From an uncultured Chloroflexia bacterium (GTDB lineage: Bacteria > Chloroflexota > Limnocylindria > QHBO01), in contig CAVXEH010000002.1 in the NCBI GenBank assembly GCA_963760875.1, positions 336,258-400,257 on the forward strand: 64,000 nucleotides of DNA. The letters run 5' to 3'. The translations under genes were made by a program, and so were the position numbers. Position 1 is the first letter of the stretch. Each line of letters opens with the position of its first letter. Positions 1 through 64,000 of the stretch are shown piece by piece. The notes beneath the pieces were generated by a model that was not told the DNA's origin, searched no databases, and saw only the letters and a list, made by a program, of their open reading frames with translations.

Positions 1-1
1 C

Positions 2-97
2 GTCCACTTCGAGCTGTTCGACGGGACGCACGCCGGCATCGACTGGCGCTACCCGATGGCCCTGGCCTGGCTGGCGCACCGCATCGCGCCAGCCTGA
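2..97 (+). CDS. 3' end of a gene truncated by the window edge; C-terminus resembles the esterase/alpha-beta hydrolase (Ag85/esterase D-like) family
   Basis: In-frame translation VHFELFDGTHAGIDWRYPMALAWLAHRIAPA* ending at TGA 95-97. The G-H-x-W-x-x-W-L pattern is typical of the PF00756-like esterase C-terminus. Confidence 0.3.
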   Translation, partial: VHFELFDGTHAGIDWRYPMALAWLAHRIAPA

Positions 98-117
98 GCT
101 GCCGTCCCCGTCGCCGC

Positions 118-1257
118 TCAGCCGCCCGCCGCGGTCACCGCGGCGCGCAGGCCGTCGAGCGAGAGAGAGCCGGTGTACAGCTGGCCGTTGATGAAGAGCG
201 ACGGCGTCCCGGGGAGATGGAGCGTGGTGGCCGCATCCGAATCCGCCTGGACCGCCGCCCGCACGCTCGAGCCGGTGAGATCCGATGTCCATGTCGACAC
301 GTCCAGACCGGCACTGGTGGCGAGGTTGGTGAAGTACCCGACGGCCGCGTCGTTCGACAGGTTCTCCCACGAGGTCTGGGTGGTGAACAGGCTGTCGTGC
401 ATCGGCCAGAACTTGTCCTGCCGCTGGGCGGCGGCGGCGGCGCGGGCGGCAAGGTCCGCGTTCTGGTGCTGCGGCAGCGGGAAGTAGCGATAGACCAGGG
501 TGATCGAACCCTCGTCAACGAGCTGCTGGAGCTCGGGCGCCACGGCGGCACAGGCCGGGCACTGGAAGTCGGAGAACTCGACCACCGTGACCGGGCCGCT
601 CCCCTCGCTGGGGGCCGAGGTGGGCACCAGGCTGGCGTCACCCGTTGCCGCGGGCACGTTCGTGGCGACGTGGCCCAGGGCGTTGCCGAGCAGGAGGCCC
701 ACCACCAGGATCGCCATCGCGGACGAGGCGTACACGGCGCTCCGCTGCAGCGAGGCGCGCTGGCTGTCGATCTCGCGCGCCGCACGGCGCTGCGCGCGGC
801 GGGAACCTTCCTGGCGGGCCGGCGGTACCTCGGCGTCAGAGGTCCACACCGCGAACGCGGCCACGAAGAGGAGCAGGCTGGCGGCCGCCTGCGTCAGGCA
901 CCACGTACAGAAGGAATGAATGACGAAGGCTTCGACCCCCGTCAGGAGGGCGGACACGCCGACACCCACGATCCCGACCAGCAGCAGGGCCGTTCGAGGT
1001 GAAACCCCGAGGACCGCTGCGGGGTCAACCGTGCGCCAGGCGGTCCAGGCCGCGGCCAGGTAGAAGACAAGACCGACGAGCGGCATCGGGATCCCGAGCG
1101 GGTAGGCGAAGGCGCTGAGGCGCACCTCGTCGCAGCCCGACCCGGTCAGGCAGATGCCGCTGCTGCCGTTGAGGTATTCGACCAGGAGGTACGCGGACAC
1201 GCCGGCGCCGATGATCGCGGCGACGAGGGCAACCTGCCGCCAGCTGGAGCGCTGCAT
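118..1257 (-). CDS. Membrane VKOR-like domain fused to a DsbA/thioredoxin-like domain (disulfide bond formation protein)
   Basis: 379 aa. The N-terminus has multiple TM helices with CxxC-type pairs (CLTGSGC, CTWC) as in vitamin K epoxide reductase. The C-terminal domain has the thioredoxin-fold active site FQCPAC. Confidence 0.75.
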   Translation of the reverse strand: MQRSSWRQVALVAAIIGAGVSAYLLVEYLNGSSGICLTGSGCDEVRLSAFAYPLGIPMPLVGLVFYLAAAWTAWRTVDPAAVLGVSPRTALLLVGIVGVGVSALLTGVEAFVIHSFCTWCLTQAAASLLLFVAAFAVWTSDAEVPPARQEGSRRAQRRAAREIDSQRASLQRSAVYASSAMAILVVGLLLGNALGHVATNVPAATGDASLVPTSAPSEGSGPVTVVEFSDFQCPACAAVAPELQQLVDEGSITLVYRYFPLPQHQNADLAARAAAAAQRQDKFWPMHDSLFTTQTSWENLSNDAAVGYFTNLATSAGLDVSTWTSDLTGSSVRAAVQADSDAATTLHLPGTPSLFINGQLYTGSLSLDGLRAAVTAAGG

Positions 1258-1360
1258 GGTCCGAGCATGCCCGAGTGGCCGGGACGCCGTACCCTGCCGA
1301 ACGGACCGCGAATGGGTGCCTGCTGATACCCGCCCCGCGTGCGGCGCAGCGCCGTATCGG

Positions 1361-1696
1361 TCAGGCGCCGGCCCTCAGTCGGAGGAGGGTCTCCGTTCGC
1401 GGCGTGCTGGCCCGGTCCCGGGAGCGGTCCTCGAGGGCGCCGCCGTCCTGGTAGACGGCCCGCTTCAGGGTCCGGGATGAATGGAAGAGCACCAGGGGGT
1501 CGAGGCGCAGGCGGCCGGCGAAGTAGCTGCGGGTCCACTCGCGCCGCTGCGGATCGTCGACAAAGGTGAATCGAGCGCGCCACGGCTCGGATCGGTCGAC
1601 CTCCACCAGCTCCATGCCCAGCGAGAGAAGCGTCGCGGCGAAGTAGAAGTCGGCGGTGCTGTATCGAATTCGGCTGTCGGATGTCTGGCTGGCCAT
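1361..1696 (-). CDS. Small conserved hypothetical protein
   Basis: The ORF-track ORF is 1361..1873. The internal start MASQTSDSRIRY... is preceded by GAGGTGGA (SD-like) and the upstream extension is unlikely. No motif recognised. Confidence 0.45.
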   Translation of the reverse strand: MASQTSDSRIRYSTADFYFAATLLSLGMELVEVDRSEPWRARFTFVDDPQRREWTRSYFAGRLRLDPLVLFHSSRTLKRAVYQDGGALEDRSRDRASTPRTETLLRLRAGA

Positions 1697-1785
1697 GGGA
1701 CCGTCCACCTCCATCGGTGAAGGGAAAAGGGGGACCGGCCGTCGGACTCCGGTCCCCCTCCGCGTATGCCGGGGATCAGCTCTGC

Positions 1786-3510
1786 TCAGTGGGCGGCGAT
1801 GCTCACCCACGCGTAGTAGTTGTCCCCGGTGTTCTGGTTGTCCTGGGCGGTCGGCCGAAGGTTGGTGACCCACGGCTTGACCACGGTGAACCGCTGTCCG
1901 AAGCGGACGGGGATGATCGGGGCATCTGCCATGATCATCTCCTGCGCCTGGTTGTAGAGCGGGATCTGCTCATCGAGCGAGGCCTTCTGGGCCGCCTGGG
2001 CGAGCAGGTTGTCCAGGTCCTTGTTGCAGTAGCCCATGTAGTTGTTCGCCGAGGTACAGCTGAACAGGTCCGTCAGGAAGTTGTTCGGGTGCGGGTAGTC
2101 CGCGCCCCATCCCAGGCGGAAGATGCTGAACGGGTCACTGCCGAGGCGATCCAGGTAGGAGCCCCACTCGAGGCCGACAGCCTCGACCGAGATGCCGAAC
2201 GCATCGCGCCAGGCCTCGACCATGTAGTCGATCTTGTTCTCCCAGTTGGCGCCGGTGTTGTACCCGATCTGCAGCTTGAGGTCCGCGGGCTTCATGTTCA
2301 GCTCAGCCAGCGCCGCGTCGAAGTCGGCCTTGGCCTTTGCCTTGTCGAACGGATAGAAGACCGTGTCCTGGTGGCCGGGCATCCCCGGGGGCACCATGCT
2401 GTCGGCCACGACGCCGATGCCCGCGAAGGCGGTCGCCATCATGGTCTTCTTGTCGATGGCCTCGTTGAAGGCCTGCCGCAGCTTCACGCTCTTGGTGAAC
2501 GGGCTCTTGGCCTGCTTCACGTCGAAGCCGAAGTACGTGATCGACAGGGTCGCGCCCGAGACGACCTGCTGGCTGAGGGTCGGGTCGCTCTGGACCCGCG
2601 AGACCTCCTGGGACGGCACCAGGGCGGTGTCCTCCTCGTTGGCCTCGTACGCCGCGAGCACGGCGGTGGGATCGGTGATCATGGTGTAGTCGATCTCGGC
2701 GATGGTCGGTGCGCCGACGCCGAGCGCGTCACCGATGGCGGGGTTCCAGTTGGGGTTGGGCTTGAGGACGATCTTGGAGTTGTGGGTCCACTCCGTCATG
2801 GTCATGGGTCCTGAGCCGACCCAGTTGGCCGCCTCGGTGAAGTCCTTGGTCTCGACCCACTTCTTCTCGAGCGGCACGGTGCCGTAGAGGGTCGCGATGT
2901 ACACGAAATAGGCCGCCGGGTGGGCCAGCGTGACCACGAAGGTCTTGTCGTCGGGGGCCGCCACGCCGAACTTATCCAGCATGGCGTTGATGTCGGCGTC
3001 GCTCGTCGTCTTGGTGTCGACCGACAGCAGCTCGGAGCCGCCCTTGACGTCAGCCATGATGTAGCTGTAGCCCGCGGCATTGCGCGGGTCGATCAGGCGC
3101 TTCCAGCTGAAGACGAAATCACCGGCGACGATGGGATCGCCGTTGGAGTACTTGATGTTGTCGCGCAGGTGGAACGTGATCTGCGTCCCGTCAGGGCTGA
3201 TGTCCCAGCTCTTTGCCAGCCACGGGATGACGTTGAGCTGCTGGTCGTAGAAGACGAGCGTCGCTGTCGTCTGCCGCAGGACCGCGATCGACGCGCTGTC
3301 GGTCGCCTGGGTCGGATCCTGGCTGGGGGGCTCGGTGCCGAGGTCGGCGTGCATGACCTGGTCCGCCGCAAGCGGCGGAGTGGCCGACGGGCCGGTCGAT
3401 CCGCTTGCGCCTGGGCTCGTCGAGCTCCCCTGGCCGCCGCACGCGGCGAGCAGGAGCGCCAGGCTCAGCGCCATTCCCATGAGTCGTCTCACGGTTGCTC
3501 CTTCCTGCAT
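1786..3510 (-). CDS. ABC transporter substrate-binding lipoprotein, family 5 (peptide/nickel, DppA/OppA-like)
   Basis: A lipoprotein signal (LSLALLLAACGG) follows a probable start MQEGATV... (AAGGGA SD), or a GTG 18 nt downstream with a GGAAGGAG SD. Length and composition are typical of SBP family 5. The long N-terminal extension in the track is unlikely. Confidence 0.8.
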   Translation of the reverse strand: MQEGATVRRLMGMALSLALLLAACGGQGSSTSPGASGSTGPSATPPLAADQVMHADLGTEPPSQDPTQATDSASIAVLRQTTATLVFYDQQLNVIPWLAKSWDISPDGTQITFHLRDNIKYSNGDPIVAGDFVFSWKRLIDPRNAAGYSYIMADVKGGSELLSVDTKTTSDADINAMLDKFGVAAPDDKTFVVTLAHPAAYFVYIATLYGTVPLEKKWVETKDFTEAANWVGSGPMTMTEWTHNSKIVLKPNPNWNPAIGDALGVGAPTIAEIDYTMITDPTAVLAAYEANEEDTALVPSQEVSRVQSDPTLSQQVVSGATLSITYFGFDVKQAKSPFTKSVKLRQAFNEAIDKKTMMATAFAGIGVVADSMVPPGMPGHQDTVFYPFDKAKAKADFDAALAELNMKPADLKLQIGYNTGANWENKIDYMVEAWRDAFGISVEAVGLEWGSYLDRLGSDPFSIFRLGWGADYPHPNNFLTDLFSCTSANNYMGYCNKDLDNLLAQAAQKASLDEQIPLYNQAQEMIMADAPIIPVRFGQRFTVVKPWVTNLRPTAQDNQNTGDNYYAWVSIAAH

Positions 3511-3598
3511 TCCCTTGCGTTCGATGTGGGCTCGTGCCCGGGTGCACCCCGTTTGCCCATACCTACCCATGGGTCTCGCGCAAGGTTCACTCTCATAA

Positions 3599-3630
3599 CC
3601 ACATGGCGATATTTCTCGCCACATGGTGCG
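3599..3630. promoter_or_regulatory. Operator-like repeat overlapping the start codon of the ArsR-family regulator
   Basis: ACCACATGGCGATATTTCTCGCCACATGGTG: direct repeat CCACATGG x2 flanking an inverted core GGCGA/TCGCC. ArsR/SmtB regulators typically autoregulate through such dyads. Confidence 0.4.
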
Positions 3631-4759
3631 CACGAGAACCGCGAATCGGCTATCGTTGCGGCTCGTGGAGCTCGTCACCAACCCCGCCGCGCCGCCCGGC
3701 ACGCCGCGCATCCTCCCCGTACGGGTCGAGTCCGGCCCGGCCTTCGAGCTGCTGGCGACGCTGTGGGCATTCCTGCATCGGTCCCACCACCCCTACTACG
3801 ACGTTGGGCGCTCGTGGTTCGACCGCATCGCCGCCGATGCCCCCGAGACGGCCGCGCAGGCCCGGGCCTTCGCCGGCGCGTCACTCATGGTCTGGGACCA
3901 CGTCCTGGGCCTGGCGCTCGATGGCGGTCCGCCGTACGAGGTCGACCGCCTCCTCGCGCAGCTGGCGGCCACCGAACCCGAGGCGCTGCGCCTCGCACTC
4001 CTCGGCCGCTGGAACCGGCCGGTCCAGCGCGCCGTCGGCGCCGAACGAATCGACGAGGCGGCGGCGGGAAACGCGACGGCACAGCGCGACTTCATGCGCC
4101 TGGCCTGGCCCGACGAGGCACCCTGGCAGGCAGGGCTGCGGCAGCTGTTCCGGCACGATCCCGCGGAGACGCGCGACGAGCTGGTCGCGGTCCTGCGCGC
4201 CTGGAACCGCGACGTGTTCGCGAACTACATCGGCCCGGTGCAGCCGGCGCTGGATGCGGACGCGGAGGCCAAGCGGGCGAGCGCCGTGACCCTTCCCGCG
4301 CCGGAGCTCATTCGCTCGGCGCTGGACACCGGCTATACGCCCACCGGGGACGTCGCGGGCGTGGTGCTCGTCCCGTCCTTCGTGATCCGGCCGTTCGTGT
4401 ACTTCATCGAGCACGCCGACCAGATGCTCTTCCTGTATCCCGTCGCCGATCGCACCGCGGAGGCCGTGGACCCGGGGCCGCCCGAGCGGCTCGTCAAGCT
4501 GGCCCAGGCGCTCGGGGATCGCGGCCGGCTCGAGATCCTGGGCGTGCTGCGGGAGCGGGACATGGCCGTGAGGGAGATCGCCACCGAACTTGGGCTGGCC
4601 CGTTCCACCCTGCGCCACCACCTGGGGATCCTGCAGGGCGCCGGGCTGATCCGGCCGGTCCAGTCCGGCACCGGGTTCAGCCGCTTCCAGCTGCGCGAGG
4701 AGGCCGCGACGGACCTGGCGGAGCTGCTGGATCGGTTCCTGCGAAGATCCTCCGCATGA
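3623..4759 (+). CDS. ArsR/SmtB-family transcriptional regulator with a large N-terminal domain of unknown function
   Basis: The C-terminal winged HTH RLEILGVLRERDMAVREIATELGLARSTLRHHLGILQGAGLI is classic ArsR. The ~280-aa N-terminal domain has no recognisable catalytic motif. Confidence 0.7.
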   Translation: MVRTRTANRLSLRLVELVTNPAAPPGTPRILPVRVESGPAFELLATLWAFLHRSHHPYYDVGRSWFDRIAADAPETAAQARAFAGASLMVWDHVLGLALDGGPPYEVDRLLAQLAATEPEALRLALLGRWNRPVQRAVGAERIDEAAAGNATAQRDFMRLAWPDEAPWQAGLRQLFRHDPAETRDELVAVLRAWNRDVFANYIGPVQPALDADAEAKRASAVTLPAPELIRSALDTGYTPTGDVAGVVLVPSFVIRPFVYFIEHADQMLFLYPVADRTAEAVDPGPPERLVKLAQALGDRGRLEILGVLRERDMAVREIATELGLARSTLRHHLGILQGAGLIRPVQSGTGFSRFQLREEAATDLAELLDRFLRRSSA

Positions 4760-5094
4760 CCGAGAGCCCTGCGGCGCCCGACGCGCCACGCATCAGCAAC
4801 AATCCCGAGGAACGACGCTACGAGGCCTGGCTCGACGATCGGCTTGCCGGCAAGGCCGAGTACCGCATGGTGGGCGATCGCGTCATCTTCTTCCACACCG
4901 AGATCGATCCCGCCTTCGAGGGCAGGGGCGTGGGGTCGCGCCTGGCCCGGGGCGCGCTCGACGACGTTCGCGCCCGTGGCCTGCGCGTCACGCCCAAGTG
5001 CCCGTTCATCGCGGCCTGGATTGCGCGACATCCCGACTACGCGGACCTCGTCGCCGAGCGCCCGCGCGGCGGGCCGGACGGCGAGAGGAGCTGA
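4756..5094 (+). CDS. Small GNAT-like N-acetyltransferase (Acetyltransf_CG/YjdC-like, ~112 aa)
   Basis: ATG 4756 overlaps the stop of the ArsR gene (ATGA). Sequence MTESPAAP...RYEAWLDDRLAGKAEYRMVGDRVIFFHTEIDPAFEGRGVGSRLARGALDDVRARGLRVTPKCPFIAAWIARHPDY matches the minimal GNAT fold. Confidence 0.55.
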   Translation: MTESPAAPDAPRISNNPEERRYEAWLDDRLAGKAEYRMVGDRVIFFHTEIDPAFEGRGVGSRLARGALDDVRARGLRVTPKCPFIAAWIARHPDYADLVAERPRGGPDGERS

Positions 5095-5108
5095 GCCGGA
5101 GCCTGCGA

Positions 5109-5143
5109 TTGCATGAACCTGCGTCGGTGTGCATAATCATGCG
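5109..5143. promoter_or_regulatory. Candidate ARG boxes (ArgR operator) at the arg operon leader
   Basis: TTGCATGAACCTGCG followed by TGCATAATCATGCG (near-palindrome TGCAT-n4-ATGCg), immediately upstream of and overlapping the first start codon of argH. Confidence 0.35.
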
Positions 5144-5146
5144 CCC

Positions 5147-6577
5147 ATGGCACCCGACCGCGATCCACCCGGAGCCCCGGATCCGCCTCGCTGGGCGGGA
5201 GTCGCCACCGCTCCGCTGAGCGATGCGCTGCTGCTTCTGGCCGGCACGGCCGAGGAGGATGCCCCGCTGGCCGCGCACGACGTCGCGGCGTCGCTCGTCC
5301 ACGTCGGTGAGCTGGAGCGCCTGGGCCTGCTGACGGCCCGGGATGCCGCGCAGGCCCGCGCCGCCCTGGTGGACATCGGCGCAGAGCTCGACGCCGGCAC
5401 GTTCGCCTGGCGCGATGCGCACGAGGACATCCACATGAACGTGGAGGCAACGCTCGCCGGGCGCGTGGGGGAGGCCATCGCGGGGCAGCTCCAGGCGGGG
5501 CGGAGCCGCAACGAGGAGGTGGTCACCGACGAGCGTCGCTGGCTGCTGGCCACCGTCGCGACCCTGGACGCGTCGCTTGCCGCTCTCCAGGAGGCGCTGC
5601 TCGACCAGGCCGACCTCGCCTTCGCGGCGCGGGCCGTCCTCCCCGCCCTGACGCATGGCCAGCCGGCCCAGCCGGTCCTCCTCGCCCACCAGCTGCTGGC
5701 CTGGGTCGAGATGCTGCAGCGCGATCGGGGCCGGCTTGCCGATGCCGCCGCGCGCGCCGACGCGTCGCCTGCAGGCTCGGGGGCCGTGGCCGGCTCGGGT
5801 CTCCAGCTCGATCGCACGGCGATCGCAACGGCGCTGGGCTTCTCGCGGGTCACCGCCAACTCCATCGACGCGGTCGCGGACCGCGACTACGCGGCGGAGC
5901 TGGTGGCGGCGTGCGCCATCGGTGCCGGGCACCTCTCGCGCCTTGCCGGCGAGCTCGCCGGGTGGTCGGCACCCTCTGTCGGTTGGGTGCGGCTGGGCGA
6001 CGGGTACGTCTCGGGCAGCTCCATGCTCCCGAACAAGCGCAACCCGGACAGCTGCGAGCTGGTGCGGGCGCGCGCGGCCCGCATCGCCGGCGACCTGGCC
6101 GTGATCCTGTCCGTCCCGCGCGGCCTGCCCCTCGCCTATCACCGCGACCTGCAGGAGACGCGCGCCGCCATGATCGGCAGCACCCATTCGTTCGGGCTCT
6201 GCCTGCAGGTCATGGACGGCGTGGTGCGCAGCGCCACCTTCGACCACGCGGCGATGCGCGCCGCGGCGGAGGGTGGAGGCCTGGTGGCCACCGCCCTCGC
6301 GGAGCGCCTGGTAGCCGCCGGCGTGCCCTTCCGGGAGGCGCACCACCGGGTGGGGGCCCTGGTCGCTCGCGCCGCCGAGTCCACCTCGACCCTTGCCGAG
6401 CTCCCCGCCGCGATCCTGGCCAAGGCGCTCCCGGAGCTGGCCGGCCGGCCGGACCCGGTGCCGACCCTGGATGAGGCGCTTGCCGCACCGGACCTGCCCG
6501 GCGGGACGGCGCCGGCGCGGGTCGGCGCAGCGCTGGCCGTCGCCCGGGCGCGGCTCGCCACCGGAGAGCCATCATGA
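5147..6577 (+). CDS. argH: Argininosuccinate lyase
   Basis: Fumarate-lyase signature GSSMLPNKRNPD. ArgH-type motif RSRNEEVVTDERRW (S-R-N-D/E). The track ORF starts at GTG 5129; ATG 5147 (MAPDRD) is the more likely start. ATGA overlap with argC. Confidence 0.8.
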   Translation: MAPDRDPPGAPDPPRWAGVATAPLSDALLLLAGTAEEDAPLAAHDVAASLVHVGELERLGLLTARDAAQARAALVDIGAELDAGTFAWRDAHEDIHMNVEATLAGRVGEAIAGQLQAGRSRNEEVVTDERRWLLATVATLDASLAALQEALLDQADLAFAARAVLPALTHGQPAQPVLLAHQLLAWVEMLQRDRGRLADAAARADASPAGSGAVAGSGLQLDRTAIATALGFSRVTANSIDAVADRDYAAELVAACAIGAGHLSRLAGELAGWSAPSVGWVRLGDGYVSGSSMLPNKRNPDSCELVRARAARIAGDLAVILSVPRGLPLAYHRDLQETRAAMIGSTHSFGLCLQVMDGVVRSATFDHAAMRAAAEGGGLVATALAERLVAAGVPFREAHHRVGALVARAAESTSTLAELPAAILAKALPELAGRPDPVPTLDEALAAPDLPGGTAPARVGAALAVARARLATGEPS

Positions 6578-7611
6578 CGACGGCGCGGACCGGGGTGCGG
6601 GCCGCGGTGGTGGGCGCCTCGGGGTACGCGGGCGCGGAGCTCATCCGCCTGCTCGCCGGCCACCCGCAGGTGACCCTCGTCTCCGTCCACGCGCGCGAGC
6701 GCGGCGGCGTGCCATTGGCCGAGGAGCACGCCCATCTCGCGCCGCTGGGGCTCACCCTCGCCGACGGGCTCCCGGATCCGGGGAGCGTGGACGTCGCGTT
6801 CCTGGCCCTGCCCTCGGGCGCGTCGACGGACGCGGCTGCGGCGCTGGTGGGCGCGGACACCACGGTCATCGACATCGGCGCCGACTTCCGGCTCCGCGAC
6901 GAGGCCACCCATCGCGCCTGGTACGGCGACGCGCCACGCCCGGCGGACCTGGCCACGGCAGCGGTCTACGGCCTGACAGAGCACGCCCGTGACCGGCTCC
7001 CGGGGGCCCGCCTGGTCGCCAACCCCGGCTGCTACCCCACCGCCGCGCTCCTGGCGGTCGCCCCCTTCGCGGCGGCCGGGCTGCTGGCGGACGAGGTGGT
7101 TATCGACGCCAAGTCTGGGGTCAGCGGTGCGGGACGCACGGCGTCGCGCGCGTTCGGGTTCAGCGAGCTCGACGCCTCCGTCAGCGCCTACGGGCTGGCC
7201 GGGCATCGGCATCGACCGGAGATCGAGCAGGGCCTGGCCGATGCAGGAGCCGACGGAATCGGCGTTACCTTCGTGCCGCACCTCGTCCCCATGGCCCGTG
7301 GCCTTCTCGCCACCTGCTACCTGCACCTCGGCGAGGACCTCTCCGACGACGCGCTGCAGGCCCTGCTGTGCGATGCCTACCCGGCCGAGCCGTTCGTCCA
7401 CGTCACCGATACCCCGCCGGCCACGAAGATGGCGGCCGGTTCAAACCACGCCTTCCTGTCCGTGACCCGCACCGGCCCGGCTCGCTGCGTGGTGACGAGC
7501 GCCATCGACAACCTGGGCAAGGGGGCCGCGGGACAGGCGATCCAGAACATGAACGTCGTCTTCGGCCTGCCGGAGACCGCCGGGCTCGGTGCCCTGGGCG
7601 TGGTGCCGTGA
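6574..7611 (+). CDS. argC: N-acetyl-gamma-glutamyl-phosphate reductase
   Basis: NAD-binding N-terminus VVGASGYAGAELIRLL. Active-site Cys motif ANPGCYPTAALLA. Confidence 0.9.
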   Translation: MTTARTGVRAAVVGASGYAGAELIRLLAGHPQVTLVSVHARERGGVPLAEEHAHLAPLGLTLADGLPDPGSVDVAFLALPSGASTDAAAALVGADTTVIDIGADFRLRDEATHRAWYGDAPRPADLATAAVYGLTEHARDRLPGARLVANPGCYPTAALLAVAPFAAAGLLADEVVIDAKSGVSGAGRTASRAFGFSELDASVSAYGLAGHRHRPEIEQGLADAGADGIGVTFVPHLVPMARGLLATCYLHLGEDLSDDALQALLCDAYPAEPFVHVTDTPPATKMAAGSNHAFLSVTRTGPARCVVTSAIDNLGKGAAGQAIQNMNVVFGLPETAGLGALGVVP

Positions 7612-8828
7612 CCACCGGCGTGACGATGGTCGCCGGCGGCATCCTGGCGCCGCGCGGCTTCCGCGCGGGATCGGCCTCCGCCGGCCTGCGCGAGCGCAGT
7701 GCCGGCGATGACGTGGCGCTGGTGGTCGCGGACCAGCCGGCGGCCGCCGTGGGGTTCCTCACCGCGAACCGCTTCGCGGCGGCGCCCGTGCAGATCGCCC
7801 GCTCCTCCCTGGCCGCCACGGGTGGACACGCCCGAGCGGTGGTGCTCAACGCCGGCTGCGCCAACGCGGGAACCGGACCCGCGGGACTGGAGGCCGCTGG
7901 CCGCGTGGTCGAGGCGGTGGCCGAGCGCCTCGGCTGCGATCCCGCGGAGGTGCTCCCGGCCTCCACCGGGCTCATCGGCTCGGCGCTGCCGGCGGATCGG
8001 GTGGCGCGGGCGGCCGCGCAGCTGCGCCTGGGTACGGCGGGAGACGCCGCCACGGCCGCGGCGCGCTCGATCATGACCACGGACACCCGGCCCAAGGAGT
8101 CCGCGGCCCGGGCCGCCGTGCGCGGGCAGCCGATCACGGTGGGCGGGATGGCCAAGGGTGCCGGGATGATCCATCCGGCCATGGCGACCATGCTGGCGGT
8201 GGTCACCACCGATGCCCGGGTGGAGCCCTCGACGCTGCGCGCCCTGGCCGCGCCCATCGTCGAGCGGACGTTCAACCAGGTGAGCGTGGACGGTGACACC
8301 TCGACGAACGACACGCTGTACCTGCTCGCGTCGGGTTCGGCCGGTGGTGAGGCCATCACCGGCGAGGGCGAGGCGGCTGCCGCCTTCGCGGCGGCGCTCG
8401 AGGCGGTCTGCACCGACCTCGCCCGCCAGATCGCCGCGGATGGCGAGGGGGCGACCCGCCGCATCGACGTGACGGTCTCCGGAGCCGCGAGCGACGCCGA
8501 GGCCCGGGACGCGGCACGCACCGTGGCGGGATCGAACCTGGTGAAGGCCGCGGTCCACGGCGCCGACCCGAACTGGGGACGCATCGCCGCCGCGGCCGGT
8601 CGCAGCGGCGCCACCCTCGACCCGGAGCGCCTGCGGATCTGGATCGGGGAGGTCCTCACCTTCGCCGGCACGCCCTGTGCCTTCGATCCGCCCGCGGCGA
8701 GCGACGCCATGCGCGGCGAGGTGGTGTCCATCCGCCTCGACCTGGGCGCCGGCAACGGCATCGGCCTGGCCTGGGGCTGCGACCTGTCCGCCGACTACGT
8801 GGCGATCAACAGCGAGTACGCGACATGA
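7608..8828 (+). CDS. argJ: Bifunctional ornithine acetyltransferase / N-acetylglutamate synthase
   Basis: Autoproteolytic site PAMATMLAVVTTDA (ATML, Thr nucleophile) and overall ArgJ length. GTG 7608 overlaps the argC stop; ATG 7626 is the alternative start. Confidence 0.85.
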   Translation: MTTGVTMVAGGILAPRGFRAGSASAGLRERSAGDDVALVVADQPAAAVGFLTANRFAAAPVQIARSSLAATGGHARAVVLNAGCANAGTGPAGLEAAGRVVEAVAERLGCDPAEVLPASTGLIGSALPADRVARAAAQLRLGTAGDAATAAARSIMTTDTRPKESAARAAVRGQPITVGGMAKGAGMIHPAMATMLAVVTTDARVEPSTLRALAAPIVERTFNQVSVDGDTSTNDTLYLLASGSAGGEAITGEGEAAAAFAAALEAVCTDLARQIAADGEGATRRIDVTVSGAASDAEARDAARTVAGSNLVKAAVHGADPNWGRIAAAAGRSGATLDPERLRIWIGEVLTFAGTPCAFDPPAASDAMRGEVVSIRLDLGAGNGIGLAWGCDLSADYVAINSEYAT

Positions 8829-9664
8829 ACGAATCCCCTCGGCAGGCGGTCACCCTCAAGCTGGGCGGCACCAGCGCGCAGCACGCCGGCTGCGTGGAGC
8901 TCGTGGGTCGCCTGGCGGAGCCGGGCTGGGTCGTGGTCCACGGCGGCGGCGGCGAGCTCGATGCCTGGTCGGAGCGAATCGGACTGGTGCCCAGGCGGGT
9001 CGAAGGCCTGCGCGTGACGGATCCCGAGACCCTGGACCTGGCCTGCGCCGTCCTGGGCGGCCTGGTGAACGCCCGCCTGGTCGCTCGCCTGCGGGCCATG
9101 GGTGTTCCGGCGCTGGGCCTCACCGGCCTCGACGGCGGGCTGCTCACCGCCACACCCCTGGATCCGCAGCTGGGCGCGGTGGGCGAGGTCACCGAGGTCG
9201 ACGCGGTCCTCCTGGACGCGCTGGCGGTCGCGGGGCAGGTCCCGGTCGTGGCGTCCATCGCCGCCACGCGGGGCGGCGAGGTGCTCAACGTGAACGCGGA
9301 CACCGCAGCGGGGGCCGTGGCCGCAGCGCGTGGCGGCCTCCTGATCCTGTGCACCGACGTCGCCGGCGTGCTCCATCACGGCAGCCTGGTCGAGCAGATC
9401 GACACCGCGGATGCCCTGCGTCTTCTCGCCGATGGCGCCGCCTCCGGAGGCATGCGCCCGAAGCTGCGCGCCGCCCTCCACGCGGCCACCGCCGGCTGCG
9501 AGGTGCGGATCGTGGACGGCCGCGACCCCGACGCGGTCCTCGCCGCACTGCGGGGAGAGCGCGCCGGCACCCTCGTCACCGCGGGCCCGGCCAGGCCCAC
9601 GCCCATCCAGCCCGGCGCGCCGGGCATCCAGCCGCCCGCGGGGGGCCCCGGAGGGAGCACATGA
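8825..9664 (+). CDS. argB: Acetylglutamate kinase
   Basis: Amino-acid kinase motifs VVHGGGG and NVNADTAAGAVA. ATGA overlap with argJ. Confidence 0.85.
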   Translation: MNESPRQAVTLKLGGTSAQHAGCVELVGRLAEPGWVVVHGGGGELDAWSERIGLVPRRVEGLRVTDPETLDLACAVLGGLVNARLVARLRAMGVPALGLTGLDGGLLTATPLDPQLGAVGEVTEVDAVLLDALAVAGQVPVVASIAATRGGEVLNVNADTAAGAVAAARGGLLILCTDVAGVLHHGSLVEQIDTADALRLLADGAASGGMRPKLRAALHAATAGCEVRIVDGRDPDAVLAALRGERAGTLVTAGPARPTPIQPGAPGIQPPAGGPGGST

Positions 9665-10167
9665 CCAGTCCGGCTCGACGCCAGGAGCTCATCCGCCAGC
9701 TGCTCGCCGCTGGCCCGGTTCGCTCGCAGCGCGCCCTGCAGATCGCCCTGGGCGAGCGGGGCGTGGACGTCAACCAGGCGACCATCTCCCGCGACCTCGC
9801 CGCATTGGGCGTGGTGCGCGGGAGCAGAGGCGGGGGTCCCGCCTACCTCCTGCCCGACGACGTGGCCGAGGCGCCGGCGGCCGCGGCGGCCGCCCGCCTG
9901 CATCGCCTGCTTGCCGACCTGCCGCTCCAGATCGACAGCGCGCCACCCTTCCTGGTCCTGCGCACGACCCCGGGCGCCGCCAACGCCATCGCCTCGTCGC
10001 TGGACCTGGCTCGCCACGCCGACGTGGTCGGCACCGTGGCCGGCGATGACACGATCTTCGTCGCCTGCCGCGGGCGGACGGGCCTGGGCCGCGTCCGCGA
10101 CTACCTCACCGCCCTCAGCGCGCACGGCGCGCCGCCACCCACCACCCTTCCTGCGAGGAACCCATGA
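9661..10167 (+). CDS. argR: Arginine repressor
   Basis: N-terminal winged helix (QRALQIALGERGVDVNQATISRDL) and C-terminal arginine-binding motif GTVAGDDTIF. ATG 9661 overlaps the argB stop. Confidence 0.8.
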   Translation: MTSPARRQELIRQLLAAGPVRSQRALQIALGERGVDVNQATISRDLAALGVVRGSRGGGPAYLLPDDVAEAPAAAAAARLHRLLADLPLQIDSAPPFLVLRTTPGAANAIASSLDLARHADVVGTVAGDDTIFVACRGRTGLGRVRDYLTALSAHGAPPPTTLPARNP

Positions 10168-11465
10168 CCGAACGCGTCGTGCTTGCCTATTCCGGCGGGC
10201 TGGACACCTCCGTCGCCGTCCCCTGGCTCCGCGAATCCCACGGCTACGACGTCGTGGCCCTCACCGCCGATGTCGGCGGGGGCGCGGACCTTCCCACCAT
10301 CAGCGCCCGGGCCCTGTCCGCCGGCGCCTCGGTGGCCATCGGCGTCGACGCCCGTGCCGCCTTCGTCGAGTCCTACGTGTGGCCGGCGCTCCAGGCGGGT
10401 GCGGTCTACCAGGGCGTCTACCCGCTCGCCACCGCGCTGGCCCGTCCGCTGATCGCGCGGCTCCTGGTCGAGGCGGCGCACGAGACCGGCGCGACGCTGG
10501 TGGCCCACGGCTGCACGGGCAAGGGCAACGACCAGGTCCGCTTCGACGTCGCCATCGGCGCGCTCGATCCGGGGCTGACGGTGATCGCCCCCATGCGCAA
10601 GGGGATGGGCATGAACCGCGACGAGGAGCTGGCCTACGCGAAGGCCCGCGCCATTCCGCTCGAGGCGGGGACCGGCGCCGGCTCGCCCTACAGCATCGAC
10701 GTCAACCTGTGGGGCCGCTCCATCGAGGCCGGGGTGCTGGAGGATCCCTGGGCGGCCGCACCGCCGGACGCCTACGCATGGACGGTGGATCCCGTGGATG
10801 CGCCGCGCAACGGAGTGGAGGTCGCCATCGGCCTCGAGCACGGCGTCCCGATCACCCTCGACGGCCAGGCCCTTGACGGGGTGACGCTCATCGAGCGGCT
10901 CAACGAAGTGGGCGGCGCGAACGGGGTGGGACGCATCGACCACGTCGAGGACCGGCTGGTAGGAATCAAGAGCCGCGAGATCTACGAGGCACCGGCCGCG
11001 GTCATCCTGCACGCGGCGCACGCCGCCCTGGAGCAGATGGTCCTCTCGCGCGACCTGATCGCCTTCAAGCGCGAGGTCGGCAACCGCCTCGCAACCCTCA
11101 CCTATGACGGCGTCTGGTTCGGCGAGCTGGCGCACGCCCTGCGTGGCTTCGTGGCCAGCACCCAGGATCACGTCAACGGCACGGTCCGACTGCGGCTGGT
11201 GGCCGGGAGCGCCGCGGTGGTGGGCCGCAGCTCCCCCGACTCGCTGTATCGCCACGACCTGGCGACGTACGGCGCGGAGGATGCCTTCGACCAGGCCGCC
11301 GCGGTGGGCTTCATCGCGCTGTGGGGCCTCCCCGTCCGCACGCAGTCGGCGATCCACGGCTCCGCCATCCACAACGGATCGCTGCTCGACCAGCTGGGAG
11401 CGATTCGGCGGACGGCCACCGGCGCACCGGTGACGTCGGTCGAGCCGGTGGGCCGGGGCCGATGA
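10164..11465 (+). CDS. argG: Argininosuccinate synthase
   Basis: PP-loop AYSGGLDTS at the N-terminus; length and conserved blocks of ArgG. Confidence 0.9.
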   Translation: MTERVVLAYSGGLDTSVAVPWLRESHGYDVVALTADVGGGADLPTISARALSAGASVAIGVDARAAFVESYVWPALQAGAVYQGVYPLATALARPLIARLLVEAAHETGATLVAHGCTGKGNDQVRFDVAIGALDPGLTVIAPMRKGMGMNRDEELAYAKARAIPLEAGTGAGSPYSIDVNLWGRSIEAGVLEDPWAAAPPDAYAWTVDPVDAPRNGVEVAIGLEHGVPITLDGQALDGVTLIERLNEVGGANGVGRIDHVEDRLVGIKSREIYEAPAAVILHAAHAALEQMVLSRDLIAFKREVGNRLATLTYDGVWFGELAHALRGFVASTQDHVNGTVRLRLVAGSAAVVGRSSPDSLYRHDLATYGAEDAFDQAAAVGFIALWGLPVRTQSAIHGSAIHNGSLLDQLGAIRRTATGAPVTSVEPVGRGR

Positions 11466-13183
11466 ACGCGCAGCCGCAGGGCCTCCGCAACGGCGGCACC
11501 ATCGCCTCGTTCTCCGGCGGGGCCTCGTACGCGCGGCACGCCCGCCCGGAGGACATAGCGGCCATCTGGCGGATCATCGACGGGTACGCGCAGCAGGGCG
11601 TCCTCCTGCCTCGCTCGCACGAGGAGATCGCCGACAAGATCGGCTCATTCCACGTGGTCGTCCAGGACGCCGACGTGGTGGGTGTCGCGGCGCTCCGCGA
11701 CTTCGGCGCGGGCATCGGCGAGCTGCGCTCCCTGTCGGTCACGCCGGAGATGCACGGCTACGGCTTTGGCGAGCTGCTCATCCGCGCCGCAGTGGCCCAT
11801 GCCCGCCAGAGCGGCATCGGCGAGCTGTACGTGATCACCGCCTCGCCCGGCTACTTCGCCCGCTTCGGCTGGACGCAGCTGCCCATGGACGACGTCCCCG
11901 GGGTCCTGGACGCGGACCGCGCCCCGGACCGGCCCCGCCACCTGTGGAACACGGCCATGGTCCTGCGCCTCGCCGACGTCCCCCGCCGGATCGACGCCCC
12001 CGAGCTCGAGGCGCGCGTCCACCTGCAGGTGTACGCCCGCCAGCCGCTGACCCTGGTCTCCGGCGACGGCTGCTGGCTCACCGACGACGCGGGCAACCGC
12101 TACCTCGACATGGTCGCGGGCATCGCGGTTGCCGTCCTGGGACACGCCAGCCCCATCGTGGCCGATGCGGTCTCGCGACAGGCCCGCCGCCTGGTCCAGG
12201 TCTCGAACCTGTACTACACCATCCCCCAGCTGGAGCTCGCCGATGCCCTCGTGCGCCGCTCCGCGTTCGACCGTGCCTTCTTCGTGAACTCCGGGGCGGA
12301 GGCCAACGAGACGGCGCTCAAGCTCGCCCGGCGCCGCGGTCACGCGCGGGGCGCAAGCGAGATCGTGGCCGCCGAGGGGTCCTTCCACGGCCGGACCATG
12401 GGCGCCCTCGCGGCAACCGGGCAGCCCAGGTACCGAGAGCCGTTCGAGCCGCTCCCCGGCGGGTTCCGCCACGTGCCGTTCAACGACCCCGACGCCCTTC
12501 GGGCCGCGGTGACGGAGCGGACGGCGGCCGTGCTGCTGGAGCCGATTCAGGGCGAGAGCGGCGTGCGTCCGGCGAGCGATGCCTACCTGGTGGCGGCGCG
12601 CGAGGCATGCGACGCGTCCGGAGCCCTGCTGATCCTCGACGAGGTGCAGACCGGGATGGGCCGCACCGGATCGTTCTTCGCCTTCGAACAGACGCCGGTG
12701 GTCCCCGACGTGGTGACCCTGGCCAAGGGCCTGGGCGGAGGCGTGCCCATCGGGGCGGTGCTGGCCACCGAGGCGGCCGCGGCGTTCGAGCGCGGCGACC
12801 ACGGCACCACGCTGGGCGGGAACCCGCTGGCCTGCGCCGCGGCGCTCGCCACGCTGGGCGCCCTGGACTCGGATCACCTGCTGGACAACGCGCGGGAGCG
12901 GGGCGAGGAGCTGGCCATTGGCCTGGCGGGGTTCGTGGACGCGGGGCTCGCCACGGAGGTGCGCGGCCGCGGGCTGATGCTCGCCCTGGAGACCGCGGGA
13001 CCATGGGCGAAGGCGGCCATGGCCTTCGCCCGGGACCGCCACGGCCTGCTCGTCAACGCCACCGGGGAGAGCACCCTGCGCTTCGTGCCGCCGCTGACCA
13101 TTGACCGCGCGGAGATCCGCCAGGCGCTGGAGCGCCTGGAGCCCGCCCTGCGCGAAGCGGCGGATGCCGCGGCGGCCGCCTGA
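11462..13183 (+). CDS. argD: Fusion protein: N-terminal short-form N-acetylglutamate synthase-like GNAT (~170 aa) + acetylornithine aminotransferase (class III PLP aminotransferase)
   Basis: Single uninterrupted 574-codon frame. The N-terminal GNAT block ([25 protein letters not shown]...[35 protein letters not shown]) matches the S-NAGS pattern. The C-terminal part has PLP-lysine motif [11 protein letters not shown] and ArgD-like blocks. ATGA overlap with argG; TGATG overlap with argF. Confidence 0.75.
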
Positions 13184-14166
13184 TGGCCGTGCCAATCCCC
13201 GCCGTAAACGCCAGGTCGCCGCAGCCGGGGGCTGCACGGACGGCGGCGATGCACTTCCTATCCGGGGCCGATGCCGCGGCCCTGGGCCTGGAGCGCCTGC
13301 TCCTCCGCGCAGAGTGGCTGCACCGCGACCGGCGACTGCACCGGGTGGCGGATCCGCTCATCGGTCGTCACGTGGCGCTCCTCTTCGAGAAGCCCAGCCT
13401 GCGCACGAAGATGAGCTTCGAGGTGGGGGTCGCCGCCCTGGGCGGCCGGGTCACCTACCTGGGGCCGACCGAGGTGGGCATCGGCACGCGGGAATCCGCC
13501 GCCGATGTCGGCCGCAACCTGTCGCGATGGGTCGACGCGGTGGTGGTGCGCACCTTCGCCCACGCCGCGCTGGTCGAGCTCGCCGAGGCGTCCTCGGTCC
13601 CGGTGGTGAACGCACTCACAGACCGCGAGCATCCCTGCCAGGCGCTGGCCGACGTGCTCACCCTGCGCCAGCACCTGGGCTCGCTCCGGGGCCGTCGTCT
13701 CGCGTTCGTGGGCGACGGGAACAACGTCCTCCACTCGCTGCTGCTCATCGGGGCGCTGGCGGGCCTGGAGATCCGGGTGGCGACGCCACCCGGATACGAA
13801 CCGGATGCCGCCATCGTGGAGCAGGCCCGCGCGTATGGGCAGCGAAACGGCGGAACCGTCGCCATCGGCTCCGATCCGGGCGCAGCGGTGGCCGGGGTGG
13901 ACGCGGTATACACCGACGTGTGGACCTCCATGGGAGCCGAGGCCGAGGCCGACGAGCGTCGAGCCCGCTTCGGGCCGTACCAGGTCAACGCCGCGCTGCT
14001 GGCGCATGCACCCGGCGCGCTGGTGATGCACTGCCTCCCGGCGCATCGCGGCGAGGAGATCACCTCCGATGTGCTGGACGGTCCGCACTCGGTCGTGCTG
14101 GACCAGGCGGAGAACCGGCTCTACGTGCAGCAGGCCGTGCTCCTGGAGCTCCTGCCAACCCGGTAG
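13183..14166 (+). CDS. argF: Ornithine carbamoyltransferase
   Basis: Carbamoyl-phosphate motif SLRTK (STRTR-like); HPCQ; DVWTSMG; HCLP. An alternative start is at MHFLSG (13249). Confidence 0.85.
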
Positions 14167-14348
14167 GCCCGGGCTGGCGCCACGCGTGTGGGCGGGCGCG
14201 GACCGGATTGCGACCCGCCGCCGCCCTTGACCTGTCACGTGCGGACCACAGCAGCGCAAGGCGACTGGGGCGGCTCTTCTCGTCATGCTCGAGCTGTGGG
14301 CTGAGCACGGAATCCCTGTCCAGACAGCGGCCGGCGGCCCGTGGACTC

Positions 14349-14446
14349 GCCTAACGCTACGGGTATGCGCAACTGACGAGTCGGGGATGTCCGGGGACCC
14401 GCCACGGCGAGTAACGCGCCCTGCATGCGCATCTGACGAGTCGGCA
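14349..14446. repeat. Two ~35-bp imperfect direct repeats in the 460-bp argF-REC intergenic region
   Basis: TAACGCTACGGGTATGCGCAACTGACGAGTCGG (14349-14386) and TAACGCGCCCTGCATGCGCATCTGACGAGTCGG (14408-14446). The second contains the perfect palindrome CATGCGCATG. Confidence 0.6.
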
Positions 14447-14628
14447 CGAGTGGGGAGCCGCTGGCGGAGCGCACCCGGGCCTCGACCACCCGTGAAACAG
14501 GCCCCTCAGCCTGTTCGGGTGTGACCTGTGTCACTGGCCGAGGCGTCCGGAAACGCTTCAGCCTGAGGCATTGATGCGCTGATGCCGCGCGGCGTCCCCG
14601 CGACGACGTCTCAAGGAGGCACGAGACC

Positions 14629-15027
14629 ATGACCCGCGTCCTGATCGTGAACCGCGACCGTTCAGTCGCGGACCGGATCGCCACCGAGCTTCGCGCCAGC
14701 GGCTACCAGACCGAGCAGTGCGGCGGCCCGCAGCAGGAGCCCTGCCCCGTGGTGGGCGAGCTTCCCTGTCCGCTCGTCGACCGCGCCGACGTTCTCGTCT
14801 ACGACGCCCACGTGGCCGGAGACGCCGACGGCAGCCATCGCCTGGTGAGCCACCTGCGCGACGTATACGCGGATCTTCCGCTGGTGCTCACCGGGACCGA
14901 CAGCACGCTCCGCTGGGTGGAGCGCGGCGGCCCGGAGCGCGTCTTCCCGCTGGGACCCGATCCCGAGCCTGCCGAGCTGCGCGCGACCATCGAGATCGCG
15001 CTCTCCGAGCAGGGAATGGCCGTGTGA
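14629..15027 (+). CDS. Stand-alone receiver (REC)-like domain protein, degenerate (no output domain)
   Basis: Strong SD AAGGAGG 9 nt upstream of ATG. CheY-like layout: VLIVNRD (beta1, DD replaced by NRD), VLVYDAHV (beta3 Asp), LVLTGTD (beta4 Thr), RVFPLGP (beta5 without Lys). 132 aa. Confidence 0.5.
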   Translation: MTRVLIVNRDRSVADRIATELRASGYQTEQCGGPQQEPCPVVGELPCPLVDRADVLVYDAHVAGDADGSHRLVSHLRDVYADLPLVLTGTDSTLRWVERGGPERVFPLGPDPEPAELRATIEIALSEQGMAV

Positions 15028-15059
15028 CGAGGCGCCACCCGGCGCCCGGAGGCACGCGG

Positions 15060-16163
15060 ATGCGCGAGTACCTCGACGGTAACGCCGCCATCGTGCGGGG
15101 TGCCCTGGCCGCAGGCTGCTCCTTCTTTGCCGGCTATCCCATCACGCCCGCCTCGGGGATCCTGATGGCGATGATGGCCGAGCTCCCGCGGCGAGGCGGG
15201 ATCGCCATCCAGGGCGAGGACGAGATCGCGTCCATTGGCATGTGCCTGGGGGCGGCCATGACCGGTGCGCGGGCCATGACCGCGACGAGCGGGCCGGGGA
15301 TGAGCCTCTACAGCGAGAGCATCGGCCTGGCCATCATGGGCGAGGTGCCGATCGTCATCGTGGACGTCCAGCGCCTGGGCCCGGCGACGGGAGGGGCAAC
15401 CACCGTGGGGCAGGGTGACGTCCAGTTCGTCCGGTGGGGAACGTCCGGCGGCTACCCCATCATCGCCCTGGCGCCAGCCAGCGTGGCGGAGTGCTACATC
15501 CTCACGGCGAAGGCCTTCGACCTGGCGGAGCGCTTCCGCTGCCCGGTCTTCGTCCTGGCCGACAAGGAGATCGCAACCACGCTCGCCACGGTGGACGCGG
15601 ACGCCTTTGCGCCGATGGCGGTCCGTCCACGGGAGCTGGCGACGACCGGCGCTCCGTATCGCTATGCGCCGCCCGGCGAGGTCGCGCCCCTCCATCGCTA
15701 TGGGCTGGGCGACACGATCCGCTTCACCGGCTCCACCCATGACGAAGGGGCGGTCATCACCAAGCACCCGCCCACGGTGGCGGCGCTCAACCATCACCTG
15801 GCCGCAAAGATCGAAGAGCACCTCGACGAGCTGGAGCTGGTCACCGCCGACCTGCAGCCGGGCGCCCGAACGCTCGTCGTCTCCTACGGCGTGACGGCCG
15901 GGGCGGCACGCCTGGCCGTGGCGCAGGCGCGAGCAGCGGGGCGTGCGGTCTCGCACCTGGTGATCGCGAGCCTCTGGCCGGTGCCGGAGGCCGCCATCGG
16001 CGCAGCGCTGGGTGGCGTGGAGCGCGTGGTCGTGCCGGAGCTCAACCTTGGCCAGTACCGCCGGGAGATCGAGCGCCTGGCGGGAGCGCGGACGGTGGTG
16101 GGGATCAACCGGGTCGACGGCGAGCTCATCGGCGCGGAGCAGATCGCGGAGGCGATCGCATGA
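15060..16163 (+). CDS. 2-oxoacid:ferredoxin oxidoreductase, alpha subunit
   Basis: GGAGG SD upstream of the ATG. N-terminal YPITPASGI...GEDEIASIGMCLGAAMTGARAMTATSGPGMSL is typical of KorA/PorA-type alpha subunits. Confidence 0.8.
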   Translation: MREYLDGNAAIVRGALAAGCSFFAGYPITPASGILMAMMAELPRRGGIAIQGEDEIASIGMCLGAAMTGARAMTATSGPGMSLYSESIGLAIMGEVPIVIVDVQRLGPATGGATTVGQGDVQFVRWGTSGGYPIIALAPASVAECYILTAKAFDLAERFRCPVFVLADKEIATTLATVDADAFAPMAVRPRELATTGAPYRYAPPGEVAPLHRYGLGDTIRFTGSTHDEGAVITKHPPTVAALNHHLAAKIEEHLDELELVTADLQPGARTLVVSYGVTAGAARLAVAQARAAGRAVSHLVIASLWPVPEAAIGAALGGVERVVVPELNLGQYRREIERLAGARTVVGINRVDGELIGAEQIAEAIA

Positions 16164-17503
16164 CCGTCGCCGCACCGATCACCGCCATCACCCCGCTGGA
16201 GACCTTCCGCAACGACAAGCCCTACCCGTTCTGCCCGGGCTGTGGCCACGGCACCGTGCTGGACCACCTGGACGAGGCGCTGGTGCGGCTGGGCCGCGAC
16301 CCGCGAAGGGTCGTGATCGTCAGCGACATCGGCTGCTCGGGGCTGTCCGACCAGTACTTCGCCACGAGCGCATTCCATGGCCTGCACGGGCGGAGCATCA
16401 CCTACGCCTCGGGGATCAAGCTGGCCGATCCCTCCCTGGAGGTGATCGTGGTCATGGGCGACGGCGGCACCGGCATCGGCGGGACGCACCTGCTCAACGC
16501 CGCGCGCCGCAACGTGGGCATCACCGTCATCGTCATGAACAACCTGAACTTCGGGATGACCGGGGGCCAGCACTCGACCACCACCCCGGCCGGCGCGGTG
16601 ACCTCCACGACGCCGGGTGGCAACCTGGAGCACCCGCTGGACATCTGCGCCACGGTGGGGGTCAACGGTGCCGCGTACGTCTACCGCGGGACGCAGTGGG
16701 ACGCGGAGCTCACCGACCGGATGGTGGAGGCCATCGAGCAACCGGGCTTCGCGCTCCTGGACGTCTGGGAGCTGTGCACCGCCTACTACGTGAAGGCCAA
16801 TCACTTCAGTCGCAAGGCCATGGAGTCCCTCATGGCGGAGCTGGGGATGACGCCGGGAGTCCTGTACCGGCGCGAGGTGGCCGAGTACGCGGTGGCCTAC
16901 CGGGCCGCGCATGCGCCCGAGCAGACCGATGGCACCGCGTCGCCGGGCCGCGGGATCCCCGTGGGCCAGGGCGCCGTCCCCGACCGTCCGGTCTCCATCC
17001 TGGTGGCGGGCTCCGCCGGTGGGAAGGTCCGCAGCGCCGCTCGCCTGGTGGGCGAGGCGGCCATTCGCTGCGGTTTGTGGGCCGTCCAGCGGGACGACTA
17101 CCCGGTGACCGTCCAGACCGGGCATTCCCTGGCCCAGCTGGTCCTGTCCCCGGACGAGCAGCCGCTGGTCGCGGTGCCGGCACCTGACGTGCTCGTCCTG
17201 CTCACCTCCGACGGGCTGCGCAAGGCCCAGCCATCCCTGTCCGCCATGGGCGCCGATGGTTTCGTCATCACCGTCCCGGAGCTGGCCGGGGTGCAGACGG
17301 CCGCGCAGGTCGTGGTCGTGGATCCGGCTGGGGCGCCGTCCCGGATCGGCAAGGCCGAGCTGGCGCTGGTCCTCCTGTCGGCGGCGATCGCACGGCTGGG
17401 GCTCCTGCCCCTCGAGGCCCTCCGCGCGGCGACGGGGAGCGGCCCGTACGCCGAGGCGAACCTGGCGGCCATCGACGCCGGGGTCGCGCTGGCGGACCTC
17501 TAG
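16160..17503 (+). CDS. 2-oxoacid:ferredoxin oxidoreductase, beta subunit (TPP-binding) fused to a gamma-like domain
   Basis: TPP motif GDGGTGIGG...NNLNFGMTGGQ in the first ~280 aa. The C-terminal ~160 aa (ILVAGSAGGKVRSAARLVGEAAIRCGLWAVQRDDYPVTVQTGHS) resembles the POR gamma-subunit fold. Start overlaps the alpha-subunit stop. Confidence 0.75.
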   Translation: MTVAAPITAITPLETFRNDKPYPFCPGCGHGTVLDHLDEALVRLGRDPRRVVIVSDIGCSGLSDQYFATSAFHGLHGRSITYASGIKLADPSLEVIVVMGDGGTGIGGTHLLNAARRNVGITVIVMNNLNFGMTGGQHSTTTPAGAVTSTTPGGNLEHPLDICATVGVNGAAYVYRGTQWDAELTDRMVEAIEQPGFALLDVWELCTAYYVKANHFSRKAMESLMAELGMTPGVLYRREVAEYAVAYRAAHAPEQTDGTASPGRGIPVGQGAVPDRPVSILVAGSAGGKVRSAARLVGEAAIRCGLWAVQRDDYPVTVQTGHSLAQLVLSPDEQPLVAVPAPDVLVLLTSDGLRKAQPSLSAMGADGFVITVPELAGVQTAAQVVVVDPAGAPSRIGKAELALVLLSAAIARLGLLPLEALRAATGSGPYAEANLAAIDAGVALADL

Positions 17504-17510
17504 GGTCGCC

Positions 17511-19736
17511 TCACGGGCCGAGGCGCGGCAGCGCGGGTCCAAGGTAGTCGGCGAGTGCCGCGGAGAACGGCGTCGAGAGGTGCTGCATGTCCCGGAAGAC
17601 AAGGAAGCTGCCTATCACCGGGGGGCAGGGCCAGGTCGGACAGATCCAGGCGGTCGGATCGATGAACGTCGCATGGCCCGATGCCGCTGCCGCCGCTGCG
17701 GCGGCGACCCAGCGGGGGTCGACCGCGTCGATGTAGGGCGTCGCGCAGGCGAGGATGCTCTGGCGGTGTGCGGAGAGGCAGACCGGCAGGTCGAACGACG
17801 ACCGCGGCGTGTCGCCGATGACGGCGACCTTCGGGTCGCCGTCCGATGCGATCCTGGCGATCGTCCGCTCCAGGCCGGCCTGCCATGGTGCGACCGCATC
17901 GACGCCCTGGAGAACATGGCCGTCCTGCACGATCGCGACCGCCCGGCTGTTCGTGAGAATCACGAGATCGGGTCGTTCCTGAGCGATTCTGGCGAAGCTG
18001 TTCGTCCGCCATTCCGAGCATTCGGTGTAGGTGCGATGGAGTGCGCTGAGCCATTGCACCACGTCGGCGGAGCCGCAGGCGGTCTTCGTGAGGTTGATGA
18101 GGCGCCAGCCGTTCGCCCTCGCGATGCGGTCGACCGCGGGAAACCAGCTCAGGGCGTGACTGTCCCCGAACAGCACGGCCGTTCTGGTGCCGTTCGGGTC
18201 GCCGTAGACGCATGCCGGTGAGACCGTCCCCTCGATCAGGACGAAGCAGCCCTGGACTCCTGCGATCGTGAAGTCGTTCCGGGCCGTCGCAAGCGACGGG
18301 CGCAGGTCGGCCGGGACTGGACGGTCCACGGTGGCCCGGGGAGACGCGCTGGCGGTTGCCGATGGCGACGAAGGGCTGGCCGAAGTGCCGATGGGTGCTC
18401 CGGCCGACCCCGTGGCCGAGGCGGCCGGGCCGAGGATGCTGCTCAGGCCGGCCTCGTCGCCCGCGGCATTCCCGTTCGCGCTGCCGAGTCCGGCGACCGT
18501 GGCCGTGCCAATACCAACCGAGGCAACGGCGACGAGGAGCGAGAACGCGCCCGCTAGGGCGAGGTTGCGGCGGGGCAGGGTGCCGATGATCCAGCCGTGA
18601 CGAAGCGGATCCTCCACCCAGCGCTGGGTCACCGCGGCCAGCCCGATGGCGACGACGACGAGCGAGCCTCGCGCCCACCAGGGCAGCGGATGGCCGATGG
18701 CCGCCTCGGGCAGGATCAGCAACGGCCAGTGCCAGAGGTAGAGGGAATACGAGATGCGCCCGAGGAAGCGCGGCACCGCCATGCCCAGGAGGTTCCCGGC
18801 ACCCCGCGGCACAGCCCAGACGCCGGCGGCGATCACGAGGGCCGAGCCGATGGTCGGCAGCAGCGCAGCCGTTCCCGGGAACGGCGTATCCACGCCGAGC
18901 ACCACCCCGGAGAGCACGACGAGGCCGAGCCCGGCCCACCCGAGCGTGATCGCCAGCCAACCCGGAATGGCGCTCAACCGCCCCGCGCCGACGGCGAGAA
19001 TCGCCCCGAGGCCGAGCTCCCAGGCCCGCGTCGGTAGGAGGTAGAACGCCCACGGCTGGTCGACGCCTGTCAGCCAGACCGCGAGGAGGAGCGACGCAGC
19101 CGAGATCGCGATCACGGCAAGTCCGATTCTTCGCCCGATGCGCGCCGCACCGTGGCCGACGAGGAGGAGGATCGCTGGCCAGAAGACGTAGAACTGCTCC
19201 TCGACGCCAAGGGACCAGTAGTGGAGCACCGGCGATGGCGCCTGGGCCGCCTGGAAGTAGTCAGTGGCCTGCAGGCCAAAGCGCAGGTTCGAGACGTAGA
19301 GGGCCGCGGCAGCAACGTCGCCGCCCACGTCGCCGACCTGGAGCGGCGGCAGCAGGATGACCGACGCGACGAGCGTGACGAACAGGACGAAGAGCGCGGC
19401 TGGCAGGAGCCGTCGCGCTCGCCGCGCGTAGAACGCGGGCAGCGAGATCGTCCCGGATTGGCGGAGCTCGCGGAGCAGGAGGCCGGTGATAAGGAAGCCC
19501 GAGAGCACGAAGAAGACGTCGACGCCGACGAAGCCACCACCGAAACCCGGGACGCGAGCGTGATATGCGAGCACCAGGACGACGGCGACCGCGCGCAGGC
19601 CCTCGAGGTCAGGGCGGAACGCACCTCGCTCGGCCCCGCCACGATGATTGCCGGCGGTATGGCTCGAAGCGGAGTTCGGTGCGGGGAAGACTGCGCGCGC
19701 CGTGCGCTCTGTCGACCTCGGTCGGAGGCTGGCCAT
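17511..19736 (-). CDS. Membrane acyltransferase (acyltransferase-3/OafA family) fused to a C-terminal SGNH hydrolase domain
   Basis: N-terminal multi-TM domain with LRAVAVVLVLAYHARVPGF...GVDVFFVLSGFLITGLLL. The C-terminal part has VLFGDSHALSW and LILTNS (SGNH). The upstream ~60 codons of the track ORF are likely non-coding; start at MASLRP. Confidence 0.75.
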   Translation of the reverse strand: MASLRPRSTERTARAVFPAPNSASSHTAGNHRGGAERGAFRPDLEGLRAVAVVLVLAYHARVPGFGGGFVGVDVFFVLSGFLITGLLLRELRQSGTISLPAFYARRARRLLPAALFVLFVTLVASVILLPPLQVGDVGGDVAAAALYVSNLRFGLQATDYFQAAQAPSPVLHYWSLGVEEQFYVFWPAILLLVGHGAARIGRRIGLAVIAISAASLLLAVWLTGVDQPWAFYLLPTRAWELGLGAILAVGAGRLSAIPGWLAITLGWAGLGLVVLSGVVLGVDTPFPGTAALLPTIGSALVIAAGVWAVPRGAGNLLGMAVPRFLGRISYSLYLWHWPLLILPEAAIGHPLPWWARGSLVVVAIGLAAVTQRWVEDPLRHGWIIGTLPRRNLALAGAFSLLVAVASVGIGTATVAGLGSANGNAAGDEAGLSSILGPAASATGSAGAPIGTSASPSSPSATASASPRATVDRPVPADLRPSLATARNDFTIAGVQGCFVLIEGTVSPACVYGDPNGTRTAVLFGDSHALSWFPAVDRIARANGWRLINLTKTACGSADVVQWLSALHRTYTECSEWRTNSFARIAQERPDLVILTNSRAVAIVQDGHVLQGVDAVAPWQAGLERTIARIASDGDPKVAVIGDTPRSSFDLPVCLSAHRQSILACATPYIDAVDPRWVAAAAAAAASGHATFIDPTAWICPTWPCPPVIGSFLVFRDMQHLSTPFSAALADYLGPALPRLGP

Positions 19737-20954
19737 CCGCGCTGAGTCTAGGCTGACGGCAATCGCCCGGGCAGCCACGAACCTCGCGTCCGCGCTCGGT
19801 CCTCCGACATCGTCGCGCGTGAACGCCGTGAAGTGGGTCCTCGATGCAGGCAGCGGTGGGGTCCGACAGTAGGGTCTTCCGCTGGCGAGGTGCGAGCGAC
19901 GAGCGCACCGTTGCGGCATAGGAACGTCGCGATGACGGTAGCCCGCAGCAGGTAACCATGCCGTTCAACGAGGACATCATTGCCCGCGCGAAACGCAACA
20001 AAGCGCACCTCGCCGACCACGCGCGGGTGATCGACCGAGATGTCCGCGGCTCGCCGTTCGAAGTCTCGGCCACGGGCAGTCGCACGCTCGCGTGACCTCT
20101 AGACCAGCTGGTCGGCCTTCGTCCCAGGTGATCAGTTCGCGCCGCGCGACCCGTCGCATAACCTTGTTCGGGCCAGCGACGATGCCCGCGAACGCGGTGC
20201 CGGTCCGCTTCCCGCAGAGGGCGGCAAGGTCGGCGTCCAGGACGAGTGCTTCGTTCCGCGTGGAGAGCTCCGCGACCGCGCGCAGCAGACGGCGGCTATC
20301 CGCCCCTCGAATGGCGTTCAGAACCTCACCCAGCTGTCGGCGGCGCAGGTCAGCCTGGTCAGCCTGGGTACAACACGCAGGTCGTACCCCACGGAGAACC
20401 GTTCAAGATTCCCGACGATCCACCAGCCTGCGCCGCGGGCTGATCAAGACCGCGGGTCGGGACTCAGCCAGCCCCGGCTGCCACTCCCGACCAGGAGAAG
20501 ACAGGAATCCGGCAATGTGCTGAAACGCAACGATTGCCGGACGAAGCGGCGGGTCCGGACGTCCAACCGGCTCGGACCCGCTCCGACATCGGTCTGGGCC
20601 GTCCGTTGACGGCGTGCTCAGCTCAGATTTGCCAGGCCGACCGCCTTCGCGGTCGCCGAGGTGGGATCGGATCCGCGCGTACAGCACCGGCTTGGTGAGT
20701 GCCCGCTCCGAGCTCACGCACCAAGAGATGGAGCGCATCGCCGCCATGGATTCCGGGACGACGCTGTTCTTCGACCACCGAGACCCGTGGGAGGTGAGCC
20801 GCCTCGGCAGGTACCGCGTGGATTGACTTCGAAGATGACGTCGCTCCGGATTTTGGCGAGGTCGATCTGCTCCTCGGCGCGGACAGGCGCTGCGTCGATG
20901 GGTCCGCGTGACTCCTGGCTGAGGGTGGACGTTGCGCTACGATGTCGCTCGCGG

Positions 20955-20997
20955 GCGGGAGTAGCTCAGTTGGTAGAGCGGCAGCCTTCCAAGCTTC
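20955..20997 (+). pseudogene. tRNA-Gly(UCC)-like 5' half (acceptor 5' strand, D-arm, anticodon arm) lacking T-arm and 3' acceptor strand
   Basis: GCGGGAG-TA-GCTCAGTTGGTAGAGC-G-GCAGC-CTTCCAA-GCTTC has a perfect D-arm and an anticodon loop CUUCCAA (UCC). Downstream sequence (CCGGTCCTAGCGCTGTGCTATCC) has no GTTCRANTC T-loop. Confidence 0.4.
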
Positions 20998-21095
20998 CCG
21001 GTCCTAGCGCTGTGCTATCCCACGTGAAGGCCTGAGCGAAACCAGCTCAATTATGCGCTCTTCCCGATCGTCGCTCCTCGCCCATCAGACGAGGT

Positions 21096-22202
21096 CTACC
21101 CTGGCAGGTCGTCCTTCACGCGCGCGATGGAATCATTGCGGTCAGGCCCCCTCGGGACAGCTCCTGCGGATAAACCCGGCTGGGACAGCATGTCATCAGC
21201 GAAGTGGCACGCGGCGAAAGTCCCACCAGACGTTTGCCTCAGCTCGGGTTCCTCGACCACGCATCGCTCGGGTCGTCCAAGGCGCTCCCGCAGCCAGCAT
21301 CGTGTGTGAAACCGGCAGCCTGAGGGTGGATTGGCAGGGCTTGGGACGTCACCAACGAGGATGATTCGACGCCGCTTGCGTTCAACGAGGGGGTCCGGAA
21401 TTGGGATGGCGGACAACAGAGCCGCCGTGTAGGGATGAGCCGGATGCGCGAACAGTTGGTCTCGAGGCCCAATCTCCGCCAGACGGCCGAGATACATGAC
21501 TGCGACCCTCGTGCAAACCTGTCGGACGACGCCAAGGTCGTGAGCGACAAACAGCAGGGTCGTATTGAACTCGCGCTGGAGGTCCTGCAGGAGATTCAGG
21601 ATTTGCGCCTGAATGCTCACATCCAAGGCAGATACAGGCTCGTCTAGCACCACGAACTCGGGACGTAGGATGAGCGCTCTCGCTATGCCTATGCGCTGAA
21701 GCTGACCTCCAGAGAACTCGTGCGGGTATCGGCGCGCGGAAGAACTGGGAAGGCCGACTGTCTCCAGGATCTCGGCGATCCGCCTGCGCCGTTCGGAACC
21801 ACTGCCGATGTCGTGGATCTCAAGCGGTTCGCGGACTATGTCGCCAACTGCCATCCGCGGATTGACGCTCGCATATGGATCCTGGAAGACGATCTGAGCG
21901 TGGCGTCGCATCTCCCGCAGCGGGCGGCCGCGCAGGCGTACAACGTCTTGCCCCATGATCAATACCCGACCAGCCGTGGGCTTGCGGAGCCGCAGGATGG
22001 AGCGACCGAGCGTGCTCTTCCCGCATCCGGATTCGCCGACGAGACCGAGGATCTCTCCTCGGGCGACTGAGAACGAGACCCCGTCGACTGCGCGAACGTA
22101 GCCTCCGACGCGCTGTAGGAGTCCGCGCCTGATCGGGAAATGCACCCGCAAGTCCTGCACGTCCAGAACTGGGGGGCCGTCGCCGTGGTCGGCGGCGTTC
22201 AT
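21096..22202 (-). CDS. Oligopeptide/dipeptide ABC transporter ATP-binding protein (DppF/OppF-like)
   Basis: Walker [10 protein letters not shown]; signature [15 protein letters not shown]; Walker [13 protein letters not shown]-terminal oligopeptide-transporter extension ([12 protein letters not shown]). The start is ambiguous ([10 protein letters not shown] or MNAADHG). Confidence 0.8.
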
Positions 22203-22203
22203 C

Positions 22204-23313
22204 TCACCGGCCAGCATTGTCGCCCCCTCCACTAGCTGCATCTGCACCGACAGACGCTATGTCCACATGACATTCGATAACGTGCTCCGCGGCGGCTTCG
22301 CTTGCCGAGCGTGGCGCAGGCGCCTCTACCCTGCAGCGCTCGATCGCGTGCGCGCACCTCGGCTCGAATGGGCAACCGACAATGCGTTCGACCAGGTTCG
22401 GCGGGAAGCCGTCGATGGCGGTAAGACGATTAGGACGCGGCCGGTCGATTCTTGGCACGGACTCCAGCAGCGCCTCGGTGTACGGATGCCTGGGGGTGTG
22501 AAAGAGGCTGCGGGCCTCCGCAGACTCCACCACTCGACCGGCATACATCACGCAAACGCGGTCAGCGAGACCCGCTACCACGCCCATGTCGTGGGTGATC
22601 AGGATGGTGGACATGTGCAGTTGATTTGTGAGTTCCGCGATGAGCTCCAGGATCTGCGCCTGGATCGTGACGTCCAGTGCCGTTGTCGGCTCGTCGGCGA
22701 TCAGCAAGGATGGCTCGCAACTAAGCGCAATCGCGATCATCACCCTCTGACGCATCCCACCAGAGAACTGGTGCGGGTAGTCGGCCAACCGCGACCTCGG
22801 GCTAGCAATACCAACCATGCCGAGTAAGTCGCTGGCTCGCTTGGCGGCTGCAAGCTGGGACATTCCCATATGGCGGATCAGCGGCTCAGTGATTTGCCTG
22901 CCGATGGGCATGGCGGGATTCAAGGATGTCATCGGGTCCTGGAAGATCATCGCGATCTCGTTACCCCGGATGGCGCGCATCTCCGTGTCGCTCAACTTGA
23001 GGAGATCTCGACCCTTGAAGGCGATCGATCCTGCCGTGATTCGTGCGGGGGGCGACGGAAGCAGCCGCATCACCGAGAGAGCTGTCACGCTCTTCCCAGA
23101 GCCAGATTCACCAACCAAGCCGAGCGTGCCTGCTCGCTGAACATCCAGAGTCACGCCGTTGACTGCACGCACGGTCCCGGTTGGACTGGCAAACCGGACC
23201 TCGAGCTCACGGACCTGCAGCAGGGAGTTCGATCCCGATGCGGCCGGCACCAATGTCGCCGGGCTAGCCACCGGCCGCCCCGACGAGAAGACCGGACGAG
23301 GGCCGAGGCTCAC
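22204..23313 (-). CDS. Oligopeptide/dipeptide ABC transporter ATP-binding protein (DppD/OppD-like)
   Basis: Walker A GESGSGKS; signature [15 protein letters not shown]; Walker [12 protein letters not shown]; C-terminal HPYTEALL motif. Confidence 0.8.
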
Positions 23314-24379
23314 TGCCCCTTGTCGCGAGCCCTTCCACCGTCTCCGCCAGATGGGCCATCGAGGCGGGCATCGGCAGGAACGTTAGTTCGATGCATACGG
23401 CGCCAGCGGGCGCTGCGGCTCTTGCGGCTGTGGTCGTGCCGAGGGTGTGCAGGACGACGTCTCGACCCTTCATGACCCTACGAAGCGCAGCGGAGTCGGT
23501 GTCACTCGTTGAGATGATGCCTCCCTGATGACCCCTGATCTGCTCCACCAGCGATCTCGTGTTCGAGAGGAACTCGCGCTCCCCGATCAACCCTACCCTC
23601 GCCTCATCTGGAAGCGAAATCAGCGTTCTCTTTGTCTCCTCGCTCAGTTCCACCATGAGGCCGTAGACGGGGATGTCGCGGTCCTTCCCAAGTGCGCGTG
23701 CCTTCGCAAGCGTCGACACGAGGCTCACAATCAGGTCCACCGGCAACAGCGCGTCTAGAGCGCCGACACCGTCCCGGGCAACGGTCGGCAGCGGCAGGCC
23801 CGTCACCTCGACGGGAGTCCGAACCAGGCCCGACCGAAGGAGGGGCACATATTTGTCCACCGAATCCTGGCGCGCGCCGATGAACAAGACGCGCGCGCGA
23901 CCCTCGTCGTGGATTTGCCCGTCCGCCAGCAGCCGCACGGCTGTGGCGATCTCCGCTGCCGAGAACCCGGCGGCTCGCGCGTGAAGAACGGCCGGGAGCA
24001 ACGCATCGCGGAGGGCCGTTGCCCGTCCTGCGGGACCGGGGGCCGTATGGCGGGGGTCTAGCGTGGCGACAAATACGCCGCGGCCAGCCTCACCGCTCAG
24101 ATGACCCTCGCTCTGCAACTCGGCATACGTCCGCTGGACAGTCGCGGGCGAGATGAGCAGCTGTCGACTGACTCGGCGGACGGAAGGCAGTCGTGCTCCA
24201 ACAGGCAACCTACCCGTCGAAATCGCATGGATGAGGTGGTACTTAAGCTGTTGATAAAGGGGGACGGGGCTGCCACGGTCGAAAACGGCACTGAACAGGA
24301 CCCACTCTCCCGGGTGGCTCGGGGCTGGATTCGGTTCAGCGGCCGCCGAGGCGGCGAGATGTTTGCGCGCGCGAGTCAT
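23264..24379 (-). CDS. GntR-family transcriptional regulator with C-terminal ligand-binding domain
   Basis: N-terminal wHTH LPSVRRVSRQLLISPATVQRTYAELQSEGHL. The 3' end overlaps the upstream ATPase ORF, so exact ends are uncertain. Confidence 0.55.
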   Translation of the reverse strand: MTRARKHLAASAAAEPNPAPSHPGEWVLFSAVFDRGSPVPLYQQLKYHLIHAISTGRLPVGARLPSVRRVSRQLLISPATVQRTYAELQSEGHLSGEAGRGVFVATLDPRHTAPGPAGRATALRDALLPAVLHARAAGFSAAEIATAVRLLADGQIHDEGRARVLFIGARQDSVDKYVPLLRSGLVRTPVEVTGLPLPTVARDGVGALDALLPVDLIVSLVSTLAKARALGKDRDIPVYGLMVELSEETKRTLISLPDEARVGLIGEREFLSNTRSLVEQIRGHQGGIISTSDTDSAALRRVMKGRDVVLHTLGTTTAARAAAPAGAVCIELTFLPMPASMAHLAETVEGLATRGSEPRPSSGLLVGAAGG

Positions 24380-25278
24380 CGGTCTGGCTCTCCCGAACTT
24401 CGAAGGCGTGGGTCCAGAACGTCACGCAGGCCATCACCGAGGAGGTTGAACCCGAGCACAGTTAGGAACAGGGCCACACCAGGCACAAGGACAGGCCACG
24501 GTGAGACCTGCAAGAAGGGTTTGCCGCGACTCATCATGTCCCCCCATGACGGTGTCGGCGGCTGGATTCCGAGACCAAGGAAGCTAAGCGATGCCTCAAT
24601 CAAGATCGCGTAGGCGAGGCTCACGGTGACTTGGACAATGATCGGAGCGAGGATGTTAGGCGCAATGTGTCGGCGGAGGAGCCGAAGGTCTGATGCGCCG
24701 AGGGCACGCGCTGATTCCACGTAGGGTTCGGCGGCAACGGCAAGAGCAGAGCCACGCGCCACACGGGCAAACGCCGGCACGTACACGATGACCAGCGCGA
24801 TAACTAGGTTCTGCAAGTCCGTCCCCAGCAGGGCAACCATCAGGAGGGCGAGCAAAACCGCTGGGAACGCAAAGATCACGTCCATCAGCCGCATCAGAAT
24901 CGTATCGACCCAACCGCGGTAGAAGCCGGCCAGCATGCCGATGGCCACTCCGAGCACGGAGGCAACGGCGATCGAGCTCAGGCTAATGAGTACAGAGACC
25001 CGGGCGCCGTACAGTACGCGGCTAAGGAGATCGCGACCAAGATCGTCAGTGCCAAGCCAGTAGGGAGCGCCCGGCGTCACCAGCCTGGCGTCCGCGTGGA
25101 TAGCTACAGGATCGAACGGCGCCAGAAATGGCCCTACTACGGCAGCCAAGACAATACTGGTTACGAACAACGCACCCAACGCAGCAGCCCTGTCGTGGAG
25201 CAAGCGCCCGATGCTGCCTCCTCGGCGCGGGCCTTGCTCGGCCGTCGTCGCATGCTCGGTGGCGACGATCTCAGCCAT
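24376..25278 (-). CDS. ABC peptide transporter permease (DppC/OppC-like)
   Basis: Six TM segments and the EAA-type loop ESARALGASDLRLLRRHIAPN. Confidence 0.85.
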   Translation of the reverse strand: MAEIVATEHATTAEQGPRRGGSIGRLLHDRAAALGALFVTSIVLAAVVGPFLAPFDPVAIHADARLVTPGAPYWLGTDDLGRDLLSRVLYGARVSVLISLSSIAVASVLGVAIGMLAGFYRGWVDTILMRLMDVIFAFPAVLLALLMVALLGTDLQNLVIALVIVYVPAFARVARGSALAVAAEPYVESARALGASDLRLLRRHIAPNILAPIIVQVTVSLAYAILIEASLSFLGLGIQPPTPSWGDMMSRGKPFLQVSPWPVLVPGVALFLTVLGFNLLGDGLRDVLDPRLRSSGEPDR

Positions 25279-26215
25279 GCCGAAGCCTCGGATTTAGGTA
25301 GAGATAGAGCAGATCTACAGCGAAGTTGGCAGCTACGAAGAAGAGGGCGAGGGCCAGTACCGCTCCTTGGACAAGCGGGTAATCACGCTGGATGATAGCG
25401 TTGACGATCAGGGTTCCCAGTCCGGGCCACGAGAAGATCTTCTCGACAATGACCGCTCCTCCGAGCAGGAACCCAACCTGGATACCCACCACCGTTACCA
25501 CAGGGATCAACGCATTGCGTAGCGCGTGGCTGATGGCGATTCGACGTTCCCCCAGTCCCTTCGCGCGGGCCGTCCGAACGTAGTCCTGCCGCAGGACCTC
25601 GAGCATAGATGAGCGCGTCATGCGCATGACGATGGCTGCCATCGCAGTTCCTAGCGTGACTGTCGGGAGGATGAGGTACCGCAGGTGCACGAGGGGGCCA
25701 GCGCCCCACGGTTGATAGCCCCCTGACGGCAGCCAGTGGAGCGTCACGGCGAACAGCAGAATCAGCAGCACACCCAAGAAGAAGTTAGGCGTAGACAGCC
25801 CCAGCAGCGAAACGACGCGCACGCTGTAGTCCCAAGGTGTGTTTCTTCTCGTCGCGGAAACGATCCCTGCCGGAATGGCAATCACCAGCGACAGTAGCAG
25901 CGCGCTGATCGTCAACTCCAGTGTGGCGGGAAACCGAGACAGAAGCTCTCCCATCACCGATCGTCCCGTGACCAGCGAGGATCCGAGGTCGCCGTGGAGG
26001 AGCCCACCCGCCCAATGTAGGAACTGCACGTGTAGGGGTAAGTTCAGGCCGAACAAATTGCGCATCTGCTCGGCGACCTTGGGGTCGTAGTACTCGTTGA
26101 GAAGAATATCGACGACATCGCCTGGGACCAGTCGCATTGCGAGAAACGTGATCAGCACGATTCCGCTCGCCACAAGGATGAGGCTGATTAGCCTTCCAAG
26201 GATGAGTCGGATCAC
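25271..26215 (-). CDS. ABC peptide transporter permease (DppB/OppB-like)
   Basis: N-terminal MIRLILGRLISLILV, multi-TM, and EAA loop RTARAKGLGERRIAISHALRNA. Confidence 0.85.
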   Translation of the reverse strand: MIRLILGRLISLILVASGIVLITFLAMRLVPGDVVDILLNEYYDPKVAEQMRNLFGLNLPLHVQFLHWAGGLLHGDLGSSLVTGRSVMGELLSRFPATLELTISALLLSLVIAIPAGIVSATRRNTPWDYSVRVVSLLGLSTPNFFLGVLLILLFAVTLHWLPSGGYQPWGAGPLVHLRYLILPTVTLGTAMAAIVMRMTRSSMLEVLRQDYVRTARAKGLGERRIAISHALRNALIPVVTVVGIQVGFLLGGAVIVEKIFSWPGLGTLIVNAIIQRDYPLVQGAVLALALFFVAANFAVDLLYLYLNPRLRHG

Positions 26216-27300
26216 GCCGGACTCGCAGTGCGGCGGTGCGATGCCGGTGAGGATGCGCCGCGGGCGGCAACGAAGGCCGTCGAGATCCCTGCCAGAACGG
26301 ACTCGAGAGTCTCGCTGGAAGGCACGAGTGGGTGCACCATGAACTCCGTCACTCCGGCGGCGAGGAGCGCCCGGAACACTCGCGATACATCATCGGCGGA
26401 CCCCGCTGGGACAATCGGCGCTACGAAGTCATCGGGAATCGCATCCGCAAACTGAACGAACTCATCGAGATTGTGCGTTCGGCGGAAGGGCCCTGCCGCC
26501 CGCAGCCGAGCGTCGAGCACTTCCGGCAACTGAAGTCGGTGTCGCTGCAAATATTCGATATTCGGGTATTGCGACCAGAGCAGTCGGCCCAGCCGAACCT
26601 TCGCTACCCACACGGCTTCGCGCCGGTCCCGGGCAACGCTAACGTCGAGCCGGAGGCAGACACCCAGGGGGGTCCGTTGGGGGTTCTGCTCCGTACGGAG
26701 CATCCCCACCAGGTTCTGCACCGTCGCCGGGTCGGCAGTATGCGCGATGATGACGCCGTCACCATGCCTGGCTGCTGTCTGCCGCATGACCGGACCGCCG
26801 GCGGCAATCCAGATGGGCACGCCGTTCCGGGACTTGAAGCGCAGCTGGCCAGATCGCAGGGAACGCACCCTTCCCTGCAGAGTCACCTTCTCGCCAGACA
26901 GGAGGCCACGGACGATGGCGACTGCCTCTGTCACAGCGGCCGCGGGATGCAGCGGGACAATGCCAAGGTTGTCGAAGCCAGAAATCCCGACGCCGATTCC
27001 GAGCCGCGCGCGGCCGGCGGAGATCTCATTCAGCGTTGCGATGGAGGCTGAGGTTATGGCCGGGTGGCGCGTATAGGGATCGGCGACAGCCGGACCAACC
27101 ATCAGTGTCTGCGTTTGGATGGCGATTGCCGCCAGGACAGCGTAGGTGTCGCGCTCAAACCGCTCGTCCGCGTACCAGATGCCCCCATAGCCCAGTGCCT
27201 CCGCGTGTTGAGCCAACCGGACGACGTCCGTCGTCGGAAGATCTACTGCTAATGGCACCAGCAGGCTCAGCATTGGATCGGATGCCAGGGACGCGCACAT
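26212..27300 (-). CDS. LLM-class (luciferase-like) flavin/F420-dependent oxidoreductase
   Basis: TIM-barrel LLM blocks (GYGGIWYADERFERD...; RARLGIGVGISGF). 362 aa. Confidence 0.7.
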   Translation of the reverse strand: MCASLASDPMLSLLVPLAVDLPTTDVVRLAQHAEALGYGGIWYADERFERDTYAVLAAIAIQTQTLMVGPAVADPYTRHPAITSASIATLNEISAGRARLGIGVGISGFDNLGIVPLHPAAAVTEAVAIVRGLLSGEKVTLQGRVRSLRSGQLRFKSRNGVPIWIAAGGPVMRQTAARHGDGVIIAHTADPATVQNLVGMLRTEQNPQRTPLGVCLRLDVSVARDRREAVWVAKVRLGRLLWSQYPNIEYLQRHRLQLPEVLDARLRAAGPFRRTHNLDEFVQFADAIPDDFVAPIVPAGSADDVSRVFRALLAAGVTEFMVHPLVPSSETLESVLAGISTAFVAARGASSPASHRRTASPA

Positions 27301-27349
27301 GGGAGGTGTGGAGCGTGCGGGGGCAATGGCCCCCGCACACCGACTGGCC

Positions 27350-28966
27350 CTATTGGTCGAGCCAAACGTCTCGCAGCTGACGGTAAGAGATCAACTGCGG
27401 GTTGAAGACATAGCCCTTCACGTAGGACTGAGTCGCGTCGAACTTGTAGTAGTTGTAGAGGAAGGCGTATGGGCCGACCTCGGCCAGGCGCGACTGCGCC
27501 TGGGCGTACAACTCAGCTCGCTTCGCGCGGTCGGTGGTTTGCCGCGCCTCAGTGGCAAGCTGCGTGACTTGGTCATCACTGAAGTGCGCCCAGTTCGTAC
27601 CTCCTCCGGGCAGGAAGGTCTGCTGGAAGCGCTCGTCTGGATCGATGGTTCCTGAAAAACCGAGCACCTGTGAGTCAAAAGCGGCGTCGGAGGTCAGGTC
27701 CGGAGCAGACCACTGGGCTGCCATCTGGCCAGCATCCATAATCTGCACCTTGGCGTCGATCTTCAGAGGCTTCAACTGTTGCTGGATCGCCTGAGCCGTG
27801 CAGTTCTGGAAGTCCCATCCGGTGAGACTGTTGATCTGGAAGCTAAAGCCGTTGGCATAGCCAGCATCCGCTAGGAGCTGTCGGGCTTTATCAAGATTCT
27901 GCTGGTACTTGACCTCCTTGTTCGCTGCCCAATACGTCGGCGGCAGAAAGCCTGCATTCAGAACGTTGGACATCCCCGGCATGCACAGGTCCGCCAACTG
28001 CTGGCGATCAAGAGCCCAGTAGATCGCCTGGCGAACGCGAACATCGTCAAAGGGCTTCTTGTTCGGGTTCATCAAGAAGTACAACCAGCTCATCTGGCCC
28101 TGAGGCATGTACACGTCGACGGACGAGTCGTCTTGGAGTGTCTTCAGCATGGGCGCGGGACCGTCATAGAGAAAATTGACGTCACCCGCCTGCAACGCAG
28201 CGGATCGAGCGTTGTCGTCGGCGTTGAAGGTGAAGGTAATGCCCGCGAGGTGTGGCTTACCCGCGTCCCAGTATTCGGGGTTCGCGACGAGCTTCACGGA
28301 CTGCCCCTGCGTCCAGCTCTCAAGCTTGAACGCTCCGGTTCCGACTGGATGCTTGAAGAAGTTCGCGTCTCCGACAGCGGAGCAAGGGACAATGCCTGCT
28401 GTGATGTCGGCGAGCGCCGACAAGAGCGGCGAGAAGGGTTCCGACAGCTGGATTACCACGGTCTGATCGTCGGAGGCGGTGACCTGTGACACGGACGAGT
28501 ACAGACTTGCGCGCGGCGACTTGGTGGACGGATCCATGATGCGGTCGATCGTGCACTTGACGTCCTTGGCAGTCATATTCGTGCCATCATGGAACTTCAC
28601 GCCCTGACGAATGTGGAATGTGTAGGTGAGGTTGTCCGGAGAGATATCCCAACCGGTCGCAAGGCTCGGGGTGATGGTGCCGTCCGGCTGAATTTCGGCG
28701 AGCGAGTCGAACATCTGCTGTGAGATCACGAAGCCCGTCGAGAATGTGAGGATTGCTGGGTCAAACCCCTGCCCCTCGTCCTGCTTGAGCAGTACGTTCA
28801 GGGTCCCCCCGTTCTTTACCTGGCTTGCACTGGCCGAGGCCGAGGCCGCGCCCGATGCCGCCTGCGAGGCTGATTGGCTTTCGCCGGCCGACCCACAGGC
28901 ACTGACCAGGATCGCGATAACGAACAGCACGAGAGCTGTCCGAACTGATCCACCGCGGTAAGTCAT
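27350..28966 (-). CDS. ABC transporter substrate-binding lipoprotein, family 5 (peptide-like ligands)
   Basis: Lipobox VSACGS, a low-complexity Ala/Ser linker, then typical SBP_bac_5 blocks. 538 aa. Confidence 0.85.
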   Translation of the reverse strand: MTYRGGSVRTALVLFVIAILVSACGSAGESQSASQAASGAASASASASQVKNGGTLNVLLKQDEGQGFDPAILTFSTGFVISQQMFDSLAEIQPDGTITPSLATGWDISPDNLTYTFHIRQGVKFHDGTNMTAKDVKCTIDRIMDPSTKSPRASLYSSVSQVTASDDQTVVIQLSEPFSPLLSALADITAGIVPCSAVGDANFFKHPVGTGAFKLESWTQGQSVKLVANPEYWDAGKPHLAGITFTFNADDNARSAALQAGDVNFLYDGPAPMLKTLQDDSSVDVYMPQGQMSWLYFLMNPNKKPFDDVRVRQAIYWALDRQQLADLCMPGMSNVLNAGFLPPTYWAANKEVKYQQNLDKARQLLADAGYANGFSFQINSLTGWDFQNCTAQAIQQQLKPLKIDAKVQIMDAGQMAAQWSAPDLTSDAAFDSQVLGFSGTIDPDERFQQTFLPGGGTNWAHFSDDQVTQLATEARQTTDRAKRAELYAQAQSRLAEVGPYAFLYNYYKFDATQSYVKGYVFNPQLISYRQLRDVWLDQ

Positions 28967-28994
28967 GTGCCGACTCCTATCGTTCCTTCGCCCC

Positions 28995-30194
28995 TCAGTT
29001 CGCCGAGAGCGCGTTCCGGAGAATCTCTCCTGCCTTGCTGACGAAAACGACGTTGGCGACCGCCCCTACCTCCTCTTCTGGATCGCCATCAACTACTACG
29101 AGATCAGCCCACGCACCCTGCTCGATGACTCCCATTGCATCTGTTCCCAACAGTTCGGCGGTCTCGCGGGTGGCCGCGATCAACGCCTCGGTCGAGGAGA
29201 ATCCCGCCGCGACGAGCAACTGCAACTCGGGCACGAGATCCCACACCGGGTTCAGCGGACTCCCTGCGTCTGAACCACAAGCGATCCTGACCCCTGCACG
29301 GTGTGCCCGGCGGACCGCGTCAAGGCCCATCGCGCGTAGGTCCTCGGAGTGTTGGATCCGCTCGCTGGAGAACCCAGCTGCCCGTCCGAGCCGGGCGATT
29401 GAGTCATGCACTGAGAGGGTGGGAACGAGCCAGGTTCCTGCTGCCACCATCTTGGACACCAGCTCGTCGGTGAGGTCATAACCGTGCTCGATCGAGTCCA
29501 CCCCTGCCTCGAGCGCCGCCCCAACGCCGAACCGAGACACAGCGTGCGCGGTCGCGCGGCGTCCCATTCTGTGGGCTGCATCGACCCCCGAGGACATCTC
29601 CGCAACTGTGAGCTGGACGCTGGAATGTTCGAATGCGCCGCCGGAGGAACTGGCCTCGGCAACGAGCTTGATGAAGTCCGCACCGGCTTTGATCTGCTCT
29701 CGAACTCCCCGCCGGACTGCGTCCGCACCATCCGCTTCAAAGGAGATGGCATGCATATGTCCCCCAGTCGCGCAGATGGCCTGTCCGCTCAGGAATAGCC
29801 GAGGTCCTGGCATGCGCCCGGCGTTGAAGACTTCTCGCAGCGCGAACGTCCCTCTTCCAGGGGCATTGCAGTCACGAAAGGTGGTGATGCCGGCAGCCAC
29901 GGCTCTGGCACCTCGAGTCGCGGCGTCGAGGACCCCCACGAGCTCTCCCTTGAGGTAATAGCGTCGGGGTGAAACGCTGTCCTGCTCATCGATTGTGATA
30001 TGGGTGTGAGCATCGGCCAGGCCGGGGAACAGAGCCCTGCCATGGGCGTCGACGACGAGATCGGCGCTTCCCGACGGCCGTGGGCCCAGATCGGCGATCC
30101 GATCGCCATCACAGGTGACTGACCAGGTTTCGTCCGTCCATAGCCCATCCGGCAGCAGCGCTCGGACGTTGTCAAGCCGCAGCCGCATTGACAT
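28995..30194 (-). CDS. Amidohydrolase-family metal-dependent hydrolase
   Basis: Metal-binding HxH (VVDAHGRALFPGLADAHTHI) and downstream His/Asp blocks. The exact start is uncertain. Confidence 0.7.
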   Translation of the reverse strand: MSMRLRLDNVRALLPDGLWTDETWSVTCDGDRIADLGPRPSGSADLVVDAHGRALFPGLADAHTHITIDEQDSVSPRRYYLKGELVGVLDAATRGARAVAAGITTFRDCNAPGRGTFALREVFNAGRMPGPRLFLSGQAICATGGHMHAISFEADGADAVRRGVREQIKAGADFIKLVAEASSSGGAFEHSSVQLTVAEMSSGVDAAHRMGRRATAHAVSRFGVGAALEAGVDSIEHGYDLTDELVSKMVAAGTWLVPTLSVHDSIARLGRAAGFSSERIQHSEDLRAMGLDAVRRAHRAGVRIACGSDAGSPLNPVWDLVPELQLLVAAGFSSTEALIAATRETAELLGTDAMGVIEQGAWADLVVVDGDPEEEVGAVANVVFVSKAGEILRNALSAN

Positions 30195-31413
30195 CTCCCG
30201 CCGGGCCACGCACCACGCGTCCCTTCTGCACGATCAGGATTGGCGCGTCGAGGCCGTCCAGGTTCACGCTTGCGTCTCCACGGACCGCGATGACGTCGGC
30301 TTCTCGGCCAGCCGCCAGCGATCCAATCGCAGACTCTGCTCCCAGGATCTCGGCGCCAACTCGGCTCGCGGCCTCTATGGCCGCCACATTCCCCAAGCCG
30401 AGGGCAGCGAGCAACTTGATCTCGCCTGCCAGGTTCTCATGAGGATTGAAAGGGCTGCCGCCATCCGTCCCAGCGGCTAGGCGAACTCCCTCGGACAGTG
30501 CGAATCGGACCGCCTGTTGCGATAGCTCCTGTGATCGCCGCACATATTCCATCCACCCCACAGAAGTCTTGGTGCGCTCCTCCTCACGCAGCACCGCTTC
30601 ATGCACGGAAAGGGTTGGGACAATCGCGACGTCGCGTTCTGCCGCCATTGCTGCCAATGGCTGATCGAGCGCATACCCGTGCTCGATCACGTCGACACCC
30701 GCCTCGATCACTGCGCGGATCGTGGCCGGAGCGATGGCATGGGCCGTGACGCGCCGCCCCAGCTGGTGCGCTGCGTCGATCACAGCCCTCAGTTCAGATT
30801 GGGACAACGCGGGTCGCGCGACGTCGAGGGCGCCGTCGCTCGTTCCTCCGTCCGCCATCACCTTGACGAAATCCGCTCCCGCCTTCAGTTGCAGGCGAGT
30901 TGCATGCCGGAAACCATCAGCTCCGTTGGCTTCGATGCCGATGGAGTAAGCATGTCCTCCGGTCGCACATATCAGTGCTCCGGCCGCAAAGACTCGGGCG
31001 CCTGGGAGAACCCCATCCGCAATCGCTCGCCTCAACGCGAAGATGCCGGGGTCGGCCGCACCTACATCACGCACAGCAGTGACCCCGGCGAGGAGGCATG
31101 TCTGCGCACGCCCGGCAGCGGCCAGGATGCGATCGGCCTCGGAGCCGTCATTGACCCGCTTGGGACGCTCGACGTCCAGATGGCTCACGGTGAGGTGGAC
31201 GTGGCTGTTGATCAATCCAGGGAGGATCGTCGCGTCCCCGAGATCCACCGAGGTGACAAATGCACCGTCATAGCCTTCGATCCGGGGCCCTGCGTATTCC
31301 AGTGCTTCGCCATTCACTACGACTGCCGCGTCGTGAACAACCCCGCCCAGACCAGTGATCAAGTGAGCCGCCAGATAGGCGGTGGGTCCAGGGGAGCCTT
31401 CAGCCCGCGTCAC
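30172..31413 (-). CDS. Amidohydrolase-family metal-dependent hydrolase (second paralog)
   Basis: ILPGLINSHVHLTV (HxH), a KAGADF block and an HAxxxxxI block. The track start (31578) would overlap the upstream gene by 168 bp; a start near VTRAEGS (GTG ~31413) is more plausible. Confidence 0.65.
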   Translation of the reverse strand: MTRAEGSPGPTAYLAAHLITGLGGVVHDAAVVVNGEALEYAGPRIEGYDGAFVTSVDLGDATILPGLINSHVHLTVSHLDVERPKRVNDGSEADRILAAAGRAQTCLLAGVTAVRDVGAADPGIFALRRAIADGVLPGARVFAAGALICATGGHAYSIGIEANGADGFRHATRLQLKAGADFVKVMADGGTSDGALDVARPALSQSELRAVIDAAHQLGRRVTAHAIAPATIRAVIEAGVDVIEHGYALDQPLAAMAAERDVAIVPTLSVHEAVLREEERTKTSVGWMEYVRRSQELSQQAVRFALSEGVRLAAGTDGGSPFNPHENLAGEIKLLAALGLGNVAAIEAASRVGAEILGAESAIGSLAAGREADVIAVRGDASVNLDGLDAPILIVQKGRVVRGPAGDVNAAAA

Positions 31414-32474
31414 GGCAGTTCGTCCCCTCGCAGTATCCGCGTGCCTGGTGCTGTCGTGTCCACCATTAGATAGGCCCAATCGCCAGGCCGGACGGGGTAC
31501 GGGCGGGCTACCATATCGACCAGGCCGGGGACTGGCGCGCGAAGCTCCTCCAGTAGTGAGAAGGAATAGGGACTCCAAACAGTCCCCAGGAGCTCACCCG
31601 GTTCGACTCTGACCTCCATGAGTGCGTCTGGCGCAAGAACGGGCTCCAAAATGCCACCGACGGTTGGGTTGACTCGGCGTACGGCATCAAAGACCACTAT
31701 CTCGTCGGCCACAGTAGGGGCACCGGGCAGCATCTCGAGTTCGCGCATTACCCCTCGGACGCCGGACAGATTCCGCTGCAGCCATGTCTCTTCCAAGGCA
31801 GGGTCGAAACCGGCGCCTCCGACTTCGGAGATGATGCCGGGGATGCCCAGCACCTGCCCGGCGTAGCCGATCATGCTCTTAGGGCCAGGGAACTTGGTTG
31901 CGAGGTCCCCCCGTCGCACATGAGCCAGCCCAAATGCCCGGGCGAGTTCGTACGAACGGCGCGAGACGGCGGGGTCCACAAAATCGCGCCCACATGTCAC
32001 GGAACCCATCGCCGCACCCCAGAGCCCGCTGTGGAAGTCAATGACCGCGTCCGCCACCGAGAGGACACTCGCGCTGATCACCATCGCCATCTGGTCGGCG
32101 AGCCACGCCTGCACACCACCGAACGAGCGATTGAGGTCCGGACTGTCGGACTCGTCCACGATATTGCGCGTGCCGCTGGCAAACGCAATCGGGTTGGCCA
32201 CGGGGATCAACAGAAGGGTTCCCGCCAGATCCTTGGGGGTAACCTGGTTCGCCAGAGCGAGGAGCACGTCTGTTGCGAGCCACTCGCCTCCGTGTAGTCC
32301 CGTCACAACTGCGAGAGTCGGGCCAGACTGGGCTCCGGCTACCACGTGAACATGGAGGGACACAATCGAACCGTCGAGGTCCGTTACCATTGGGATCGCC
32401 ACATGGCCTGCCTGTCCGGGTTCGAAGCGGCGCCCACCCAGTTCAATGCCTTGTGTCGGCGCATTTGTGCTCAT
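31410..32474 (-). CDS. Succinylglutamate desuccinylase/aspartoacylase (AstE/AspA, M14-like zinc deacylase) family protein
   Basis: LHGGEW zinc-ligand block and overall AstE_AspA pattern. Start at MSTNAPTQG gives an ATGA overlap with the upstream paralog. Confidence 0.65.
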   Translation of the reverse strand: MSTNAPTQGIELGGRRFEPGQAGHVAIPMVTDLDGSIVSLHVHVVAGAQSGPTLAVVTGLHGGEWLATDVLLALANQVTPKDLAGTLLLIPVANPIAFASGTRNIVDESDSPDLNRSFGGVQAWLADQMAMVISASVLSVADAVIDFHSGLWGAAMGSVTCGRDFVDPAVSRRSYELARAFGLAHVRRGDLATKFPGPKSMIGYAGQVLGIPGIISEVGGAGFDPALEETWLQRNLSGVRGVMRELEMLPGAPTVADEIVVFDAVRRVNPTVGGILEPVLAPDALMEVRVEPGELLGTVWSPYSFSLLEELRAPVPGLVDMVARPYPVRPGDWAYLMVDTTAPGTRILRGDELP

Positions 32475-33568
32475 CCCGGGGAACCCTCCTGCCGCTGACG
32501 GTTCTCGACCCATCGGGTCTTGCCGGTCGTTGTGGCAGCCAGGCCATACGCCCAGCCTCCCGGAACGACCGGATAGTCGCGCGAGGCCATGAAGAGCAGG
32601 CCGTCGACAGGTGCGCGCAACTCCTCCAGTGTTTCGCCGGTGTATGGACTCACCACCTCACCCAAGAGCGTGCCCGCCTTGATCTCGTCCCCGAGCTGCC
32701 GACCGCCAAAGCGCGATCGAAGCAAGCCACCGTTGGTCGGGTTCACACGGAAGCTGCGTTCGTAGACGAGTTGTCTCGACGGGCGAGGGTCTGGTGCGCC
32801 TTGCAGCATCCCAAGGTGGCCCATCACGGCCTGGATACCGTTCGAGGTCGCGTCAATCCAACTCCGCTCCAGTGACTGGGCGAAGCCGGCTCCACCAACC
32901 TCCACCGCGATGGCCGGAATGCCCAATTGTCCGCCCGCATAGCCGATCGAGGACTTGGGACCCGGGAACCCGCCGACGACCTGCGAGCGGCGCACAGTCG
33001 GCGTGCCGAACGCGAGAGCCATCCTCTCGGCGGCTTCGGCGACATCACCGCGGTAGTCGTCGCCCGTAATGATGTCGAGATCCGCATGACCCCACCCGCC
33101 GACGTGGAAGTCGATTAATGCGTCCGCGGGTTCTAGCAGCTCACGGACGATCGTCCCCACCAACTGATCGGTGGTCCAAGTCAAGGGGCCGGGGAATACT
33201 CGATTCGGGTCTGGGCTGTCGGAGTCGTCGGGCATGTCACGGCTGCGCCTTGCAAGGGCGAAGGGATTACCAACAGGCACCATCAAGACCGTGCCGGACA
33301 CGGCGCTCAGGTCGAGGGCACCAGCGAAGCTCCGTAACCCCAAGATCGAGAACCACTCCACCCCATGCAGGGTGGATAGGAGCGAGAGCGTGGGACCATC
33401 GCGCCCTCCGCTCAGAACATGAACGGTCAGCGCCACAGGCGCGCCATTCAGGCCCGTCGTGACTGGAATGCTGACTATCGAGTGGGTAGCCCGTCGGGCG
33501 ATTGCCTCGACGATCGCGGCGCTCGGCAACTGCGTTCCCCGCTGTACTGCCGTATTGGTACAGTGCAC
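32471..33568 (-). CDS. AstE/AspA-family zinc deacylase (second paralog)
   Basis: LHGVEW block; similar length and architecture to the 31410-32474 gene. Confidence 0.65.
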   Translation of the reverse strand: MHCTNTAVQRGTQLPSAAIVEAIARRATHSIVSIPVTTGLNGAPVALTVHVLSGGRDGPTLSLLSTLHGVEWFSILGLRSFAGALDLSAVSGTVLMVPVGNPFALARRSRDMPDDSDSPDPNRVFPGPLTWTTDQLVGTIVRELLEPADALIDFHVGGWGHADLDIITGDDYRGDVAEAAERMALAFGTPTVRRSQVVGGFPGPKSSIGYAGGQLGIPAIAVEVGGAGFAQSLERSWIDATSNGIQAVMGHLGMLQGAPDPRPSRQLVYERSFRVNPTNGGLLRSRFGGRQLGDEIKAGTLLGEVVSPYTGETLEELRAPVDGLLFMASRDYPVVPGGWAYGLAATTTGKTRWVENRQRQEGSPG

Positions 33569-33622
33569 TATTGGCGTCCGGAACCGCTTTTGTCAAGTCT
33601 CTCGCCGCGATCGCGGACCACC

Positions 33623-34390
33623 TCAGGGACTCTGGCGAATCTCCGAAATAACCTCGTCCGCGGTGGAGACACGGCAGAATGGCGACGAGGACTTGATGCC
33701 AACGTCATGGATTTCTGGGGTCACGTCAGCGCACCCGTCCTCAACCAAGACACAGTCGAATCCTCGATCCGCGGCGTCGCGCAGGGTTGACTCGACGCAG
33801 TAATTCGTCGCTACTCCACAGAACACCAGTTCCCTGGACCCCAGATTCCATAGCAAACGCTCGAGCGGCGATGCAGTGAATCCACTGGCCCCGGTCTTGG
33901 CCAGGACCGGCTCTCCAGGAAGCGGAGCGATCGACTCCAGGACCTGCATCTCGCGACTCCCCAAGACAGCGTACGGAGGGTTGAGCCCCCGTTCCGTCCA
34001 ATGGTCAGCCGCTCTTCGGAATCGCGGCGGCATGTCTGACAGGTCTCCGACGACCGATCCGACCGTCAGAAAGATCACGGGCGCGCCGACGTCCCTGAAT
34101 GTGCCTTGAAGCCGCTGGACGCTAGGCACGACAACACGCTCGATCCGCTCGTTGTAGGCATCCACTAGGTCGGCGTAGCCGATAGCACGGAAGACATTTG
34201 CGAAGCCATATCCATCGGCGGCGCTGCCGTACTGAAGGTCCACAAGAATCAGGGCCGAAGTCGCAGGCCGCAGACGGAAATCGTTCATCCGGCGTCGATA
34301 GGCAAACAGTGCTTCGGCGGCATCGGTTCGAGTTGGGTCGAGGCCGATTTCGCCCTCTCTATCGTGGGCACTTCGAACATCCGTCGTCAT
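33623..34390 (-). CDS. Isochorismatase-family cysteine hydrolase
   Basis: ALILVDLQYG (catalytic Asp block) and CGVATNYCVEST (catalytic Cys). Start likely MTTDVRS (ATGA overlap with the dipeptidase). Confidence 0.7.
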   Translation of the reverse strand: MTTDVRSAHDREGEIGLDPTRTDAAEALFAYRRRMNDFRLRPATSALILVDLQYGSAADGYGFANVFRAIGYADLVDAYNERIERVVVPSVQRLQGTFRDVGAPVIFLTVGSVVGDLSDMPPRFRRAADHWTERGLNPPYAVLGSREMQVLESIAPLPGEPVLAKTGASGFTASPLERLLWNLGSRELVFCGVATNYCVESTLRDAADRGFDCVLVEDGCADVTPEIHDVGIKSSSPFCRVSTADEVISEIRQSP

Positions 34391-35454
34391 CGCCAAACCT
34401 CCTCGAACACTCGTCTGAAGTTGCCACCGAGGATCCCTTGAAGGTCCTCGTCGCCGAAACCGATGTCGGCCAGCGCTTCGGCAATGCGAGGCATGTCCTC
34501 GCAACTCCCGGCGCCTTGAGCGAACCGCGTGTCGTATCCGTACCAGTCGCCCATAAGGCCGGCAACGGTGGGGTATCTGCCCGCGCGTCCGTAGAGCTCA
34601 TCCCACGCGTGACGCGGATGGCCCTCGGAGTGGTCCGAGCCAATGCCCACGTGTCTCGGCCCGACCAGCTCCACAACGTGCTCAACGTGCCGAAGGAAGT
34701 GGGTGATGGCAGGCCACTCTCCGTCACCACCTACCATTGGCGACCAGAAGGTCAAACCAATCACGCCGCCCCGCCGCTTCAGCGCATGGAGAACTTCGTC
34801 GTTCACGTTTCGCGGGCTGTCGAAGACCGCGCGTGCATTGGCGTGCGAGACGATGACCGGCCGCGCGGACACCTCGATCGCCTCGAGCATCGTCGTCTCG
34901 TGGGCGTGCGAAAGATCCACAACAACGCCCATCGCGTTGAGCTGCTTCACCAGGTGCTGGCCCCGAACCGTCAGCCCTCGTGCTCTCGACACCGTGCAGC
35001 CGTCGCCGAAGACATTTCTCTCGTTGTAGGTCAGCTGGACGATTCGAACACCGTGCTCATACAAGGTCTCCGCAGCGTCCGCGGACTCCGCAAGCGGCAG
35101 CGCGTTCTGTGGGCCGAAGATCAGCCCAACGCGGTCGGTTGCCTTCGCGACATCGAGATCCCTACCGCGCTCGATTAGCAGCAGTCTGTCAGGTCGTGCG
35201 GCGATGAACTCCCGCGCCGCCTGAATTTCATGCAGGGCTTGGCGCAGCCCGGCGTGGGGGGAGCACACCGTCCAGTTGAAAGCCGTAACCCCCGAACGGA
35301 GCATGCGATCGACGTGCTCTTCATCCATGGTAGGTGCGACCGATCCGTCGATGACGACGGATGCCTCATATAGGGAAGAGCCGCCGGAAGAACCGCCGTT
35401 GGAACGTTTAACCGTGGGCTCGCTGTTTGCCAATGCTGGCCTCCACCGCGACAC
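34387..35454 (-). CDS. Membrane dipeptidase (peptidase M19 family)
   Basis: HVDRMLRSGVTAFNWTV, VVDLSHAHETT and IVSHANARAV are M19 hallmarks. Confidence 0.75.
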   Translation of the reverse strand: MSRWRPALANSEPTVKRSNGGSSGGSSLYEASVVIDGSVAPTMDEEHVDRMLRSGVTAFNWTVCSPHAGLRQALHEIQAAREFIAARPDRLLLIERGRDLDVAKATDRVGLIFGPQNALPLAESADAAETLYEHGVRIVQLTYNERNVFGDGCTVSRARGLTVRGQHLVKQLNAMGVVVDLSHAHETTMLEAIEVSARPVIVSHANARAVFDSPRNVNDEVLHALKRRGGVIGLTFWSPMVGGDGEWPAITHFLRHVEHVVELVGPRHVGIGSDHSEGHPRHAWDELYGRAGRYPTVAGLMGDWYGYDTRFAQGAGSCEDMPRIAEALADIGFGDEDLQGILGGNFRRVFEEVWR

Positions 35455-35457
35455 GAG

Positions 35458-37050
35458 TCATCCGCTTGCTGCAATCACTGTCGGGCGACCATTCACAATC
35501 ACGGCCTCGATTCCGGACGGATGCATAGTCGGCGATCGCCAGTCTGCCGACGCACCAATCTCATCCGCCTGAAATACCACCAGATCCGCATGCGACCCTG
35601 GCCGGATCTCCCCTCGCCCACCCAGCCGCAAGGCCCGGGCCGGTCCGCCAGTGAGCCGGTGAGCGGCCTCCCCGATGGTCAACAGACGTCGATCGCGAAC
35701 GAAATGACCCAGCAGCCGACCGGTTGAACGGAAATGGCGGGGATGTGGCTGCATCGTGTTCCAAGGCTCACCCACGCGCGAGGGCGATGTCGCAATCGCG
35801 TCCAGCCCCAGGTAGCTGTGTGGCCATCGAGCGACGGTCTCTACGTCGGCCTCGGAAAGCCTCCTGTGAAGAAGCATCAACGCTTGCCCCTCCTCAGCTA
35901 CCAGCCGAAGCAGGAGGTCAACTGGCGATACACCCGCCACCCCCGCGGCTGACACAAGGTCGAGCCCGCGCAGGGCGACATTCGGTCCGCTCGAGTCGCA
36001 ATCCTCAATCGTCACGTCGGCCCAATCCGAGAAGACCAGGTACTCCGCGTAGAAGCCCTGCCTCGGAGCGCGTCGGCGGCGTTCGATTACACTGGCCAGC
36101 GCTGCGCGTGCATCTCGATCGAAGAGCGTCCTCTGCAGCGACGACCAGTCTGGGCTGCGCCAGTCCCAGACCTCCGGGGGAAAGATCGCACGCATTCCAT
36201 CCCACGCTCCGACGGTCGGCCACAGCAAGAGATCGGTTGAGGTCTCCGCCCCTTCTGCCCGTGCGTCGTCGAGAAGCGCCAACGCCTCGCCCACGCTCCC
36301 CCACGCGGGCCTTCCGAAGGCATGCAGCAGCGAGACATGCAGTCGGCATCCCCCTCGTCTCGCAAGCTCAAGGGCTTCCATCACAGCTGTCAGAAGATGC
36401 TGCCCGTAGTCGCGTAGGTGAACCACGAGGAGCGCGTCGTGCCGACCCACAAGTTGCGACACCTCAAGCAACTCAGCTTGGTCCGCATGAAGGTCAGGCT
36501 CGAAGTGGAGGCCGAGCGAAACGCCTGCGGCGCCCGCCTCCAAGCAGGCGTCAACGTGGGTGCAGATGGCGGCGCGCTCCGTGTCCGTTGCCGGACGGTT
36601 GGGCGTGTCGCCCATGCACGCACGGCGGACTGTGCCCAGGCCGACAAGCAGCACAGGATTCACGGCGAGTGAGGCGGGCAGCCGACTGCGATAGTCCGCC
36701 ATGGATTCCCACTCGGCAGAAATGCCGTCGGGGTCGAACTTGCGCAAAGTGGAGCCGCCCGGAAGCGGGAAGGCGGATGACCCGCAGTTTCCGAGAACCT
36801 GAGTCGTTATACCTTGGGCAACGAGACTCTCGGCGGAGGGATTGAGCACGAGAGAGATATCGGAATGACCGTGCATGTCAATGAAACCAGGCGCGACGGC
36901 GCACGCGGTGGCGTCAACAACGACGGCGCCATCGAGGGCGTCGGCGGTCACGACCTCGACCCTATCGCCGATGACGCCTACATTCGCGGCGAAGCCATTG
37001 CTCGCAGTGCCGTCGAGCACAACGCCGCCGGCGACGACAAGGTCAAACAT
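35458..37050 (-). CDS. N-acyl-D-amino-acid deacylase (D-aminoacylase, amidohydrolase-3)
   Basis: PGFIDMHGHSD...GITTQVLGNCGSSAFP signature of D-aminoacylases. 530 aa. Confidence 0.8.
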   Translation of the reverse strand: MFDLVVAGGVVLDGTASNGFAANVGVIGDRVEVVTADALDGAVVVDATACAVAPGFIDMHGHSDISLVLNPSAESLVAQGITTQVLGNCGSSAFPLPGGSTLRKFDPDGISAEWESMADYRSRLPASLAVNPVLLVGLGTVRRACMGDTPNRPATDTERAAICTHVDACLEAGAAGVSLGLHFEPDLHADQAELLEVSQLVGRHDALLVVHLRDYGQHLLTAVMEALELARRGGCRLHVSLLHAFGRPAWGSVGEALALLDDARAEGAETSTDLLLWPTVGAWDGMRAIFPPEVWDWRSPDWSSLQRTLFDRDARAALASVIERRRRAPRQGFYAEYLVFSDWADVTIEDCDSSGPNVALRGLDLVSAAGVAGVSPVDLLLRLVAEEGQALMLLHRRLSEADVETVARWPHSYLGLDAIATSPSRVGEPWNTMQPHPRHFRSTGRLLGHFVRDRRLLTIGEAAHRLTGGPARALRLGGRGEIRPGSHADLVVFQADEIGASADWRSPTMHPSGIEAVIVNGRPTVIAASG

Positions 37051-38023
37051 CCCCAATGCGGCCACACTTCACGCACCATTCGCCGGTCTGGATCGTGGCG
37101 GTGTGGCGGATGTCGGTGATGACCGAACGAAACGGGGCTCGGATCTCCTCGACTACCTCTCCTAGGAGATTGCGCACGAACCCCACGGGCTCTCCACGTT
37201 CCACGGTGTCACCCAGGTCGACCACCTGCTCAAAGAAGCCGCCGTGCTGGGGCCGCGGCCATTCGGACTCTCGGCAGACGTACTGGCTTCCGTCGTCCGG
37301 CGGTGCACCACCAGCGAGCACGCCTAGCCCGCGCAGCACACGTCTGGCACCCACCACACCCGCCTCGACGAAATCGTCGCGAAGGGTTCCACCTCCGCCC
37401 AACTCAATGCCAAGCGCCGACTTGCCAGCTGCGCGGGCCTGGACAGTGATGGCTCCCGTCCGTGCCAGACGCCGCTGTTCCTCTGTCACAGAAACGGCAG
37501 TTATCGGGATGCCTTGTCCAAACCAGCGTGCCAGCTGCAGGTCGCGATCGATCTTCTCCCGGTCGTCTTGATCGGTGCCGACTATCAGGTAGCGAGCGAT
37601 GAAGTCGCGCCCGCCCTCGTGAAAGTCCATCCATACGTCTGACGCCAGAACGCCGTCCTGATAGATGAGATGAGCGAGCCGCTCCATTTGAAATCCGCGC
37701 TCGTTCCCGGGGAAGACACGATTGAGGTTGAGGCGCTCGTATTCGAGTTGGCTTGCCCGTGTGCCGGTGAGAAGAGCAAACGGATTGGCAACGGGCAGCC
37801 CGATGAGTGCGCCGGTGACGTCGAGCGGGTCGAGTTCGTCGAACAGACGGTTCACGACAGCGAAACCGTTGTACTCATCCCCATGGAGCATGGCGCTCAT
37901 GCCGACGAGCGGCCCAGATTGGGCGCCGGCAAGGAGCCGAACGGGCATACTCACTTGCGCGCCGGACGCGAGCTCACCGATCACGCACCAGCCGCTGGTC
38001 TTAGCACTCGGCGGACAGAACAT
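37043..38023 (-). CDS. AstE/AspA-family zinc deacylase (third paralog)
   Basis: MLHGDEYNGF zinc-ligand block. The track ORF extends to 38185 but the probable start is MFCPPSAK. Confidence 0.6.
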   Translation of the reverse strand: MFCPPSAKTSGWCVIGELASGAQVSMPVRLLAGAQSGPLVGMSAMLHGDEYNGFAVVNRLFDELDPLDVTGALIGLPVANPFALLTGTRASQLEYERLNLNRVFPGNERGFQMERLAHLIYQDGVLASDVWMDFHEGGRDFIARYLIVGTDQDDREKIDRDLQLARWFGQGIPITAVSVTEEQRRLARTGAITVQARAAGKSALGIELGGGGTLRDDFVEAGVVGARRVLRGLGVLAGGAPPDDGSQYVCRESEWPRPQHGGFFEQVVDLGDTVERGEPVGFVRNLLGEVVEEIRAPFRSVITDIRHTATIQTGEWCVKCGRIGDV

Positions 38024-38136
38024 TCCGAAAGCGGACAAGCCAGCGCTCTTCACTCGGACTCCCAGCTGTGTGGCTGTAGTAGTACAGTTATCATCGGTGC
38101 GGAGGGACACAGGTGTCAATGCCTTCTGAGGACCAC

Positions 38137-38898
38137 ATGTTGTCGATCGACTTGAACGGCGACGTCGGCGAGAGCTACGGCACATGGAGTCACGGGCAGG
38201 ACGACGAACTGATCCCGCTGCTCACATCAGCCAACCTTGCATGTGGCTTCCACGCTGGCGACCCCCTGACGATGCGGCGTACAGCAGCAATCGCGCTTGA
38301 ACACGGCGTGGCAATCGGCGCGCACCCGGCCTACCCCGACCTCGTCGGCTTTGGCCGCCGGGACCTCGAGATGCAGGATCGCGAGCTCGAAGCGGCCGTC
38401 CTCTACCAGATCGGTGCGGCGGCGGCCATCGTGCGCTCCGTTGGCGGCCATCTCACACATGTCAAGCCGCACGGGGCGCTCTACAACCGTTCCGCCCGGG
38501 ATCCCCGGGTGGCCAGGGCGGTCGCTCGCGCAGTTGCTGCGGCTGACCAGCACCTCGTGCTAGTTGGCTTGGCTGGATCGCAATCCATCTCGGAGGCCGG
38601 AGCGCTCGGGCTTCGCACCATCGCAGAAGCGTTCGCAGATCGCCGCTACGAGGCCGACGGCCGCTTGCGATCGCGGAAATTCCCAGGCGCTGTGATGTCG
38701 GACCCAGAAGAGGTATGTCAGCAGGCCCTTCAAATCGTCGCTGGCAGCATCCATTCAGTAGATGGGGCCACCGTTGCCATTTCAGCCGCGACCATCTGCC
38801 TCCATAGCGACACTCCGGGAGCCGCAGACCTGGCACGCCAAGTCCGCAGCGCCCTCCTCGACGCAGGAGTTGCTCTGGCGGCCCCTTACTCAGCGTGA
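38137..38898 (+). CDS. pxpA: 5-oxoprolinase subunit A (LamB/YcsF family)
   Basis: SIDLNGDVGESYG...LLTSANLACGFHAGDP...IGAHPAYPDLVGFGRR are LamB/YcsF blocks. Confidence 0.8.
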   Translation: MLSIDLNGDVGESYGTWSHGQDDELIPLLTSANLACGFHAGDPLTMRRTAAIALEHGVAIGAHPAYPDLVGFGRRDLEMQDRELEAAVLYQIGAAAAIVRSVGGHLTHVKPHGALYNRSARDPRVARAVARAVAAADQHLVLVGLAGSQSISEAGALGLRTIAEAFADRRYEADGRLRSRKFPGAVMSDPEEVCQQALQIVAGSIHSVDGATVAISAATICLHSDTPGAADLARQVRSALLDAGVALAAPYSA

Positions 38899-39557
38899 GC
38901 CGCTACCCGGTCATCGCTCCTTTTGGCGACGGCGCCGTGCTGATCGTCCTAGGTGACAAGATCGATGTTGCGCTGAATGCCAAAGCACACGCGATGGCGG
39001 CGGCCGTGGCAGATGAGCGCGTGAAGCATCCGGAATGGGGCCGGCCTGTTGTCGGCTTCGCGAGCATCCTGCTCCGGTACGACCCGCTTACCGTACCGTG
39101 GCACGCAGCCCGACGGTTCGCGAGGTTGCTCCTGACCGTCGAACCATCCGTCTCGCCCAAAGGCAGCGGCCCGATTGTTATCCCCGTCCGTTACGGGGGC
39201 GCGGACGGACCCGACCTTGATCAGGTGGCAGAGCGACTTGGCCTCAGCTCGGCGGACGTCGTGGAGATGCACTGTGGGCAGGAGTACCTGGTGTTCTGCA
39301 TCGGCTTCTCGCCCGGCTTTCCCTACCTCGGAATGCTACCGCCGGCACTGAGCCTTCCCCGCCGAGACCGACCCCGAACGCGCGTACCGGCTGGCTCGGT
39401 CGCCATCGCTCGGCGGCAAACGGCCATATATCCACTGCCGACGGCGGGCGGTTGGCATCTCATCGGGCGCACGAACCTGCCCCTGTGGGCTGCTGATCGC
39501 GACCCCCCCTCACTGTTGCGTCCAGGTCAGAGCGTGCGATTCGTAGCAGATCGATGA
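38895..39557 (+). CDS. pxpB: 5-oxoprolinase subunit B (allophanate hydrolase subunit 1/KipI-like)
   Basis: EYLVFCIGFSPGFPYLG and AIARRQTAIYPLPTAGGWHLIG are conserved PxpB blocks. ATGA coupling with pxpA. Confidence 0.8.
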   Translation: MSRYPVIAPFGDGAVLIVLGDKIDVALNAKAHAMAAAVADERVKHPEWGRPVVGFASILLRYDPLTVPWHAARRFARLLLTVEPSVSPKGSGPIVIPVRYGGADGPDLDQVAERLGLSSADVVEMHCGQEYLVFCIGFSPGFPYLGMLPPALSLPRRDRPRTRVPAGSVAIARRQTAIYPLPTAGGWHLIGRTNLPLWAADRDPPSLLRPGQSVRFVADR

Positions 39558-40564
39558 CCGACCTGCTGGAAGTCATCTCGAGCGGACCCCTTGCTACGAT
39601 TCAGGACGCCGGCCGCCCAGATTTCACCGATATCGGCGTGCCACACGGCGGCGCCTGCGATCCACTCTGCCATGTAATCGCCAACGCCCTCGTCGCCTGT
39701 CCGCCGGAAGCACCGGTCATCGAGATCGCAGGTGGAGGCTTTCGGGCGCGCGCGCTGGAAGCCTGCATAGTCGCCGTCGCGGGTGTCAACGTTCACCTCG
39801 CCGTGACCGGACGGGCAGCGATGCGAGCGAACCGGGGGGTCTATCTCCATCGTGGCGACGTCCTTGAAGTCGTGGTGAATCCACATAGCGGCCTTCGGAG
39901 CTACATGGCAATTCAAGGCGGTTTCCAGGTGGCACAGGTCCTTGGATCTGCCTCGGCCTACCCGTTAGCGGGCTTCCCGGGGCTGGCGGGGAGGAGCCTA
40001 GAGTCCGGAGACCGACTTTCGGCCAAACCGGGGCGGTCGGCGTACCTCCCTCCGCTGTCTTGGCCGGACTCCGGCCCTCAGCCCCAACTACCTGACAGTC
40101 CTCTCCACGTACTGACCGCACCAACCAAGTCGTACTTCTCCTCGGCGGCTTTACGTTCATTTGCCGCTGACGAGTTCAAAGTCACCGAGCATGCCGACCG
40201 GACGGGTATCCGGCTGACCGGCGGAAACTTGCGGCCGTCCTTCGAGCTAGGGGAGCCCGTTTCGTACGGAATGGTGCGCGGTGCGGTCCAAGTCTCGAAC
40301 GACGGCACTCTCATGCTACTGATGCCTGATCACCCAACCATAGGTGGCTATCCGGTAATCGGGGTTCTGACCTCTGTCGATATTCCCATGGCTGCTCAAC
40401 TTAGGCCAGGCGACAGCGTGAGATTCTCACCGATGCCATTGGCCGAGTCGCAGCGCCTGCTCACAGAACGGGACTCGGAGCTTCGGAACGCGATAGCCGA
40501 ATTGGGCCGAGAGGACTACCAATGGTCGGAGCTTCTGGAGGATGCGGGAATGCCTGGAATGTAG
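39554..40564 (+). CDS. pxpC: 5-oxoprolinase subunit C (allophanate hydrolase subunit 2/KipA-like)
   Basis: ISSGPLATIQDAGR...GVPHGGACD N-terminus and C-terminal MPDHPTIGGYPVIGV are typical of PxpC. Coupled to pxpB. Confidence 0.8.
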   Translation: MTDLLEVISSGPLATIQDAGRPDFTDIGVPHGGACDPLCHVIANALVACPPEAPVIEIAGGGFRARALEACIVAVAGVNVHLAVTGRAAMRANRGVYLHRGDVLEVVVNPHSGLRSYMAIQGGFQVAQVLGSASAYPLAGFPGLAGRSLESGDRLSAKPGRSAYLPPLSWPDSGPQPQLPDSPLHVLTAPTKSYFSSAALRSFAADEFKVTEHADRTGIRLTGGNLRPSFELGEPVSYGMVRGAVQVSNDGTLMLLMPDHPTIGGYPVIGVLTSVDIPMAAQLRPGDSVRFSPMPLAESQRLLTERDSELRNAIAELGREDYQWSELLEDAGMPGM

Positions 40565-41073
40565 CGGGCGTCATCCCGCGTTGCGCCGCCTCCAATTGGC
40601 TAGCCTCGCACTACCCGGTCGGTCCAGCTCTCCGGCGTGACCCTCGGGGGTCGGGACCTTGCACACGAGCGGATTGCTTCCACGCGACGCCCCGTACTGA
40701 CCGCCCCGCCCGCCGTCTTCGCACAAGGAGCGGCGCAGTGGAGAACGGTCGGCCCCGCCCGATGCGGCCCGAGGTCGACGCCGAACAGCGCCATCGACTG
40801 GATCTAACGCGCGATCTGTGCACATTCCCGGCATGGCCGGTGGATCGCCACGATCGTTGCCGCGTCGCCGGACCTGACATCCCGCGCGCCCGCGACAGCG
40901 CTTGCTTGGGTGTTTGGCGCTGTGCCCGAGGCGGCGGCTAGGGGCAGAGCGGATAACCGGCAACGAAATCATCGATCGTGAATCAGATGACCGTAGCGCA
41001 CGCGGCCAAGCGGTTAGTAGCCGCCGGGCTACAGGCCGCATTCGTGCTCAGAATCGGCCGATTCGGGGCGATT

Positions 41074-41094
41074 GAGAGTCACTCTGAGAGTCAC
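41074..41094. repeat. Tandem 9-mer GAGAGTCAC-tct-GAGAGTCAC
   Basis: Direct observation in the gene-poor segment 40.56-41.54 kb. Confidence 0.7.
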
Positions 41095-41222
41095 GCCTCA
41101 GTAAAGTTGGCTGATCTGACCGGTACCGGATACCGGATTCGGTGTAAGAGGCCGCTCCAAGGTGCTGTGAGCGCGGCCATGCCGCTGGAGAGGGCAGCAG
41201 ACCGCAGGAATCGGCTGGGCAT

Positions 41223-41255
41223 AGGGGTCAGATTAGGGGTCAGATTAGGGGTCAC
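41223..41255. repeat. Tandem 12-mer AGGGGTCAGATT x2.7
   Basis: AGGGGTCAGATTAGGGGTCAGATTAGGGGTCAC. Confidence 0.8.
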
Positions 41256-41538
41256 CCGCAGGACCCATCGAGAGACTCCCCGGCGCGTACCTCGCGGAAG
41301 GGCGGACAGAGCCTGGGACGTCCAGGACTCTCATGCGGCCTACCGATGTCCCCCGCGATTACGCCGCCCAAGCCTTACTGGCCGCTTACTCCTCTGCGGG
41401 CTCGAGCCTTGACGTGCATCACGGTTGCGTGGATCGGCGCTGCCGGCACCCGCCTACCCATACGGACTATTGCCCCCAGAGCCACCCCATGGTCTTCTGG
41501 CACGGATGACGATCAAGTCGGCCACTTTCGCTATTTCA

Positions 41539-41927
41539 TGATCAGGTTGCTCGTCCACCTTCTTCCTAGGAACGTTCAGGACGCCATCGGACGGGTCCTC
41601 TTCTGGGCAGTAGGCATTCCTCTCCTACTCCTGGTACTGGGAGGACTTGTCGTCTATCCCCTCGTTTGGCAGGCGATGAACCCCACTGCGGGTGTTCCGG
41701 CGGCTAGCGCAACGACGGTCACCGCGACGCCGCCGACCTACGGGTACGAACAATGCTCAGAACTCGGCAATCGGATAGCCGATCTAAAGTCCACGGCACT
41801 TCACGAGTACGCCATGTCCGCCTACACGGCGAACGACGTGTATAACGCGCGGGTCGATGCGGTCAACCGGCTTGTTGATCTGTTCAACCGGGAATGCGCT
41901 GGGAAACCGTCGCTGTGGGGCAATTAG
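41539..41927 (+). CDS. Hypothetical small membrane-anchored protein
   Basis: One TM helix (LLLLVLGGLVVYPLVWQAM) then a soluble domain with two Cys. The track ORF starts at 41346; internal start MIRLLVH is more plausible. No known motif. Confidence 0.3.
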
Positions 41928-42384
41928 CGCGTGCACCTCGTCGCCATTCGAGGGATTCGGCGGTGAGGTCGTGGCTACCACATCGCATCGCCGCCAAGCG
42001 CTTCGCGCACTGGACGGGTCAGCAGCTCGAAATCCGCGCTTCGCCAAGCCGGTCACCTAACACGATCGCCTGACCCGGCCAGCCCTACGGTGCTGCGCTC
42101 GTCCCACCCATTCCGTGTGTCGTGGGCCATTTGGCGCGCGGCCTGCGCGACGACCGCGACATAGTCGGGATCACCCTTGACCCCACCCGACCGCACCGTG
42201 GCAAATACCGCTCGTGCGCCAGCGCCCCCGCGGCTCCCGGGGCCAGGTGGCATTCCCGCCTGATGGCGTCGTCCTCGTTGGCTCCGTCCCTCGACGATCC
42301 GAAGGTACTACATCCCACTGGCACAGCCATCCATTAGGGTGCGACCCTCAAATGTCGCGGCGAGCATACGGAGGAAGTCACTTG

Positions 42385-43458
42385 GGTGCGCGACTTGCCA
42401 CAGCCCGACGATGGGGCTCAAAGGCATCGCGCAACCCGCTCGCCATTGCGGGCCTCGCCTTTGCATTCGGCCTCTTGGTCGCTAGCATCCACTACTGGTC
42501 CGTGAGTTACGTCGCGGGCTGGACCTCGCCAGGCTCCACCGTCAAGGGCACCACGCCCCAGCCGCAGCAGACGTCCCTGAGACTGAATCCGATTTGTGGC
42601 GGCGCCATGGTTTGGGTGCCTGCTCGCCACGAATGTGATTGGCGCCAGGTTTCATGGGACGGAAGCGTTAGCCATTTCTACTTCCCGCCCAATGCCCCAT
42701 CATGTCCCCTCGGCTACAACAGCACCGGCTATCTTGGCGCCGGCACCGGTGACCTATCCCGTGTTGGGCGATCCGATGAGTGCATTATGCCCGCCGTGCA
42801 GGGGGTTCCAGACAGGGTTGTGCCAGCCGAGGATCATCCGCCTACGTTCGCGCGACCACCCGACGTGGGAGACGGCCAGCTGGCAGCAGTCACCGCCTTG
42901 ATCGCCTATTTCCTCGTCGTGGCCCTCATCGTCTCTGGCCGCGCGATCCGCGGCACTGTCTCGGTTGGCGAGGATCACAGCCACTCCGTTGCCCAGACGC
43001 CGACGTACCGGCCGCGGGATGCAGTCGACGCGGCGTCCCCGGACAGGCCGTGGCGGATGATCGGACGGCGTCCGCACTTCCTCGTGTCTCTGGCGCCGAT
43101 GAGTGCGCTGCGGCGGATGATCCGACGGCTCCCGATTTGGTTCGTGCTTGTGGGGTTCGCTGCGGTCATCGGCCTCGTGACCATCTTCGGCAACAACAAT
43201 CAGGTCAGGGACTACCTCACCCAGGCGGGATTCACGCACATTGGCGACGTGCAGGTGAGCGCACCGTCGAAGGCTTACGGACAGATCAACGTTGACGTTG
43301 CGACGACCGATCAGGCCTACGCGCTGCGGGTCTGTGAGGCTCTCGTCGGCAGATTCACGGCAAACGATCGGCCATTGGCGGTCTACGTCTTCTTCGACCC
43401 AAATAGGGACATCTCGGGGGGGTTCACGAACAAGCCGCAGTGTTCCCTAGAGCGTTAG
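42385..43458 (+). CDS. Hypothetical membrane protein (3 predicted TM helices, Cys-rich extracytoplasmic segment)
   Basis: GGAGGAA SD before TTG 42385. TM segments LAIAGLAFAFGLLVASIHYW, LAAVTALIAYFLVVALIVSG and LPIWFVLVGFAAVIGLVTIF. No recognisable domain. Confidence 0.4.
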   Translation, partial: GARLATARRWGSKASRNPLAIAGLAFAFGLLVASIHYWSVSYVAGWTSPGSTVKGTTPQPQQTSLRLNPICGGAMVWVPARHECDWRQVSWDGSVSHFYFPPNAPSCPLGYNSTGYLGAGTGDLSRVGRSDECIMPAVQGVPDRVVPAEDHPPTFARPPDVGDGQLAAVTALIAYFLVVALIVSGRAIRGTVSVGEDHSHSVAQTPTYRPRDAVDAASPDRPWRMIGRRPHFLVSLAPMSALRRMIRRLPIWFVLVGFAAVIGLVTIFGNNNQVRDYLTQAGFTHIGDVQVSAPSKAYGQINVDVATTDQAYALRVCEALVGRFTANDRPLAVYVFFDPNRDISGGFTNKPQCSLER

Positions 43459-44481
43459 TGCCAAGCCCGTGGGCCTCCTGATGACCGCCGACCAATCTCT
43501 GCCGGAGACCCACGCGAGGTTAGGGCGCCTCACCCGCACGCATGGGGAGGGCACCTCCGTGCTTCTGGCCGGGGTATCGGCGAGTTCGCTCGTCATGGCC
43601 GTGGTTCTGGGCTTTCGAACCTGTACAGCTCGCGCGTGTTCTCTGGGAGCTGTTGGAGAATCGCCGCGCGTGTCGTCTGGCTATATACCGCAGAGCCAAC
43701 CGCGAGACCTTCCAAGACGACGAGCGCCGCGTTGAATGGGCGGTCCCAACCATGGTTCGTTTGGTGGATGCGCTGGGACCCGGCATCAAGGCCTGTAGTG
43801 CCGGCAGGGCAGGCCTAGCGTTGCCTCCTCCGGCGCTCGGGAGTCGGACGGCGCATCACGCGTAGCGCCGGATGCCGAAGAGCGCATAAGTACCCGACAT
43901 CTCCTGCGCTGCCTGCGCCGATTCACCCTCAGTCGCCTCGACCGAAACCGCCCATCCGAGTCCGCTGGAGGGTTATGCGCTGTTCCCCAGTGAGGACCCT
44001 GATCGTGAGTCGAGTGACCCTGCACGGTGGTGTTAGCCCAACATTCGATCCAGGTTGCGAGGGATCCGACGCGGAATTGCCGAACCCCTTGTACGGGTAG
44101 GTACCGCATGCTCGCTTCGTTCCGGTGGGAACGAGGCACGCGCTCCACGTCGAAGTGGAATGCAGGTGCCCTTAGGACCGACCGCAACTGCGCTGGCGAC
44201 ACCGCCTGAGTCGAAGTCAGGCGGTGCCCTTCGGCAGGCGCTCAATACGGCTCCTGTTGATCGAGCCGTGCGATGCCCGTTGGCGCACCGCGTTGGGGTG
44301 CCCACGCCATTCGCGTCACTTTCATCACGCTCGCCGCCGAAGGTGGAGCATCCCCTCGACTTCGTGCACCGTGGCATGCATCGGACCCGCGCACGGCCGA
44401 GCGCTGTATCCGTTGCCAGACGATCTAGACAACATCCCCACCGACTGCATCCACCTCAAGTCCGCCGCTCAGACGTCGCGA

Positions 44482-45555
44482 TCAGAACGGCATGTCGTCT
44501 ACGTCAGCGAACGACGGTGCTTCCCCGAAGTCGACCTCTTCCTCGTCGGCGGGTCCGGTTTCGTCGTCCATTGCATCCAGTGTGGCAGCGAGATGGCCGA
44601 TCATCACGTCCGCACGCGCGAGCACTTGGTCAAAGGTGAGGATCTCGACCCCGCTGAGGTGCGCGTTCAGGCGGCGGAGGGCGCGTCGACGATCGTCATC
44701 CCAGTCATTCGACCTGCCGATCACGATCCGGATGCGCGGGTAGACCACCGGCAGGTGGTAACGGTCCCTGAGAACGAACTTCTGGTCGTCGAGCTTCTCG
44801 AGGTAGCTCAGGGACTGCCCAAGAGCGGCGCCGAAGTCGCCAGCTGGTCTCCACGTGCGATGCGACGGGTCCCAGGTCAAGACGCTCGCTGACACACGCT
44901 TGAGCTCAAACAGGTCAAGGAACCCGTCGGCCGTCCTCATGATGAAGTCGCCCTGAGCTTCGATGTCGAACTGTCGGCGATCTTCGCGGGCGACGTACTC
45001 GGACCCGAAGATCCACGGGTGGGCCTCGAACCAGGACTGCAGCTCGCGCTCGAGCGGGTCCTCATCAACCAGCGCCGCCAGCTCGGCTTTGCCCCGCCGC
45101 ATGCGGGCGAGATTGCTGGCTGCTTGGAGGACTTGCGTGTCCTCCTCCTCCATCAGACGGATGATTGGCAGGAACGCCTTGGGGTTGCGGCGGAGACCCG
45201 AAAGCAGGCTGAGAATCCCTTGTGCGTCCGGCTTGTTGTCGTCGATCAGAACAGTGAGGTAGCGGGTAGAGCGGCCCTGTGGCAACGCCTCGCGCCATGC
45301 CACCATGTGCGAGAACAAGCTGTCGAATGCAGAGCCCTCGAGCGGGATATGCTCGGTCGGCTCGGATGGCCACGCGTCGGCCAATCCCGATCGCTGCCAC
45401 CGATCGATCTTCAGGCGGATCGAGTGCGGGCTACCGTCGGGTCGGCGGATCAGCACTGCTCGAACGCGGACACGAACTCGGGGACCTTCGTGGAGCGTGA
45501 CATCCTCGGAGAACCCGAGGTTCCCGTGCGTCTCTATGCGGCCCCCCTTGTCCAT
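44482..45555 (-). CDS. PD-(D/E)xK-like nuclease-domain protein (possible DUF4263/Shedu-like); candidate defense protein
   Basis: GGAGG SD 9 nt upstream of ATG. The C-terminal region has the restriction-endonuclease-like signature IMRTADGFLDLFELKR (D...D-x-ELK) followed by RIRIVIGRS. The N-terminal ~200 aa are unique. Confidence 0.45.
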   Translation of the reverse strand: MDKGGRIETHGNLGFSEDVTLHEGPRVRVRVRAVLIRRPDGSPHSIRLKIDRWQRSGLADAWPSEPTEHIPLEGSAFDSLFSHMVAWREALPQGRSTRYLTVLIDDNKPDAQGILSLLSGLRRNPKAFLPIIRLMEEEDTQVLQAASNLARMRRGKAELAALVDEDPLERELQSWFEAHPWIFGSEYVAREDRRQFDIEAQGDFIMRTADGFLDLFELKRVSASVLTWDPSHRTWRPAGDFGAALGQSLSYLEKLDDQKFVLRDRYHLPVVYPRIRIVIGRSNDWDDDRRRALRRLNAHLSGVEILTFDQVLARADVMIGHLAATLDAMDDETGPADEEEVDFGEAPSFADVDDMPF

Positions 45556-45688
45556 AGGGTCCTTCCCTCCCAGACGCTCAGCCTACAGCTCGCGGATGCG
45601 GTTGACACCTGTATCTGACGAGGCGCTCGGCTCCGCCGGCGCTCGAGCTCTCAAGACGCACTCGGTCGCGGATGTCCATGATCCGAGT

Positions 45689-46693
45689 CTACGACCCTCC
45701 CTTTGGGTCATCGTCGTCGTCTTGGTCGGCCCAGTACAGCATCTCCATCGACATGGCCGTCCAGGTCACGCCTGTGTCGCCCACGGTCGCGAACACTTGA
45801 TCGAACCGCGGCGCGTCGAAGAAGAAGAACTCGGCACCGCGAACGTCCTTCTGCGTGTATCGGACTCGCGCCATTCGCCACAAGCCACGAATGAGCTTGA
45901 TGCCCATGAAAGTCATGGGGACCTGCTGGTCCGGCCGCACCCACCGATACGTCGTGAACCACCTCGGATCCTCGGTCCGACTGTCGCGCTTCTGCTCGAT
46001 GTGGTAGATCGCAGGCCCGTGGTGGCGGGTCAGATTACTGTCGCCGAACGAGAAGCCGTACTCGGTTGGGGTCAGGGCCATCCCGTGCTTGGCGCTGTTG
46101 TAGAGCCCCGAGTCCAAGAATTGACGGGCGAAGTACCGGAGAAAGTGCTCAATGTTGTCCACGCTGGCCCACCACATGTCGCGGTCCGGCACGGGCTGCA
46201 GGTACGTCGGGTCCGCAACGAGCTGGAATACCTTCGAGACGGGCTCGCGGAACGCATAGTCCTCGTACTTGGTGTCGAGGAAGCGCTCGGTCACCATCCG
46301 CCGGAACTTCGCAGGACCGCGGACGCGGGCCAACTCGAGGGCGGGACACGGCGGCAAGCTCTCGTGCGCGAGGTACAGACGCATCAGCGTCTCGCCAACG
46401 TGGTGCGCCAAGACTTCGCTCTCGGCCAGGACAAAGTGCTCTGCCGACTTCGCCACTGCCGGCTCATCTGGCTCGATCGGCTCCGGCTTCCCCGTGGCCT
46501 CACCGAACTTCACCCCGCCGAATTCACCACCTTTGCGGATAACCGCGGCCCGAGCGTCTCGCGCTCCTGCCGTGATGAGCAGGTTGTCGAACTGCTCCTG
46601 GAAATAATCGGCCGGCTCAGCCGCGTAGTAGGCGCGGTTGATGCCTGGGAAGTTCTCGTCCGCGAGCTTGTCGTCAGGGCTACGGCGCGGCAT
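45689..46693 (-). CDS. Hypothetical protein (334 aa), upstream partner of the nuclease-like gene
   Basis: Long ORF with protein-like composition and an acidic tail DQDDDDDPKGGS. No recognisable motif. Confidence 0.45.
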   Translation of the reverse strand: MPRRSPDDKLADENFPGINRAYYAAEPADYFQEQFDNLLITAGARDARAAVIRKGGEFGGVKFGEATGKPEPIEPDEPAVAKSAEHFVLAESEVLAHHVGETLMRLYLAHESLPPCPALELARVRGPAKFRRMVTERFLDTKYEDYAFREPVSKVFQLVADPTYLQPVPDRDMWWASVDNIEHFLRYFARQFLDSGLYNSAKHGMALTPTEYGFSFGDSNLTRHHGPAIYHIEQKRDSRTEDPRWFTTYRWVRPDQQVPMTFMGIKLIRGLWRMARVRYTQKDVRGAEFFFFDAPRFDQVFATVGDTGVTWTAMSMEMLYWADQDDDDDPKGGS

Positions 46694-46936
46694 TCAACGA
46701 TGCTATCGCCGGTCAGCGGAGGCGGCGCATCGTTTCGGGCGTCTCGCCGAGCGCGAGGCTGGCACTTACGCAGCAGGCTCAGTGATCGTGAGCGCGGACT
46801 ACAGATGTTGTGGGGTTCGCTAGGCACGAAAGGAGTCGAGCCTTCGGTCCCCTGATCCAGAGTCAGGTGCCTTACCGCTTGGCCACGCCCCAACGTTTGA
46901 ACGGGACCCGGGCTTCGCCCGGCCTTCCTTTTGGGA

Positions 46937-47022
46937 TGAGTCAGATGCCCATCCATTTCTGAGTCAGATGCCGATCCGAAAAATCGGATGAGTCTGTTGC
47001 CCTATCGAGCTCCATGAGTCTA
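46937..47022. repeat. GAGTC-containing direct repeats plus a perfect hairpin, immediately upstream of the tRNA fragment
   Basis: GAGTCAGATGCC x2 (46937, 46961); hairpin ATCCGAaaaaTCGGAT; GATGAGTCTG and CATGAGTCTAG. Locally AT-richer. Confidence 0.6.
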
Positions 47023-47189
47023 GCGTGCTCGCTGGCTGCGAGTCCTCCCGAGCCTCCCGACCTGCATAGTCCGGATCCGGCGTTGTCCCCGTAAGCTCCA
47101 CATGGGTCTCAGTCGATGATCTCGCGCTCGATCATGACTCTCGGTCGCCGCGGATCGCCTGCTTTGGAACACGCGTAGGAGGAGAGTGC

Positions 47190-47240
47190 CGGCGGCTGTT
47201 AACCGCTTGGTCGCAGGTTCGAGTCCTGCCGCCGGAGCCA
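47190..47240 (+). pseudogene. tRNA-Asn(GUU) 3' fragment (positions ~26-76: anticodon arm, variable loop, T-arm, acceptor 3' strand, CCA) lacking a 5' acceptor strand and D-arm
   Basis: C-GGCGG-CTGTTAA-CCGCT-TGGTC-GCAGG-TTCGAGT-CCTGC-CGCCGGA-G-CCA. The anticodon loop CUGUUAA is canonical for Asn and the T-loop TTCGAGT is canonical. Upstream sequence (...ACACGCGTAGGAGGAGAGTGC) cannot form a D-arm or acceptor pairing. Confidence 0.55.
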
Positions 47241-47275
47241 CTCTTGTCGTTGACTTCCTAAGTATGCTCTAGGAT

Positions 47276-47890
47276 GTGAACGACAACGCACGGATGACGG
47301 GGCCTGATCAGGAAGCCCTGTTCGAGACGGCCAGCGCCCAGGCCGGGTACTTCACGGCGGCCCAGGCGCTGGATCACGGCTTCAGTTCGGCGCTGCTGAC
47401 CCATCACACGAAGACCGGGCGCTTCCTGCGCGTTGCCCGCGGACTGTACCGGCTGCGCGACTACCCGTCCGCGCCGGGCGAGGAGATCGTCGCCGCGTGG
47501 CTTCGCCAGGCACCCCGCGCGGTCGTGTCGCACGAGTCAGCGCTGGAGCTGCTCGGCCTGTCCGACACCATCGCCGATCAGGTCCACCTCACGGTCCCTC
47601 GCGAGCGTCGTCGACTGGTGTCGCAACCCGGGGTCACGATCCACACCACGACGCACCCATTCACCGAGACTGACCTCATCAGCCGCCACGGCGTTCGGCT
47701 CACGGCGCCGGCCCGCACCATCGTCGATGTCGCGGGAGCGGGTCTGGCTCCCGACCAGGTCGCGGCAGCCGTCAGCCAGGCGCTGCGGCGAGGGCTCACC
47801 ACGCCGGCCCTGCTCCGCGAGGCGGCTCGTTCGCGCGGTCATCGGGTCCAGCGGCTGGTCGAAGCCGCGCTCGCTGGGGCTGGTATATGA
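47276..47890 (+). CDS. AbiEi-family antitoxin/transcriptional regulator (type IV TA / abortive infection)
   Basis: N-terminal AbiEi_4-like wHTH (FETASAQAGYFTAAQALDHGFSSALLTHHTKTGRFLRVARGLYRL) and a C-terminal domain. Overlaps the downstream AbiEii gene by 4 bp. Confidence 0.65.
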   Translation: MNDNARMTGPDQEALFETASAQAGYFTAAQALDHGFSSALLTHHTKTGRFLRVARGLYRLRDYPSAPGEEIVAAWLRQAPRAVVSHESALELLGLSDTIADQVHLTVPRERRRLVSQPGVTIHTTTHPFTETDLISRHGVRLTAPARTIVDVAGAGLAPDQVAAAVSQALRRGLTTPALLREAARSRGHRVQRLVEAALAGAGI

Positions 47891-48774
47891 GGTACGCCTC
47901 TGCGGGCGCCTTCCGCCGGGCGCTCGAGATGCGTCTTACTACGCACGCGCGCGGCACCGGCAGCTCGGTGGTCCGCCTGCGCAAGGAGGTCGCCTTCGAT
48001 CGGCTGCTCGCTCGTCTGTTCGCCGTGGCGCCGGCGCGCTGGGTCCTGAAGGGCGCCCTGGCGCTCGACTACCGCTTCGGCGACCGCGCCCGAACGACGA
48101 AGGACATCGATCTCGCCAACACTGGGGACGAGGCTTCTGCGACGAACGAGCTGCTCGCGGCGCAGGCGGTCGATCTTGGCGACTTCTTCGGCTTCGCGAT
48201 CGAGCGCACGAGCGCCCTCGAACGTCTGGCGGAGGGTACCGCCGTGCGCTATCACGTCCGCGCCGAGCTGGCCGGTCGGGTGTTCGATGAATTCCTGCTC
48301 GATGTGGGCTTCGACCCGCCAACCGGGATCGAGCTCGACCGGCTACACGGGCCGGACCTCCTGGTCTTCGCCGAGATCACGCCCGTCGAGGTCGCAGCCA
48401 TCCCGATCGAGTTCCACGTGGCCGAGAAGCTCCATGCCTTCAGTCGCGTCTATAGCGTGGGCTCGATCGTGAGCACCCGCGTGAAGGACCTCGTCGACCT
48501 CGTGCTCATCGCGGCCGAAGCCACTCTGGAGGCAGCGAGGCTCCGGTCGGCCATCAGGACCACCTTCGGTCGCAGGGCGAACCGTGAGCTGCCCGCAGGC
48601 CTGCCCCGTCCACCAGGCGACTGGCGCGTCCCGTATGGCCGGATGGCGCGTGTGGTCGGCCTCGATCCTGACCTTGAGGCCGGCTTCGGCTTGGCCGCGC
48701 GGATGCTCGATCCGATTCTCGGGCGCACCGTTCACCGTGGCGCGTGGGATCGTGTCGCTCAGACCTGGACCTGA
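47887..48774 (+). CDS. AbiEii/AbiGii-family nucleotidyltransferase toxin
   Basis: Motif LKGALALDYRFGDRARTTKDIDL (KGGxAL...R.S.DIDL) typical of DUF1814/AbiEii nucleotidyltransferases. 295 aa. Confidence 0.7.
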   Translation: MRYASAGAFRRALEMRLTTHARGTGSSVVRLRKEVAFDRLLARLFAVAPARWVLKGALALDYRFGDRARTTKDIDLANTGDEASATNELLAAQAVDLGDFFGFAIERTSALERLAEGTAVRYHVRAELAGRVFDEFLLDVGFDPPTGIELDRLHGPDLLVFAEITPVEVAAIPIEFHVAEKLHAFSRVYSVGSIVSTRVKDLVDLVLIAAEATLEAARLRSAIRTTFGRRANRELPAGLPRPPGDWRVPYGRMARVVGLDPDLEAGFGLAARMLDPILGRTVHRGAWDRVAQTWT

Positions 48775-48867
48775 TCTCGCGGCAGCCAGGAGTGTCCGGC
48801 CTGGCCGTGCTTCTGGTTGACCTGGCGGCGATGTCACAGGTGACCGAGTGCTACCGTCCAGTCCAGC

Positions 48868-49767
48868 ATGAGCCAGGTGCCTCAAGCCCGTGACGTGCCC
48901 GACAGCGTCTACGCCGCCCTGCGGCCCCTGCTGACCTCGATCGCCTACGAGATGGTGGGCGCGGTGGGTGACGCGCAGGACATCGTCCAGGAGGCGTTCC
49001 TGCGCTTCCATCGGGCGGGCGCCGAGGGCCTGGCGATCGATTCCCCGAAGGCCTGGCTGTCCAAGGTTGTGACCCGCCTCGCGATCGACCATGTCCGATC
49101 GGCACGAGTCCGCAGGGAGACCTACGTCGGGACCTGGCTGCCGGAGCCGCTCCTGACCGATCCGACCCCGGACGCGGCTCGATACGTCGAGACCGCCGAG
49201 GCCCTTTCGATGGCCTTCCTGGTCCTGCTCGAGCGTCTCAGCCCCGTCGAGCGGGCGGTGTTCCTGCTGCGCGACGTGTTCGACTTCGGTTTCGACGAGA
49301 TCGCGGACATCGTCGGCAAGTCCCAGGACAACTGTCGCCAGATCGCGGTGCGCGCCCGGCGACACATCGAGGACGGCAGGCCGCGGTTCGAGGCCTCGCG
49401 CGAGCGCCGCGAGGCGCTGGCCCGGCGGTTCTTCGAGGCAGTCGGTGCCGGAACGACGGACGGGCTCGTGGACCTGCTGGCGGCCGACGTCGTGCTCTAC
49501 ACCGATGGCGGCACCCACGGGCCGGCGTTCCCGCAGCCGATCCACGGGCGCGAGCGTGTGACGCGGATCTTCAGCGGCTACCGCCCGGCCTCCTTGGGAG
49601 GCGTCGAGCAACGGGTCGCCGAGCTCAACGGCCAGCCGGGGATGGTCTTTCTCGATGCCGAGGGTCGGACGGTGGCCGTCATCGGGCTCGATATCGCCGA
49701 CGGTCAGATCATCGCCGTGCGGGCGATCAGCAACCCGGAGAAGCTCCGCCACCTCGACCAGCGCTGA
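48868..49767 (+). CDS. ECF sigma factor of the ECF41 type with C-terminal SnoaL/NTF2-like extension
   Basis: Sigma-70 region 2 (DIVQEAFLRFHR) and region 4 (SPVERAVFLLRDVFDFGFDEIADIVGKSQDNCRQIAVRARRHI). The hallmark YVGTWLPEP linker motif (YVGPWLPEP in ECF41) is present. Confidence 0.75.
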   Translation: MSQVPQARDVPDSVYAALRPLLTSIAYEMVGAVGDAQDIVQEAFLRFHRAGAEGLAIDSPKAWLSKVVTRLAIDHVRSARVRRETYVGTWLPEPLLTDPTPDAARYVETAEALSMAFLVLLERLSPVERAVFLLRDVFDFGFDEIADIVGKSQDNCRQIAVRARRHIEDGRPRFEASRERREALARRFFEAVGAGTTDGLVDLLAADVVLYTDGGTHGPAFPQPIHGRERVTRIFSGYRPASLGGVEQRVAELNGQPGMVFLDAEGRTVAVIGLDIADGQIIAVRAISNPEKLRHLDQR

Positions 49768-49925
49768 GCCCGCCCGCGACCGAGCAAACATCCTGTCACT
49801 GGCTTGCCGCCGGTTCCGTCTTGATTGTTGCCGGGTCGTCACCGGCTTCGCAGCGAAGAACGCGACCATATGAAGCTCGAGCTGACCATTGCAGCCGATT
49901 TGAACGACCCCGGAGAGGAGAAACC

Positions 49926-50405
49926 ATGACCGATGACAAGCCGACCACGAAGCGCCCGGGCGAGCGCAAGTCGGACGAAGCGTGGACCGACGAAGAGAAG
50001 GCGGCGATCAAGGAGTACCGCCGGGAGCGAAGCCGCTCGGCGCGCCCCAGGAGGCGCGGCAAGCAGGACGAGGCGGACGGCGAAGCCGAGGTGCTCGCCA
50101 AGATCGCCCAGCTGGACGAGCCGGATCACACCATGGCCGAGCGACTCCACGCGATCGTCAAGACCGCCGCGCCGGGGATGTCGTCCCGTACCTGGTACGG
50201 GAGCCCCGCGTACTACCGGGATGGACAGCTCGTCTGCTACTTCCAGGAGCGCGCCAAGTTCAAGGCGCGATACGCGGTCCTGGGCTTCAGCGACAAGGCC
50301 CACCTCGACGACGGCTCGATGTGGCCGGTCATGTACGCCCTGCCGGAGATGACATCTGCCGACGAGGCGAGGATCACCGCGCTCGTCAAGAAGGCGGTGG
50401 GCTGA
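49926..50405 (+). CDS. DUF1801 (YdhG-like) domain protein
   Basis: GGAGAGGAGAAACC-ATG strong SD. The C-terminal half (WYGSPAYYRDGQLVCYFQERAKFKARYAVLGFSD) resembles DUF1801. The N-terminus is Lys/Arg/Glu-rich. Confidence 0.5.
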   Translation: MTDDKPTTKRPGERKSDEAWTDEEKAAIKEYRRERSRSARPRRRGKQDEADGEAEVLAKIAQLDEPDHTMAERLHAIVKTAAPGMSSRTWYGSPAYYRDGQLVCYFQERAKFKARYAVLGFSDKAHLDDGSMWPVMYALPEMTSADEARITALVKKAVG

Positions 50406-50432
50406 GAAAGCCACGAGCTGAGGCCAACCTCC

Positions 50433-50693
50433 TTACCTCGACATGTGTCTGGAACGACTGGCAGCCGTGCGACTCCGGTCTCGTTTCAGGACCGCACGAC
50501 AGTCTGGGCAATATCGCTGGACCGGCGAGCGGCGTTCGACGACTTGATGGCAACGCGCGCACTGGACGAGCGCGACCTTCAGCCACGCGCGCGATCGAGC
50601 CGTGGGGCGGGAGAGCGAGATGCGACTCTCAGTCGTTCCACGCGAATTCAGTACACGGCCGGCTCCCGCCCGGCCAGATGACCCTGCGGCCAA
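50433..50693 (-). CDS. Stand-alone 86-aa zinc-ribbon-like ORF homologous to the C-terminal module of the serine recombinase at 60585-62345 (fragment or domesticated small protein)
   Basis: AGAGRVLNSRGTTESRISLSRPTARSRAWLKVALVQCARCHQVVERRSPVQRYCPDCRAVLKR aligns with the recombinase C-terminus. About 80% nucleotide identity over ~250 bp. Confidence 0.4.
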   Translation of the reverse strand: MAAGSSGRAGAGRVLNSRGTTESRISLSRPTARSRAWLKVALVQCARCHQVVERRSPVQRYCPDCRAVLKRDRSRTAASRSRHMSR

Positions 50694-50751
50694 TCCGTTA
50701 ACTCGAACGGGGTACCTCGACTGGCGGCACCCCGACGCTTTCCGCGGCGCC

Positions 50752-51969
50752 TTACTCGAGCGCGTTGTCGACTGACATGGCAGGGATGCCTACCTCGATC
50801 GCAAGCCCGCCGGCTTGCCTCGCGCGAGCCCTGACGATGCCGCCATGGGCGTCGGCAATCGCCCGCACAATCGAGAGGCCGAGTCCCCACCCTTCTTGGC
50901 CAGCCGATCGATCGGGCAGTCGCTGGAATGGCTGAAACAGCCGCTCGACTTCCATCGCCGGGATCGGCAGGCCGGTGTTGGTGACCCGCAGGACGGCCTC
51001 CCCGAAATGTCTTTCCGTCGAGATCTCGATCGCACCGTTGGGGATGTTGTACTTGGTCGCGTTGTCGACCAGATTGGCCGCGAGCCGCTCGAGCAGCTGA
51101 GGATCACCGCGCACATCCGCGCGATCCAAGCGCTCCTCGAGGTGCAGCCCGGCTGCCTCGATGCCGTGGCGCCGAGTTCGCAGCGCGGCGTCGACGGACT
51201 CGGCGAGGTCAGCCCGCTCCGCGCGTTCCAGCCCGCGCTCGCCGCGTGCCAGGGTGAACAGCGCCTCGAATAGCCGCTCCTGCTGCTCCTCGGCGACCAG
51301 AACTCGCTCGAAGGTTGCGCGCCAGCCGTCCATCGTGGGCTCCGGGTCGTCGAGCGCGTACTGGACCAGCGCCCGCTGTCGCGCGAGTGGTGTGCGCAAC
51401 TCGTGCGAGGCGTTGGCGACGAACTGCCGTTGCGCCTCGAAGGACCGCTCGAGTCGGCCCAGGAGATCGTCGAACGTCTGCCCGAGATCCTTCAGCTCGT
51501 CGTCCGGGCCGGCCGGGGCCAGCCGGAGCCCGAGGTTCGTGCTCGAGATCTCCCGTGCGGACGCGGACATGGTGCGCAGTCGCCGCAGCAGACGCCCGGC
51601 CACGAACCACCCGATCGCCACTGAGGCGAGGGCCAGGCTCGCAATCGCCACCATGGACAGGATCAGGTAGTAGCGTTGCTCCGCAACATGCTGGCCCTCG
51701 ACCACCGATCTGAGCAGCTTCGGCAGGTCCGCCGCGGAACCACCGAAGGGAGCAGCCAGGGTGTTCGCACCTCCGCCGCCGAACGGGCCGCCGAAGTCGA
51801 CCGTCACCTGGCCGTCGGAACCAACGTTCACGGCCAGATTGGTCGTCGTGAACGCCACATACGAGACCCCGAGGAGTGCAGCCCCCGCGAGCAGGATCAG
51901 CGCGCCGTACAGCAGCGCCAGGCGGAGGCGGATCGTGATCCGCGGCAGGTGGGGAATCGGGAGTCTCAT
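50752..51969 (-). CDS. Sensor histidine kinase (HAMP-HisKA-HATPase)
   Basis: H-box ASHELRTPLA; N, G1 (DNATKY), G2 (GWGLGLSIV) boxes; two N-terminal TM segments. Confidence 0.8.
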   Translation of the reverse strand: MRLPIPHLPRITIRLRLALLYGALILLAGAALLGVSYVAFTTTNLAVNVGSDGQVTVDFGGPFGGGGANTLAAPFGGSAADLPKLLRSVVEGQHVAEQRYYLILSMVAIASLALASVAIGWFVAGRLLRRLRTMSASAREISSTNLGLRLAPAGPDDELKDLGQTFDDLLGRLERSFEAQRQFVANASHELRTPLARQRALVQYALDDPEPTMDGWRATFERVLVAEEQQERLFEALFTLARGERGLERAERADLAESVDAALRTRRHGIEAAGLHLEERLDRADVRGDPQLLERLAANLVDNATKYNIPNGAIEISTERHFGEAVLRVTNTGLPIPAMEVERLFQPFQRLPDRSAGQEGWGLGLSIVRAIADAHGGIVRARARQAGGLAIEVGIPAMSVDNALE

Positions 51970-51991
51970 CTCGCCTCGCCCGCTGGTGTCA

Positions 51992-52645
51992 TCAGATCCG
52001 GTACCCAGCCTCCACGACCGTCTCGATGAGCGGCGGATCGCCCAGCTTGGCCCGGAGGCGGCTCACGGTCGTCCTGACCGCCTGCGAGAACGGATCGGCG
52101 TTCTCGTCCCACACTCGCTCGAGGAGTTCCTCCGATGACACCACGCGACCCTCGGCGGCGAGGAGCAGCTCGAGCACGCCCAGCTCCTTGGGGCTCAGCT
52201 CGACGAGCTGGCCGGCGCGCCGGACCCGTCGGCGGGCGGTGTCGAGCTCCAGATCGTCGTGCCGCAAGACTGGCGGGAGGGCGGGTTGCGAGCGCCGCAC
52301 GAGGGCGCGGACGCGAGCCACCACTTCGGGGAGGTCGAACGGCTTGCCGATGTAGTCGTCGGCCCCGCGGCCGAGCCCGTCGACGAGGTCATCGGTCGTG
52401 GCCGCGGCCGTCAGCATGAGCACCCGGGCGCGGCATCCTCGCGAGACGAGCTCGGCGCAGACCTGGTCGCCGTGGACGCCGGGCAGGTCGCGGTCGAGGA
52501 CGATGACGTCGTAGTCGTGCTCCAATGCGCGCTCGAGGCCCGCACTGCCATCGAGCGCGATGTCCACCGCCATCTGCGCCCGGCGCAGGGTCGCACCGAC
52601 GATCTCCGCCAGCTCCTGGTCGTCTTCGATCACCAGCACGCGCAT
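51992..52645 (-). CDS. OmpR/PhoB-family response regulator
   Basis: REC domain (VLVIEDD...DVIVLDRDLPG...) plus C-terminal winged helix (LSPKELGVLELLL...). Confidence 0.85.
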   Translation of the reverse strand: MRVLVIEDDQELAEIVGATLRRAQMAVDIALDGSAGLERALEHDYDVIVLDRDLPGVHGDQVCAELVSRGCRARVLMLTAAATTDDLVDGLGRGADDYIGKPFDLPEVVARVRALVRRSQPALPPVLRHDDLELDTARRRVRRAGQLVELSPKELGVLELLLAAEGRVVSSEELLERVWDENADPFSQAVRTTVSRLRAKLGDPPLIETVVEAGYRI

Positions 52646-52905
52646 CGGCTCCTACCGTCGACTTCCCATCAAGCGAATCGGCCCGCATCGGTGGCCGACC
52701 CGTCCTGCCCGTCCATGATCGCTTCCCCACGTTGCGCGGGCATAACACCACGTCGCGAGGCGCCGAGTCTGCTGTTCGCGGCGTTATCCGGTCGCAACAT
52801 CCCATCGCCCATACCTCTTCACGGCGGCGGCGAACGCGGCCGGTTACCGGTAGTGACGAGAGGAGCGACCATGCGTGCCGCCTGGACGAGGCGAAGGGAA
52901 ACCCG

Positions 52906-53622
52906 ATGAGCGGGCCAGCGACGACAATTCTGCGCGCCCGCGGACTGCGCAAGGACTATGGCGCGGGTCCAGGACTGGTGCGGGCTGTTCATGACCTCGA
53001 CCTCGATGTCGCGCGCGGCGAAGCCGTCGCCGTGATGGGCCCGAGCGGCTGTGGGAAATCCACACTCCTCCACCTGCTTGGCGGGCTCGATCGGCCCACG
53101 GCCGGCGAGGTCTGGGTCAACGAGCGCCGGATCGACGCCCTCTCGCAGCGCGCCCTGGCCCGGGTGCGGCAGATGGAGGTTGCCTTCGTCTTTCAGGCGT
53201 TCCACCTCATGGAGGAGCTCACCGCCCAGGAGAACGTGGAGCTCCCGGCGCTCCTTGGTGGACGCCGGCCGGACGACGCCCGTCGGAGTGCCAGATCCCT
53301 GCTCGACCAGGTCGGCCTCGCCGGTCGGGCCGAGCATCTGCCATCGGGGCTCTCGGGCGGCGAGCGCCAGCGGGTGGCCATCGCCCGGGCGCTGGCCAAC
53401 GAGCCGGCGATCGTGCTCGCCGACGAGCCGACAGGCAATCTCGACAGCACCGCGACCCGGGAGGTCGTCGCCTTGCTCGGGTCACTCCACCGATCGGGTC
53501 TCACGGTCGTCATCGTCACCCATGACGAGCGGGTCGCCGCGACCGCGGATCGCATCGTGTCGATGCGCGACGGCGCCTTCGGCGATCGGCATGGCGCCAA
53601 CGGCGCCGTCGCGAGGAACTGA
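52906..53622 (+). CDS. ABC transporter ATP-binding protein (MacB/LolD/FtsE-like)
   Basis: Walker A GPSGCGKST; signature LSGGERQRVAIARAL; Walker B VLADEPTGNLD; H-loop VTHD. Confidence 0.85.
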   Translation: MSGPATTILRARGLRKDYGAGPGLVRAVHDLDLDVARGEAVAVMGPSGCGKSTLLHLLGGLDRPTAGEVWVNERRIDALSQRALARVRQMEVAFVFQAFHLMEELTAQENVELPALLGGRRPDDARRSARSLLDQVGLAGRAEHLPSGLSGGERQRVAIARALANEPAIVLADEPTGNLDSTATREVVALLGSLHRSGLTVVIVTHDERVAATADRIVSMRDGAFGDRHGANGAVARN

Positions 53623-53624
53623 CG

Positions 53625-55463
53625 ATGGGCCGCGCGCTGCTCATCGCCCGCCTGGGGTTGAAGGACCTGGGACACTACGCCGGCCAGTCCCTCCTGCTCC
53701 TTCTCGCGGTGGCCACCGGGGCCGCGATGTTGACGCTCGGCCTGGCCCTGGATGGAACGACCAACGACCCGTACGCCCGGACCCGCACGGCCACAAACGG
53801 GCCCGATGTGGTGGCCGAAGCCGCCCCGTCCGATGCCCTCGGGAGCGGCTCGGGGCCGGCCCAGCCAGGCCCCGGGCGCGGAGGACCGGAGAGCCAGACC
53901 AACGTCGCCGATGCCAGGGTGCTTGTGCCCCTCGAGCAGGCGGCTGGCGTGATCGGCTCCTCAGGCCCGTTCCCGATGACATGGGGCTTGCTGCGGATGC
54001 CGAGTGGGGACGGCGCGGCGTTGGTGGTTGGGCGCGACCCTGCGGCGTCGTCGGTCGACCAGCCGCAGTTATTACAGGGCAGCTGGGTTCGGCCCGGCGG
54101 CGTGGTGGTCGAGGCCAGCTTCGCCGCGGCAGTCGGTCTTCAGATCGGCGATCCGCTGAGCATCGGCGGCCGGTCCTACGTCGTGGTTGGAATCGCCGTG
54201 ACGGCCGCGATTCCCACCTATCCGGATGGATGCCATTACCTCGGCTGCTTCCTGGTCGGGACCCTCGGCGATTCCAACCCGGGTCTCATCTGGGTCCCTG
54301 CTCCCGACGTGCCGGGCATCGCTGCGGCAAGCAAGGAGCCGCTCTTCTACGTCTTGAATCTGAAGCTCAGCGATCCCGCCGACGCTCCGGTCTTCGCCGA
54401 ACGCCGCAATGCGGACGCCGCCGCGACGGGCATCACGCTGTTCACCTGGCAGGGCATCCGTGCCGCCGATGCCGATGCGGTCGGCACCATGCAGCAGGTG
54501 CTGTTCACCGGGAGCGCACTGCTCGATCTGCTGGCACTCCTGAGTGTGGTGGTGCTCGTCGGCGCTCGCATGGCGGCGCAGAGGCGCCGGGTCGGCCTGC
54601 TGAAGGCCGTTGGTGCCACGCCCGAGTTCGTCGCAGCGGTACTGCTCGTCGAGCACGCCCTGGTCGCGGTTTGCGGCGCCGGGGCGGGCCTGCTCATCGG
54701 CTGGCTGGCGGCGCCGTTGATCAACGGACCGGGCGCCGGGCTCCTGGGCGCGGCCAGCGCCGCGTCGCTCACCGGCTCGGTCGTCGCGATCGTGGTGGTG
54801 CTCGCGCTCGCCGTGGCCATGGTGGCGACGCTCGTGCCCGCCGTGGGCGCTGCCCGGCAGAGCACCGTGGCGGCACTGGAGGACGCGGCGCATCCCCCGC
54901 GGCGTCGGGAGACGGTGCTGCGGGCCACGGAGCACCTGCCCGCGACGCTGCTCGTGGGTGTCCGGCTTGCGATGCGCCGGCCAAGGAGACTGGCGGTGAG
55001 TGCGCTCAGCGTCGCGGTCACAACCTTCGGGCTCGTCGCGGTGCTGATCGTCAACACCACCGGCTGGTCACTCGGCCCGCGCGTTGCCCAGGCGACCGTC
55101 ATCGTGTCGGTGATGCTCGTCATCCTGGCCGCGGTGAACGCCCTTGTCATCGCCTGGGCCACCGCGCTCGATACTCGACGGCCAGCCGCCCTGATGCGTG
55201 CCCTCGGCGCAACACGGGTGCAGGTGACGACCGGCTTGGCGCTGGCCCAACTGGGCCCAGCGTTCGTGGGAGTGCTGCTCGGCATCCCTGGCCCGATCGT
55301 GCTCTACCTGCGTGGCGGCCGCCTGTCGACATCACCCCCGGTGCTCCCGCTGGTGGCCGTGGTCATCGTCACGCTGCTGGCGATCGCGGCGCTCACCGCC
55401 CTCGCGACGCTGGCTGCTTCCCGCGGACCGGTGGCCGACGTCCTTCAGGCCGATACCGCCTGA
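53625..55463 (+). CDS. ABC transporter permease, FtsX-like (MacB-type, two FtsX domains)
   Basis: ATG overlaps the upstream ATPase stop. 612 aa with two sets of 4 TM helices and large extracytoplasmic domains. Confidence 0.8.
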   Translation: MGRALLIARLGLKDLGHYAGQSLLLLLAVATGAAMLTLGLALDGTTNDPYARTRTATNGPDVVAEAAPSDALGSGSGPAQPGPGRGGPESQTNVADARVLVPLEQAAGVIGSSGPFPMTWGLLRMPSGDGAALVVGRDPAASSVDQPQLLQGSWVRPGGVVVEASFAAAVGLQIGDPLSIGGRSYVVVGIAVTAAIPTYPDGCHYLGCFLVGTLGDSNPGLIWVPAPDVPGIAAASKEPLFYVLNLKLSDPADAPVFAERRNADAAATGITLFTWQGIRAADADAVGTMQQVLFTGSALLDLLALLSVVVLVGARMAAQRRRVGLLKAVGATPEFVAAVLLVEHALVAVCGAGAGLLIGWLAAPLINGPGAGLLGAASAASLTGSVVAIVVVLALAVAMVATLVPAVGAARQSTVAALEDAAHPPRRRETVLRATEHLPATLLVGVRLAMRRPRRLAVSALSVAVTTFGLVAVLIVNTTGWSLGPRVAQATVIVSVMLVILAAVNALVIAWATALDTRRPAALMRALGATRVQVTTGLALAQLGPAFVGVLLGIPGPIVLYLRGGRLSTSPPVLPLVAVVIVTLLAIAALTALATLAASRGPVADVLQADTA

Positions 55464-55515
55464 TCGGCCGCTTCATTGCAGGGCAGTGAGGGGCCCGCGC
55501 TTCTCAGCACGCTTG

Positions 55516-55827
55516 CTATAGGTCAGAGCCTGGATCGGCGTTCCGTTGCACCTTCCGTCGCTGCATCATCGCCTCCCGGCTGAGCTTGCGTTTGAGGACG
55601 GCTCGACACGCCGGACAATGGCGTTGTACTGGGGACTTCCGCTCGACGACCTGAAGGCAGCCGGCGCACTCGACGAGTGCGATCTTCAGCCACTCGCGGG
55701 AGCGAGGCTGGTGGGGGAGCGGGATACCGCTCTCGGTCGCGCCCAACCGATTCAGTACACGGCTGGCTCCGGCCCGCCGGAGCCAGCTACCAGGTGGTAG
55801 CATGTTTTCGACCCGTGATCCAAGCAC
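55516..55827 (-). CDS. Stand-alone 103-aa zinc-ribbon-like ORF homologous to the serine recombinase C-terminal module (second copy)
   Basis: SWLRRAGASRVLNRLGATESGIPLPHQPRSREWLKIALVECAGCLQVVERKSPVQRHCPACRAVLKR. Nucleotide similarity to 50.5 kb and 60.7 kb copies includes the conserved palindrome GGCTCCGGCCCGCCGGAGCC. Confidence 0.4.
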   Translation of the reverse strand: MLGSRVENMLPPGSWLRRAGASRVLNRLGATESGIPLPHQPRSREWLKIALVECAGCLQVVERKSPVQRHCPACRAVLKRKLSREAMMQRRKVQRNADPGSDL

Positions 55828-56034
55828 GGATCGGCCGTTCTAGCGCCCTGACAAGCTAGCCGAAGAGGGTTAGGTTCGAACCGCTTCCGACGCTCTGGAC
55901 GAGGAGCGCGGCCGGCATGGTGATCGCGCCGCTCTCAACCCGCGGATTCGACGGTTTTGGTCGTCGCTTGACGCATGTAAGGCATTACCCTATGGTAATG
56001 CCTTACCAACTGGTCATGCGTTAGGAGCACCGTC

Positions 56035-56463
56035 ATGCCGCAGGTCACGCGCACGGTTCATATCCCGCGGTCGCCGAGCATCGTCTGGAAGCAGTTCGCG
56101 TCGGAACGCGCGTTGCGCCGGTGGCTGGCGCCGACGATCAGCATCGACCTCCAGGAAGGCGGCGACTATCGCATCCCCGGTGCCGATGGCCCGACCTCGA
56201 TCAGCGGCGTCGTGCTGGAGCTCGTCCCCGAAGGTCGCCTCGTGCTGTCGTGGCTGGAAGAAGGTTCGGAGTGGCGTCACCCCGGTCGGCTGGTGATCGC
56301 CCTTCGCGCCGAGGGTGACGGGACCGAGGTCACGCTGACGCACGATGGCTTCGCCGGCATTGGAACCTCGGGCTGGAAGGCAACCCGGGAAGCGTACGAG
56401 CGTGGCGTTGATCGCCATAAGCTGCTGCAGCGGCTTGCGGACGTGGTACTTGAGCGTGGCTGA
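56035..56463 (+). CDS. SRPBCC-superfamily protein (AHSA1/activator-of-Hsp90-ATPase-homolog-like)
   Basis: 142 aa; RTVHIPRSPSIVWKQFASERALRRWLAP...GGDYRI...SGVVLELVPEGRLVLSW typical of AHSA1-type SRPBCC. Commonly paired with ArsR regulators. Confidence 0.65.
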   Translation: MPQVTRTVHIPRSPSIVWKQFASERALRRWLAPTISIDLQEGGDYRIPGADGPTSISGVVLELVPEGRLVLSWLEEGSEWRHPGRLVIALRAEGDGTEVTLTHDGFAGIGTSGWKATREAYERGVDRHKLLQRLADVVLERG

Positions 56464-56794
56464 CGAATCAGATCCCTTCCGAGCGCTCGCGGACCCGACG
56501 CGTCGCCGCATCCTCGACCTCCTCCTGGAGCGAGGCAGCCTCACCGTCGGCGAGCTCGCCACCGAATTCCCCGACCTCGTGCCTTCAGGCATCTCCAAGC
56601 ACCTCATGAACCTCCGTGCCGCCGGACTGGTCGTCGCCCAGAAGGAGGGCCGGCACCAGCGCTACCGGATCGACCAGGATGGGCTCACGGCAGCGTTCGG
56701 CCCCTGGGTCGCCCGGTACGAGGCCCTGTGGACCAGCGCCCTGCAGCGACTCCGAGATCTCGCCACGGAGCGCCCGGAGCCCCGGGCTCGTTGA
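56456..56794 (+). CDS. ArsR/SmtB-family transcriptional regulator
   Basis: DPTRRRILDLLLERGSLTVGELATEF...ISKHLMNLRAAGLVVAQKEGRHQRYRI. GTG start overlaps the SRPBCC stop. Confidence 0.75.
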   Translation: MADESDPFRALADPTRRRILDLLLERGSLTVGELATEFPDLVPSGISKHLMNLRAAGLVVAQKEGRHQRYRIDQDGLTAAFGPWVARYEALWTSALQRLRDLATERPEPRAR

Positions 56795-56819
56795 TGAACA
56801 CCCGCGCCCCTTGTCCCTG

Positions 56820-56957
56820 CTAGGTCTGCCCGAGAGCGTTTGGGAACCAGCGCGAAGCGCGCCAGCCGCGGGCCAGGATCCACACGAGCTGGGCCGCATT
56901 CGCCGCTCCGACCTTGGAACGCGCATTCGCCAGGTGAGGCTTCACGGTGAAATTGTG
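56820..56957 (-). pseudogene. Remnant of a LuxR-type HTH (C-terminal ~45 codons only)
   Basis: The minus-strand translation HNFTVKPHLANARSKVGAANAAQLVWILARGWRASRWF...* matches the LuxR C-terminal helix-turn-helix (TVKTHLSNIFxKLGVxNRxQ) but has no upstream coding partner. Confidence 0.45.
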
Positions 56958-57044
56958 ACAGGCCAAGGCGGTGGGCGGCCGCCTTCTCCGACCCGGCGAC
57001 CGAAGGTCACCTGGCGTCTTCGCTCAGGTTGAGGACATCGTCAG

Positions 57045-57428
57045 CTACGCCTGGCGCTTCGCCACGCCGGCCCGAGCGATGGCCTCGACCGCTGCCGCGT
57101 CGAACACATCGCCCTCATACCAGTCGATGCCGCGCCGCCGGCTGCTGTCGGGGTACGCGTTGAAGAGGTGGTGCGGGTCTGGCAGCAGCGCGCCGTCGCT
57201 CATCGTGAGGCGGACCCGCTCCTTGAGGACGTTGACGTGGCACACGATGCCGTCGTGTTCGAAGCAGGGAGTTCCCGGGAGCGTCGCCGAGACCCACTTC
57301 CACGTCTCGACGATCTCGGGATCTGCGGCATGGATCGCCGCACGAAGCCGAGCCACCATCTCGCCCTTCCAGCCAGGGTTCGAGGCGATCAGCTCGTCCA
57401 GCCGCGGGTTTCGATTTGTCTCCATCAC
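57045..57428 (-). CDS. DUF1801 (YdhG-like) domain protein
   Basis: 127 aa; LDELIASNPGWKGEMVARLRAAIHAADPEIVETWKWVSATL...GIVCHVNVLKERVRLTMSDG typical of DUF1801. Confidence 0.6.
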   Translation of the reverse strand: MMETNRNPRLDELIASNPGWKGEMVARLRAAIHAADPEIVETWKWVSATLPGTPCFEHDGIVCHVNVLKERVRLTMSDGALLPDPHHLFNAYPDSSRRRGIDWYEGDVFDAAAVEAIARAGVAKRQA

Positions 57429-57825
57429 TCGCGACTATCTCACAGCAGCGGCGAGACAGCGCATGCCTCCACCGAGGCCTACAACCCATATGGAATGGAC
57501 ACGACCATGATTCGGCTCGCGGGCGTCTTCCTCGTCAACTTCGGGTTCAACTGGGGGCCTCGCGAGCCGATGCGGCGTGAGCAGCATGTGCGCGCTTGGA
57601 GTTGGCTGCGCACCACCGTCCTCAGCCATCCCTTCGGGGACAACGTTGTCGGCAGATATGGAATGCTTCGCCTGTGAGCTGATCAAAGACCCGACGAAGG
57701 TGCCCGGCGGCGGATCGCCACGATGGGGATGTGGGTGGTCGAGCAGTGCATCGGGCCCCCTGGGAGTGGGGACGGTCGTCGTCGAGCCATTCGTCACAGA
57801 CATTCGGTAAGGTCTAGGGATCGGT

Positions 57826-58692
57826 ATGGCAATGCAGGCGTCAGAGGTACCGCGCGCGGTGGCTGCGGCCACGTCGACCGCCTCAGCACTCGGCCTGAGG
57901 GTCGACGAGGCGATCGTTCTGCACATCTCGAACAGGCTCGCGTTGCGCCTGCTGCCATCCGACGTTCTTGCGCGTGTGGCTCTCGCAACGCACGAGGCCG
58001 CAAAGCTCGAAGTCGAAGTTGCGGCACGGCTGGCCGCAACGGACAGTCCCGTAGCGACTCTCGATCCTCGAGTGGCGCCGCGCGTCTATGAGCGCAACGG
58101 CTTCGCGATCACGCTCTGGACCTACTACGAGCCCCAGCCGGCTGGCGAGCTCTCACCAGCCGATTACGCTGACGCGCTCTCGCGGCTTCACGTCGGTATG
58201 CAGCACGTCGATGTCAGCGCGCCGCATTTCACGGATCGCGTCAAGGAAGCTCAGCGACTCGTTGGGAGTCGCGACCGGACTTCGGAGCTCGGCGACGCGG
58301 ACCGTGACCTTGTCGTGAACACGTCCAGTCGCGTGATGCGCGCGATCGCCGGGCGAGGCTCCGCGGACCAGCTACTGCACGGCGAGCCCCACCCCGGGAA
58401 CGTCCTTTACACCAAGAACGGCCCGCTGTTCATTGACCTGGAGACTGCTTGTCGCGGTCCGGTCGAATTCGACCTCGCCCATGTCCCGAAGGAGGTCAGC
58501 GAGTGCTATGCGGGCATCGATCAAGCACTGCTCTCCGAGTGCCGCGTCCTCGTTCTTGCGATGGTCGCAGCCTGGCGGCTGGATCCTGAGGACCAGTTCC
58601 CAAGCGGAAGACAGGCGGCCCTGGAGCTCATCGCTGCGTTGCGGGCTGGTCCACCGTACCCGGCGCTCGGCGCCATCTCCGGCCTCAACTGA
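57826..58692 (+). CDS. Aminoglycoside/choline-kinase-like phosphotransferase (APH family)
   Basis: Catalytic loop LLHGEPHPGNVLY (HGDxHxxN) and FIDLE (DxE/D). Confidence 0.7.
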   Translation: MAMQASEVPRAVAAATSTASALGLRVDEAIVLHISNRLALRLLPSDVLARVALATHEAAKLEVEVAARLAATDSPVATLDPRVAPRVYERNGFAITLWTYYEPQPAGELSPADYADALSRLHVGMQHVDVSAPHFTDRVKEAQRLVGSRDRTSELGDADRDLVVNTSSRVMRAIAGRGSADQLLHGEPHPGNVLYTKNGPLFIDLETACRGPVEFDLAHVPKEVSECYAGIDQALLSECRVLVLAMVAAWRLDPEDQFPSGRQAALELIAALRAGPPYPALGAISGLN

Positions 58693-58865
58693 GGCCGAGG
58701 TGAGCAGGGTCCGGATGCCAACCCGGCGCTCGCGATCGGATAGCGCCCAGAAGGGATGGCGGACTTGGAGCCGTGGGCGCACCACGCTCGACGATCTTGG
58801 AGCCGCCCGGCGCTCAGGCGCGCTGGGCTCGAGTCAGCCCGCCGCCCACCGGCGATCGGCGCCCA

Positions 58866-58904
58866 CAACGGCGCAATTGAGCTTCCTTGAACGGACGCTA
58901 TGTC
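58866..58904. repeat. Copy 1 of a ~40-70-bp direct-repeat family (CAACGGCGCAATTGAGCTTCCTTGAACGGACGCTATGTC) upstream of the cupin gene end
   Basis: Near-identical to 59691-59730. Contains an internal hairpin AACGGACgctatGTCCGTT. Confidence 0.7.
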
Positions 58905-58963
58905 CGTTGGTGGCGGTTAAGAGGCGTACCAGGCGGTAGGGGCTGCTGTGCGCCTTTGCCGCC

Positions 58964-59434
58964 TCACTCGACCGGCTCGAGACCGTGCTTGCGCATGTTG
59001 GCCGCCTCCTCGTCCGCAGTGGGCGGTTCCTCCCGTGCCCAGAGCGACGCGAGGTCTTCGAAGTAGCCGTCGAGGGCAGGAGCATGAATGATGAGCGTGC
59101 GGGCGGGCGCATCCGACTCGTTGACGAAGGTGTGACTGGCTCCCTCAGAGACGATGACACAGCCGTTGGCCTCGACGGTCGCTCGCTCGCCGTCGAGGAT
59201 GAAGGTCAGGGTCCCTTCCAGGATCAGGAACATCTCCAATGCGCCGGGGTGACGGTGTGGAGCAGGGGGACGTCCGTGCGGGGGCAGCGTGCGATCCATG
59301 AGCGAGAAACGACCGCCCGTCGTGGCTCCAACCGCCTTGAACAGCATCTGGCTGCCGCGGGCCGTGAGCTGCATTCCCCCGCCGGGCGGCACAATCGTGG
59401 TCAAGCGTGGGTCACCCACTTCATCGACGCGCAC
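58964..59434 (-). CDS. Cupin-domain protein
   Basis: Cupin motifs PHRHPGALEMFLILEGTL and GCVIVSEGASHTFVN. 156 aa. Confidence 0.6.
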   Translation of the reverse strand: MRVDEVGDPRLTTIVPPGGGMQLTARGSQMLFKAVGATTGGRFSLMDRTLPPHGRPPAPHRHPGALEMFLILEGTLTFILDGERATVEANGCVIVSEGASHTFVNESDAPARTLIIHAPALDGYFEDLASLWAREEPPTADEEAANMRKHGLEPVE

Positions 59435-59690
59435 CCCTATGCCTGGCGTGCTGGGTCTACATTATCAAGCGATGACTGCATCGAGTCCAACGGCGTATTT
59501 CGCGCGGCGCTGTGGGCCGCCTTCGGACAAGACTCGCCGCTGGAGCGGTACACGGTCGCCGACGTGTTGCGATAAACCAGCGACCCAGTGATCGCGGGTT
59601 CCCCGTCGGCACGCCCGACGTGGAGCGCCAGGTGGCATTGATCCCGCTCATCGGGTGATCAGCCGGCGCGCCGGACCCACCGTTCACCCC

Positions 59691-59761
59691 CAACGGCGCA
59701 ATTGAACCTTCTTGAACGGACGCTAATGTCGGTGATGACGCGTCGACTCCGTTGGCGCCGA
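59691..59761. repeat. Copy 2 of the repeat family (X part CAACGGCGCAATTGAACCTTCTTGAACGGACGCTA + Y part ATGTCGGTGATGACGCGTCGACTCCGTTGGCGCCGAC)
   Basis: X matches 58866-58904. Y matches 60485-60524 (GTCGGTGATG..CGACTCC..TTG..GCCGAC). Confidence 0.7.
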
Positions 59762-59973
59762 CCCGTCGCGCATGGAGATTGAGCGGCGTCGGCCTGGCCG
59801 AGCGAGGCGGCCGGAAGGTGCTGTCATCGCGCGAGCGCCAGGTCGTCAACGGAATCGCTGTTCTAACCTTTGTAGCGGCGTCCCACAGGATTAGACTCGC
59901 GGGAACGGCGGAGCAGGGGCGTCCGAGCCTGAAGGACAGCCGCGTGATCATCGGGAGAACGGCGGGCAGCACC

Positions 59974-60390
59974 ATGGCCACGGCCAGCGTGCGTTACATC
60001 GTCAACGACGTCGATGTGGCGATCGAGTTCTACACGCGGCTGCTGGGCTTCGCCGAGGTGATGCACCCGGCACCGACGTTCGCCATGCTGTCGCGCGGCG
60101 GCCTGCGGCTGGTGCTCAGCGCGCCGGGCGGTGGACCGGGCGGCGGCCAGGCGATGCCCGACGGAACGCTGCCCCAGCCCGGCGGCTGGAATCGATTCCA
60201 GTTGCAGATCGTCAATCTCGAGTCTACGGTGGCCGAGCTCCGCGCCAGCGGCGCTCGCTTCCGCAACGAAGTCGTCATCGGCATGGGCGGCAAGCAGATC
60301 CTCGTTGAGGATCCGTCCGGCAACCTGGTGGAGCTCTTTGAGCCGACACTGCCGGAAGCCGCACTCGAGGAGCGTGGGCGCGCCACCTGA
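59974..60390 (+). CDS. VOC-family protein (glyoxalase/bleomycin-resistance/dioxygenase fold)
   Basis: VRYIVNDVDVAIEFYTRLLGF...FAMLSRGGLRLVLS...ILVEDPSGNLVELFE typical VOC beta-alpha-beta-beta-beta modules. 138 aa. Confidence 0.65.
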   Translation: MATASVRYIVNDVDVAIEFYTRLLGFAEVMHPAPTFAMLSRGGLRLVLSAPGGGPGGGQAMPDGTLPQPGGWNRFQLQIVNLESTVAELRASGARFRNEVVIGMGGKQILVEDPSGNLVELFEPTLPEAALEERGRAT

Positions 60391-60484
60391 GCCTGCCGGT
60401 GCTCGCACTGGATGCGGAGCGAAGCCGACGTCCCGCGACCCGTGACACCGGCAAACACGCGGACAACGACGTACGAGACGCTAA

Positions 60485-60524
60485 GGTCGGTGATGTAGGT
60501 TCGACTCCCCTTGAACCGCCGACT
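60485..60524. repeat. Copy 3 (Y-part) of the repeat family, just downstream of the serine recombinase gene
   Basis: GGTCGGTGATGTAGGTTCGACTCCCCTTGAACCGCCGAC. Contains a T-loop-like GGTTCGACTCC. Confidence 0.55.
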
Positions 60525-60584
60525 TCAACCTCCTGAGGTCAAGCAATCCGCTCAGGTTAAAGGTCGAGGCTGTCGTTGAGCCGC

Positions 60585-62345
60585 TCAGGCGCGGGCGACG
60601 GCGTCGCGGCTGCGCGCTCGCTTCAAGGCTCGCCGACACTCCACGCAGTGCCGCTGGACCGGTGAGGTCTGTGCGACCACCTGGTGGCATGTCGCGCACT
60701 CGACGAGAGCGGCCTTCAGCCACTCCCGAGTCCGCTCGGGGCGGGGGAGCGAGATGCGGTTCTCAGCCGTTCCGTCCGAATTCAGTACACGCCCGGCTCC
60801 GGCCCGCCGGAGCCACTCACTTACTGCGTCCGACCGGTTAACACCGTGATCGGTCGTCATGTTCCAGACGGCTACGGCCTTCAGCTCGCGGCTGTCGACG
60901 TCGACGCGTTCGAAGAGATCCCTGACGGTCGCGACCCTCGTCTCGAGCGGGGCGCGCTCGAGAATGCCCTCGAACTGCGCGATGGTGTCGTCGACCACCT
61001 TCTTCGTGATCCTGATCGGTCGCTCTCTCAGCTGGAGGTCGTTGAGGCGGGCCGTCGCCGCTTCCAGCTCGGCGCCGAGGGCCTCAATCTCGAGGGTGAT
61101 GCGCTCGGCCGCGCGTGGCCCGGCAGTACGAAGGGCGCGACGCAGGTTCGCATCCTGCTGCTCCAGCTTGCGCACTTGGGCGCGCGCTCGGTCGAGGTCT
61201 GGACCGCGATGCTCGGCCCGCAGTCGGATGTCCTCGTTGAGCAGAGTAACCATCTCGCGGATCGCATCCGGAGTGAAGAGCGTGGCCCGGATGCGGTCCA
61301 TGACCCCGGCCTCGAGGTGATCGGCTCGGACCTGGGGACGGCCACACCGAGCCAGGCAGCGGTAGTACCGCCGCTCCCGCGAATTCGTGCCCGCCATCCG
61401 GCTGCCGCAGGCGCAGCGCAGCAGCTCAGTCAGAACGTATCCGCCGGCGTAGCGTCGAACCGGTAGCCGATTCGCGCGGCGGCGGGTAAGCATCTCTTGG
61501 ACTCGGTTCCAGAGGTGCTCCGGAACAATCGCCTCGACCTCGCTGGTGACGACGTCCTGCTGCGGGTTGGGTCGCCGCTTTCGGCCATGCTCGCCCTCGA
61601 CGCGCGTCTCTCTGTTGAAGACCTTGACCCCGCGGTAGATCGGGTTGGCGAAGATCGTCGCCAGGCTCGACTTGTTCGCGCATATGCCGGTGGCGGCCAC
61701 GATCTCGTCGTACATCGCGCCCTGGGACGCCATCTGGAAGGCCTGGACGACCCGCGGCGCGACCTCCGGATCGGGCACCCAGCGCACCCGGGTGAGTGGC
61801 GTGCCGTCGTAGCGGCTGCCCACGACCACCGGCTCGCGCTTGTAGCCGACAGGTGGGCGACCGCCGGCCGAGTAGCCGTGGCGTGCCAGCTCCTTCTGCG
61901 AGCGCAGCACATCGGCGGCGGTGGCCGCAGCGTAGAACTGGTCGACCGCCATCAGGATGTGGGTGATGAGCATGCCGAGCGGCCCCTCGGGGATCGGCTC
62001 CTTGTAGCTGATGAGCTCGATGCCCCGCTTCCGCAGGAGGGCCCGGTAGATGAGGCCCTCCTCGATATCGCGGCCGAAGCGGCTCAGCTTCCAGAGCAGC
62101 ACCCATTTGAAGCCCGGCTGGGGCTCGCGTGCGCGGCCGACGATCTCCTGGAGTCCGGGCCGGCCCTCAAAGTCGGACCCGCTGATGCCCACATCCTTGA
62201 CGACCTCGCAGGTGGCTCCGGCGGCAGCGACCGCCGCCGTCAGCTCGGCGATCTGGGAGTCGACGGGCAGCTCGTCGTCCGCCTGGTGGGCGGTCGAAAC
62301 GCGGACATAGACGATGCCGTGGGTGCCGGCCGGGATCTTGATCAT
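60585..62345 (-). mobile_element. Large serine recombinase (resolvase domain, recombinase domain, zinc ribbon, coiled coil) with an additional C-terminal CxxC...CxxC module
   Basis: Catalytic GIVYVRVSTAHQ (Ser nucleophile); recombinase-domain blocks; zinc-ribbon LLRCACGSRMAGTNSRERRYYRCLARCGRP; coiled-coil Ala/Leu/Arg-rich region. Extra ~100-aa C-terminal module EWLRRAGAGRVLNSDGTAENRISLPRPERTREWLKAALVECATCHQVVAQTSPVQRHCVECRRALKR. Start likely MIKIPAGT (track ORF extends to 62453). Confidence 0.85.
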
Positions 62346-62415
62346 GGTCCCTCCATCGTAGGTCCAGCCCGCAAGCAGGCGCTCTCGGCCCTGCCGTAGC
62401 GAGTCCGTGTTCTGG

Positions 62416-63066
62416 TCATGCCGCCTGGCCGGCAGCACCCCGGGCGATCTCATCGAGGCGCACCGCTAGACGCCCAACGGTGTCCCCGAGAGTTTCCCGG
62501 TCCCAGAGCAGTCGGCGGTCGTCGTTGCGCAGCATCCACACGTCCACGCTCGTCACCGGCCCGCCGCTGGACCGACCCTCGAAGTGGAGGGCTGACGCCG
62601 TGGCGTAGAGGCAGAGATGCTCGGATCGCGTGATCTCGTGGTCGGTGATCAGGTGACGGAGGTGCCAGCCGTCATCGGACTTGTAAGCGAGGTCGACACC
62701 CATCGCGACCCTCATGCCAAGCACGGCGACAGCGACCTGGTGCATCCCGACCAGGGTCGGCGCCGGCTCGGCTTCATCAAGCGCGGCAAACCGCTCGAGC
62801 ATTCGCCGTCCGTTGGCGATCTCGCTGGCCGCGGTCTCGCGGCGCTTTGCCCGCGACGCGCGGGTGTCGTAGTCCTCCAGGAGGACCCGCGGCTCGCGAC
62901 CACGAGCGATGTAGCGCCGGATCGCAGCGTCGATCCATGGGCGCTGAGGGCTGCGCGGGGTGTCGGGGTCGATAGGGGCGAGCCTTTCTAGCCGGAGCTG
63001 CCGTGCCAGGGCGCCCGGACTCCGGATCCCGGTGCGCAGCTGGCGCGCCGTCAGGACGTTATGCAT
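62416..63066 (-). CDS. Hypothetical protein (216 aa) upstream of the serine recombinase
   Basis: ORF with protein-like composition; no motif recognised. Confidence 0.35.
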   Translation of the reverse strand: MHNVLTARQLRTGIRSPGALARQLRLERLAPIDPDTPRSPQRPWIDAAIRRYIARGREPRVLLEDYDTRASRAKRRETAASEIANGRRMLERFAALDEAEPAPTLVGMHQVAVAVLGMRVAMGVDLAYKSDDGWHLRHLITDHEITRSEHLCLYATASALHFEGRSSGGPVTSVDVWMLRNDDRRLLWDRETLGDTVGRLAVRLDEIARGAAGQAA

Positions 63067-63260
63067 CAGCTGCCCTCGTGGATCGTCGTGTCAGGATGGC
63101 GGCGGGCCGTCGATGCCGTCACGAAGCGCCCGGTGATCGCGGAGCGATAGCCCTTGGCCTTGCTGCCGGTCGTCGAGCTGACCGTGGTGTTTGGGTGGCG
63201 CCGAGTTGTGGAGCCCTTGACGAATCGACCGGTCGCGGCCGAGCGATGGACCTTGCTCAC
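63066..63260 (-). CDS. Small basic protein with an internal tandem repeat (TGRFVxxSTxRRHPxTT x2)
   Basis: AATGRFVKGSTTRRHPNTTV / AITGRFVTASTARRHPDTTI. 64 aa; starts 1 bp after the downstream ORF's end coordinate. Confidence 0.35.
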   Translation of the reverse strand: MSKVHRSAATGRFVKGSTTRRHPNTTVSSTTGSKAKGYRSAITGRFVTASTARRHPDTTIHEGS

Positions 63261-63414
63261 GTCTTCTCCTTGGTCAGCACTTCATGGGTGGCCTGGGTAT
63301 ACGACTTTGCATATACCCAGCGCTTCCATGCTAACATGGTCCCGCGCGCCTGTGCAGGCGTGCCTGTCGCCTCCCTCGGCGGCAGCAACCCGACGCGATC
63401 AGGAGACCGATAAC

Positions 63415-63723
63415 GTGACCGAGACCGAGGCGCCGGCCGACGCTGGCAACGAGCCGGCCCGCAGGGCCGGACAGACCATCAACGTGACCGTCGCGTTCGC
63501 GCTGGGGCACGGCCCGTTCCACGGCGACTTCTCGAGCGACGCCCCCGTCGGCCAGGTGAAGACGGCCGCAATCGAGCACTTCGGGGTCGTGAATGACCCG
63601 GCTGTCCGCATCTACCTGACCCACGACGGTGACGAGGTCGCCGACACTGTGACCGTCGGCGAGGTCGCCGGCCACGCCAAGGCGGTCCGCTTCATCCTCG
63701 CCCGTGAGGTCATCAACGGGTGA
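63415..63723 (+). CDS. Hypothetical small protein (~103 aa)
   Basis: AGGAGA SD 8 nt upstream of GTG 63415. Acidic N-terminus then mixed beta-rich sequence ending ...FILAREVING*. No motif recognised. Confidence 0.3.
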   Translation: MTETEAPADAGNEPARRAGQTINVTVAFALGHGPFHGDFSSDAPVGQVKTAAIEHFGVVNDPAVRIYLTHDGDEVADTVTVGEVAGHAKAVRFILAREVING

Positions 63724-64000
63724 TCGACCTCGAGAGCGAGCTTCGGCTGGTCGAGGACGCCGTCGACGTGGCGGCGTTCGTCGCCGACAACGGCGGGACC
63801 GTCACGCCCGGCTGGACTCGCGCCGCTGCGGATCCCGATCCCGCGGATGAGCTGGGCGTGTACTGGCTCACCCTCCGGCCGAGGTCGGCACAGACGGAGC
63901 AGTACTACGCCCGGCTCGCGTGGTCACGCTACCCGGGCAGTCCGCCCTCGGTGAAGTACGCGACCGGCGTCCGGGGCCGCCTCGACGTGACCAGCGCGTG
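63720..64000 (+). CDS. Hypothetical protein, 5' part (continues beyond window)
   Basis: GTG start overlapping the previous stop (GTGA). VIDLESELRLVEDAVDVAAFVADNGGTVTPGWTRAAADPDPADELGVYWLTLRP... Confidence 0.25.
   Translation, partial: MIDLESELRLVEDAVDVAAFVADNGGTVTPGWTRAAADPDPADELGVYWLTLRPRSAQTEQYYARLAWSRYPGSPPSVKYATGVRGRLDVTSA

Follow-up and report, generated by a model that had tools for sequence, protein, structure and literature searches.

The source of N-acetylglutamate in organisms without a classical ArgA is a recurring question, and the Mycobacterium tuberculosis enzyme is the only well-studied short N-acetylglutamate synthase (S-NAGS). The window analysed here, a 64,000-nucleotide stretch of DNA from a soil Chloroflexota, holds an arginine operon in which a GNAT acetyltransferase domain and an acetylornithine aminotransferase (ArgD) share one reading frame. 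[quoted passage not shown]

A fused gene in a coupled arginine operon

The fusion is a single ORF encoding 573 amino acids plus a stop, with no internal stops, from an ATG at 11462 to a TGA at 13181–13183 (Table 1), and its start is backed by homologues sharing the identical first methionine (alignment A1). The gene order is argH-C-J-B-R-G-[GNAT-argD]-F with overlapping stop and start codons: every joint from argH through argC, argJ and argB to argR is an ATGA or GTGA overlap, the argG stop overlaps the fusion start (ccgATGAac, 11462–11465) and the fusion stop overlaps the argF start (TGATG, 13181–13185). The earlier note's proposal of a ~170-residue N-terminal GNAT followed by a complete class-III ArgD is borne out by the ORF and by the Pfam and NCBIfam assignments, and the overlaps that would couple it to argG and argF are present. 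Rfam and tRNA scans returned nothing relating to the fusion locus.

Table 1. Features of the fusion gene and its operon (window coordinates)
Feature	Position	Strand	Basis or remark
Upstream operon part, argH to argR	5129..10167	+	Pfam assignments and junction sequences
argH	5129-6577	+	Pfam; separate gene
argC	6574-7611	+	Pfam
argJ	~7608-8828	+	Pfam; start 7608 inferred from GTGA overlap
argB	8825-9664	+	Pfam
argR	9661-10167	+	Pfam
argG (argininosuccinate synthase)	10164..11465	+	Overlaps fusion start via ATGA
Fused GNAT-ArgD ORF	11462..13183	+	Full-length in 16 clusters (alignment A1) and 12 GTDB species loci
N-terminal ~20 residues, predicted disordered	11462..11521	+	AF2 pLDDT 36-43
NAGS-type GNAT domain, aa ~21-170	11522..11971	+	Sequence profiles, AF2 model, Foldseek
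Linker, aa 171-186 (16 residues)	11972..12019	+	Junction comparison with unfused relatives
Complete acetylornithine aminotransferase (ArgD) domain, aa 187-573	12020..13180	+	NCBIfam, Pfam
argF (ornithine carbamoyltransferase)	13183..14166	+	Overlaps fusion stop via TGATG

The ArgD domain exceeds the equivalog cut-off across the whole profile length (NF002874: 487.7 bits against a cut-off of 457, profile positions 16–397 of 399) and also that of TIGR00707 (471.9 bits against 410), while Pfam Aminotran_3 covers aa 196–563 (3.2e-107). Its PLP lysine, K422 in TLAKGLGGG, is invariant in alignment A1, as are D393, E394, Q396 and G398 of the D-E-V/I-Q-x-G motif, present here as D393-E-V-Q-T-G398. At the other end of the protein, a conserved peptide, L-R/K-x-G-G-T-I/M-A...A-S-Y/F, starts in the disordered N-terminus and extends into the GNAT as far as about aa 28; both the stand-alone and the ArgD-fused forms conserve it, and a recognisable variant occurs in ArgG-fused ones (alignments A2 and A3).

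The fusion recurs and both domains are under purifying selection

The GNAT-ArgD architecture occurs in at least 16 clusters (90% identity; 63–92% identical) drawn from JGI, ENA, NCBI and Logan, and, again in frame, in the genomes of 12 GTDB species of Ca. Limnocylindria, the fused loci coming from both short-read-style and Microflora Danica (MFD) assemblies. The same in-frame junction in independent clusters and genomes means that this is not a frameshift peculiar to the source assembly; the stop or frameshift between the domains that the earlier note had named as fatal to its reading is found in none of the independent assemblies. A junction-spanning query (aa 100–260) against a set of 5.8 billion proteins returned short ArgD fragments only and is uninformative for a census of the fusion. 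Purifying selection acts on both domains (dN/dS about 0.1–0.2), with values of 0.08–0.19 for the GNAT and 0.11–0.15 for ArgD within the window's clade.

The N-terminal domain resembles NAGS acetyltransferases

Generic Pfam GNAT families match at aa 57–138 (Acetyltransf_1, 3.6e-8; Acetyltransf_7, 3.3e-7), and the top five NCBIfam models for the domain are all of the NAGS type: PRK07757 (1.5e-26), PRK05279 (ArgA), PRK07922 (Mtb-type), TIGR01890 and PRK12308 (ArgH(A)), the (A) part of the last matching at 2.7e-19. The best four PDB matches by single sequence are likewise all NAGS, among them ngNAGS (1e-14), M. tuberculosis Rv2747 (4e-12) and the Vibrio NAGS C-domain (2e-11), and a profile of the GNAT family finds Rv2747 at 2e-25 and ngNAGS at 3e-23. 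The scores nevertheless fall below every curated NAGS cut-off (bits/cut-off: PRK07757, 93.2/154; PRK07922, 70.3/180; PRK05279, 76.9/344; TIGR01890, 69.9/202.85), so the S-NAGS label is well supported by inference rather than demonstrated membership. The NCBIfam matches break off near residue 146–150, at about profile position 127 of 153, which marks the C-terminal third of the GNAT as divergent. The arsenic-resistance acetyltransferase ArsN2 is also a detectable relative (7.8e-15). Outside Limnocylindria the nearest relatives are PRK07757-type proteins, among them an ArgH-GNAT fusion (P0146). Searching cluster representatives with the GNAT alone gave three below 1e-30, which indicates a tight clade; this search missed the fused proteins, presumably because ArgD-only sequences stand for their 50% clusters, and is blind to GNAT-ArgD outside Limnocylindria.

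The AF2 model (pLDDT 82.6) has GNAT topology, with pLDDT >90 over aa 20–150. Its top seven Foldseek matches in the PDB are all NAGS GNAT domains (25–30% identity), followed by generic GNATs at 14–20%. The acetyl-CoA-binding motif (x-x-x-G-x-G/A, beta4-alpha3) is present as H98-G-Y-G101-F-G103, both glycines being invariant. R51, E87 and T126 align with ngNAGS Arg316, Glu353 and Ser392, to which glutamate binding, general-base and general-acid roles, respectively, are assigned (PMC4490483); across the GNAT family E87 and T126 never vary and R51 hardly does (alignments A2 and A3). The further glutamate-binding residues of ngNAGS, Arg425 and Ser427 (PMC4490483), lie outside every alignment obtained, as PDB searches by single sequence and by profile stop by residue ~154. 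The stretch where they would be expected, R-H-L-W-N-T-A-M, has no obvious R-x-S, and since the corresponding stretch reads by eye as W-N-T or G-H-A, an equivalent of Arg425 is probably not conserved. From these comparisons and the model we infer NAGS activity for the GNAT. The identity that the earlier note had proposed thus stands as to nearest families and structures, with no non-NAGS family matching better, and falls short as to the score required by each curated model.

Three architectures and the origin of the fusion

Among 57 Limnocylindria loci, GNAT-ArgD is found in 12 species, ArgG-GNAT in 24 and separate genes in 20, with one unclear; these are loci carrying the GNAT, and genomes without it are not detectable by such a census. 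In all 57 the GNAT is flanked by argG on one side and by argD or argF on the other, overlapping argD by 4 nt in the separate form and sitting at the ArgG C-terminus in the ArgG-GNAT form. Stand-alone, ArgG-GNAT and GNAT-ArgD are three interchangeable architectures of one gene in Ca. Limnocylindria, and the GNAT appears to be a domain that has fused again and again with neighbouring arginine enzymes. GNAT-ArgD is accordingly not the isolated oddity it might seem from the window, which was all that the earlier note could see. An apparent ArgG-GNAT-ArgD triple fusion at locus L019 was rejected: argG there has its C-terminal half in a different frame, closed by a stop, and it is a frameshift within argG of this MFD MAG that produces the apparent match of frames.

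Comparison of junctions traces the fusions to 1–2 nt indels at the GTGA/ATGA overlap. Unfused genes read ...CAC CCG TGA with the GTG start embedded, and fused ones read ...CAC CCG GTG CCG; a second fusion type has a 2-nt deletion in CTATGAGC. GNAT-ArgD may have arisen once or repeatedly: neighbor-joining trees of the GNAT and of ArgG place two GNAT-ArgD clades apart, whereas the linker peptide VPRR[I/V]DA, common to the window's clade and L013, suggests a single origin. A possible third event, with a different GNAT subtype and a 2-nt deletion, is based on a single 2.8-kb contig (P0016/L064).

Proposed function and alternative readings

We consider it likely that GNAT-ArgD is a true bifunctional protein of arginine biosynthesis in Ca. 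Limnocylindria, kept by selection and endowed with NAGS activity. Its N-terminal domain would belong, as a divergent member, to the GNAT group of short single-domain NAGS, or arg(A), enzymes and would feed N-acetylglutamate into the acetyl cycle that ArgJ, encoded by the same operon, drives; its C-terminal domain is an ordinary PLP-dependent acetylornithine aminotransferase, the enzyme of step 4. The GNAT and argD genes were once adjacent and translationally coupled, and an indel of 1–2 nt at their 4-nt stop/start overlap (GTGA/ATGA) brought them into a single frame. By comparison of the junctions with those of unfused relatives, the linker derives from the variable N-terminal extension of the ancestral ArgD; the AF2 model has coil here (~170–178) and then the first ArgD helix. 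The benefit is probably not channelling, since step 4 does not directly follow step 1 and since the same GNAT sits on ArgG in sister lineages and on ArgH in gamma-proteobacteria. More likely, though conjectural, would be fixed 1:1 co-expression under ArgR control, with a small acetyltransferase of poor kinetics also being anchored on a stable oligomeric scaffold.

Fused and unfused relatives differ by just 1–2 nt at the junction, and obvious frameshifts are present in genes beside the related MFD MAG loci L019, L021, L024, L046, L053, L057 and L058. That an indel error of sequencing or assembly joined two separate genes here is nevertheless effectively refuted, as the junction and conserved linker recur in many independent assemblies, among them JGI contigs and contigs named in the SPAdes or MEGAHIT style (L008, L013, L015, L016; P0001, P0004, P0006, P0011, P0013), and the linker codons diverge synonymously with few amino-acid changes. 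A real but neutral or slightly deleterious frameshift accident at the overlapping stop and start, leaving a catalytically unimportant GNAT while ArgJ supplies N-acetylglutamate, is very unlikely in our view. Purifying selection on the fused GNAT matches that on ArgD in strength, its putative catalytic residues are invariant across fused clades just ~57–60% identical, and the GNAT is kept in all 57 loci recovered, in a census blind to genomes without it. What such an accident has in its favour is that 1–2 nt indels at GTGA/ATGA overlaps make fusions trivially and could be nearly neutral, that fusions have occurred in both directions within the class, and that argJ is in the same operon; its product might itself be bifunctional, which would render a separate NAGS dispensable.

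The GNAT could instead belong to a genuine fusion and acetylate something other than glutamate, either another small molecule (for example, ArsN2-like, or another amino acid) or, by way of a regulatory modification, a protein, for instance ArgD or ArgG itself. The sub-cut-off NAGS scores, the relationship to ArsN2 and the ngNAGS C-terminal R-x-S that is not evidently conserved all fit this, and the M. tuberculosis S-NAGS is reported to be more active with glutamine than with glutamate (PMC3827942), so substrate choice is loose in the group. We still find another substrate quite improbable given that the GNAT lies in an arginine operon at 57 of 57 loci with arginine enzymes as its only fusion partners, that NAGS domains are its best matches by a clear margin in both sequence and structure, and that the equivalents of Arg316, Glu353 and Ser392 are kept. 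Reviews have speculated that short NAGSs require a protein partner (PMC4490483, PMC3827942, PMC1382215), and the M. tuberculosis enzyme has a glutamate Km reported at up to 600 mM (PMC4490483). It is conceivable, if unlikely, that the short NAGS of this lineage works poorly alone and needs holding on another arginine enzyme, the ArgG and ArgD partners and the conserved disordered N-terminal peptide being what is visible of a physical complex for arginine biosynthesis to which partner identity matters little; were this true, the old proposal that an S-NAGS always requires a protein partner could be tested directly on the three natural architectures.

Significance

Returning to the bifunctional GNAT-ArgD that we favour, no paper describing fusions of a NAGS-type GNAT to ArgD or ArgG was found in the literature searched, in keeping with the earlier note's impression of an unfamiliar architecture; the covalent NAGS partners reported so far are ArgH (PMC1382215) and ArgC, the latter with another type of NAGS. 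Because public records label GNAT-ArgD proteins 'acetylornithine transaminase' only, pathway reconstructions for Limnocylindria will miss the first arginine step. The occurrence of the same GNAT free, on ArgG and on ArgD within one class provides matched natural constructs for Km, stability, arginine sensitivity and partner effects, and the junctions are a clean example of gene fusion through small indels at overlapping stop and start codons.

Comparison with known systems

The ArgG-GNAT proteins of sister Limnocylindria (for example, L010-L012, L022 and L023; P0137) carry the same GNAT family (50–61% identity) at the same operon position. Unlike the window's fusion, they have a low-complexity linker of 40–80 residues after argininosuccinate synthase, with argD separate or elsewhere. 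With the S-NAGS of M. tuberculosis (Rv2747/ArgA type; PDB 5yge, 5yo2) the window's domain shares a single ~170-aa GNAT without an amino-acid-kinase domain, a fold match of TM ~0.7 and an association with arginine genes in an organism with ArgJ. It differs in its low identity (~25–28%, below the PRK07922 cut-off), its unlike C-terminal third and its covalent attachment to ArgD, stand-alone versions occurring in sister lineages only.

Classical two-domain NAGS (ArgA; Neisseria gonorrhoeae 2r8v) is the top PDB match both by structure and by single sequence (Foldseek 1.2e-14, 30% identity), but its AAK (kinase-like, arginine-binding) domain is absent from the window's GNAT and the Arg425/Ser427 motif is not evident there. 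The ArgH(A), or H-NAGS, proteins of Moritella, Idiomarina and the Alteromonas-Vibrio group (PMC1382215; PRK12308) embody the same idea, a short arg(A)-type GNAT on an arginine enzyme other than that of the next step, in a tightly coupled arg operon. Their partner is ArgH and their GNAT is C-terminal, whereas the window's protein joins an N-terminal GNAT to ArgD, with argH a separate gene; it is thus not an ArgH(A)/H-NAGS but the product of another fusion event in another phylum.

The fused gene and its operon

The earlier note, made from the bare sequence, proposed that a short single-domain N-acetylglutamate synthase (S-NAGS) is fused in frame to the aminotransferase ArgD and coupled to argG and argF. 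The single ORF and the coupling are both confirmed: 573 codons precede a TGA stop, and Pfam matches comprise GNAT acetyltransferase families at residues 57–138 and a full class-III aminotransferase at residues 196–563 (E = 3.2e-107). The start codon, ATG at 11462, shares bases with the argG stop (ccgATGAac), as does the stop codon, TGA at 13181, with the argF start (TGATG). A longer ORF with a GTG start at 11321 was rejected as the gene because homologues share the initial methionine at 11462 (A1, an alignment of full-length fusions). The fusion is the eighth cistron of a compact arg operon, in which all six junctions upstream of it are 4-nt ATGA or GTGA overlaps.

The sequence GATTGCATGAACCTGCGTCGGTGTGCATA immediately precedes and overlaps the GTG start codon of argH; with its two TGCAT elements it might be an ArgR operator of this operon, one of whose genes is argR. 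Directly upstream of argH, at the end of an ORF spanning 2920–5094, lies another small GNAT domain (Acetyltransf_CG, 4.3e-26), unrelated to that of the fusion; the related locus L002 lacks it there.

Features of the window, with positions and basis of assignment
Feature	Position	Strand	Basis
Second small GNAT domain	~4816-5094	+	Pfam
Candidate ARG box	~5100-5135		two TGCAT elements
argH	5129-6577	+	Pfam
argC	6574-7611	+	Pfam
argJ	~7608-8828	+	Pfam
argB	8825-9664	+	Pfam
argR	9661-10167	+	Pfam
argG	10164-11465	+	Pfam
GNAT-argD	11462-13183	+	Pfam
N-terminal motif of fusion (aa 8-28)	11483-11545		A2, A3
argF	13183-14166	+	Pfam
tRNA-Gln (CTG), sole RNA gene in window	46819-46893	-	Rfam, ARAGORN

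The fusion recurs in independent assemblies

Searching 5.8 billion proteins with the full-length query identified 16 clusters of full-length two-domain homologues (63–92% identity) and one additional truncated homologue (P0023), stemming from JGI, ENA, NCBI and Logan assemblies. A GNAT-domain profile run against a single genome for each GTDB species returned 60 loci; the MAGs behind 57 of them carry the label Ca. Limnocylindria, Chloroflexota or 'uncultured Chloroflexia', a few being labelled otherwise. GNAT and ArgD share one frame with no intervening stop in 12 of the 57; ten are clean (L004–L009, L013, L015, L016 and L019), and the other two, L053 and L057, have the junction in frame but carry frameshifts elsewhere. 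Several fused loci lie on contigs named in SPAdes or MEGAHIT style, which points to short-read assembly. A frameshift artefact, against which the earlier note had cautioned, is ruled out by these in-frame fusions in 16 clusters and 12 species loci from independent assemblies, with neither stop nor frameshift between the domains. Against five relatives, dN/dS in the window's clade was 0.08–0.19 for the GNAT domain, 0.11–0.15 for ArgD and at most 0.23 for the 16-codon linker; given these low values and the in-frame join across assemblies, selection maintains both halves and their join.

In seven Microflora Danica (MFD) MAG contigs (L019, L021, L024, L046, L053, L057 and L058), argG or argD is split across at least two frames, which looks like indel error, and frame-based conclusions from these MAGs need backing by other assemblies. 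In L019 a frameshift of this sort produced what looked like a triple ArgG–GNAT–ArgD fusion, which was rejected. Limnocylindria-type arg operons with GNATs 50–82% identical were also found in MAGs titled as Steroidobacteraceae (L008, L017, L043 and L052), Ca. Binatia (L011) and Ca. Angelobacter (L047); these titles are probably wrong, or the contigs mis-binned.

Identity of the two halves

The C-terminal half is a complete ArgD, as the earlier note had it: it scores 487.7 bits against the acetylornithine transaminase equivalog NF002874 (cut-off 457; positions 16–397 of 399), and its PLP lysine (K422) and DEVQTG motif are both invariant in A1.

For the GNAT half, every one of the highest-ranking NCBIfam models is of NAGS or arg(A) type: PRK07757 (N-acetyltransferase, 1.5e-26), PRK05279 (ArgA, 1.4e-21), PRK07922 (M. 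tuberculosis-type short ArgA, 1.5e-19), TIGR01890 (N-acetylglutamate synthase, 2e-19) and PRK12308 (ArgH(A) fusion, 2.7e-19). The match ends at about residue 146. PDB sequence matches were N. gonorrhoeae NAGS (ngNAGS, 1e-14), M. tuberculosis Rv2747 (4e-12) and the Vibrio NAGS C-domain (2e-11), and the family profile reached Rv2747 at 2e-25 and ngNAGS at 3e-23. The domain was modelled with AlphaFold2 (mean pLDDT 82.6; >90 across residues 20–150), and the best seven Foldseek matches of the model in the PDB are NAGS acetyltransferase domains (25–30% identity), followed by generic GNATs (14–20%). The S-NAGS assignment is thus well supported as an inference: the closest sequence and structure matches are NAGS domains, but none of the five models reaches its curated cut-off.

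In a HMMER alignment to ngNAGS, R51, E87 and T126 align with Arg316 (glutamate carboxylate binding), Glu353 (general base) and Ser392 (general acid), with roles taken from PMC4490483, and L49 and S90 with the main-chain contacts Leu314 and Cys356. Across the family, E87 and T126 are invariant and R51 nearly so. Arg425 and Ser427 of ngNAGS fall outside all alignments obtained, and no R-x-S is evident in RHLWNTAM, the corresponding stretch. In an exhaustive HMMER search, only three of 1.84 billion cluster representatives matched below 1e-30; next, after a gap, come PRK07757-type GNATs at 29–40% identity, one of them an ArgH–GNAT fusion. We read the GNAT half as a divergent, lineage-specific branch of the short-NAGS/arg(A) group that likely has NAGS activity.

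The residues ahead of the GNAT core are predicted to be disordered (pLDDT ~36–43), yet they carry a motif (aa 8–28), L-R/K-x-G-G-T-I/M-A-x-L/F-S/T-x-x-A-S-Y/F-x-R-x-A-R, that may serve in docking or regulation. It is conserved in stand-alone and ArgD-fused forms (GNAT family alignments A2 and A3), and a variant of it is recognisable at the linker end of ArgG-fused forms.

Three architectures in Limnocylindria

The 57 loci were classed by tblastn of the window's ArgG, GNAT, ArgD and ArgF with frame and stop checks. Alongside the 12 GNAT–ArgD fusions, 24 loci carry GNAT on the ArgG C-terminus, 20 have a separate GNAT gene and one, the heavily frameshifted L058, is unclear. In L001 and L002, which have the same gene order, the separate ~170-aa gene has 4-nt overlaps with upstream argG and downstream argD. 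The ArgG–GNAT proteins (L010–L012, L014, L017, L018, L021–L027, L029–L033, L035, L041, L042, L044, L047 and L048) are 597–624 aa long with a low-complexity linker of 40–80 residues (for example, L012 3226–5070 and L023 ~4609–6474), explicit translations coming from eight assemblies with short-read-style contig names. A separate argD follows in six of the 24; in the other 18, argD is gone from the operon and argF comes directly next. GNAT lies between argG and argD or argF in 57/57 loci, and this constant position, with fusion solely to arginine enzymes, gives strong contextual support for an arginine-pathway role.

Origin and proposed role

At unfused loci, GNAT ends ...WNTAMVLHP* and the ArgD start, GTG or ATG, is embedded in the stop (...CAC CCG TGA, with ArgD read GTG ACC...). 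Fused clade B reads ...CAC CCG GTG CCG... or CCG ATC ACC, the old ArgD start now an in-frame V or I, consistent with a single-base insertion. Another fusion (P0016; L064 404–2122) involves a different GNAT subtype with C-terminus GHAMELLL; relative to its nearest unfused relative (P0136; L065 995–1501), 'AT' is lost from CTATGAGC at the ATGA overlap. Seen on one 2.8-kb contig, this fusion by 2-nt deletion would be independent of the others. In the window protein, the linker is the counterpart of the N-terminal tail of free ArgD, which is poorly conserved; conservation resumes at REARVHLQxYxRQP. Neighbour-joining trees of GNAT and ArgG separate the window's clade (with L004–L009) from a second fused clade (L013, L015, L016, L019 and L057), yet both share the linker peptide VPRR[I/V]DA, and so may reflect one or two fusion events.

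The fusion would carry two activities of the acetyl cycle: glutamate N-acetylation, priming or topping up the ArgJ cycle, and transamination of N-acetylglutamate semialdehyde. Both steps use L-glutamate, although they do not follow one another in the pathway. Sister species have the same domain joined to ArgG, and marine gamma-proteobacteria have it joined to ArgH (PMC1382215), which argues against step-specific channelling and favours a generic benefit, whereby fusion would enforce co-expression under ArgR and give a small enzyme a stable oligomer as its anchor. Reviews give M. tuberculosis short NAGS a glutamate Km of up to 600 mM; partner proteins for short NAGS 'cannot be ruled out' (PMC4490483) or are 'speculated' to be always required (PMC3827942). 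Overlapping stop/start sites fuse easily, which makes a near-neutral origin plausible too. In the full-length AlphaFold2 model (pLDDT 81.8, pTM 0.67), a short coil joins two folded domains, whose contacts are not reliably readable.

Comparison with known systems

The glutamate-acetylating classes described in the papers searched comprise classical two-domain NAGS, vertebrate-like NAGS/K, S-NAGS, ArgH-fused H-NAGS, ArgO, C-NAGS, bifunctional ArgJ and a NAGS–ArgC fusion in Haliangium. ArgD had seemed an unfamiliar partner on first reading, and the literature searched, which included few subscription journals, indeed yielded no description of ArgD or ArgG as a NAGS or GNAT partner. The fusion sequences are already public, annotated solely as acetylornithine transaminase. 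The GNAT–ArgD fusion is real, conserved and instructive for evolution; with ArgH(A) as precedent, it extends a known principle rather than establishing a new one.

Follow-up and report, generated by a model that had tools for sequence, protein, structure and literature searches.

The 460-base gap 3′ of argF in the window (the whole 64,000-nucleotide stretch of DNA analysed here, from an uncultured member of the Limnocylindria, Chloroflexota) is a mosaic of unrelated modules and not one structured RNA. The best reading of the gap as a whole, to which a probability of about 0.45 is given, is that of a terminator-like hairpin followed by a REP/MITE-like insert and then by the promoter of the REC-OFOR operon. 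What had appeared to be a single regulatory region consists of two independent modules with different histories, a division that is visible only by comparison with relatives. Overall, the gap is an ordinary but informative intergenic mosaic.

Genetic setting and modular division of the gap

The gap is preceded by argG, a gene for a GNAT-aminotransferase fusion and argF, and is followed by a gene for a 132-aa REC-like protein and then by genes for the alpha and beta subunits of a 2-oxoacid:ferredoxin oxidoreductase (OFOR). The 132-aa protein had no Pfam match of its own and no DNA-binding domain; its family shows weak similarity to the receiver (REC) domain (E ~0.003) and has three invariant cysteines. 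An earlier note on this DNA had seen no plausible coding sequence in the gap. Indeed, GC content by codon phase was flat in the gap (0.69–0.75) as against 0.88/0.79/0.49 in the flanking genes, and the ATG of a 79-aa open reading frame is AGG in the related locus L087. A coding function was further rejected because the gap has no open reading frame in common with L087 and its substitutions lack 3-nt periodicity (17/10/11). The in-frame TGA codons inside the repeats were not evidence for recoding.

For comparison, 80 loci with REC-like homologues were fetched, together with loci reached via argF and via the lipase gene described below. In the relatives that share the argF-REC arrangement (L003, L004, L014 and L099/L100), the spacers are 150–280 nt long and align only to window positions ~14445–14628. 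In L002/L088 the REC-like protein is identical to that of L089, but the upstream gene is a divergent MurJ gene and the sequence held in common with the window is limited to 14494–14628. Because of these short spacers and of L002/L088, the proximal ~138 nt were assigned to the REC-like gene and positions 14167–14444 were identified as an insert.

The probable promoter region of the REC-OFOR operon

Positions 14491–14628 very probably comprise the promoter, operator and leader of REC-OFOR. The predicted elements, and the gene that they precede, are as follows.

14496–14515, plus strand: GC-rich dyad or hairpin AACAGGCccctcaGCCTGTT of the GGGCC-N4-GGCCC type, from the anchored alignment
14521–14536, plus strand: candidate operator or activator site, GTGACCTGTGTCAC followed by TG, from the alignment of relatives
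14559–14564, plus strand: −10-like hexamer CAGCCT, from its fixed offset in relatives
14571–14628, plus strand: predicted 5′ leader of ~58 nt, with its start placed from the −10 hexamer
14588–14602, plus strand: leader hairpin CGCGG-5-CCGCG
14613–14619, plus strand: SD sequence AAGGAGG
14629–15027, plus strand: gene for the 132-aa REC-like protein, the first of the OFOR operon, from context

The stem-loop AACAGGCccctcaGCCTGTT, the inverted repeat GTGACctgtGTCAC at 14521–14534 and the strong SD sequence before the REC gene had all been recorded in the earlier note, and all three are present. The inverted repeat has the form GTGAC-N4-GTCAC and forms part of an extended site, TGTGACCTGTGTCACT, at 14520–14535. 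The earlier proposal of a regulatory leader or a set of binding sites fits these proximal 138 nt; it does not fit the direct repeats further upstream, since the insert that carries them is absent from most relatives.

The geometry of the region was obtained from 31 distinct REC upstream regions (REC identity 43–100%) anchored on the GTGAC-type site, whose general form was [G/A][T/G]GAC-N4-G[T/C]C[A/G/C]C-T[G/C]. The GTGAC-N4-GTCAC palindrome was perfect down to 71% REC identity, and the left half-site was kept down to 43%. The composite site pattern was expected 0.26 times in the window and occurred once. In the ~0.5 Mb of fetched loci there were 36 occurrences, all but one of which (35/36) were directly 5′ of REC homologues; the other preceded a CBS-domain gene (L065). 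The centre of the GC-rich dyad lies 22–23 bp 5′ of the operator centre (22 bp in the window), a spacing shared by about half of the 31 anchored regions, and a dyad of the same type is retained in L002 beneath the divergent MurJ gene. A hexamer NANNNT, usually [C/G]A[G/C]NNT, was present 21–22 nt past the 16-mer in all but one of the 31 sequences (30/31), and hardly ever at adjacent offsets. A transcription start ~7 nt past this hexamer (~14571) would put the centre of the site at −42.5 to −43.5, over a weak −35, and the GC-rich dyad at about −65.

Dozens of relatives within the Limnocylindria retain the promoter elements 5′ of their REC-like genes. Closer to the gene, the 59-nt block 14552–14610 is identical in L087, though fourfold degenerate sites differ by 27–54%, and it is nearly identical in L003, L004, L005, L014 and L094, with indels confined to the loops of the leader hairpins. 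The leader is too conserved, and there was therefore no covariation to score. In the L046 clade 6 nt separate the end of the −10-like hexamer from the ATG, and in the L026-like clade similar hexamers are found just before the ATG; these positions suggest that both clades may produce leaderless mRNAs.

Candidate regulators of the promoter

The GTGAC-N4-GTCAC site may be either a class II activator site of the CRP/FNR type or a Rex-type operator, both of which would fit equally well. Class II CRP/FNR sites have the form TGTGA-N6-TCACA or TTGAT-N4-ATCAA and are centred near −41.5. Like these, the REC site is a GTGA-N6-TCAC palindrome ~42–43 nt before the predicted start that overlaps a poor −35, and its upstream half-site is kept better than the downstream one. 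It is unlike them in that nearly all its occurrences in the DNA examined belong to REC-like genes and do not mark a broad regulon. Rex typically controls genes of redox and central carbon metabolism, and OFOR, ADP-forming acetyl-CoA synthetase (ACS), malic enzyme and PPDK fall in these classes. The Rex operator is TTGTGAA-N4-TTCACAA (PMC2883068, PMC5355995). The REC site resembles it in the GTGA...TCAC core, in the 4-nt centre (GTGAC-N4-GTCAC against GTGAA-N4-TTCAC) and in overlapping promoter elements, and differs from it in having neither the flanking TT/AA nor the A/T beside the core. Repression and activation at the site are indistinguishable from its sequence. A sigma-54 promoter (GG-N10-GC at −24/−12) was rejected on the grounds that relatives have CTGT, CTGA or CTCG in place of the CTGG past the site.

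The genes adjoining REC homologues encode OFOR, ADP-forming ACS, PPDK, malic enzyme, a CBS protein and others, a set that would suit redox or carbon control. The promoter geometry, consisting of the dyad, an operator near −42 and a −10 element [C/G]A[G/C]NNT, supplies a concrete and testable model for an uncultured class of Chloroflexota in which, to our knowledge, almost nothing is known of transcription signals. The model points to redox or carbon control of the Cys-rich receiver-like protein that accompanies these enzyme genes.

The 42-nt repeats of the distal module

The distal module (14167–14444, 278 nt) contains the repeats, and the three-copy insert of ~220 nt extends over 14225–14446. 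The repeat unit is a 42-nt near-palindromic motif, TCGCCTAACGC-N16-TGACGAGTC, i.e. nnTCGCCTAACGC-N16-TGACGAGTCrr, with GACTCG/CGAGTC as its outer arms. An inverted copy is followed by a 77-nt centre, a direct copy and, at 60 nt, another direct copy, in the following layout.

14190–14226, plus strand: GC-rich hairpin with 12-nt arms and a 13-nt loop, an inverted repeat 24 nt past the argF stop codon
14225–14266, minus strand: copy 0 of the 42-nt motif, inverted, holding TTGACC and CACGTG (nhmmer E=2.8e-7)
14267–14344, no strand assigned: centre between the inverted copies, 77 nt
14279–14293: small hairpin CUCG-N7-CGAG in the centre
14345–14386, plus strand: copy 1 of the motif, the first direct repeat of the earlier note (nhmmer E=1.1e-9)
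14405–14446, plus strand: copy 2 of the motif, the second direct repeat of the earlier note (nhmmer E=1.5e-7)
14447–14490, no strand assigned: tail with homology to the short spacers between argF and REC in insert-free relatives (L003 and L099 align from ~14445)

Two imperfect direct repeats ~60 bp apart had been described, and these were recovered at 14331–14384 and 14391–14444 with a period of 60 nt and 70% identity over 54 nt. The inventory was incomplete, however, in that the third, inverted copy at 14225–14266 had been missed; it was recognised through comparison with L094. The exact core of the direct repeats is ATGCGCA[A/T]CTGACGAGTCGG, and the 20-mer core, with up to 3 mismatches allowed, occurs twice in the 64 kb against 0.07 expected. 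The nhmmer profile for the motif was built from nine instances, in all of which the spacing from TAACGC to TGACGAG is, by our own count, fixed at 16 nt; copy 2 of L094 has the variants TATCGC and TGACGAT. A perfect palindrome was present in copy 2 as claimed, but it is ATGCGCAT (8 bp, 14425–14432, in the local sequence CATGCGCATC) and not CATGCGCATG. The CACGTG of copy 0, likewise present, lies at 14236–14241 and not at 14237, and L094 reads CACCTG.

Distribution and conservation of the insert

The insert was found in only three lineages, represented by the window (L001), by L083/L087/L089/L090 and by L094, and always right after argF or an argF remnant. A metagenome scan with a 20-mer gave six matches: four were chance matches in unrelated DNA, and two (L083 and L087) were the orthologous locus in a relative with 87% REC identity, to whose lineage L089 and L090 also belong. 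In L094, whose argF is 91% identical, the order is argF, insert, convergent GDSL lipase gene and REC promoter. The insert there lies within the 293-nt spacer of the convergent genes and ~1.2 kb from the REC promoter. The suggestion that the repeats are an array for the adjacent orphan receiver was not borne out, given that the 132-aa protein combines weak receiver similarity with the lack of a DNA-binding domain and that the convergent lipase gene parts the insert from the REC promoter in L094. The lipase gene was rejected as the carrier of the insert: in L102/L103, argF and the lipase gene are convergent, the motif is absent and only a 12-bp hairpin stands between them. The argF-REC locus is a rearrangement hot spot, as seen in the breakpoint of L002, the lipase gene of L094 and, in L087, a 733-nt deletion that leaves an argF pseudogene remnant 73% identical to the window.

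The distal module was missing from most argF-REC relatives (L003, L004, L014, L099/L100), and no further copy of the motif was found in the 64-kb window, in ~100 related loci (~0.5 Mb), or in viral contigs and plasmids (BLAST); among metagenome contigs, the orthologous locus alone contained the exact 20-mer. There being no second motif locus in the DNA searched, a dispersed or mobile family is therefore unproven. The earlier note had held that absence of conservation in relatives would make a locus-specific regulatory role unlikely; most relatives do lack the repeats, yet these are conserved in two other lineages.

Between the window and L087, positions 14167–14490 are 88% identical with one indel in 323 nt, as compared with 46–73% identity at fourfold sites. 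Copy 0 is 97% identical to L087 and 82% identical to L094, and copy 1 is 98% and 83% identical, respectively; the corresponding values for copy 2 are 85% and 56%, this copy being degenerate in L094. Identity of the window to L094 at fourfold sites is 54–67%, and only copies 0 and 1 exceed this neutral level, with the hairpin, centre, linker, copy 2 and tail at 43–56% (centre 48%). This pattern suggests that the insert is a small, selectively maintained non-coding element in three uncultured lineages. The element would gain weight if it were both unique to the locus and transcribed.

Predicted folding of the insert

The description of the region as structured was unsupported for the window sequence alone, in which the minimum free energy of 14167–14520 gave z-scores of +0.18 and −0.96. 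The window insert likewise folded no better than its shuffles (z −0.16 on the plus strand and −1.69 on the minus strand), and L087 and L094 did fold better than theirs (z −1.8 to −4.1). RNAalifold applied to the three lineages predicted pairing of copy 0 with copy 1, with 27 pairs common to all three. Three of the copy 0/copy 1 pairs are variable, and these stay paired in all three lineages except for one helix-end pair that is open in L094. The CUCG/CGAG stem of the centre is kept in the three lineages with differing loops, and predicted hairpins in the centre and linker persist in L094.

The consensus energy, compared with refolded column shuffles, gave z=−2.2 for the plus strand and −2.4 for the minus strand. 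Compensatory pairs numbered 13 against 9.6±2.5 in refolded column shuffles (p=0.13, not significant). The complementarity of copies 0 and 1 was, by our own pairing count, only ~65% in the window, and that of the arms was 65–73%. Support for an RNA structure of the insert is thus modest. The folding evidence cannot separate a hairpin function from protein recognition because inverted copies are complementary by construction, and the conserved positions are identical across copies, which equally fits sequence-specific recognition by a protein.

Possible origins and roles of the insert

Tentatively, and at somewhat less than even odds, the insert is read as an inverted-repeat element of the REP/MITE type that has been retained where the arg operon ends and works in cis as a hairpin. 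This reading is preferred because the insert consistently accompanies the argF stop codon and in no case the REC promoter, because in one lineage it lies between convergent genes, and because the unit is near-palindromic and the inverted pair is the conserved part. Its layout is that of an inverted pair of the REPIN/MITE kind with a solo repeat added. Insertion downstream of argF would date to an ancestor shared by the three lineages, which form one small clade, and the element would have stayed in place since then. It would act as a long imperfect hairpin in cis at the end of the arg operon, for which extra termination, insulation of the next promoter and 3′-end protection are candidate roles, and it would not be a regulator site for the REC-like gene.

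It is unlikely that the three 42-nt units are instead binding sites in duplex DNA for a looping regulator of REC-OFOR, a recombinase or a nucleoid protein. Near-palindromic units of ~40 bp would suit such proteins, and the locus is a rearrangement hot spot. In the nine instances TCGCC, TAACGC, TGCGCA and TGACGAGTC are invariant or nearly so around an 8-nt interior that varies, and the changes in window copy 0 (TAACGC to TTGCGC) are uncompensated in copy 1, as would be expected of recognition by a protein. However, the L094 element, far from the REC promoter and between convergent gene ends, has no promoter to act on, and the element is missing from most genomes in which the REC-like gene and its promoter occur. 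The REC-like protein cannot itself supply the DNA-binding domain, a spacing of 60 bp does not correspond to an integral number of turns of the helix, and nothing similar was seen upstream of arg genes or elsewhere in the window. The view that the insert has no function and survives from an old insertion or tandem duplication, with shared ancestry or local recombination behind its similarity between lineages, is less probable still and would be surprising. Absence from most relatives does mark the insert as dispensable for both argF and the REC-like gene, the window and L094 differ in its centre, linker and copy 2 as much as neutral sequence would, and the fold of the window sequence is not special. 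A leftover would nevertheless be hard to reconcile with 88% identity and a single indel between the window and L087 where fourfold sites and the argF remnant are at 46–73% and 73%, respectively, with the 82–83% identity of copies 0 and 1 to L094 amid surroundings at 43–56%, or with the retention of the same 24 core positions by two paralogous direct copies in two lineages.

Selection on the insert would also be consistent with a locus-specific non-coding RNA, either a stand-alone sRNA or a processed RNA from the 3′ untranslated region of the arg operon, in which the repeated CUGACGAGUCGG segments would be single-stranded or protein-bound modules; this, too, is improbable. Purifying selection on a non-coding stretch is what such an RNA would predict, and the 293-nt spacer of L094 is long for a plain terminator between convergent genes. 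A number of G-U pairs are maintained in the plus-strand fold, the centre and linker hairpins persist in L094 despite ~45% identity, and a −35-like TTGACN in copy 0 is kept in all three lineages. Yet no acceptable −10 lies 16–18 nt from TTGACN, judged by the −10 consensus of this clade, and no terminator-like site was found. Moreover, the covariation was not significant and came from only three lineages, predicted folding is at least as good on the minus strand as on the plus strand, and no Rfam family matched at E≤10. A broader reading joins the two modules: the three-copy module would be a cis element not described before and confined to this locus, serving either as a small RNA or as an insulator or terminator that a protein recognises, acquired a single time and since fixed where the arg operon ends, and the GGGCC-N4-GGCCC / GTGAC-N4-GYCRC promoter would mark a dedicated regulon coupling the Cys-rich pseudo-receiver to pyruvate-node enzymes across the Limnocylindria. 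That both parts should hold together is doubtful.

Comparison with known repeat families and other elements

The REP/MITE-like reading of the insert draws on resemblances to two groups of elements. As in REP, BIME and REPIN sequences, imperfect palindromic units of ~40 nt alternate in orientation after a stop codon or between convergent genes, and the inverted doublet of copy 0 and copy 1, at an operon 3′ end, could form a long hairpin. A REP family comprises tens to hundreds of scattered copies, accompanied by a RAYT (IS200/IS605-like) transposase. The insert differs from REP in having no second locus in the sequence searched and arms that are only 65–73% complementary. Two ~40-bp terminal inverted repeats around a short non-coding core, ~160 bp in total and located in an intergenic spacer whose counterpart in relatives is "empty", also recall MITEs and TIMEs. 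No target-site duplication was seen by eye at the insert, where the flanks, GCCGCCGCCC against GGATG or CACGAG, form no direct repeat. The terminal repeat of the Tn3 family is 38 bp long, starts with GGGG and ends with ACGYTAAG. The inner repeat end GCGTTAGG resembles this ending, but a Tn3-type terminal repeat was rejected: GGGG is absent, the outer ends are CCCC, CTCC or CCTT, and the BLAST search of plasmids, in which Tn3 ends are common, gave no match.

An Rfam scan, which the earlier note had proposed as a check, returned nothing at gathering thresholds for the whole window and nothing at E≤10 for 3 kb and 0.5 kb around the gap; matches within the gap to a miRNA and to scr5239 were chance matches far below gathering scores. 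Among individual RNA candidates, a hammerhead ribozyme was rejected although CUGACGAG resembles the CUGANGA core, there being no GAAA behind it and no model match, and guanidine-II tandem hairpins were rejected on finding an ACGG loop in one copy only. A CRISPR mini-array is contradicted by repeats that differ at 8/34 positions, by "spacers" that are also similar and by the inverted third copy. The repeats are likewise too dissimilar for the repeat RNA of a type III toxin-antitoxin system; one of them runs in the opposite direction, and there are REC-like genes with no such repeats nearby. ARG boxes were dismissed since nothing fitted TGCAT-N4-ATGCA and nothing similar was found near arg genes. 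A parS site was rejected because CACGTG is not kept in L094, and a dif site for want of an AT-rich centre. The 42-mer was not accepted as a promoter, as 19 nt separate TTGACN from TAGCGT and the copies would point towards one another. A duplicated REC promoter or 5′ end was also rejected, with a best local match of 19 nt (p=0.017).

The hairpin past the argF stop codon

The hairpin at 14190–14226 is probably the terminator of the arg operon or a hairpin at its 3′ end. No U-tracts were found behind the hairpins of the gap. In this it resembles the I-shaped (hairpin-only) intrinsic terminators of high-GC bacteria: the window, L094 and L102 all have GC-rich hairpins without U-tracts directly past the argF stop codon. 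The three-repeat module of 220 nt differs in being far larger than any simple terminator. At the place of the window hairpin, L094 has a different one, GCGGCG-8-CGCCGC, in sequence that is 43% identical, and L102/L103 have a perfect 12-bp hairpin.

The REC promoter and its gene

The REC-like protein P0002 occurs with identical sequence in two genomic contexts (L088 (=L002) 1060-1512 vs L089 1010-1512, both loci fetched from relatives). In one, the gene follows an argF remnant and the element, the insert carrying three copies of the 42-nt motif; in the other, it adjoins a divergent MurJ gene. The breakpoint between the two contexts lies immediately 5′ of the GGGCC-N4-GGCCC dyad of the REC promoter, at the equivalent of window position ~14494.

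The full pattern of site, spacer and -10-like hexamer was found a second time in L065 (3548-3597), directly 5′ of a further gene, with 5 nt between the end of the hexamer and the ATG:

L065 3597-4022, CBS-pair gene, preceded by the second copy of the promoter pattern

It is possible that this gene is a second member of the same regulon as the REC-like genes. In L046 (~2450-2500), 6 nt separate the end of the REC promoter's -10-like hexamer from the ATG, and there is no SD, which suggests that the REC-like mRNA of this locus is leaderless. In the L026-like clade (L026, L041 and others, ~2430-2500), the -10-like hexamers GACAGT and GAAAGT stand immediately 5′ of the ATG, and an SD upstream of the ATG is likewise absent.

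Alignment A1 of the window gene (14629-15027) with its homologues describes a family of 132-aa proteins in which similarity to receivers is only weak and C31, C39 and C47, all within a CGGP...CP...PCP insert, are invariant. The family could represent a redox or metal-binding pseudo-receiver. The genes 3′ of the homologues vary, and include those for OFOR, ADP-forming acetyl-CoA synthetase, PPDK, malic enzyme, a transketolase-like protein, an FAD/NAD oxidoreductase, a CBS protein, arginase, a peptide-binding protein and a radical SAM protein.

Variation in argF and its 3′ flank

In L087, L089 and L090, which form one lineage, argF has lost 733 nt from its interior (L087 1-680 and L089 769-1176, vs window 13350-14166) and its stop codon TAG is changed to CAG. 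As a result, the ORF reported by gene callers is a fusion of 135 aa that runs from the argF remnant into the insert, up to the equivalent of window position 14304. argF looks like a pseudogene in this lineage. The element 3′ of the remnant is still intact.

Some relatives have a gene convergent to argF:

L094 3778-4719, GDSL lipase gene
L102/L103, GDSL lipase gene in the region 3001-3900

In L102/L103, argF and the lipase gene are separated by a perfect hairpin alone, CCGGAGCCCGGG-TTGA/TCGA-CCCGGGCTCCGG, and the only gene called at the argF position of L103 is a 65-aa OTCace fragment. In L094, a triple tandem 9-mer, ACCGCAACG ACCGCAACG ACCGCTACG (3509-3535), absent in the window, follows the argF terminator hairpin and precedes copy 0 of the 42-nt motif.

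Part of the window's post-stop hairpin (14197-14215, CGCGGACCGGATTGCGACC) is identical at 17 of 19 positions to 14667-14685, codons 13-19 of the REC-like gene. The local alignment of this hairpin segment with the gene was marginal (p ~0.02 against shuffles), and the likeness is probably due to chance.

Base composition of the window

Positions 20000-46000 (~26 kb) have 62-65% GC, compared with 70-76% elsewhere in the window, and may be an integrated island. The sole tRNA gene in the window (46821-46892, minus strand) lies near the end of this stretch.

Follow-up and report, generated by a model that had tools for sequence, protein, structure and literature searches.

A 19-kb segment of a contig from an uncultured Chloroflexia bacterium (positions 21096-40564 of the window, that is, of the whole 64,000-nucleotide stretch of DNA analysed here) combines a peptide-type importer with a range of hydrolases, including three members of the AstE/AspA deacylase family, and raises the question of which compound is being degraded and how this gene set came together.

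Gene content and foreign origin of the cluster

All 18 genes named in the initial annotation lie within 21096-40564, and each was confirmed by Pfam:

21096..22247, minus: ABC ATPase, DppF/OppF-like (ABC_tran 113.7 bits, oligo_HPY 61.4 bits)
22204..23313, minus: ABC ATPase, DppD/OppD-like (ABC_tran 92.7 bits, oligo_HPY 70.9 bits)
23264..24379, minus: GntR-family regulator (GntR HTH 41.1 bits, residues 41-104)
24376..25278, minus: ABC permease, DppC/OppC-like (BPD_transp_1 117.3 bits, OppC_N 30.1 bits)
25271..26215, minus: ABC permease, DppB/OppB-like (BPD_transp_1 150.3 bits, BPD_transp_1_N 37.2 bits)
26212..27300, minus: luciferase-like (LLM) flavin/F420 oxidoreductase (Bac_luciferase 170.3 bits)
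27350..28966, minus: family-5 substrate-binding lipoprotein (SBP) of the importer (SBP_bac_5 329.2 bits)
28995..30209, minus: Amh1, amidohydrolase-superfamily enzyme of carboxypeptidase/dipeptidase type (Amidohydro_1 130.5 bits)
30172..31578, minus: Amh2, second amidohydrolase of the Amh1 type (Amidohydro_1 122.6 bits; true start probably near 31413)
31410..32474, minus: AstE1, DoeB-like (COG3608) zinc deacylase (AstE_AspA_cat 69.1 bits; open reading frame 31410-32513, start at 32474 taken after P0070)
32471..33568, minus: AstE2, paralog of AstE1 (AstE_AspA_cat 57.2 bits)
33623..34390, minus: isochorismatase-like cysteine hydrolase (Isochorismatase 111.2 bits; taken from open reading frame 33623-34504)
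34387..35454, minus: M19 (renal-dipeptidase-type) dipeptidase (Peptidase_M19 259.5 bits)
35458..37065, minus: DAA, N-acyl-D-amino-acid deacylase-like amidohydrolase (Amidohydro_3 87.8 bits)
37043..38053, minus: AstE3, DoeB-like zinc deacylase (AstE_AspA_cat 93.5 bits; taken from open reading frame 37043-38185, identical to P0001)
38113..38898, plus: PxpA (LamB/YcsF), 5-oxoprolinase subunit A (LamB_YcsF 314.5 bits; ATG at 38137 more likely the start than 38113)
38895..39557, plus: PxpB, 5-oxoprolinase subunit B (CT_C_D 211.2 bits)
39554..40564, plus: PxpC, 5-oxoprolinase subunit C (CT_A_B 245.7 bits)

The mostly minus-strand orientation first described is borne out by 15 genes packed on that strand with overlaps or gaps of at most 54 nt, AstE3 being the first gene of the operon, and pxpABC (38113-40564) is indeed divergent on the plus strand. 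The SBP at 27350-28966 is a "second" one, as it had been called, only relative to the other SBP_bac_5 gene at 1786-3711. The arrangement exceeds chance because the 15 genes are co-oriented and tightly spaced and 8-10 of the island genes recur in the same order elsewhere.

The segment is a real, horizontally acquired gene set and probably a catabolic operon, in agreement with the origin first proposed. GC content is 0.60-0.65 inside the island vs 0.70-0.76 on the left flank, and GC3 is 0.63-0.76 in island genes vs 0.82-0.90 in flanking genes; pxpABC has the island's low GC3 and so arrived with it. A core arg operon lies next to the island, and the host ArgG is nearest to Limnocylindria/Chloroflexota metagenome-assembled genomes, whereas the closest relative of the island carries the name Acidimicrobiia. 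No integrase or att repeats were found. The tRNA stumps reported at both ends are real but score below the Rfam gathering threshold:

20955..21011, plus: degraded tRNA-Gly(UCC)-like stump (Rfam tRNA model 25.3 bits, gathering score 29)
41002..41027, minus: 26-nt tRNA-Asn-like anticodon-arm fragment, an inverted partial copy (88% complementary to 47189-47214)
47173-47229: tRNA-Asn(GUU)-like part (Rfam tRNA model 27.8 bits)

The stump at the left edge of the island keeps the acceptor 5' side, D arm and anticodon arm, with the T arm deleted, and received no ARAGORN call. The 26-nt fragment lies within the non-coding stretch to the right of pxpC, its partner inside the 47173-47229 match, and the sole intact tRNA is a tRNA-Gln at 46821-46892. 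The "repeat-rich DNA" of the initial annotation is only weakly borne out, by one 12-nt tandem repeat (2.8 copies, 41222-41254) and short scattered repeats.

Two lineages of AstE/AspA-family deacylases

Zinc and catalytic residues are intact in all three deacylases (AstE1 carries the HxxE, R, H and E motifs). AstE1, a member of the widespread AstE1/2 clade, is 45% identical to AstE2, which always lies immediately upstream of it and overlaps it by 4 nt here (4-8 nt for the same pair in loci L004, L097 and L098). The two form a translationally coupled pair that is present in many bacteria, including Dactylosporangium, and we infer that their products act as a hetero-oligomer. AstE3 is only about 28% identical to either and belongs to a small clade, only about 9 representatives exceeding 200 bits among 1.84e9. 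The "threefold expansion" is accordingly not one event; it comprises two old lineages, the pair from the widespread clade and AstE3 from its separate one. Several AstE copies are also present in related clusters, L001 having triplicated the AstE3 type independently, and the multiplicity that had seemed unusual is therefore typical of the cluster family and does not set this window apart.

None of the paralogs groups with the characterised enzymes, a comparison on which the catabolic interpretation had been staked. It is highly improbable that they run a known reaction, be it that of the succinylglutamate desuccinylase of the AST pathway, aspartoacylase, ectoine DoeB or the cyanophycin dipeptidase CphZ, despite their Pfam membership and weak matches to the DoeB model, and these assignments were rejected. 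The predicted AstE3 structure (AF2, pLDDT 94.5) aligns with DoeB (6twm) at a TM-score of 0.81, DoeB being both the nearest fold and the nearest characterised relative, yet the DoeB model scores the paralogs at only 54-94 bits vs a cutoff of 402.7. No AstE or AspA model matched them at E<=1e-5, and the TM-score falls to 0.52 for AstE and 0.50 for AspA. CphZ, a dipeptidase of the same superfamily as AstE3 (PMC9974463), reaches TM 0.71-0.76 at 15-16% identity, and the fold of MpaA is distantly similar (rank 40). Pfam searches of the island found no doeA/eutD, astABCD, cyanophycinase or cyanophycin synthetase genes.

Conserved synteny and the association of AstE3 with lactamases

The recurring island genes share 49-74% amino-acid identity with counterparts on unrelated metagenome contigs, and in L004-6 and L091 they follow the order AstE3-M19-Isoc-AstE2-AstE1-Amh-Amh-SBP-LLM-permease (49-74%). 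The LLM oxidoreductase falls under every NCBIfam F420/LLM cutoff, and L004 has its ortholog (49% identical) in the corresponding place. Orthologs of the SBP share 69% identity in L004 and 48% in Dactylosporangium, where the DppF/OppF-like ATPase (L097) shares 56%; the top NCBIfam matches of the SBP, GsiB (233.7 bits) and NikA-type (210.2 bits), are both far under cutoff. Substrates probably differ between cluster variants, since the SBPs of distant variants are only 26-30% identical.

The island joins two modules, each of which is found separately elsewhere. Module A comprises the Dpp-type transporter, the AstE2-AstE1 pair, the two carboxypeptidase-type amidohydrolases and the M19 dipeptidase, and stands alone in Dactylosporangium (L097). 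Module B comprises AstE3, the isochorismatase-like cysteine amidase and an ATP-dependent lactamase, often with a D-aminoacylase-like enzyme (DAA also adjoins AstE3 orthologs in L009, L094 and L095), and stands alone in L001-3 as SBP5-AstE3x3-ABC-GntR/FCD-PxpBCA-Isoc.

The lactamase of this island scores as an ordinary 5-oxoprolinase in PxpA (NCBIfam PxpA subfamily, 333 bits vs a cutoff of 226) and PxpB (TIGR00370 equivalog, 184.5 vs 145.55), with PxpC just under cutoff (TIGR00724, 218.7 vs 230.2). In Ardenticatenaceae (L007/8) the AstE3 orthologs instead adjoin HyuA/HyuB, the HyuA being nearest to N-methylhydantoinase and caprolactamase, and a HyuB-like gene adjoins an AstE3 pair in L092. PxpABC and HyuAB are thus non-homologous replacements beside AstE3 in independent lineages. 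Of the five lineages whose flanks are long enough, four have such a lactamase near AstE3, vs 0/80 loci of distant COG3608 genes (hypergeometric p about 2.5e-6). The context of the P0021 AstE3 shows no recognisable lactamase within about 7 kb, and the closest cluster relatives (L004, L091) have a CoA-transferase gene and no pxpABC upstream of AstE3, their contigs ending before the far side. The pyroglutamate option raised initially gains specific support from the recurring AstE3-lactamase association.

The same association bears on whether there is a single pathway at all. The accessory hydrolases vary among related clusters, and pxpABC, a widespread gene set whose product deals with 5-oxoproline arising spontaneously (PMC13274462), is transcribed divergently, outside the operon, as would be expected of a neighbouring housekeeping repair system beside an accreted mosaic of broad-specificity hydrolases for general peptide nutrition. 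We consider this quite unlikely, as AstE3 recurs with lactamases of two unrelated families in lineages only 41-49% identical, with none in the outgroup, pxpABC carries the island's GC3 signature, and the isochorismatase-like gene co-travels at 52-74% identity (74% in L004, 52% in L001).

Proposed substrates and control

Seven island enzymes come from families whose members cut an amide bond beside a C-terminal amino acid. These amide-cutting families, the Dpp/Opp-type transporter and the conserved synteny uphold the initial reading, in which the genes form one coherent catabolic set for a substrate that is peptide-like or an N-acyl amino acid. Our favoured explanation, to which we give slightly less than an even chance, is that the ABC system would import small N-blocked or otherwise atypical peptides or N-acyl amino acids, which would be hydrolysed completely to amino acids. 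Module A may serve as an enzyme battery, each member freeing the amino acid at the C-terminus of an N-acyl amino acid or dipeptide. In module B, AstE3 would cut an N-(5-oxoprolyl)-amino acid or closely related N-acyl amino acid to release 5-oxoproline, which PxpABC would then open to glutamate at the expense of ATP, and the cysteine amidase would take off a terminal amide or ureido group. Our literature search found no paper or experiment tying the AstE3 clade to 5-oxoproline or any substrate. Pcp (C15) is the usual enzyme for pyroglutamyl peptides, so that their breakdown needs no AstE-type enzyme. Simple pGlu-dipeptide catabolism does not account for the LLM oxidoreductase or the isochorismatase-like amidase.

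Ring opening may alternatively come first, as with DoeA and DoeB in ectoine degradation, the lactamase opening an imported cyclic amide (e.g. a diketopiperazine or other peptide lactam) and AstE3 and the dipeptidases cleaving the linear product. DoeB takes the step right after a ring-opening hydrolase, AstE3 is kept while the lactamase beside it can be of either type (Pxp or Hyu), and the importer is of peptide type. The many dipeptidases of varied specificity, two of them prolidase-like, would together with the D-aminoacylase suit diverse cyclic dipeptides; the closest solved chains to Amh1, which is 38% identical to Amh2, include the Xaa-Pro dipeptidase 2qs8, the L-Arg carboxypeptidase Cc2672 (3mtw) and ochratoxinase (4c5y). 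The 5-oxoprolinase scores of PxpA and PxpB speak against this order, as does a literature search that found no PxpABC or HyuAB acting on diketopiperazines, and we know of no such enzyme; we judge it fairly unlikely.

Somewhat less probable still is the scavenging of cell-wall or other D-amino-acid peptides, such as stem-peptide fragments containing gamma-D-Glu or isoglutamine, in which the M14-like AstE enzymes would act like MpaA, the M19 enzyme and DAA would cut L-Xaa-D-Xaa and N-acyl-D-Glu bonds, and the cysteine amidase would remove the amide from isoglutamine or amidated diaminopimelate. The closest PDB entries to DAA are N-acyl-D-glutamate deacylase (3gip, 186 bits) and D-aminoacylase (1m7j, 184.5 bits; E about 1e-53), and the M19 relatives are 2i5g, renal dipeptidase and Sco3058 (3id7), enzymes of the Sco3058 type favouring L-D dipeptides. 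The distant MpaA-like fold of AstE3 also fits, as does the isochorismatase-like protein (TNYCVESTLRD motif), which is similar to hydrolases acting on terminal amides or ureides and is of the biuret hydrolase, triuret hydrolase and RutB type (closest PDB 6xix, 6xjm and RutB 8bkd). However, genes specific to muropeptides (amidase AmpD, LdcA, NagZ, an epimerase) are absent from the Pfam matches in the island, minimal module-B clusters (L001, L007) contain neither M19 nor DAA, and a 5-oxoprolinase has no obvious role with D-glutamate.

Under the favoured 5-oxoproline explanation, control may be exerted from one intergenic region:

38054..38136, no strand: putative divergent control region between AstE3 and pxpA

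This region contains an imperfect palindrome, CTGTAGTAGTACAG (38074-38087), the sole TGTA-N4-TACA match in the window and a candidate GntR operator, just downstream of a TTGACA-18-GATGAT pair resembling -35/-10 elements on the minus strand (38119-38090); all are candidates only, promoter-like matches being no commoner than in shuffles. The GntR protein probably represses divergent promoters here (38.05-38.14 kb). Its gene is embedded between permease and ATPase genes, and its C-terminal ~250 aa hold no known effector domain, with no Pfam match and NCBIfam models matching the HTH only. The pxp genes of Corynebacterium glutamicum are controlled by a GntR-type repressor with 5-oxoproline as its signal (PMC13274462). 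The island is not a new kind of system, but it is a useful lead toward new enzyme functions.

Gene content, layout and borders of the island

All 18 genes that the initial annotation had placed in the catabolic island (21096-40564) were recovered by Pfam and open reading frame analysis, at the same positions and in the same families. Fifteen of them form a minus-strand run between 38053 and 21096 in which no gap or overlap exceeds 54 nt, with 4-nt start/stop overlaps at several junctions (e.g., AstE2/AstE1 at 32471-32474 and M19/isochorismatase at 34387-34390), and pxpA, pxpB and pxpC lie on the plus strand, divergent from this run. The three 5-oxoprolinase genes are adjacent, with 4-nt overlaps, and their products match LamB_YcsF (314.5 bits), CT_C_D (211.2 bits) and CT_A_B (245.7 bits). 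PxpA (333 against 226, subfamily model) and PxpB (184.5 against 145.55) pass their NCBIfam cutoffs; PxpC scores 218.7 against 230.2, just under, in one model and 167 against 500 in another. The importer comprises an SBP_bac_5 protein, two BPD_transp_1 permeases and two ATPases with an oligo_HPY C-terminal region, the composition by which Dpp/Opp-type systems are recognized. Its binding protein had been described as a second one of family 5, which is true only relative to an SBP_bac_5 gene outside the island (1786-3711, minus strand, 265.7 bits), the product of which shares 25% identity with it.

The regulator gene (23264-24379, minus strand) sits inside the transporter genes, with a permease on one side and the ATPases on the other. 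It encodes an N-terminal GntR winged helix-turn-helix (41.1 bits against 27), followed by 265 C-terminal residues with no Pfam match better than E=0.077 and with NCBIfam matches confined to the helix-turn-helix, and none of the effector subfamilies checked (FadR/FCD, HutC/UTRA, MocR, YtrA) could be assigned. Since this C-terminal part of about 250 aa matches no known effector domain, the protein may represent a new GntR subfamily. Within the 83 bp between the divergent gene sets, an imperfect palindrome, CTGTAGTAGTACAG (38074-38087), lies a short way downstream from a -35/-10-like pair. It is a candidate operator only, since about one match of this kind in 64 kb is expected by chance.

Across approximately 20-47 kb the GC content is 0.60-0.65, compared to 0.70-0.76 in the DNA to the left, and GC3 is 0.63-0.76 in the 18 island genes compared to 0.82-0.90 in flanking genes. 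The tRNA and tRNA-like features around the island are as follows.

20955-21011: degraded tRNA-Gly(UCC)-like stump at the left island edge
41002-41027: tRNA-Asn-like 26-nt fragment in the non-coding stretch right of pxpC, with its partner inside the remnant at 47173-47229
46821-46892: tRNA-Gln, the sole intact tRNA
47173-47229: second tRNA-like remnant

The left neighbor of the island is a core arginine-biosynthesis operon (5129-17503, plus strand) coding for an ArgH-like lyase, ArgC, ArgJ, an ArgR domain, ArgG and a class-III aminotransferase, followed by a 2-oxoacid:ferredoxin oxidoreductase; the ORF after argG carries a GNAT domain, whereas many ArgG relatives are fusions with GNAT of about 600 aa. 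Among named sequences, the host ArgG is nearest to those of Candidatus Limnocylindria and Chloroflexota metagenome-assembled genomes (approximately 70% identity), and the most similar copy of the cluster lies on contigs whose AstE1 ortholog carries the NCBI name Acidimicrobiia bacterium. Together with the foreign GC and GC3 values, this discordance means that horizontal acquisition of the island, which the initial annotation had suggested and which the tRNA fragments also favor, is well supported, a grade that applies to the acquisition and not to its mechanism. No integrase domain was found in the flanking ORFs tested, nor were matching att-type direct repeats, leaving only unrelated tRNA fragments. 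The description of the bordering DNA as repeat-rich was overstated: the apparently non-coding stretch of about 1.6 kb that separates pxpC from the next plausible gene has one perfect 12-nt tandem repeat (TAGGGGTCAGAT, 2.8 copies, 41222-41254). Just beside the tRNA-Gln gene is a direct repeat of 18 nt, TGAGTCAGATGCC(C/G)ATCC, with copies 23 nt apart (46937-46977). Directly beside the same tRNA gene, a Shedu-type gene (SduA_C, 59 bits) and an adjoining 334-aa ORF without a Pfam or NCBIfam match (44482-46693, minus strand) look like a small defense islet, with a GC3 (0.79-0.83) nearer to the host than to the catabolic island. An AbiEi antitoxin/AbiEii nucleotidyltransferase toxin pair (type IV TA; 47276-48774, plus strand) lies immediately right of the tRNA-Asn-like remnant.

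The three zinc deacylases

Thousands of proteins are annotated as 'succinylglutamate desuccinylase/aspartoacylase family', among which four or five activities are known. The three deacylases of the island (AstE1, AstE2 and AstE3) belong to this superfamily, with the PF24827 catalytic domain scoring 69.1, 57.2 and 93.5 bits, respectively, against a cutoff of 25. The zinc ligands HxxE...H, the substrate Arg and the catalytic Glu are kept at all five positions in the three paralogs, and the same positions are invariant or nearly so in 102 AstE1-type, 23 AstE2-type and 25 AstE3-type sequences; judged from these motifs, none of the three is predicted to be pseudo-enzymatic. AstE3, the one paralog modeled, adopts a two-domain carboxypeptidase-like fold (AlphaFold AF2, pLDDT 94.5) that superposes best on the ectoine-pathway deacetylase DoeB (6twm, TM 0.81) and on the uncharacterized COG3608 structures 3cdx and 3na6 (0.80-0.82), compared to 0.71-0.76 for CphZ, 0.52-0.54 for AstE structures and 0.50 for rat aspartoacylase.

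The trio had been read as a single threefold expansion. Our sequence comparison shows instead two old lineages, a conserved AstE1/AstE2 pair (45% identity) and AstE3 of a separate small clade, to which both are about 28% identical. The AstE1/2 lineage is common, with at least 219 clusters including Dactylosporangium, Euzebya, Armatimonadota and Acidimicrobiia, and in all four contexts examined (the window and loci L004, L097 and L098 on other contigs) the AstE2 gene directly precedes that of AstE1, overlapping it by 4-8 nt, from which we infer a joint action of the two proteins, perhaps as a heteromer. Few sequences make up the AstE3 lineage: in an exhaustive phmmer search covering 1.84 billion representatives, about nine of 4625 family members exceeded 200 bits, and below them the distant relatives form a continuum. 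Nothing above 34% identity came from searches of plasmids with AstE3 or AstE1. Among plasmids, NZ_CP062791.1 of Cytobacillus oceanisediminis matches a COG3608 deacylase at about 29% identity in five separate places, a strong multiplication of the family.

It is effectively excluded that the paralogs carry out one of the family's characterized reactions. DoeB/EutE, the N-alpha-acetyl-L-2,4-diaminobutyrate deacetylase of ectoine catabolism (6twl/6twm), belongs to the same COG3608 subgroup of the AstE/AspA-M14 superfamily as AstE3, which keeps the HxxE, H and catalytic E motifs and is likewise paired genomically with a cyclic-amide-opening enzyme. However, AstE3 is only 25% identical to DoeB, its partner is an ATP-dependent lactamase (PxpABC or HyuAB) rather than an M24 ectoine hydrolase, and the island transporter is a peptide-type SBP5 system rather than Ehu/Ueh. 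The DoeB model (TIGR02994) gives 53.8, 70.3 and 94.4 bits for AstE1, AstE2 and AstE3 against a cutoff of 402.7, and the 18 island genes include no M24 gene (DoeA/EutD ectoine hydrolase) and no Ehu-type ectoine transporter gene. No AstE or AspA model matches at E<=1e-5, and the TM scores to these folds are about 0.5. CphZ (PDB 8ein) exemplifies the AstE/AspA fold as a dedicated dipeptidase for non-standard beta-Asp-Arg bonds (PMC9974463). It shares the zinc triad of the island paralogs but belongs to another subfamily (M14_PaAOTO-like), with an identity of 15-16% and weak N-terminal matches only (to 3fmc and 3lwu); the island has no cyanophycinase gene or other cyanophycin gene context. None of the paralogs reaches the DoeB cutoff or matches an AstE or AspA model, and the AstE3 fold superposes poorly on true AstE and aspartoacylase; the paralogs are therefore placed in the superfamily but outside every characterized family. 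The outcome that the initial annotation had named as refuting, a clustering of the paralogs with characterized enzymes of unrelated pathways, is thus not borne out.

Related loci and the AstE3-lactamase association

Comparison with related loci shows two modules fused in the island, one (A) consisting of a transporter, AstE2-AstE1, two amidohydrolases and M19, and the other (B) of AstE3, an isochorismatase-like amidase and an ATP-dependent lactamase, often with a D-aminoacylase-like enzyme. Dactylosporangium sp. NPDC050688 (L097; assembly GCA_040654515.1) has module A by itself, encoding ATPases, two amidohydrolases, an AsnC regulator, AstE2-AstE1, permeases, SBP5, an amidase-signature enzyme and M19; its proteins share 48-63% identity with those of the window, except the two amidohydrolases and M19 (30-38%). 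Loci L001-L003 have module B by itself, with SBP5, three AstE3-type genes in tandem, an ABC transporter, GntR/FCD, pxpB-pxpC-pxpA and an isochorismatase-like gene (52% identical to that of the window). The AstE3-type triplication at 8945-12065 of L001 is independent, each copy being 47-49% identical to the window AstE3, and L092 carries a tandem AstE3-type pair. Multiple copies, previously considered unusual in their threefold form, are thus typical of this cluster family, and the AstE3 clade seems prone to repeated copy-number expansion. L004-L006 and L091 share the fused arrangement, their genes following one another in the order seen in the window, at 49-74% identity. By eye, the gene upstream of AstE3 in L004 (1-191) and L091 (1-478) looks like a CaiB/BaiF-type CoA-transferase and not pxpABC, and a perfect inverted repeat (CCGTACT-N8-AGTACGG), different from the window palindrome, lies just before the AstE3 start in L004. 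The remaining AstE3 orthologs adjoin D-aminoacylase-like, amidase-signature and Amidohydro_1 genes and SBP5 transporters. A metagenome-contig search gave two loci only, and a genome-contig search with the AstE3 alignment gave no close relative among the matches listed (COG3608 genes, 26-33% identical). Our literature search found no published description of such a cluster.

The most informative finding is the link of AstE3 to a lactamase, which is not always PxpABC. In Ardenticatenaceae (L007/L008) HyuA/HyuB come after the genes for an AstE3 ortholog, SBP5 and the ABC components, and in L092 a HyuB-like gene lies beside the AstE3 ortholog pair; the HyuA of L007 is nearest to N-methylhydantoinase (7hk5) and caprolactamase, not to the carboxylases of its family. 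PxpABC and HyuAB have no sequence kinship and have in common ATP-dependent lactam hydrolysis, with 5-oxoproline as a shared known substrate. Four of the five AstE3 lineages with enough flanking sequence carry Pxp or Hyu, compared to none of the 80 listed control loci around distant COG3608 genes (26-33% identical), which also lack SBP5 and include one isochorismatase (hypergeometric p ~2.5e-6). A rival explanation is that the island is a mosaic without a single substrate, in which pxpABC is a bystander. The association across lineages stands against this reading. Weak points of the main model proposed below are that the closest cluster relatives carry the CoA-transferase gene and not pxpABC upstream of AstE3 (their contigs end before the other side), one AstE3 context (P0021) has no recognizable lactamase nearby, and the binding proteins of distant variants are 26-30% identical.

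The pxp genes of Corynebacterium glutamicum are controlled by a GntR-type repressor that senses 5-oxoproline (PMC13274462). As in pxpR-pxpTABC, the three subunit genes are adjacent and a GntR-family regulator is present in the island cluster, and in L001 the gene of a GntR/FCD regulator immediately precedes pxpBCA, although the effector domain of the window regulator is unrecognized. Unlike C. glutamicum, the island has no PxpT-type 5-oxoproline transporter, its pxp genes being tied to deacylases and a peptide ABC importer, an arrangement implying that 5-oxoproline would be made inside the cell from an imported conjugate. The creatinine/N-methylhydantoin route (HyuAB, then N-carbamoylsarcosine amidase of the isochorismatase family) shows the same pairing of an ATP-dependent cyclic-amide hydrolase with a cysteine amidase, and the window amidase resembles ureide hydrolases. 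In contrast to that route, the island contains neither creatininase nor sarcosine oxidase, its lactamase is PxpABC, and the partners that stay constant are a deacylase and a peptide importer.

A proposed route for N-blocked or atypical peptides

The label of D-aminoacylase was reasonable, with N-acyl-D-glutamate deacylase (3gip, 186 bits) and D-aminoacylase (1m7j, 184.5 bits) as the nearest solved structures, although carbohydrate de-N-acetylases score nearly as high and the NCBIfam model PRK09061 gives 138.6 against a cutoff of 340. The two Amidohydro_1 proteins are nearest to carboxypeptidase/dipeptidase-type enzymes (Cc2672, prolidase-like enzymes, ochratoxinase) and the M19 protein to bacterial and renal dipeptidases. 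The isochorismatase-like protein (PF00857, 111.2 bits) has the cysteine motif TNYCVESTLRD in its translation, with the Asp and Lys of the triad judged by eye, and triuret hydrolase, biuret hydrolase and RutB as its nearest structures. In sequence, the Amidohydro_1 pair, the D-aminoacylase-like enzyme and M19 are nearest to the substrate-profiled Cc2672, Bb3285 and Sco3058, all of which split off the C-terminal residue of dipeptides or N-acyl amino acids, D-residues included; the similarity is moderate, with NCBIfam scores under cutoffs, and specificities are not transferable. A glutathione/gamma-glutamyl cycle came into consideration with GsiB as the best model for the binding protein, and M19 and 5-oxoprolinase would fit it, but GsiB scores 234 against a cutoff of 594 and neither gamma-glutamyl transferase nor cyclotransferase is present. 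An opine or metallophore importer was likewise rejected (NikA and CntA matches far under cutoff, no matching catabolic genes).

Family membership, intact active sites, the fold, the operon structure, conserved synteny and the AstE3-lactamase association are established by the analysis, and from them we infer the substrate, the order of steps, the heteromer and the regulation. Small peptides that are N-blocked or otherwise atypical, or N-acyl amino acids, would enter through the importer, and from an N-acyl amino acid AstE3 would release 5-oxoproline, or a closely related lactam acid, for conversion to glutamate by PxpABC. AstE2-AstE1, M19, the D-aminoacylase-like enzyme and both carboxypeptidase-type amidohydrolases would cut the remaining amide bonds, including those to D-residues, and the cysteine amidase would remove a terminal amide or ureido group. 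The LLM (luciferase-like) oxidoreductase and the amidase lack a defined role in this scheme, which is a weak point. A less likely rival is that ring opening comes first, as in ectoine DoeA/DoeB and perhaps on cyclic dipeptides. Scavenging of cell-wall-type D-amino-acid peptides is a further rival. The earlier view of the island as a peptide/N-acyl-amino-acid catabolic cluster holds in its broad interpretation, with corrections for the pair and separate clade, the typical multiplicity and the two-module fusion.

Our literature search found no link of these deacylase clades to any substrate. We regard it as a long shot that the AstE3 clade and its interchangeable lactamase constitute an undescribed two-enzyme route for a peptide-derived lactam (ATP-driven diketopiperazine opening and cleavage, or a dedicated hydrolase for N-(5-oxoprolyl) amino acids that has no kinship with Pcp), with AstE2-AstE1 perhaps an obligate heteromeric deacylase, of which we know of none described in the AstE/AspA family. 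A peptide/N-acyl-amino-acid catabolic operon is of a known kind; what is new is the specific association of a DoeB-like deacylase clade with an ATP-dependent lactamase. The locus and its relatives offer a concrete, testable lead for two uncharacterized clades, one tied to ATP-dependent lactam hydrolysis in independent lineages and the other always a coupled pair, and illustrate the past fusion and movement of two hydrolase modules, apparently between phyla. If the pyroglutamyl/lactam link is true, it would account for bacterial feeding on N-blocked or cyclized peptides, which are resistant to ordinary peptidases, and some PxpABC systems would be catabolic and not purely repair.
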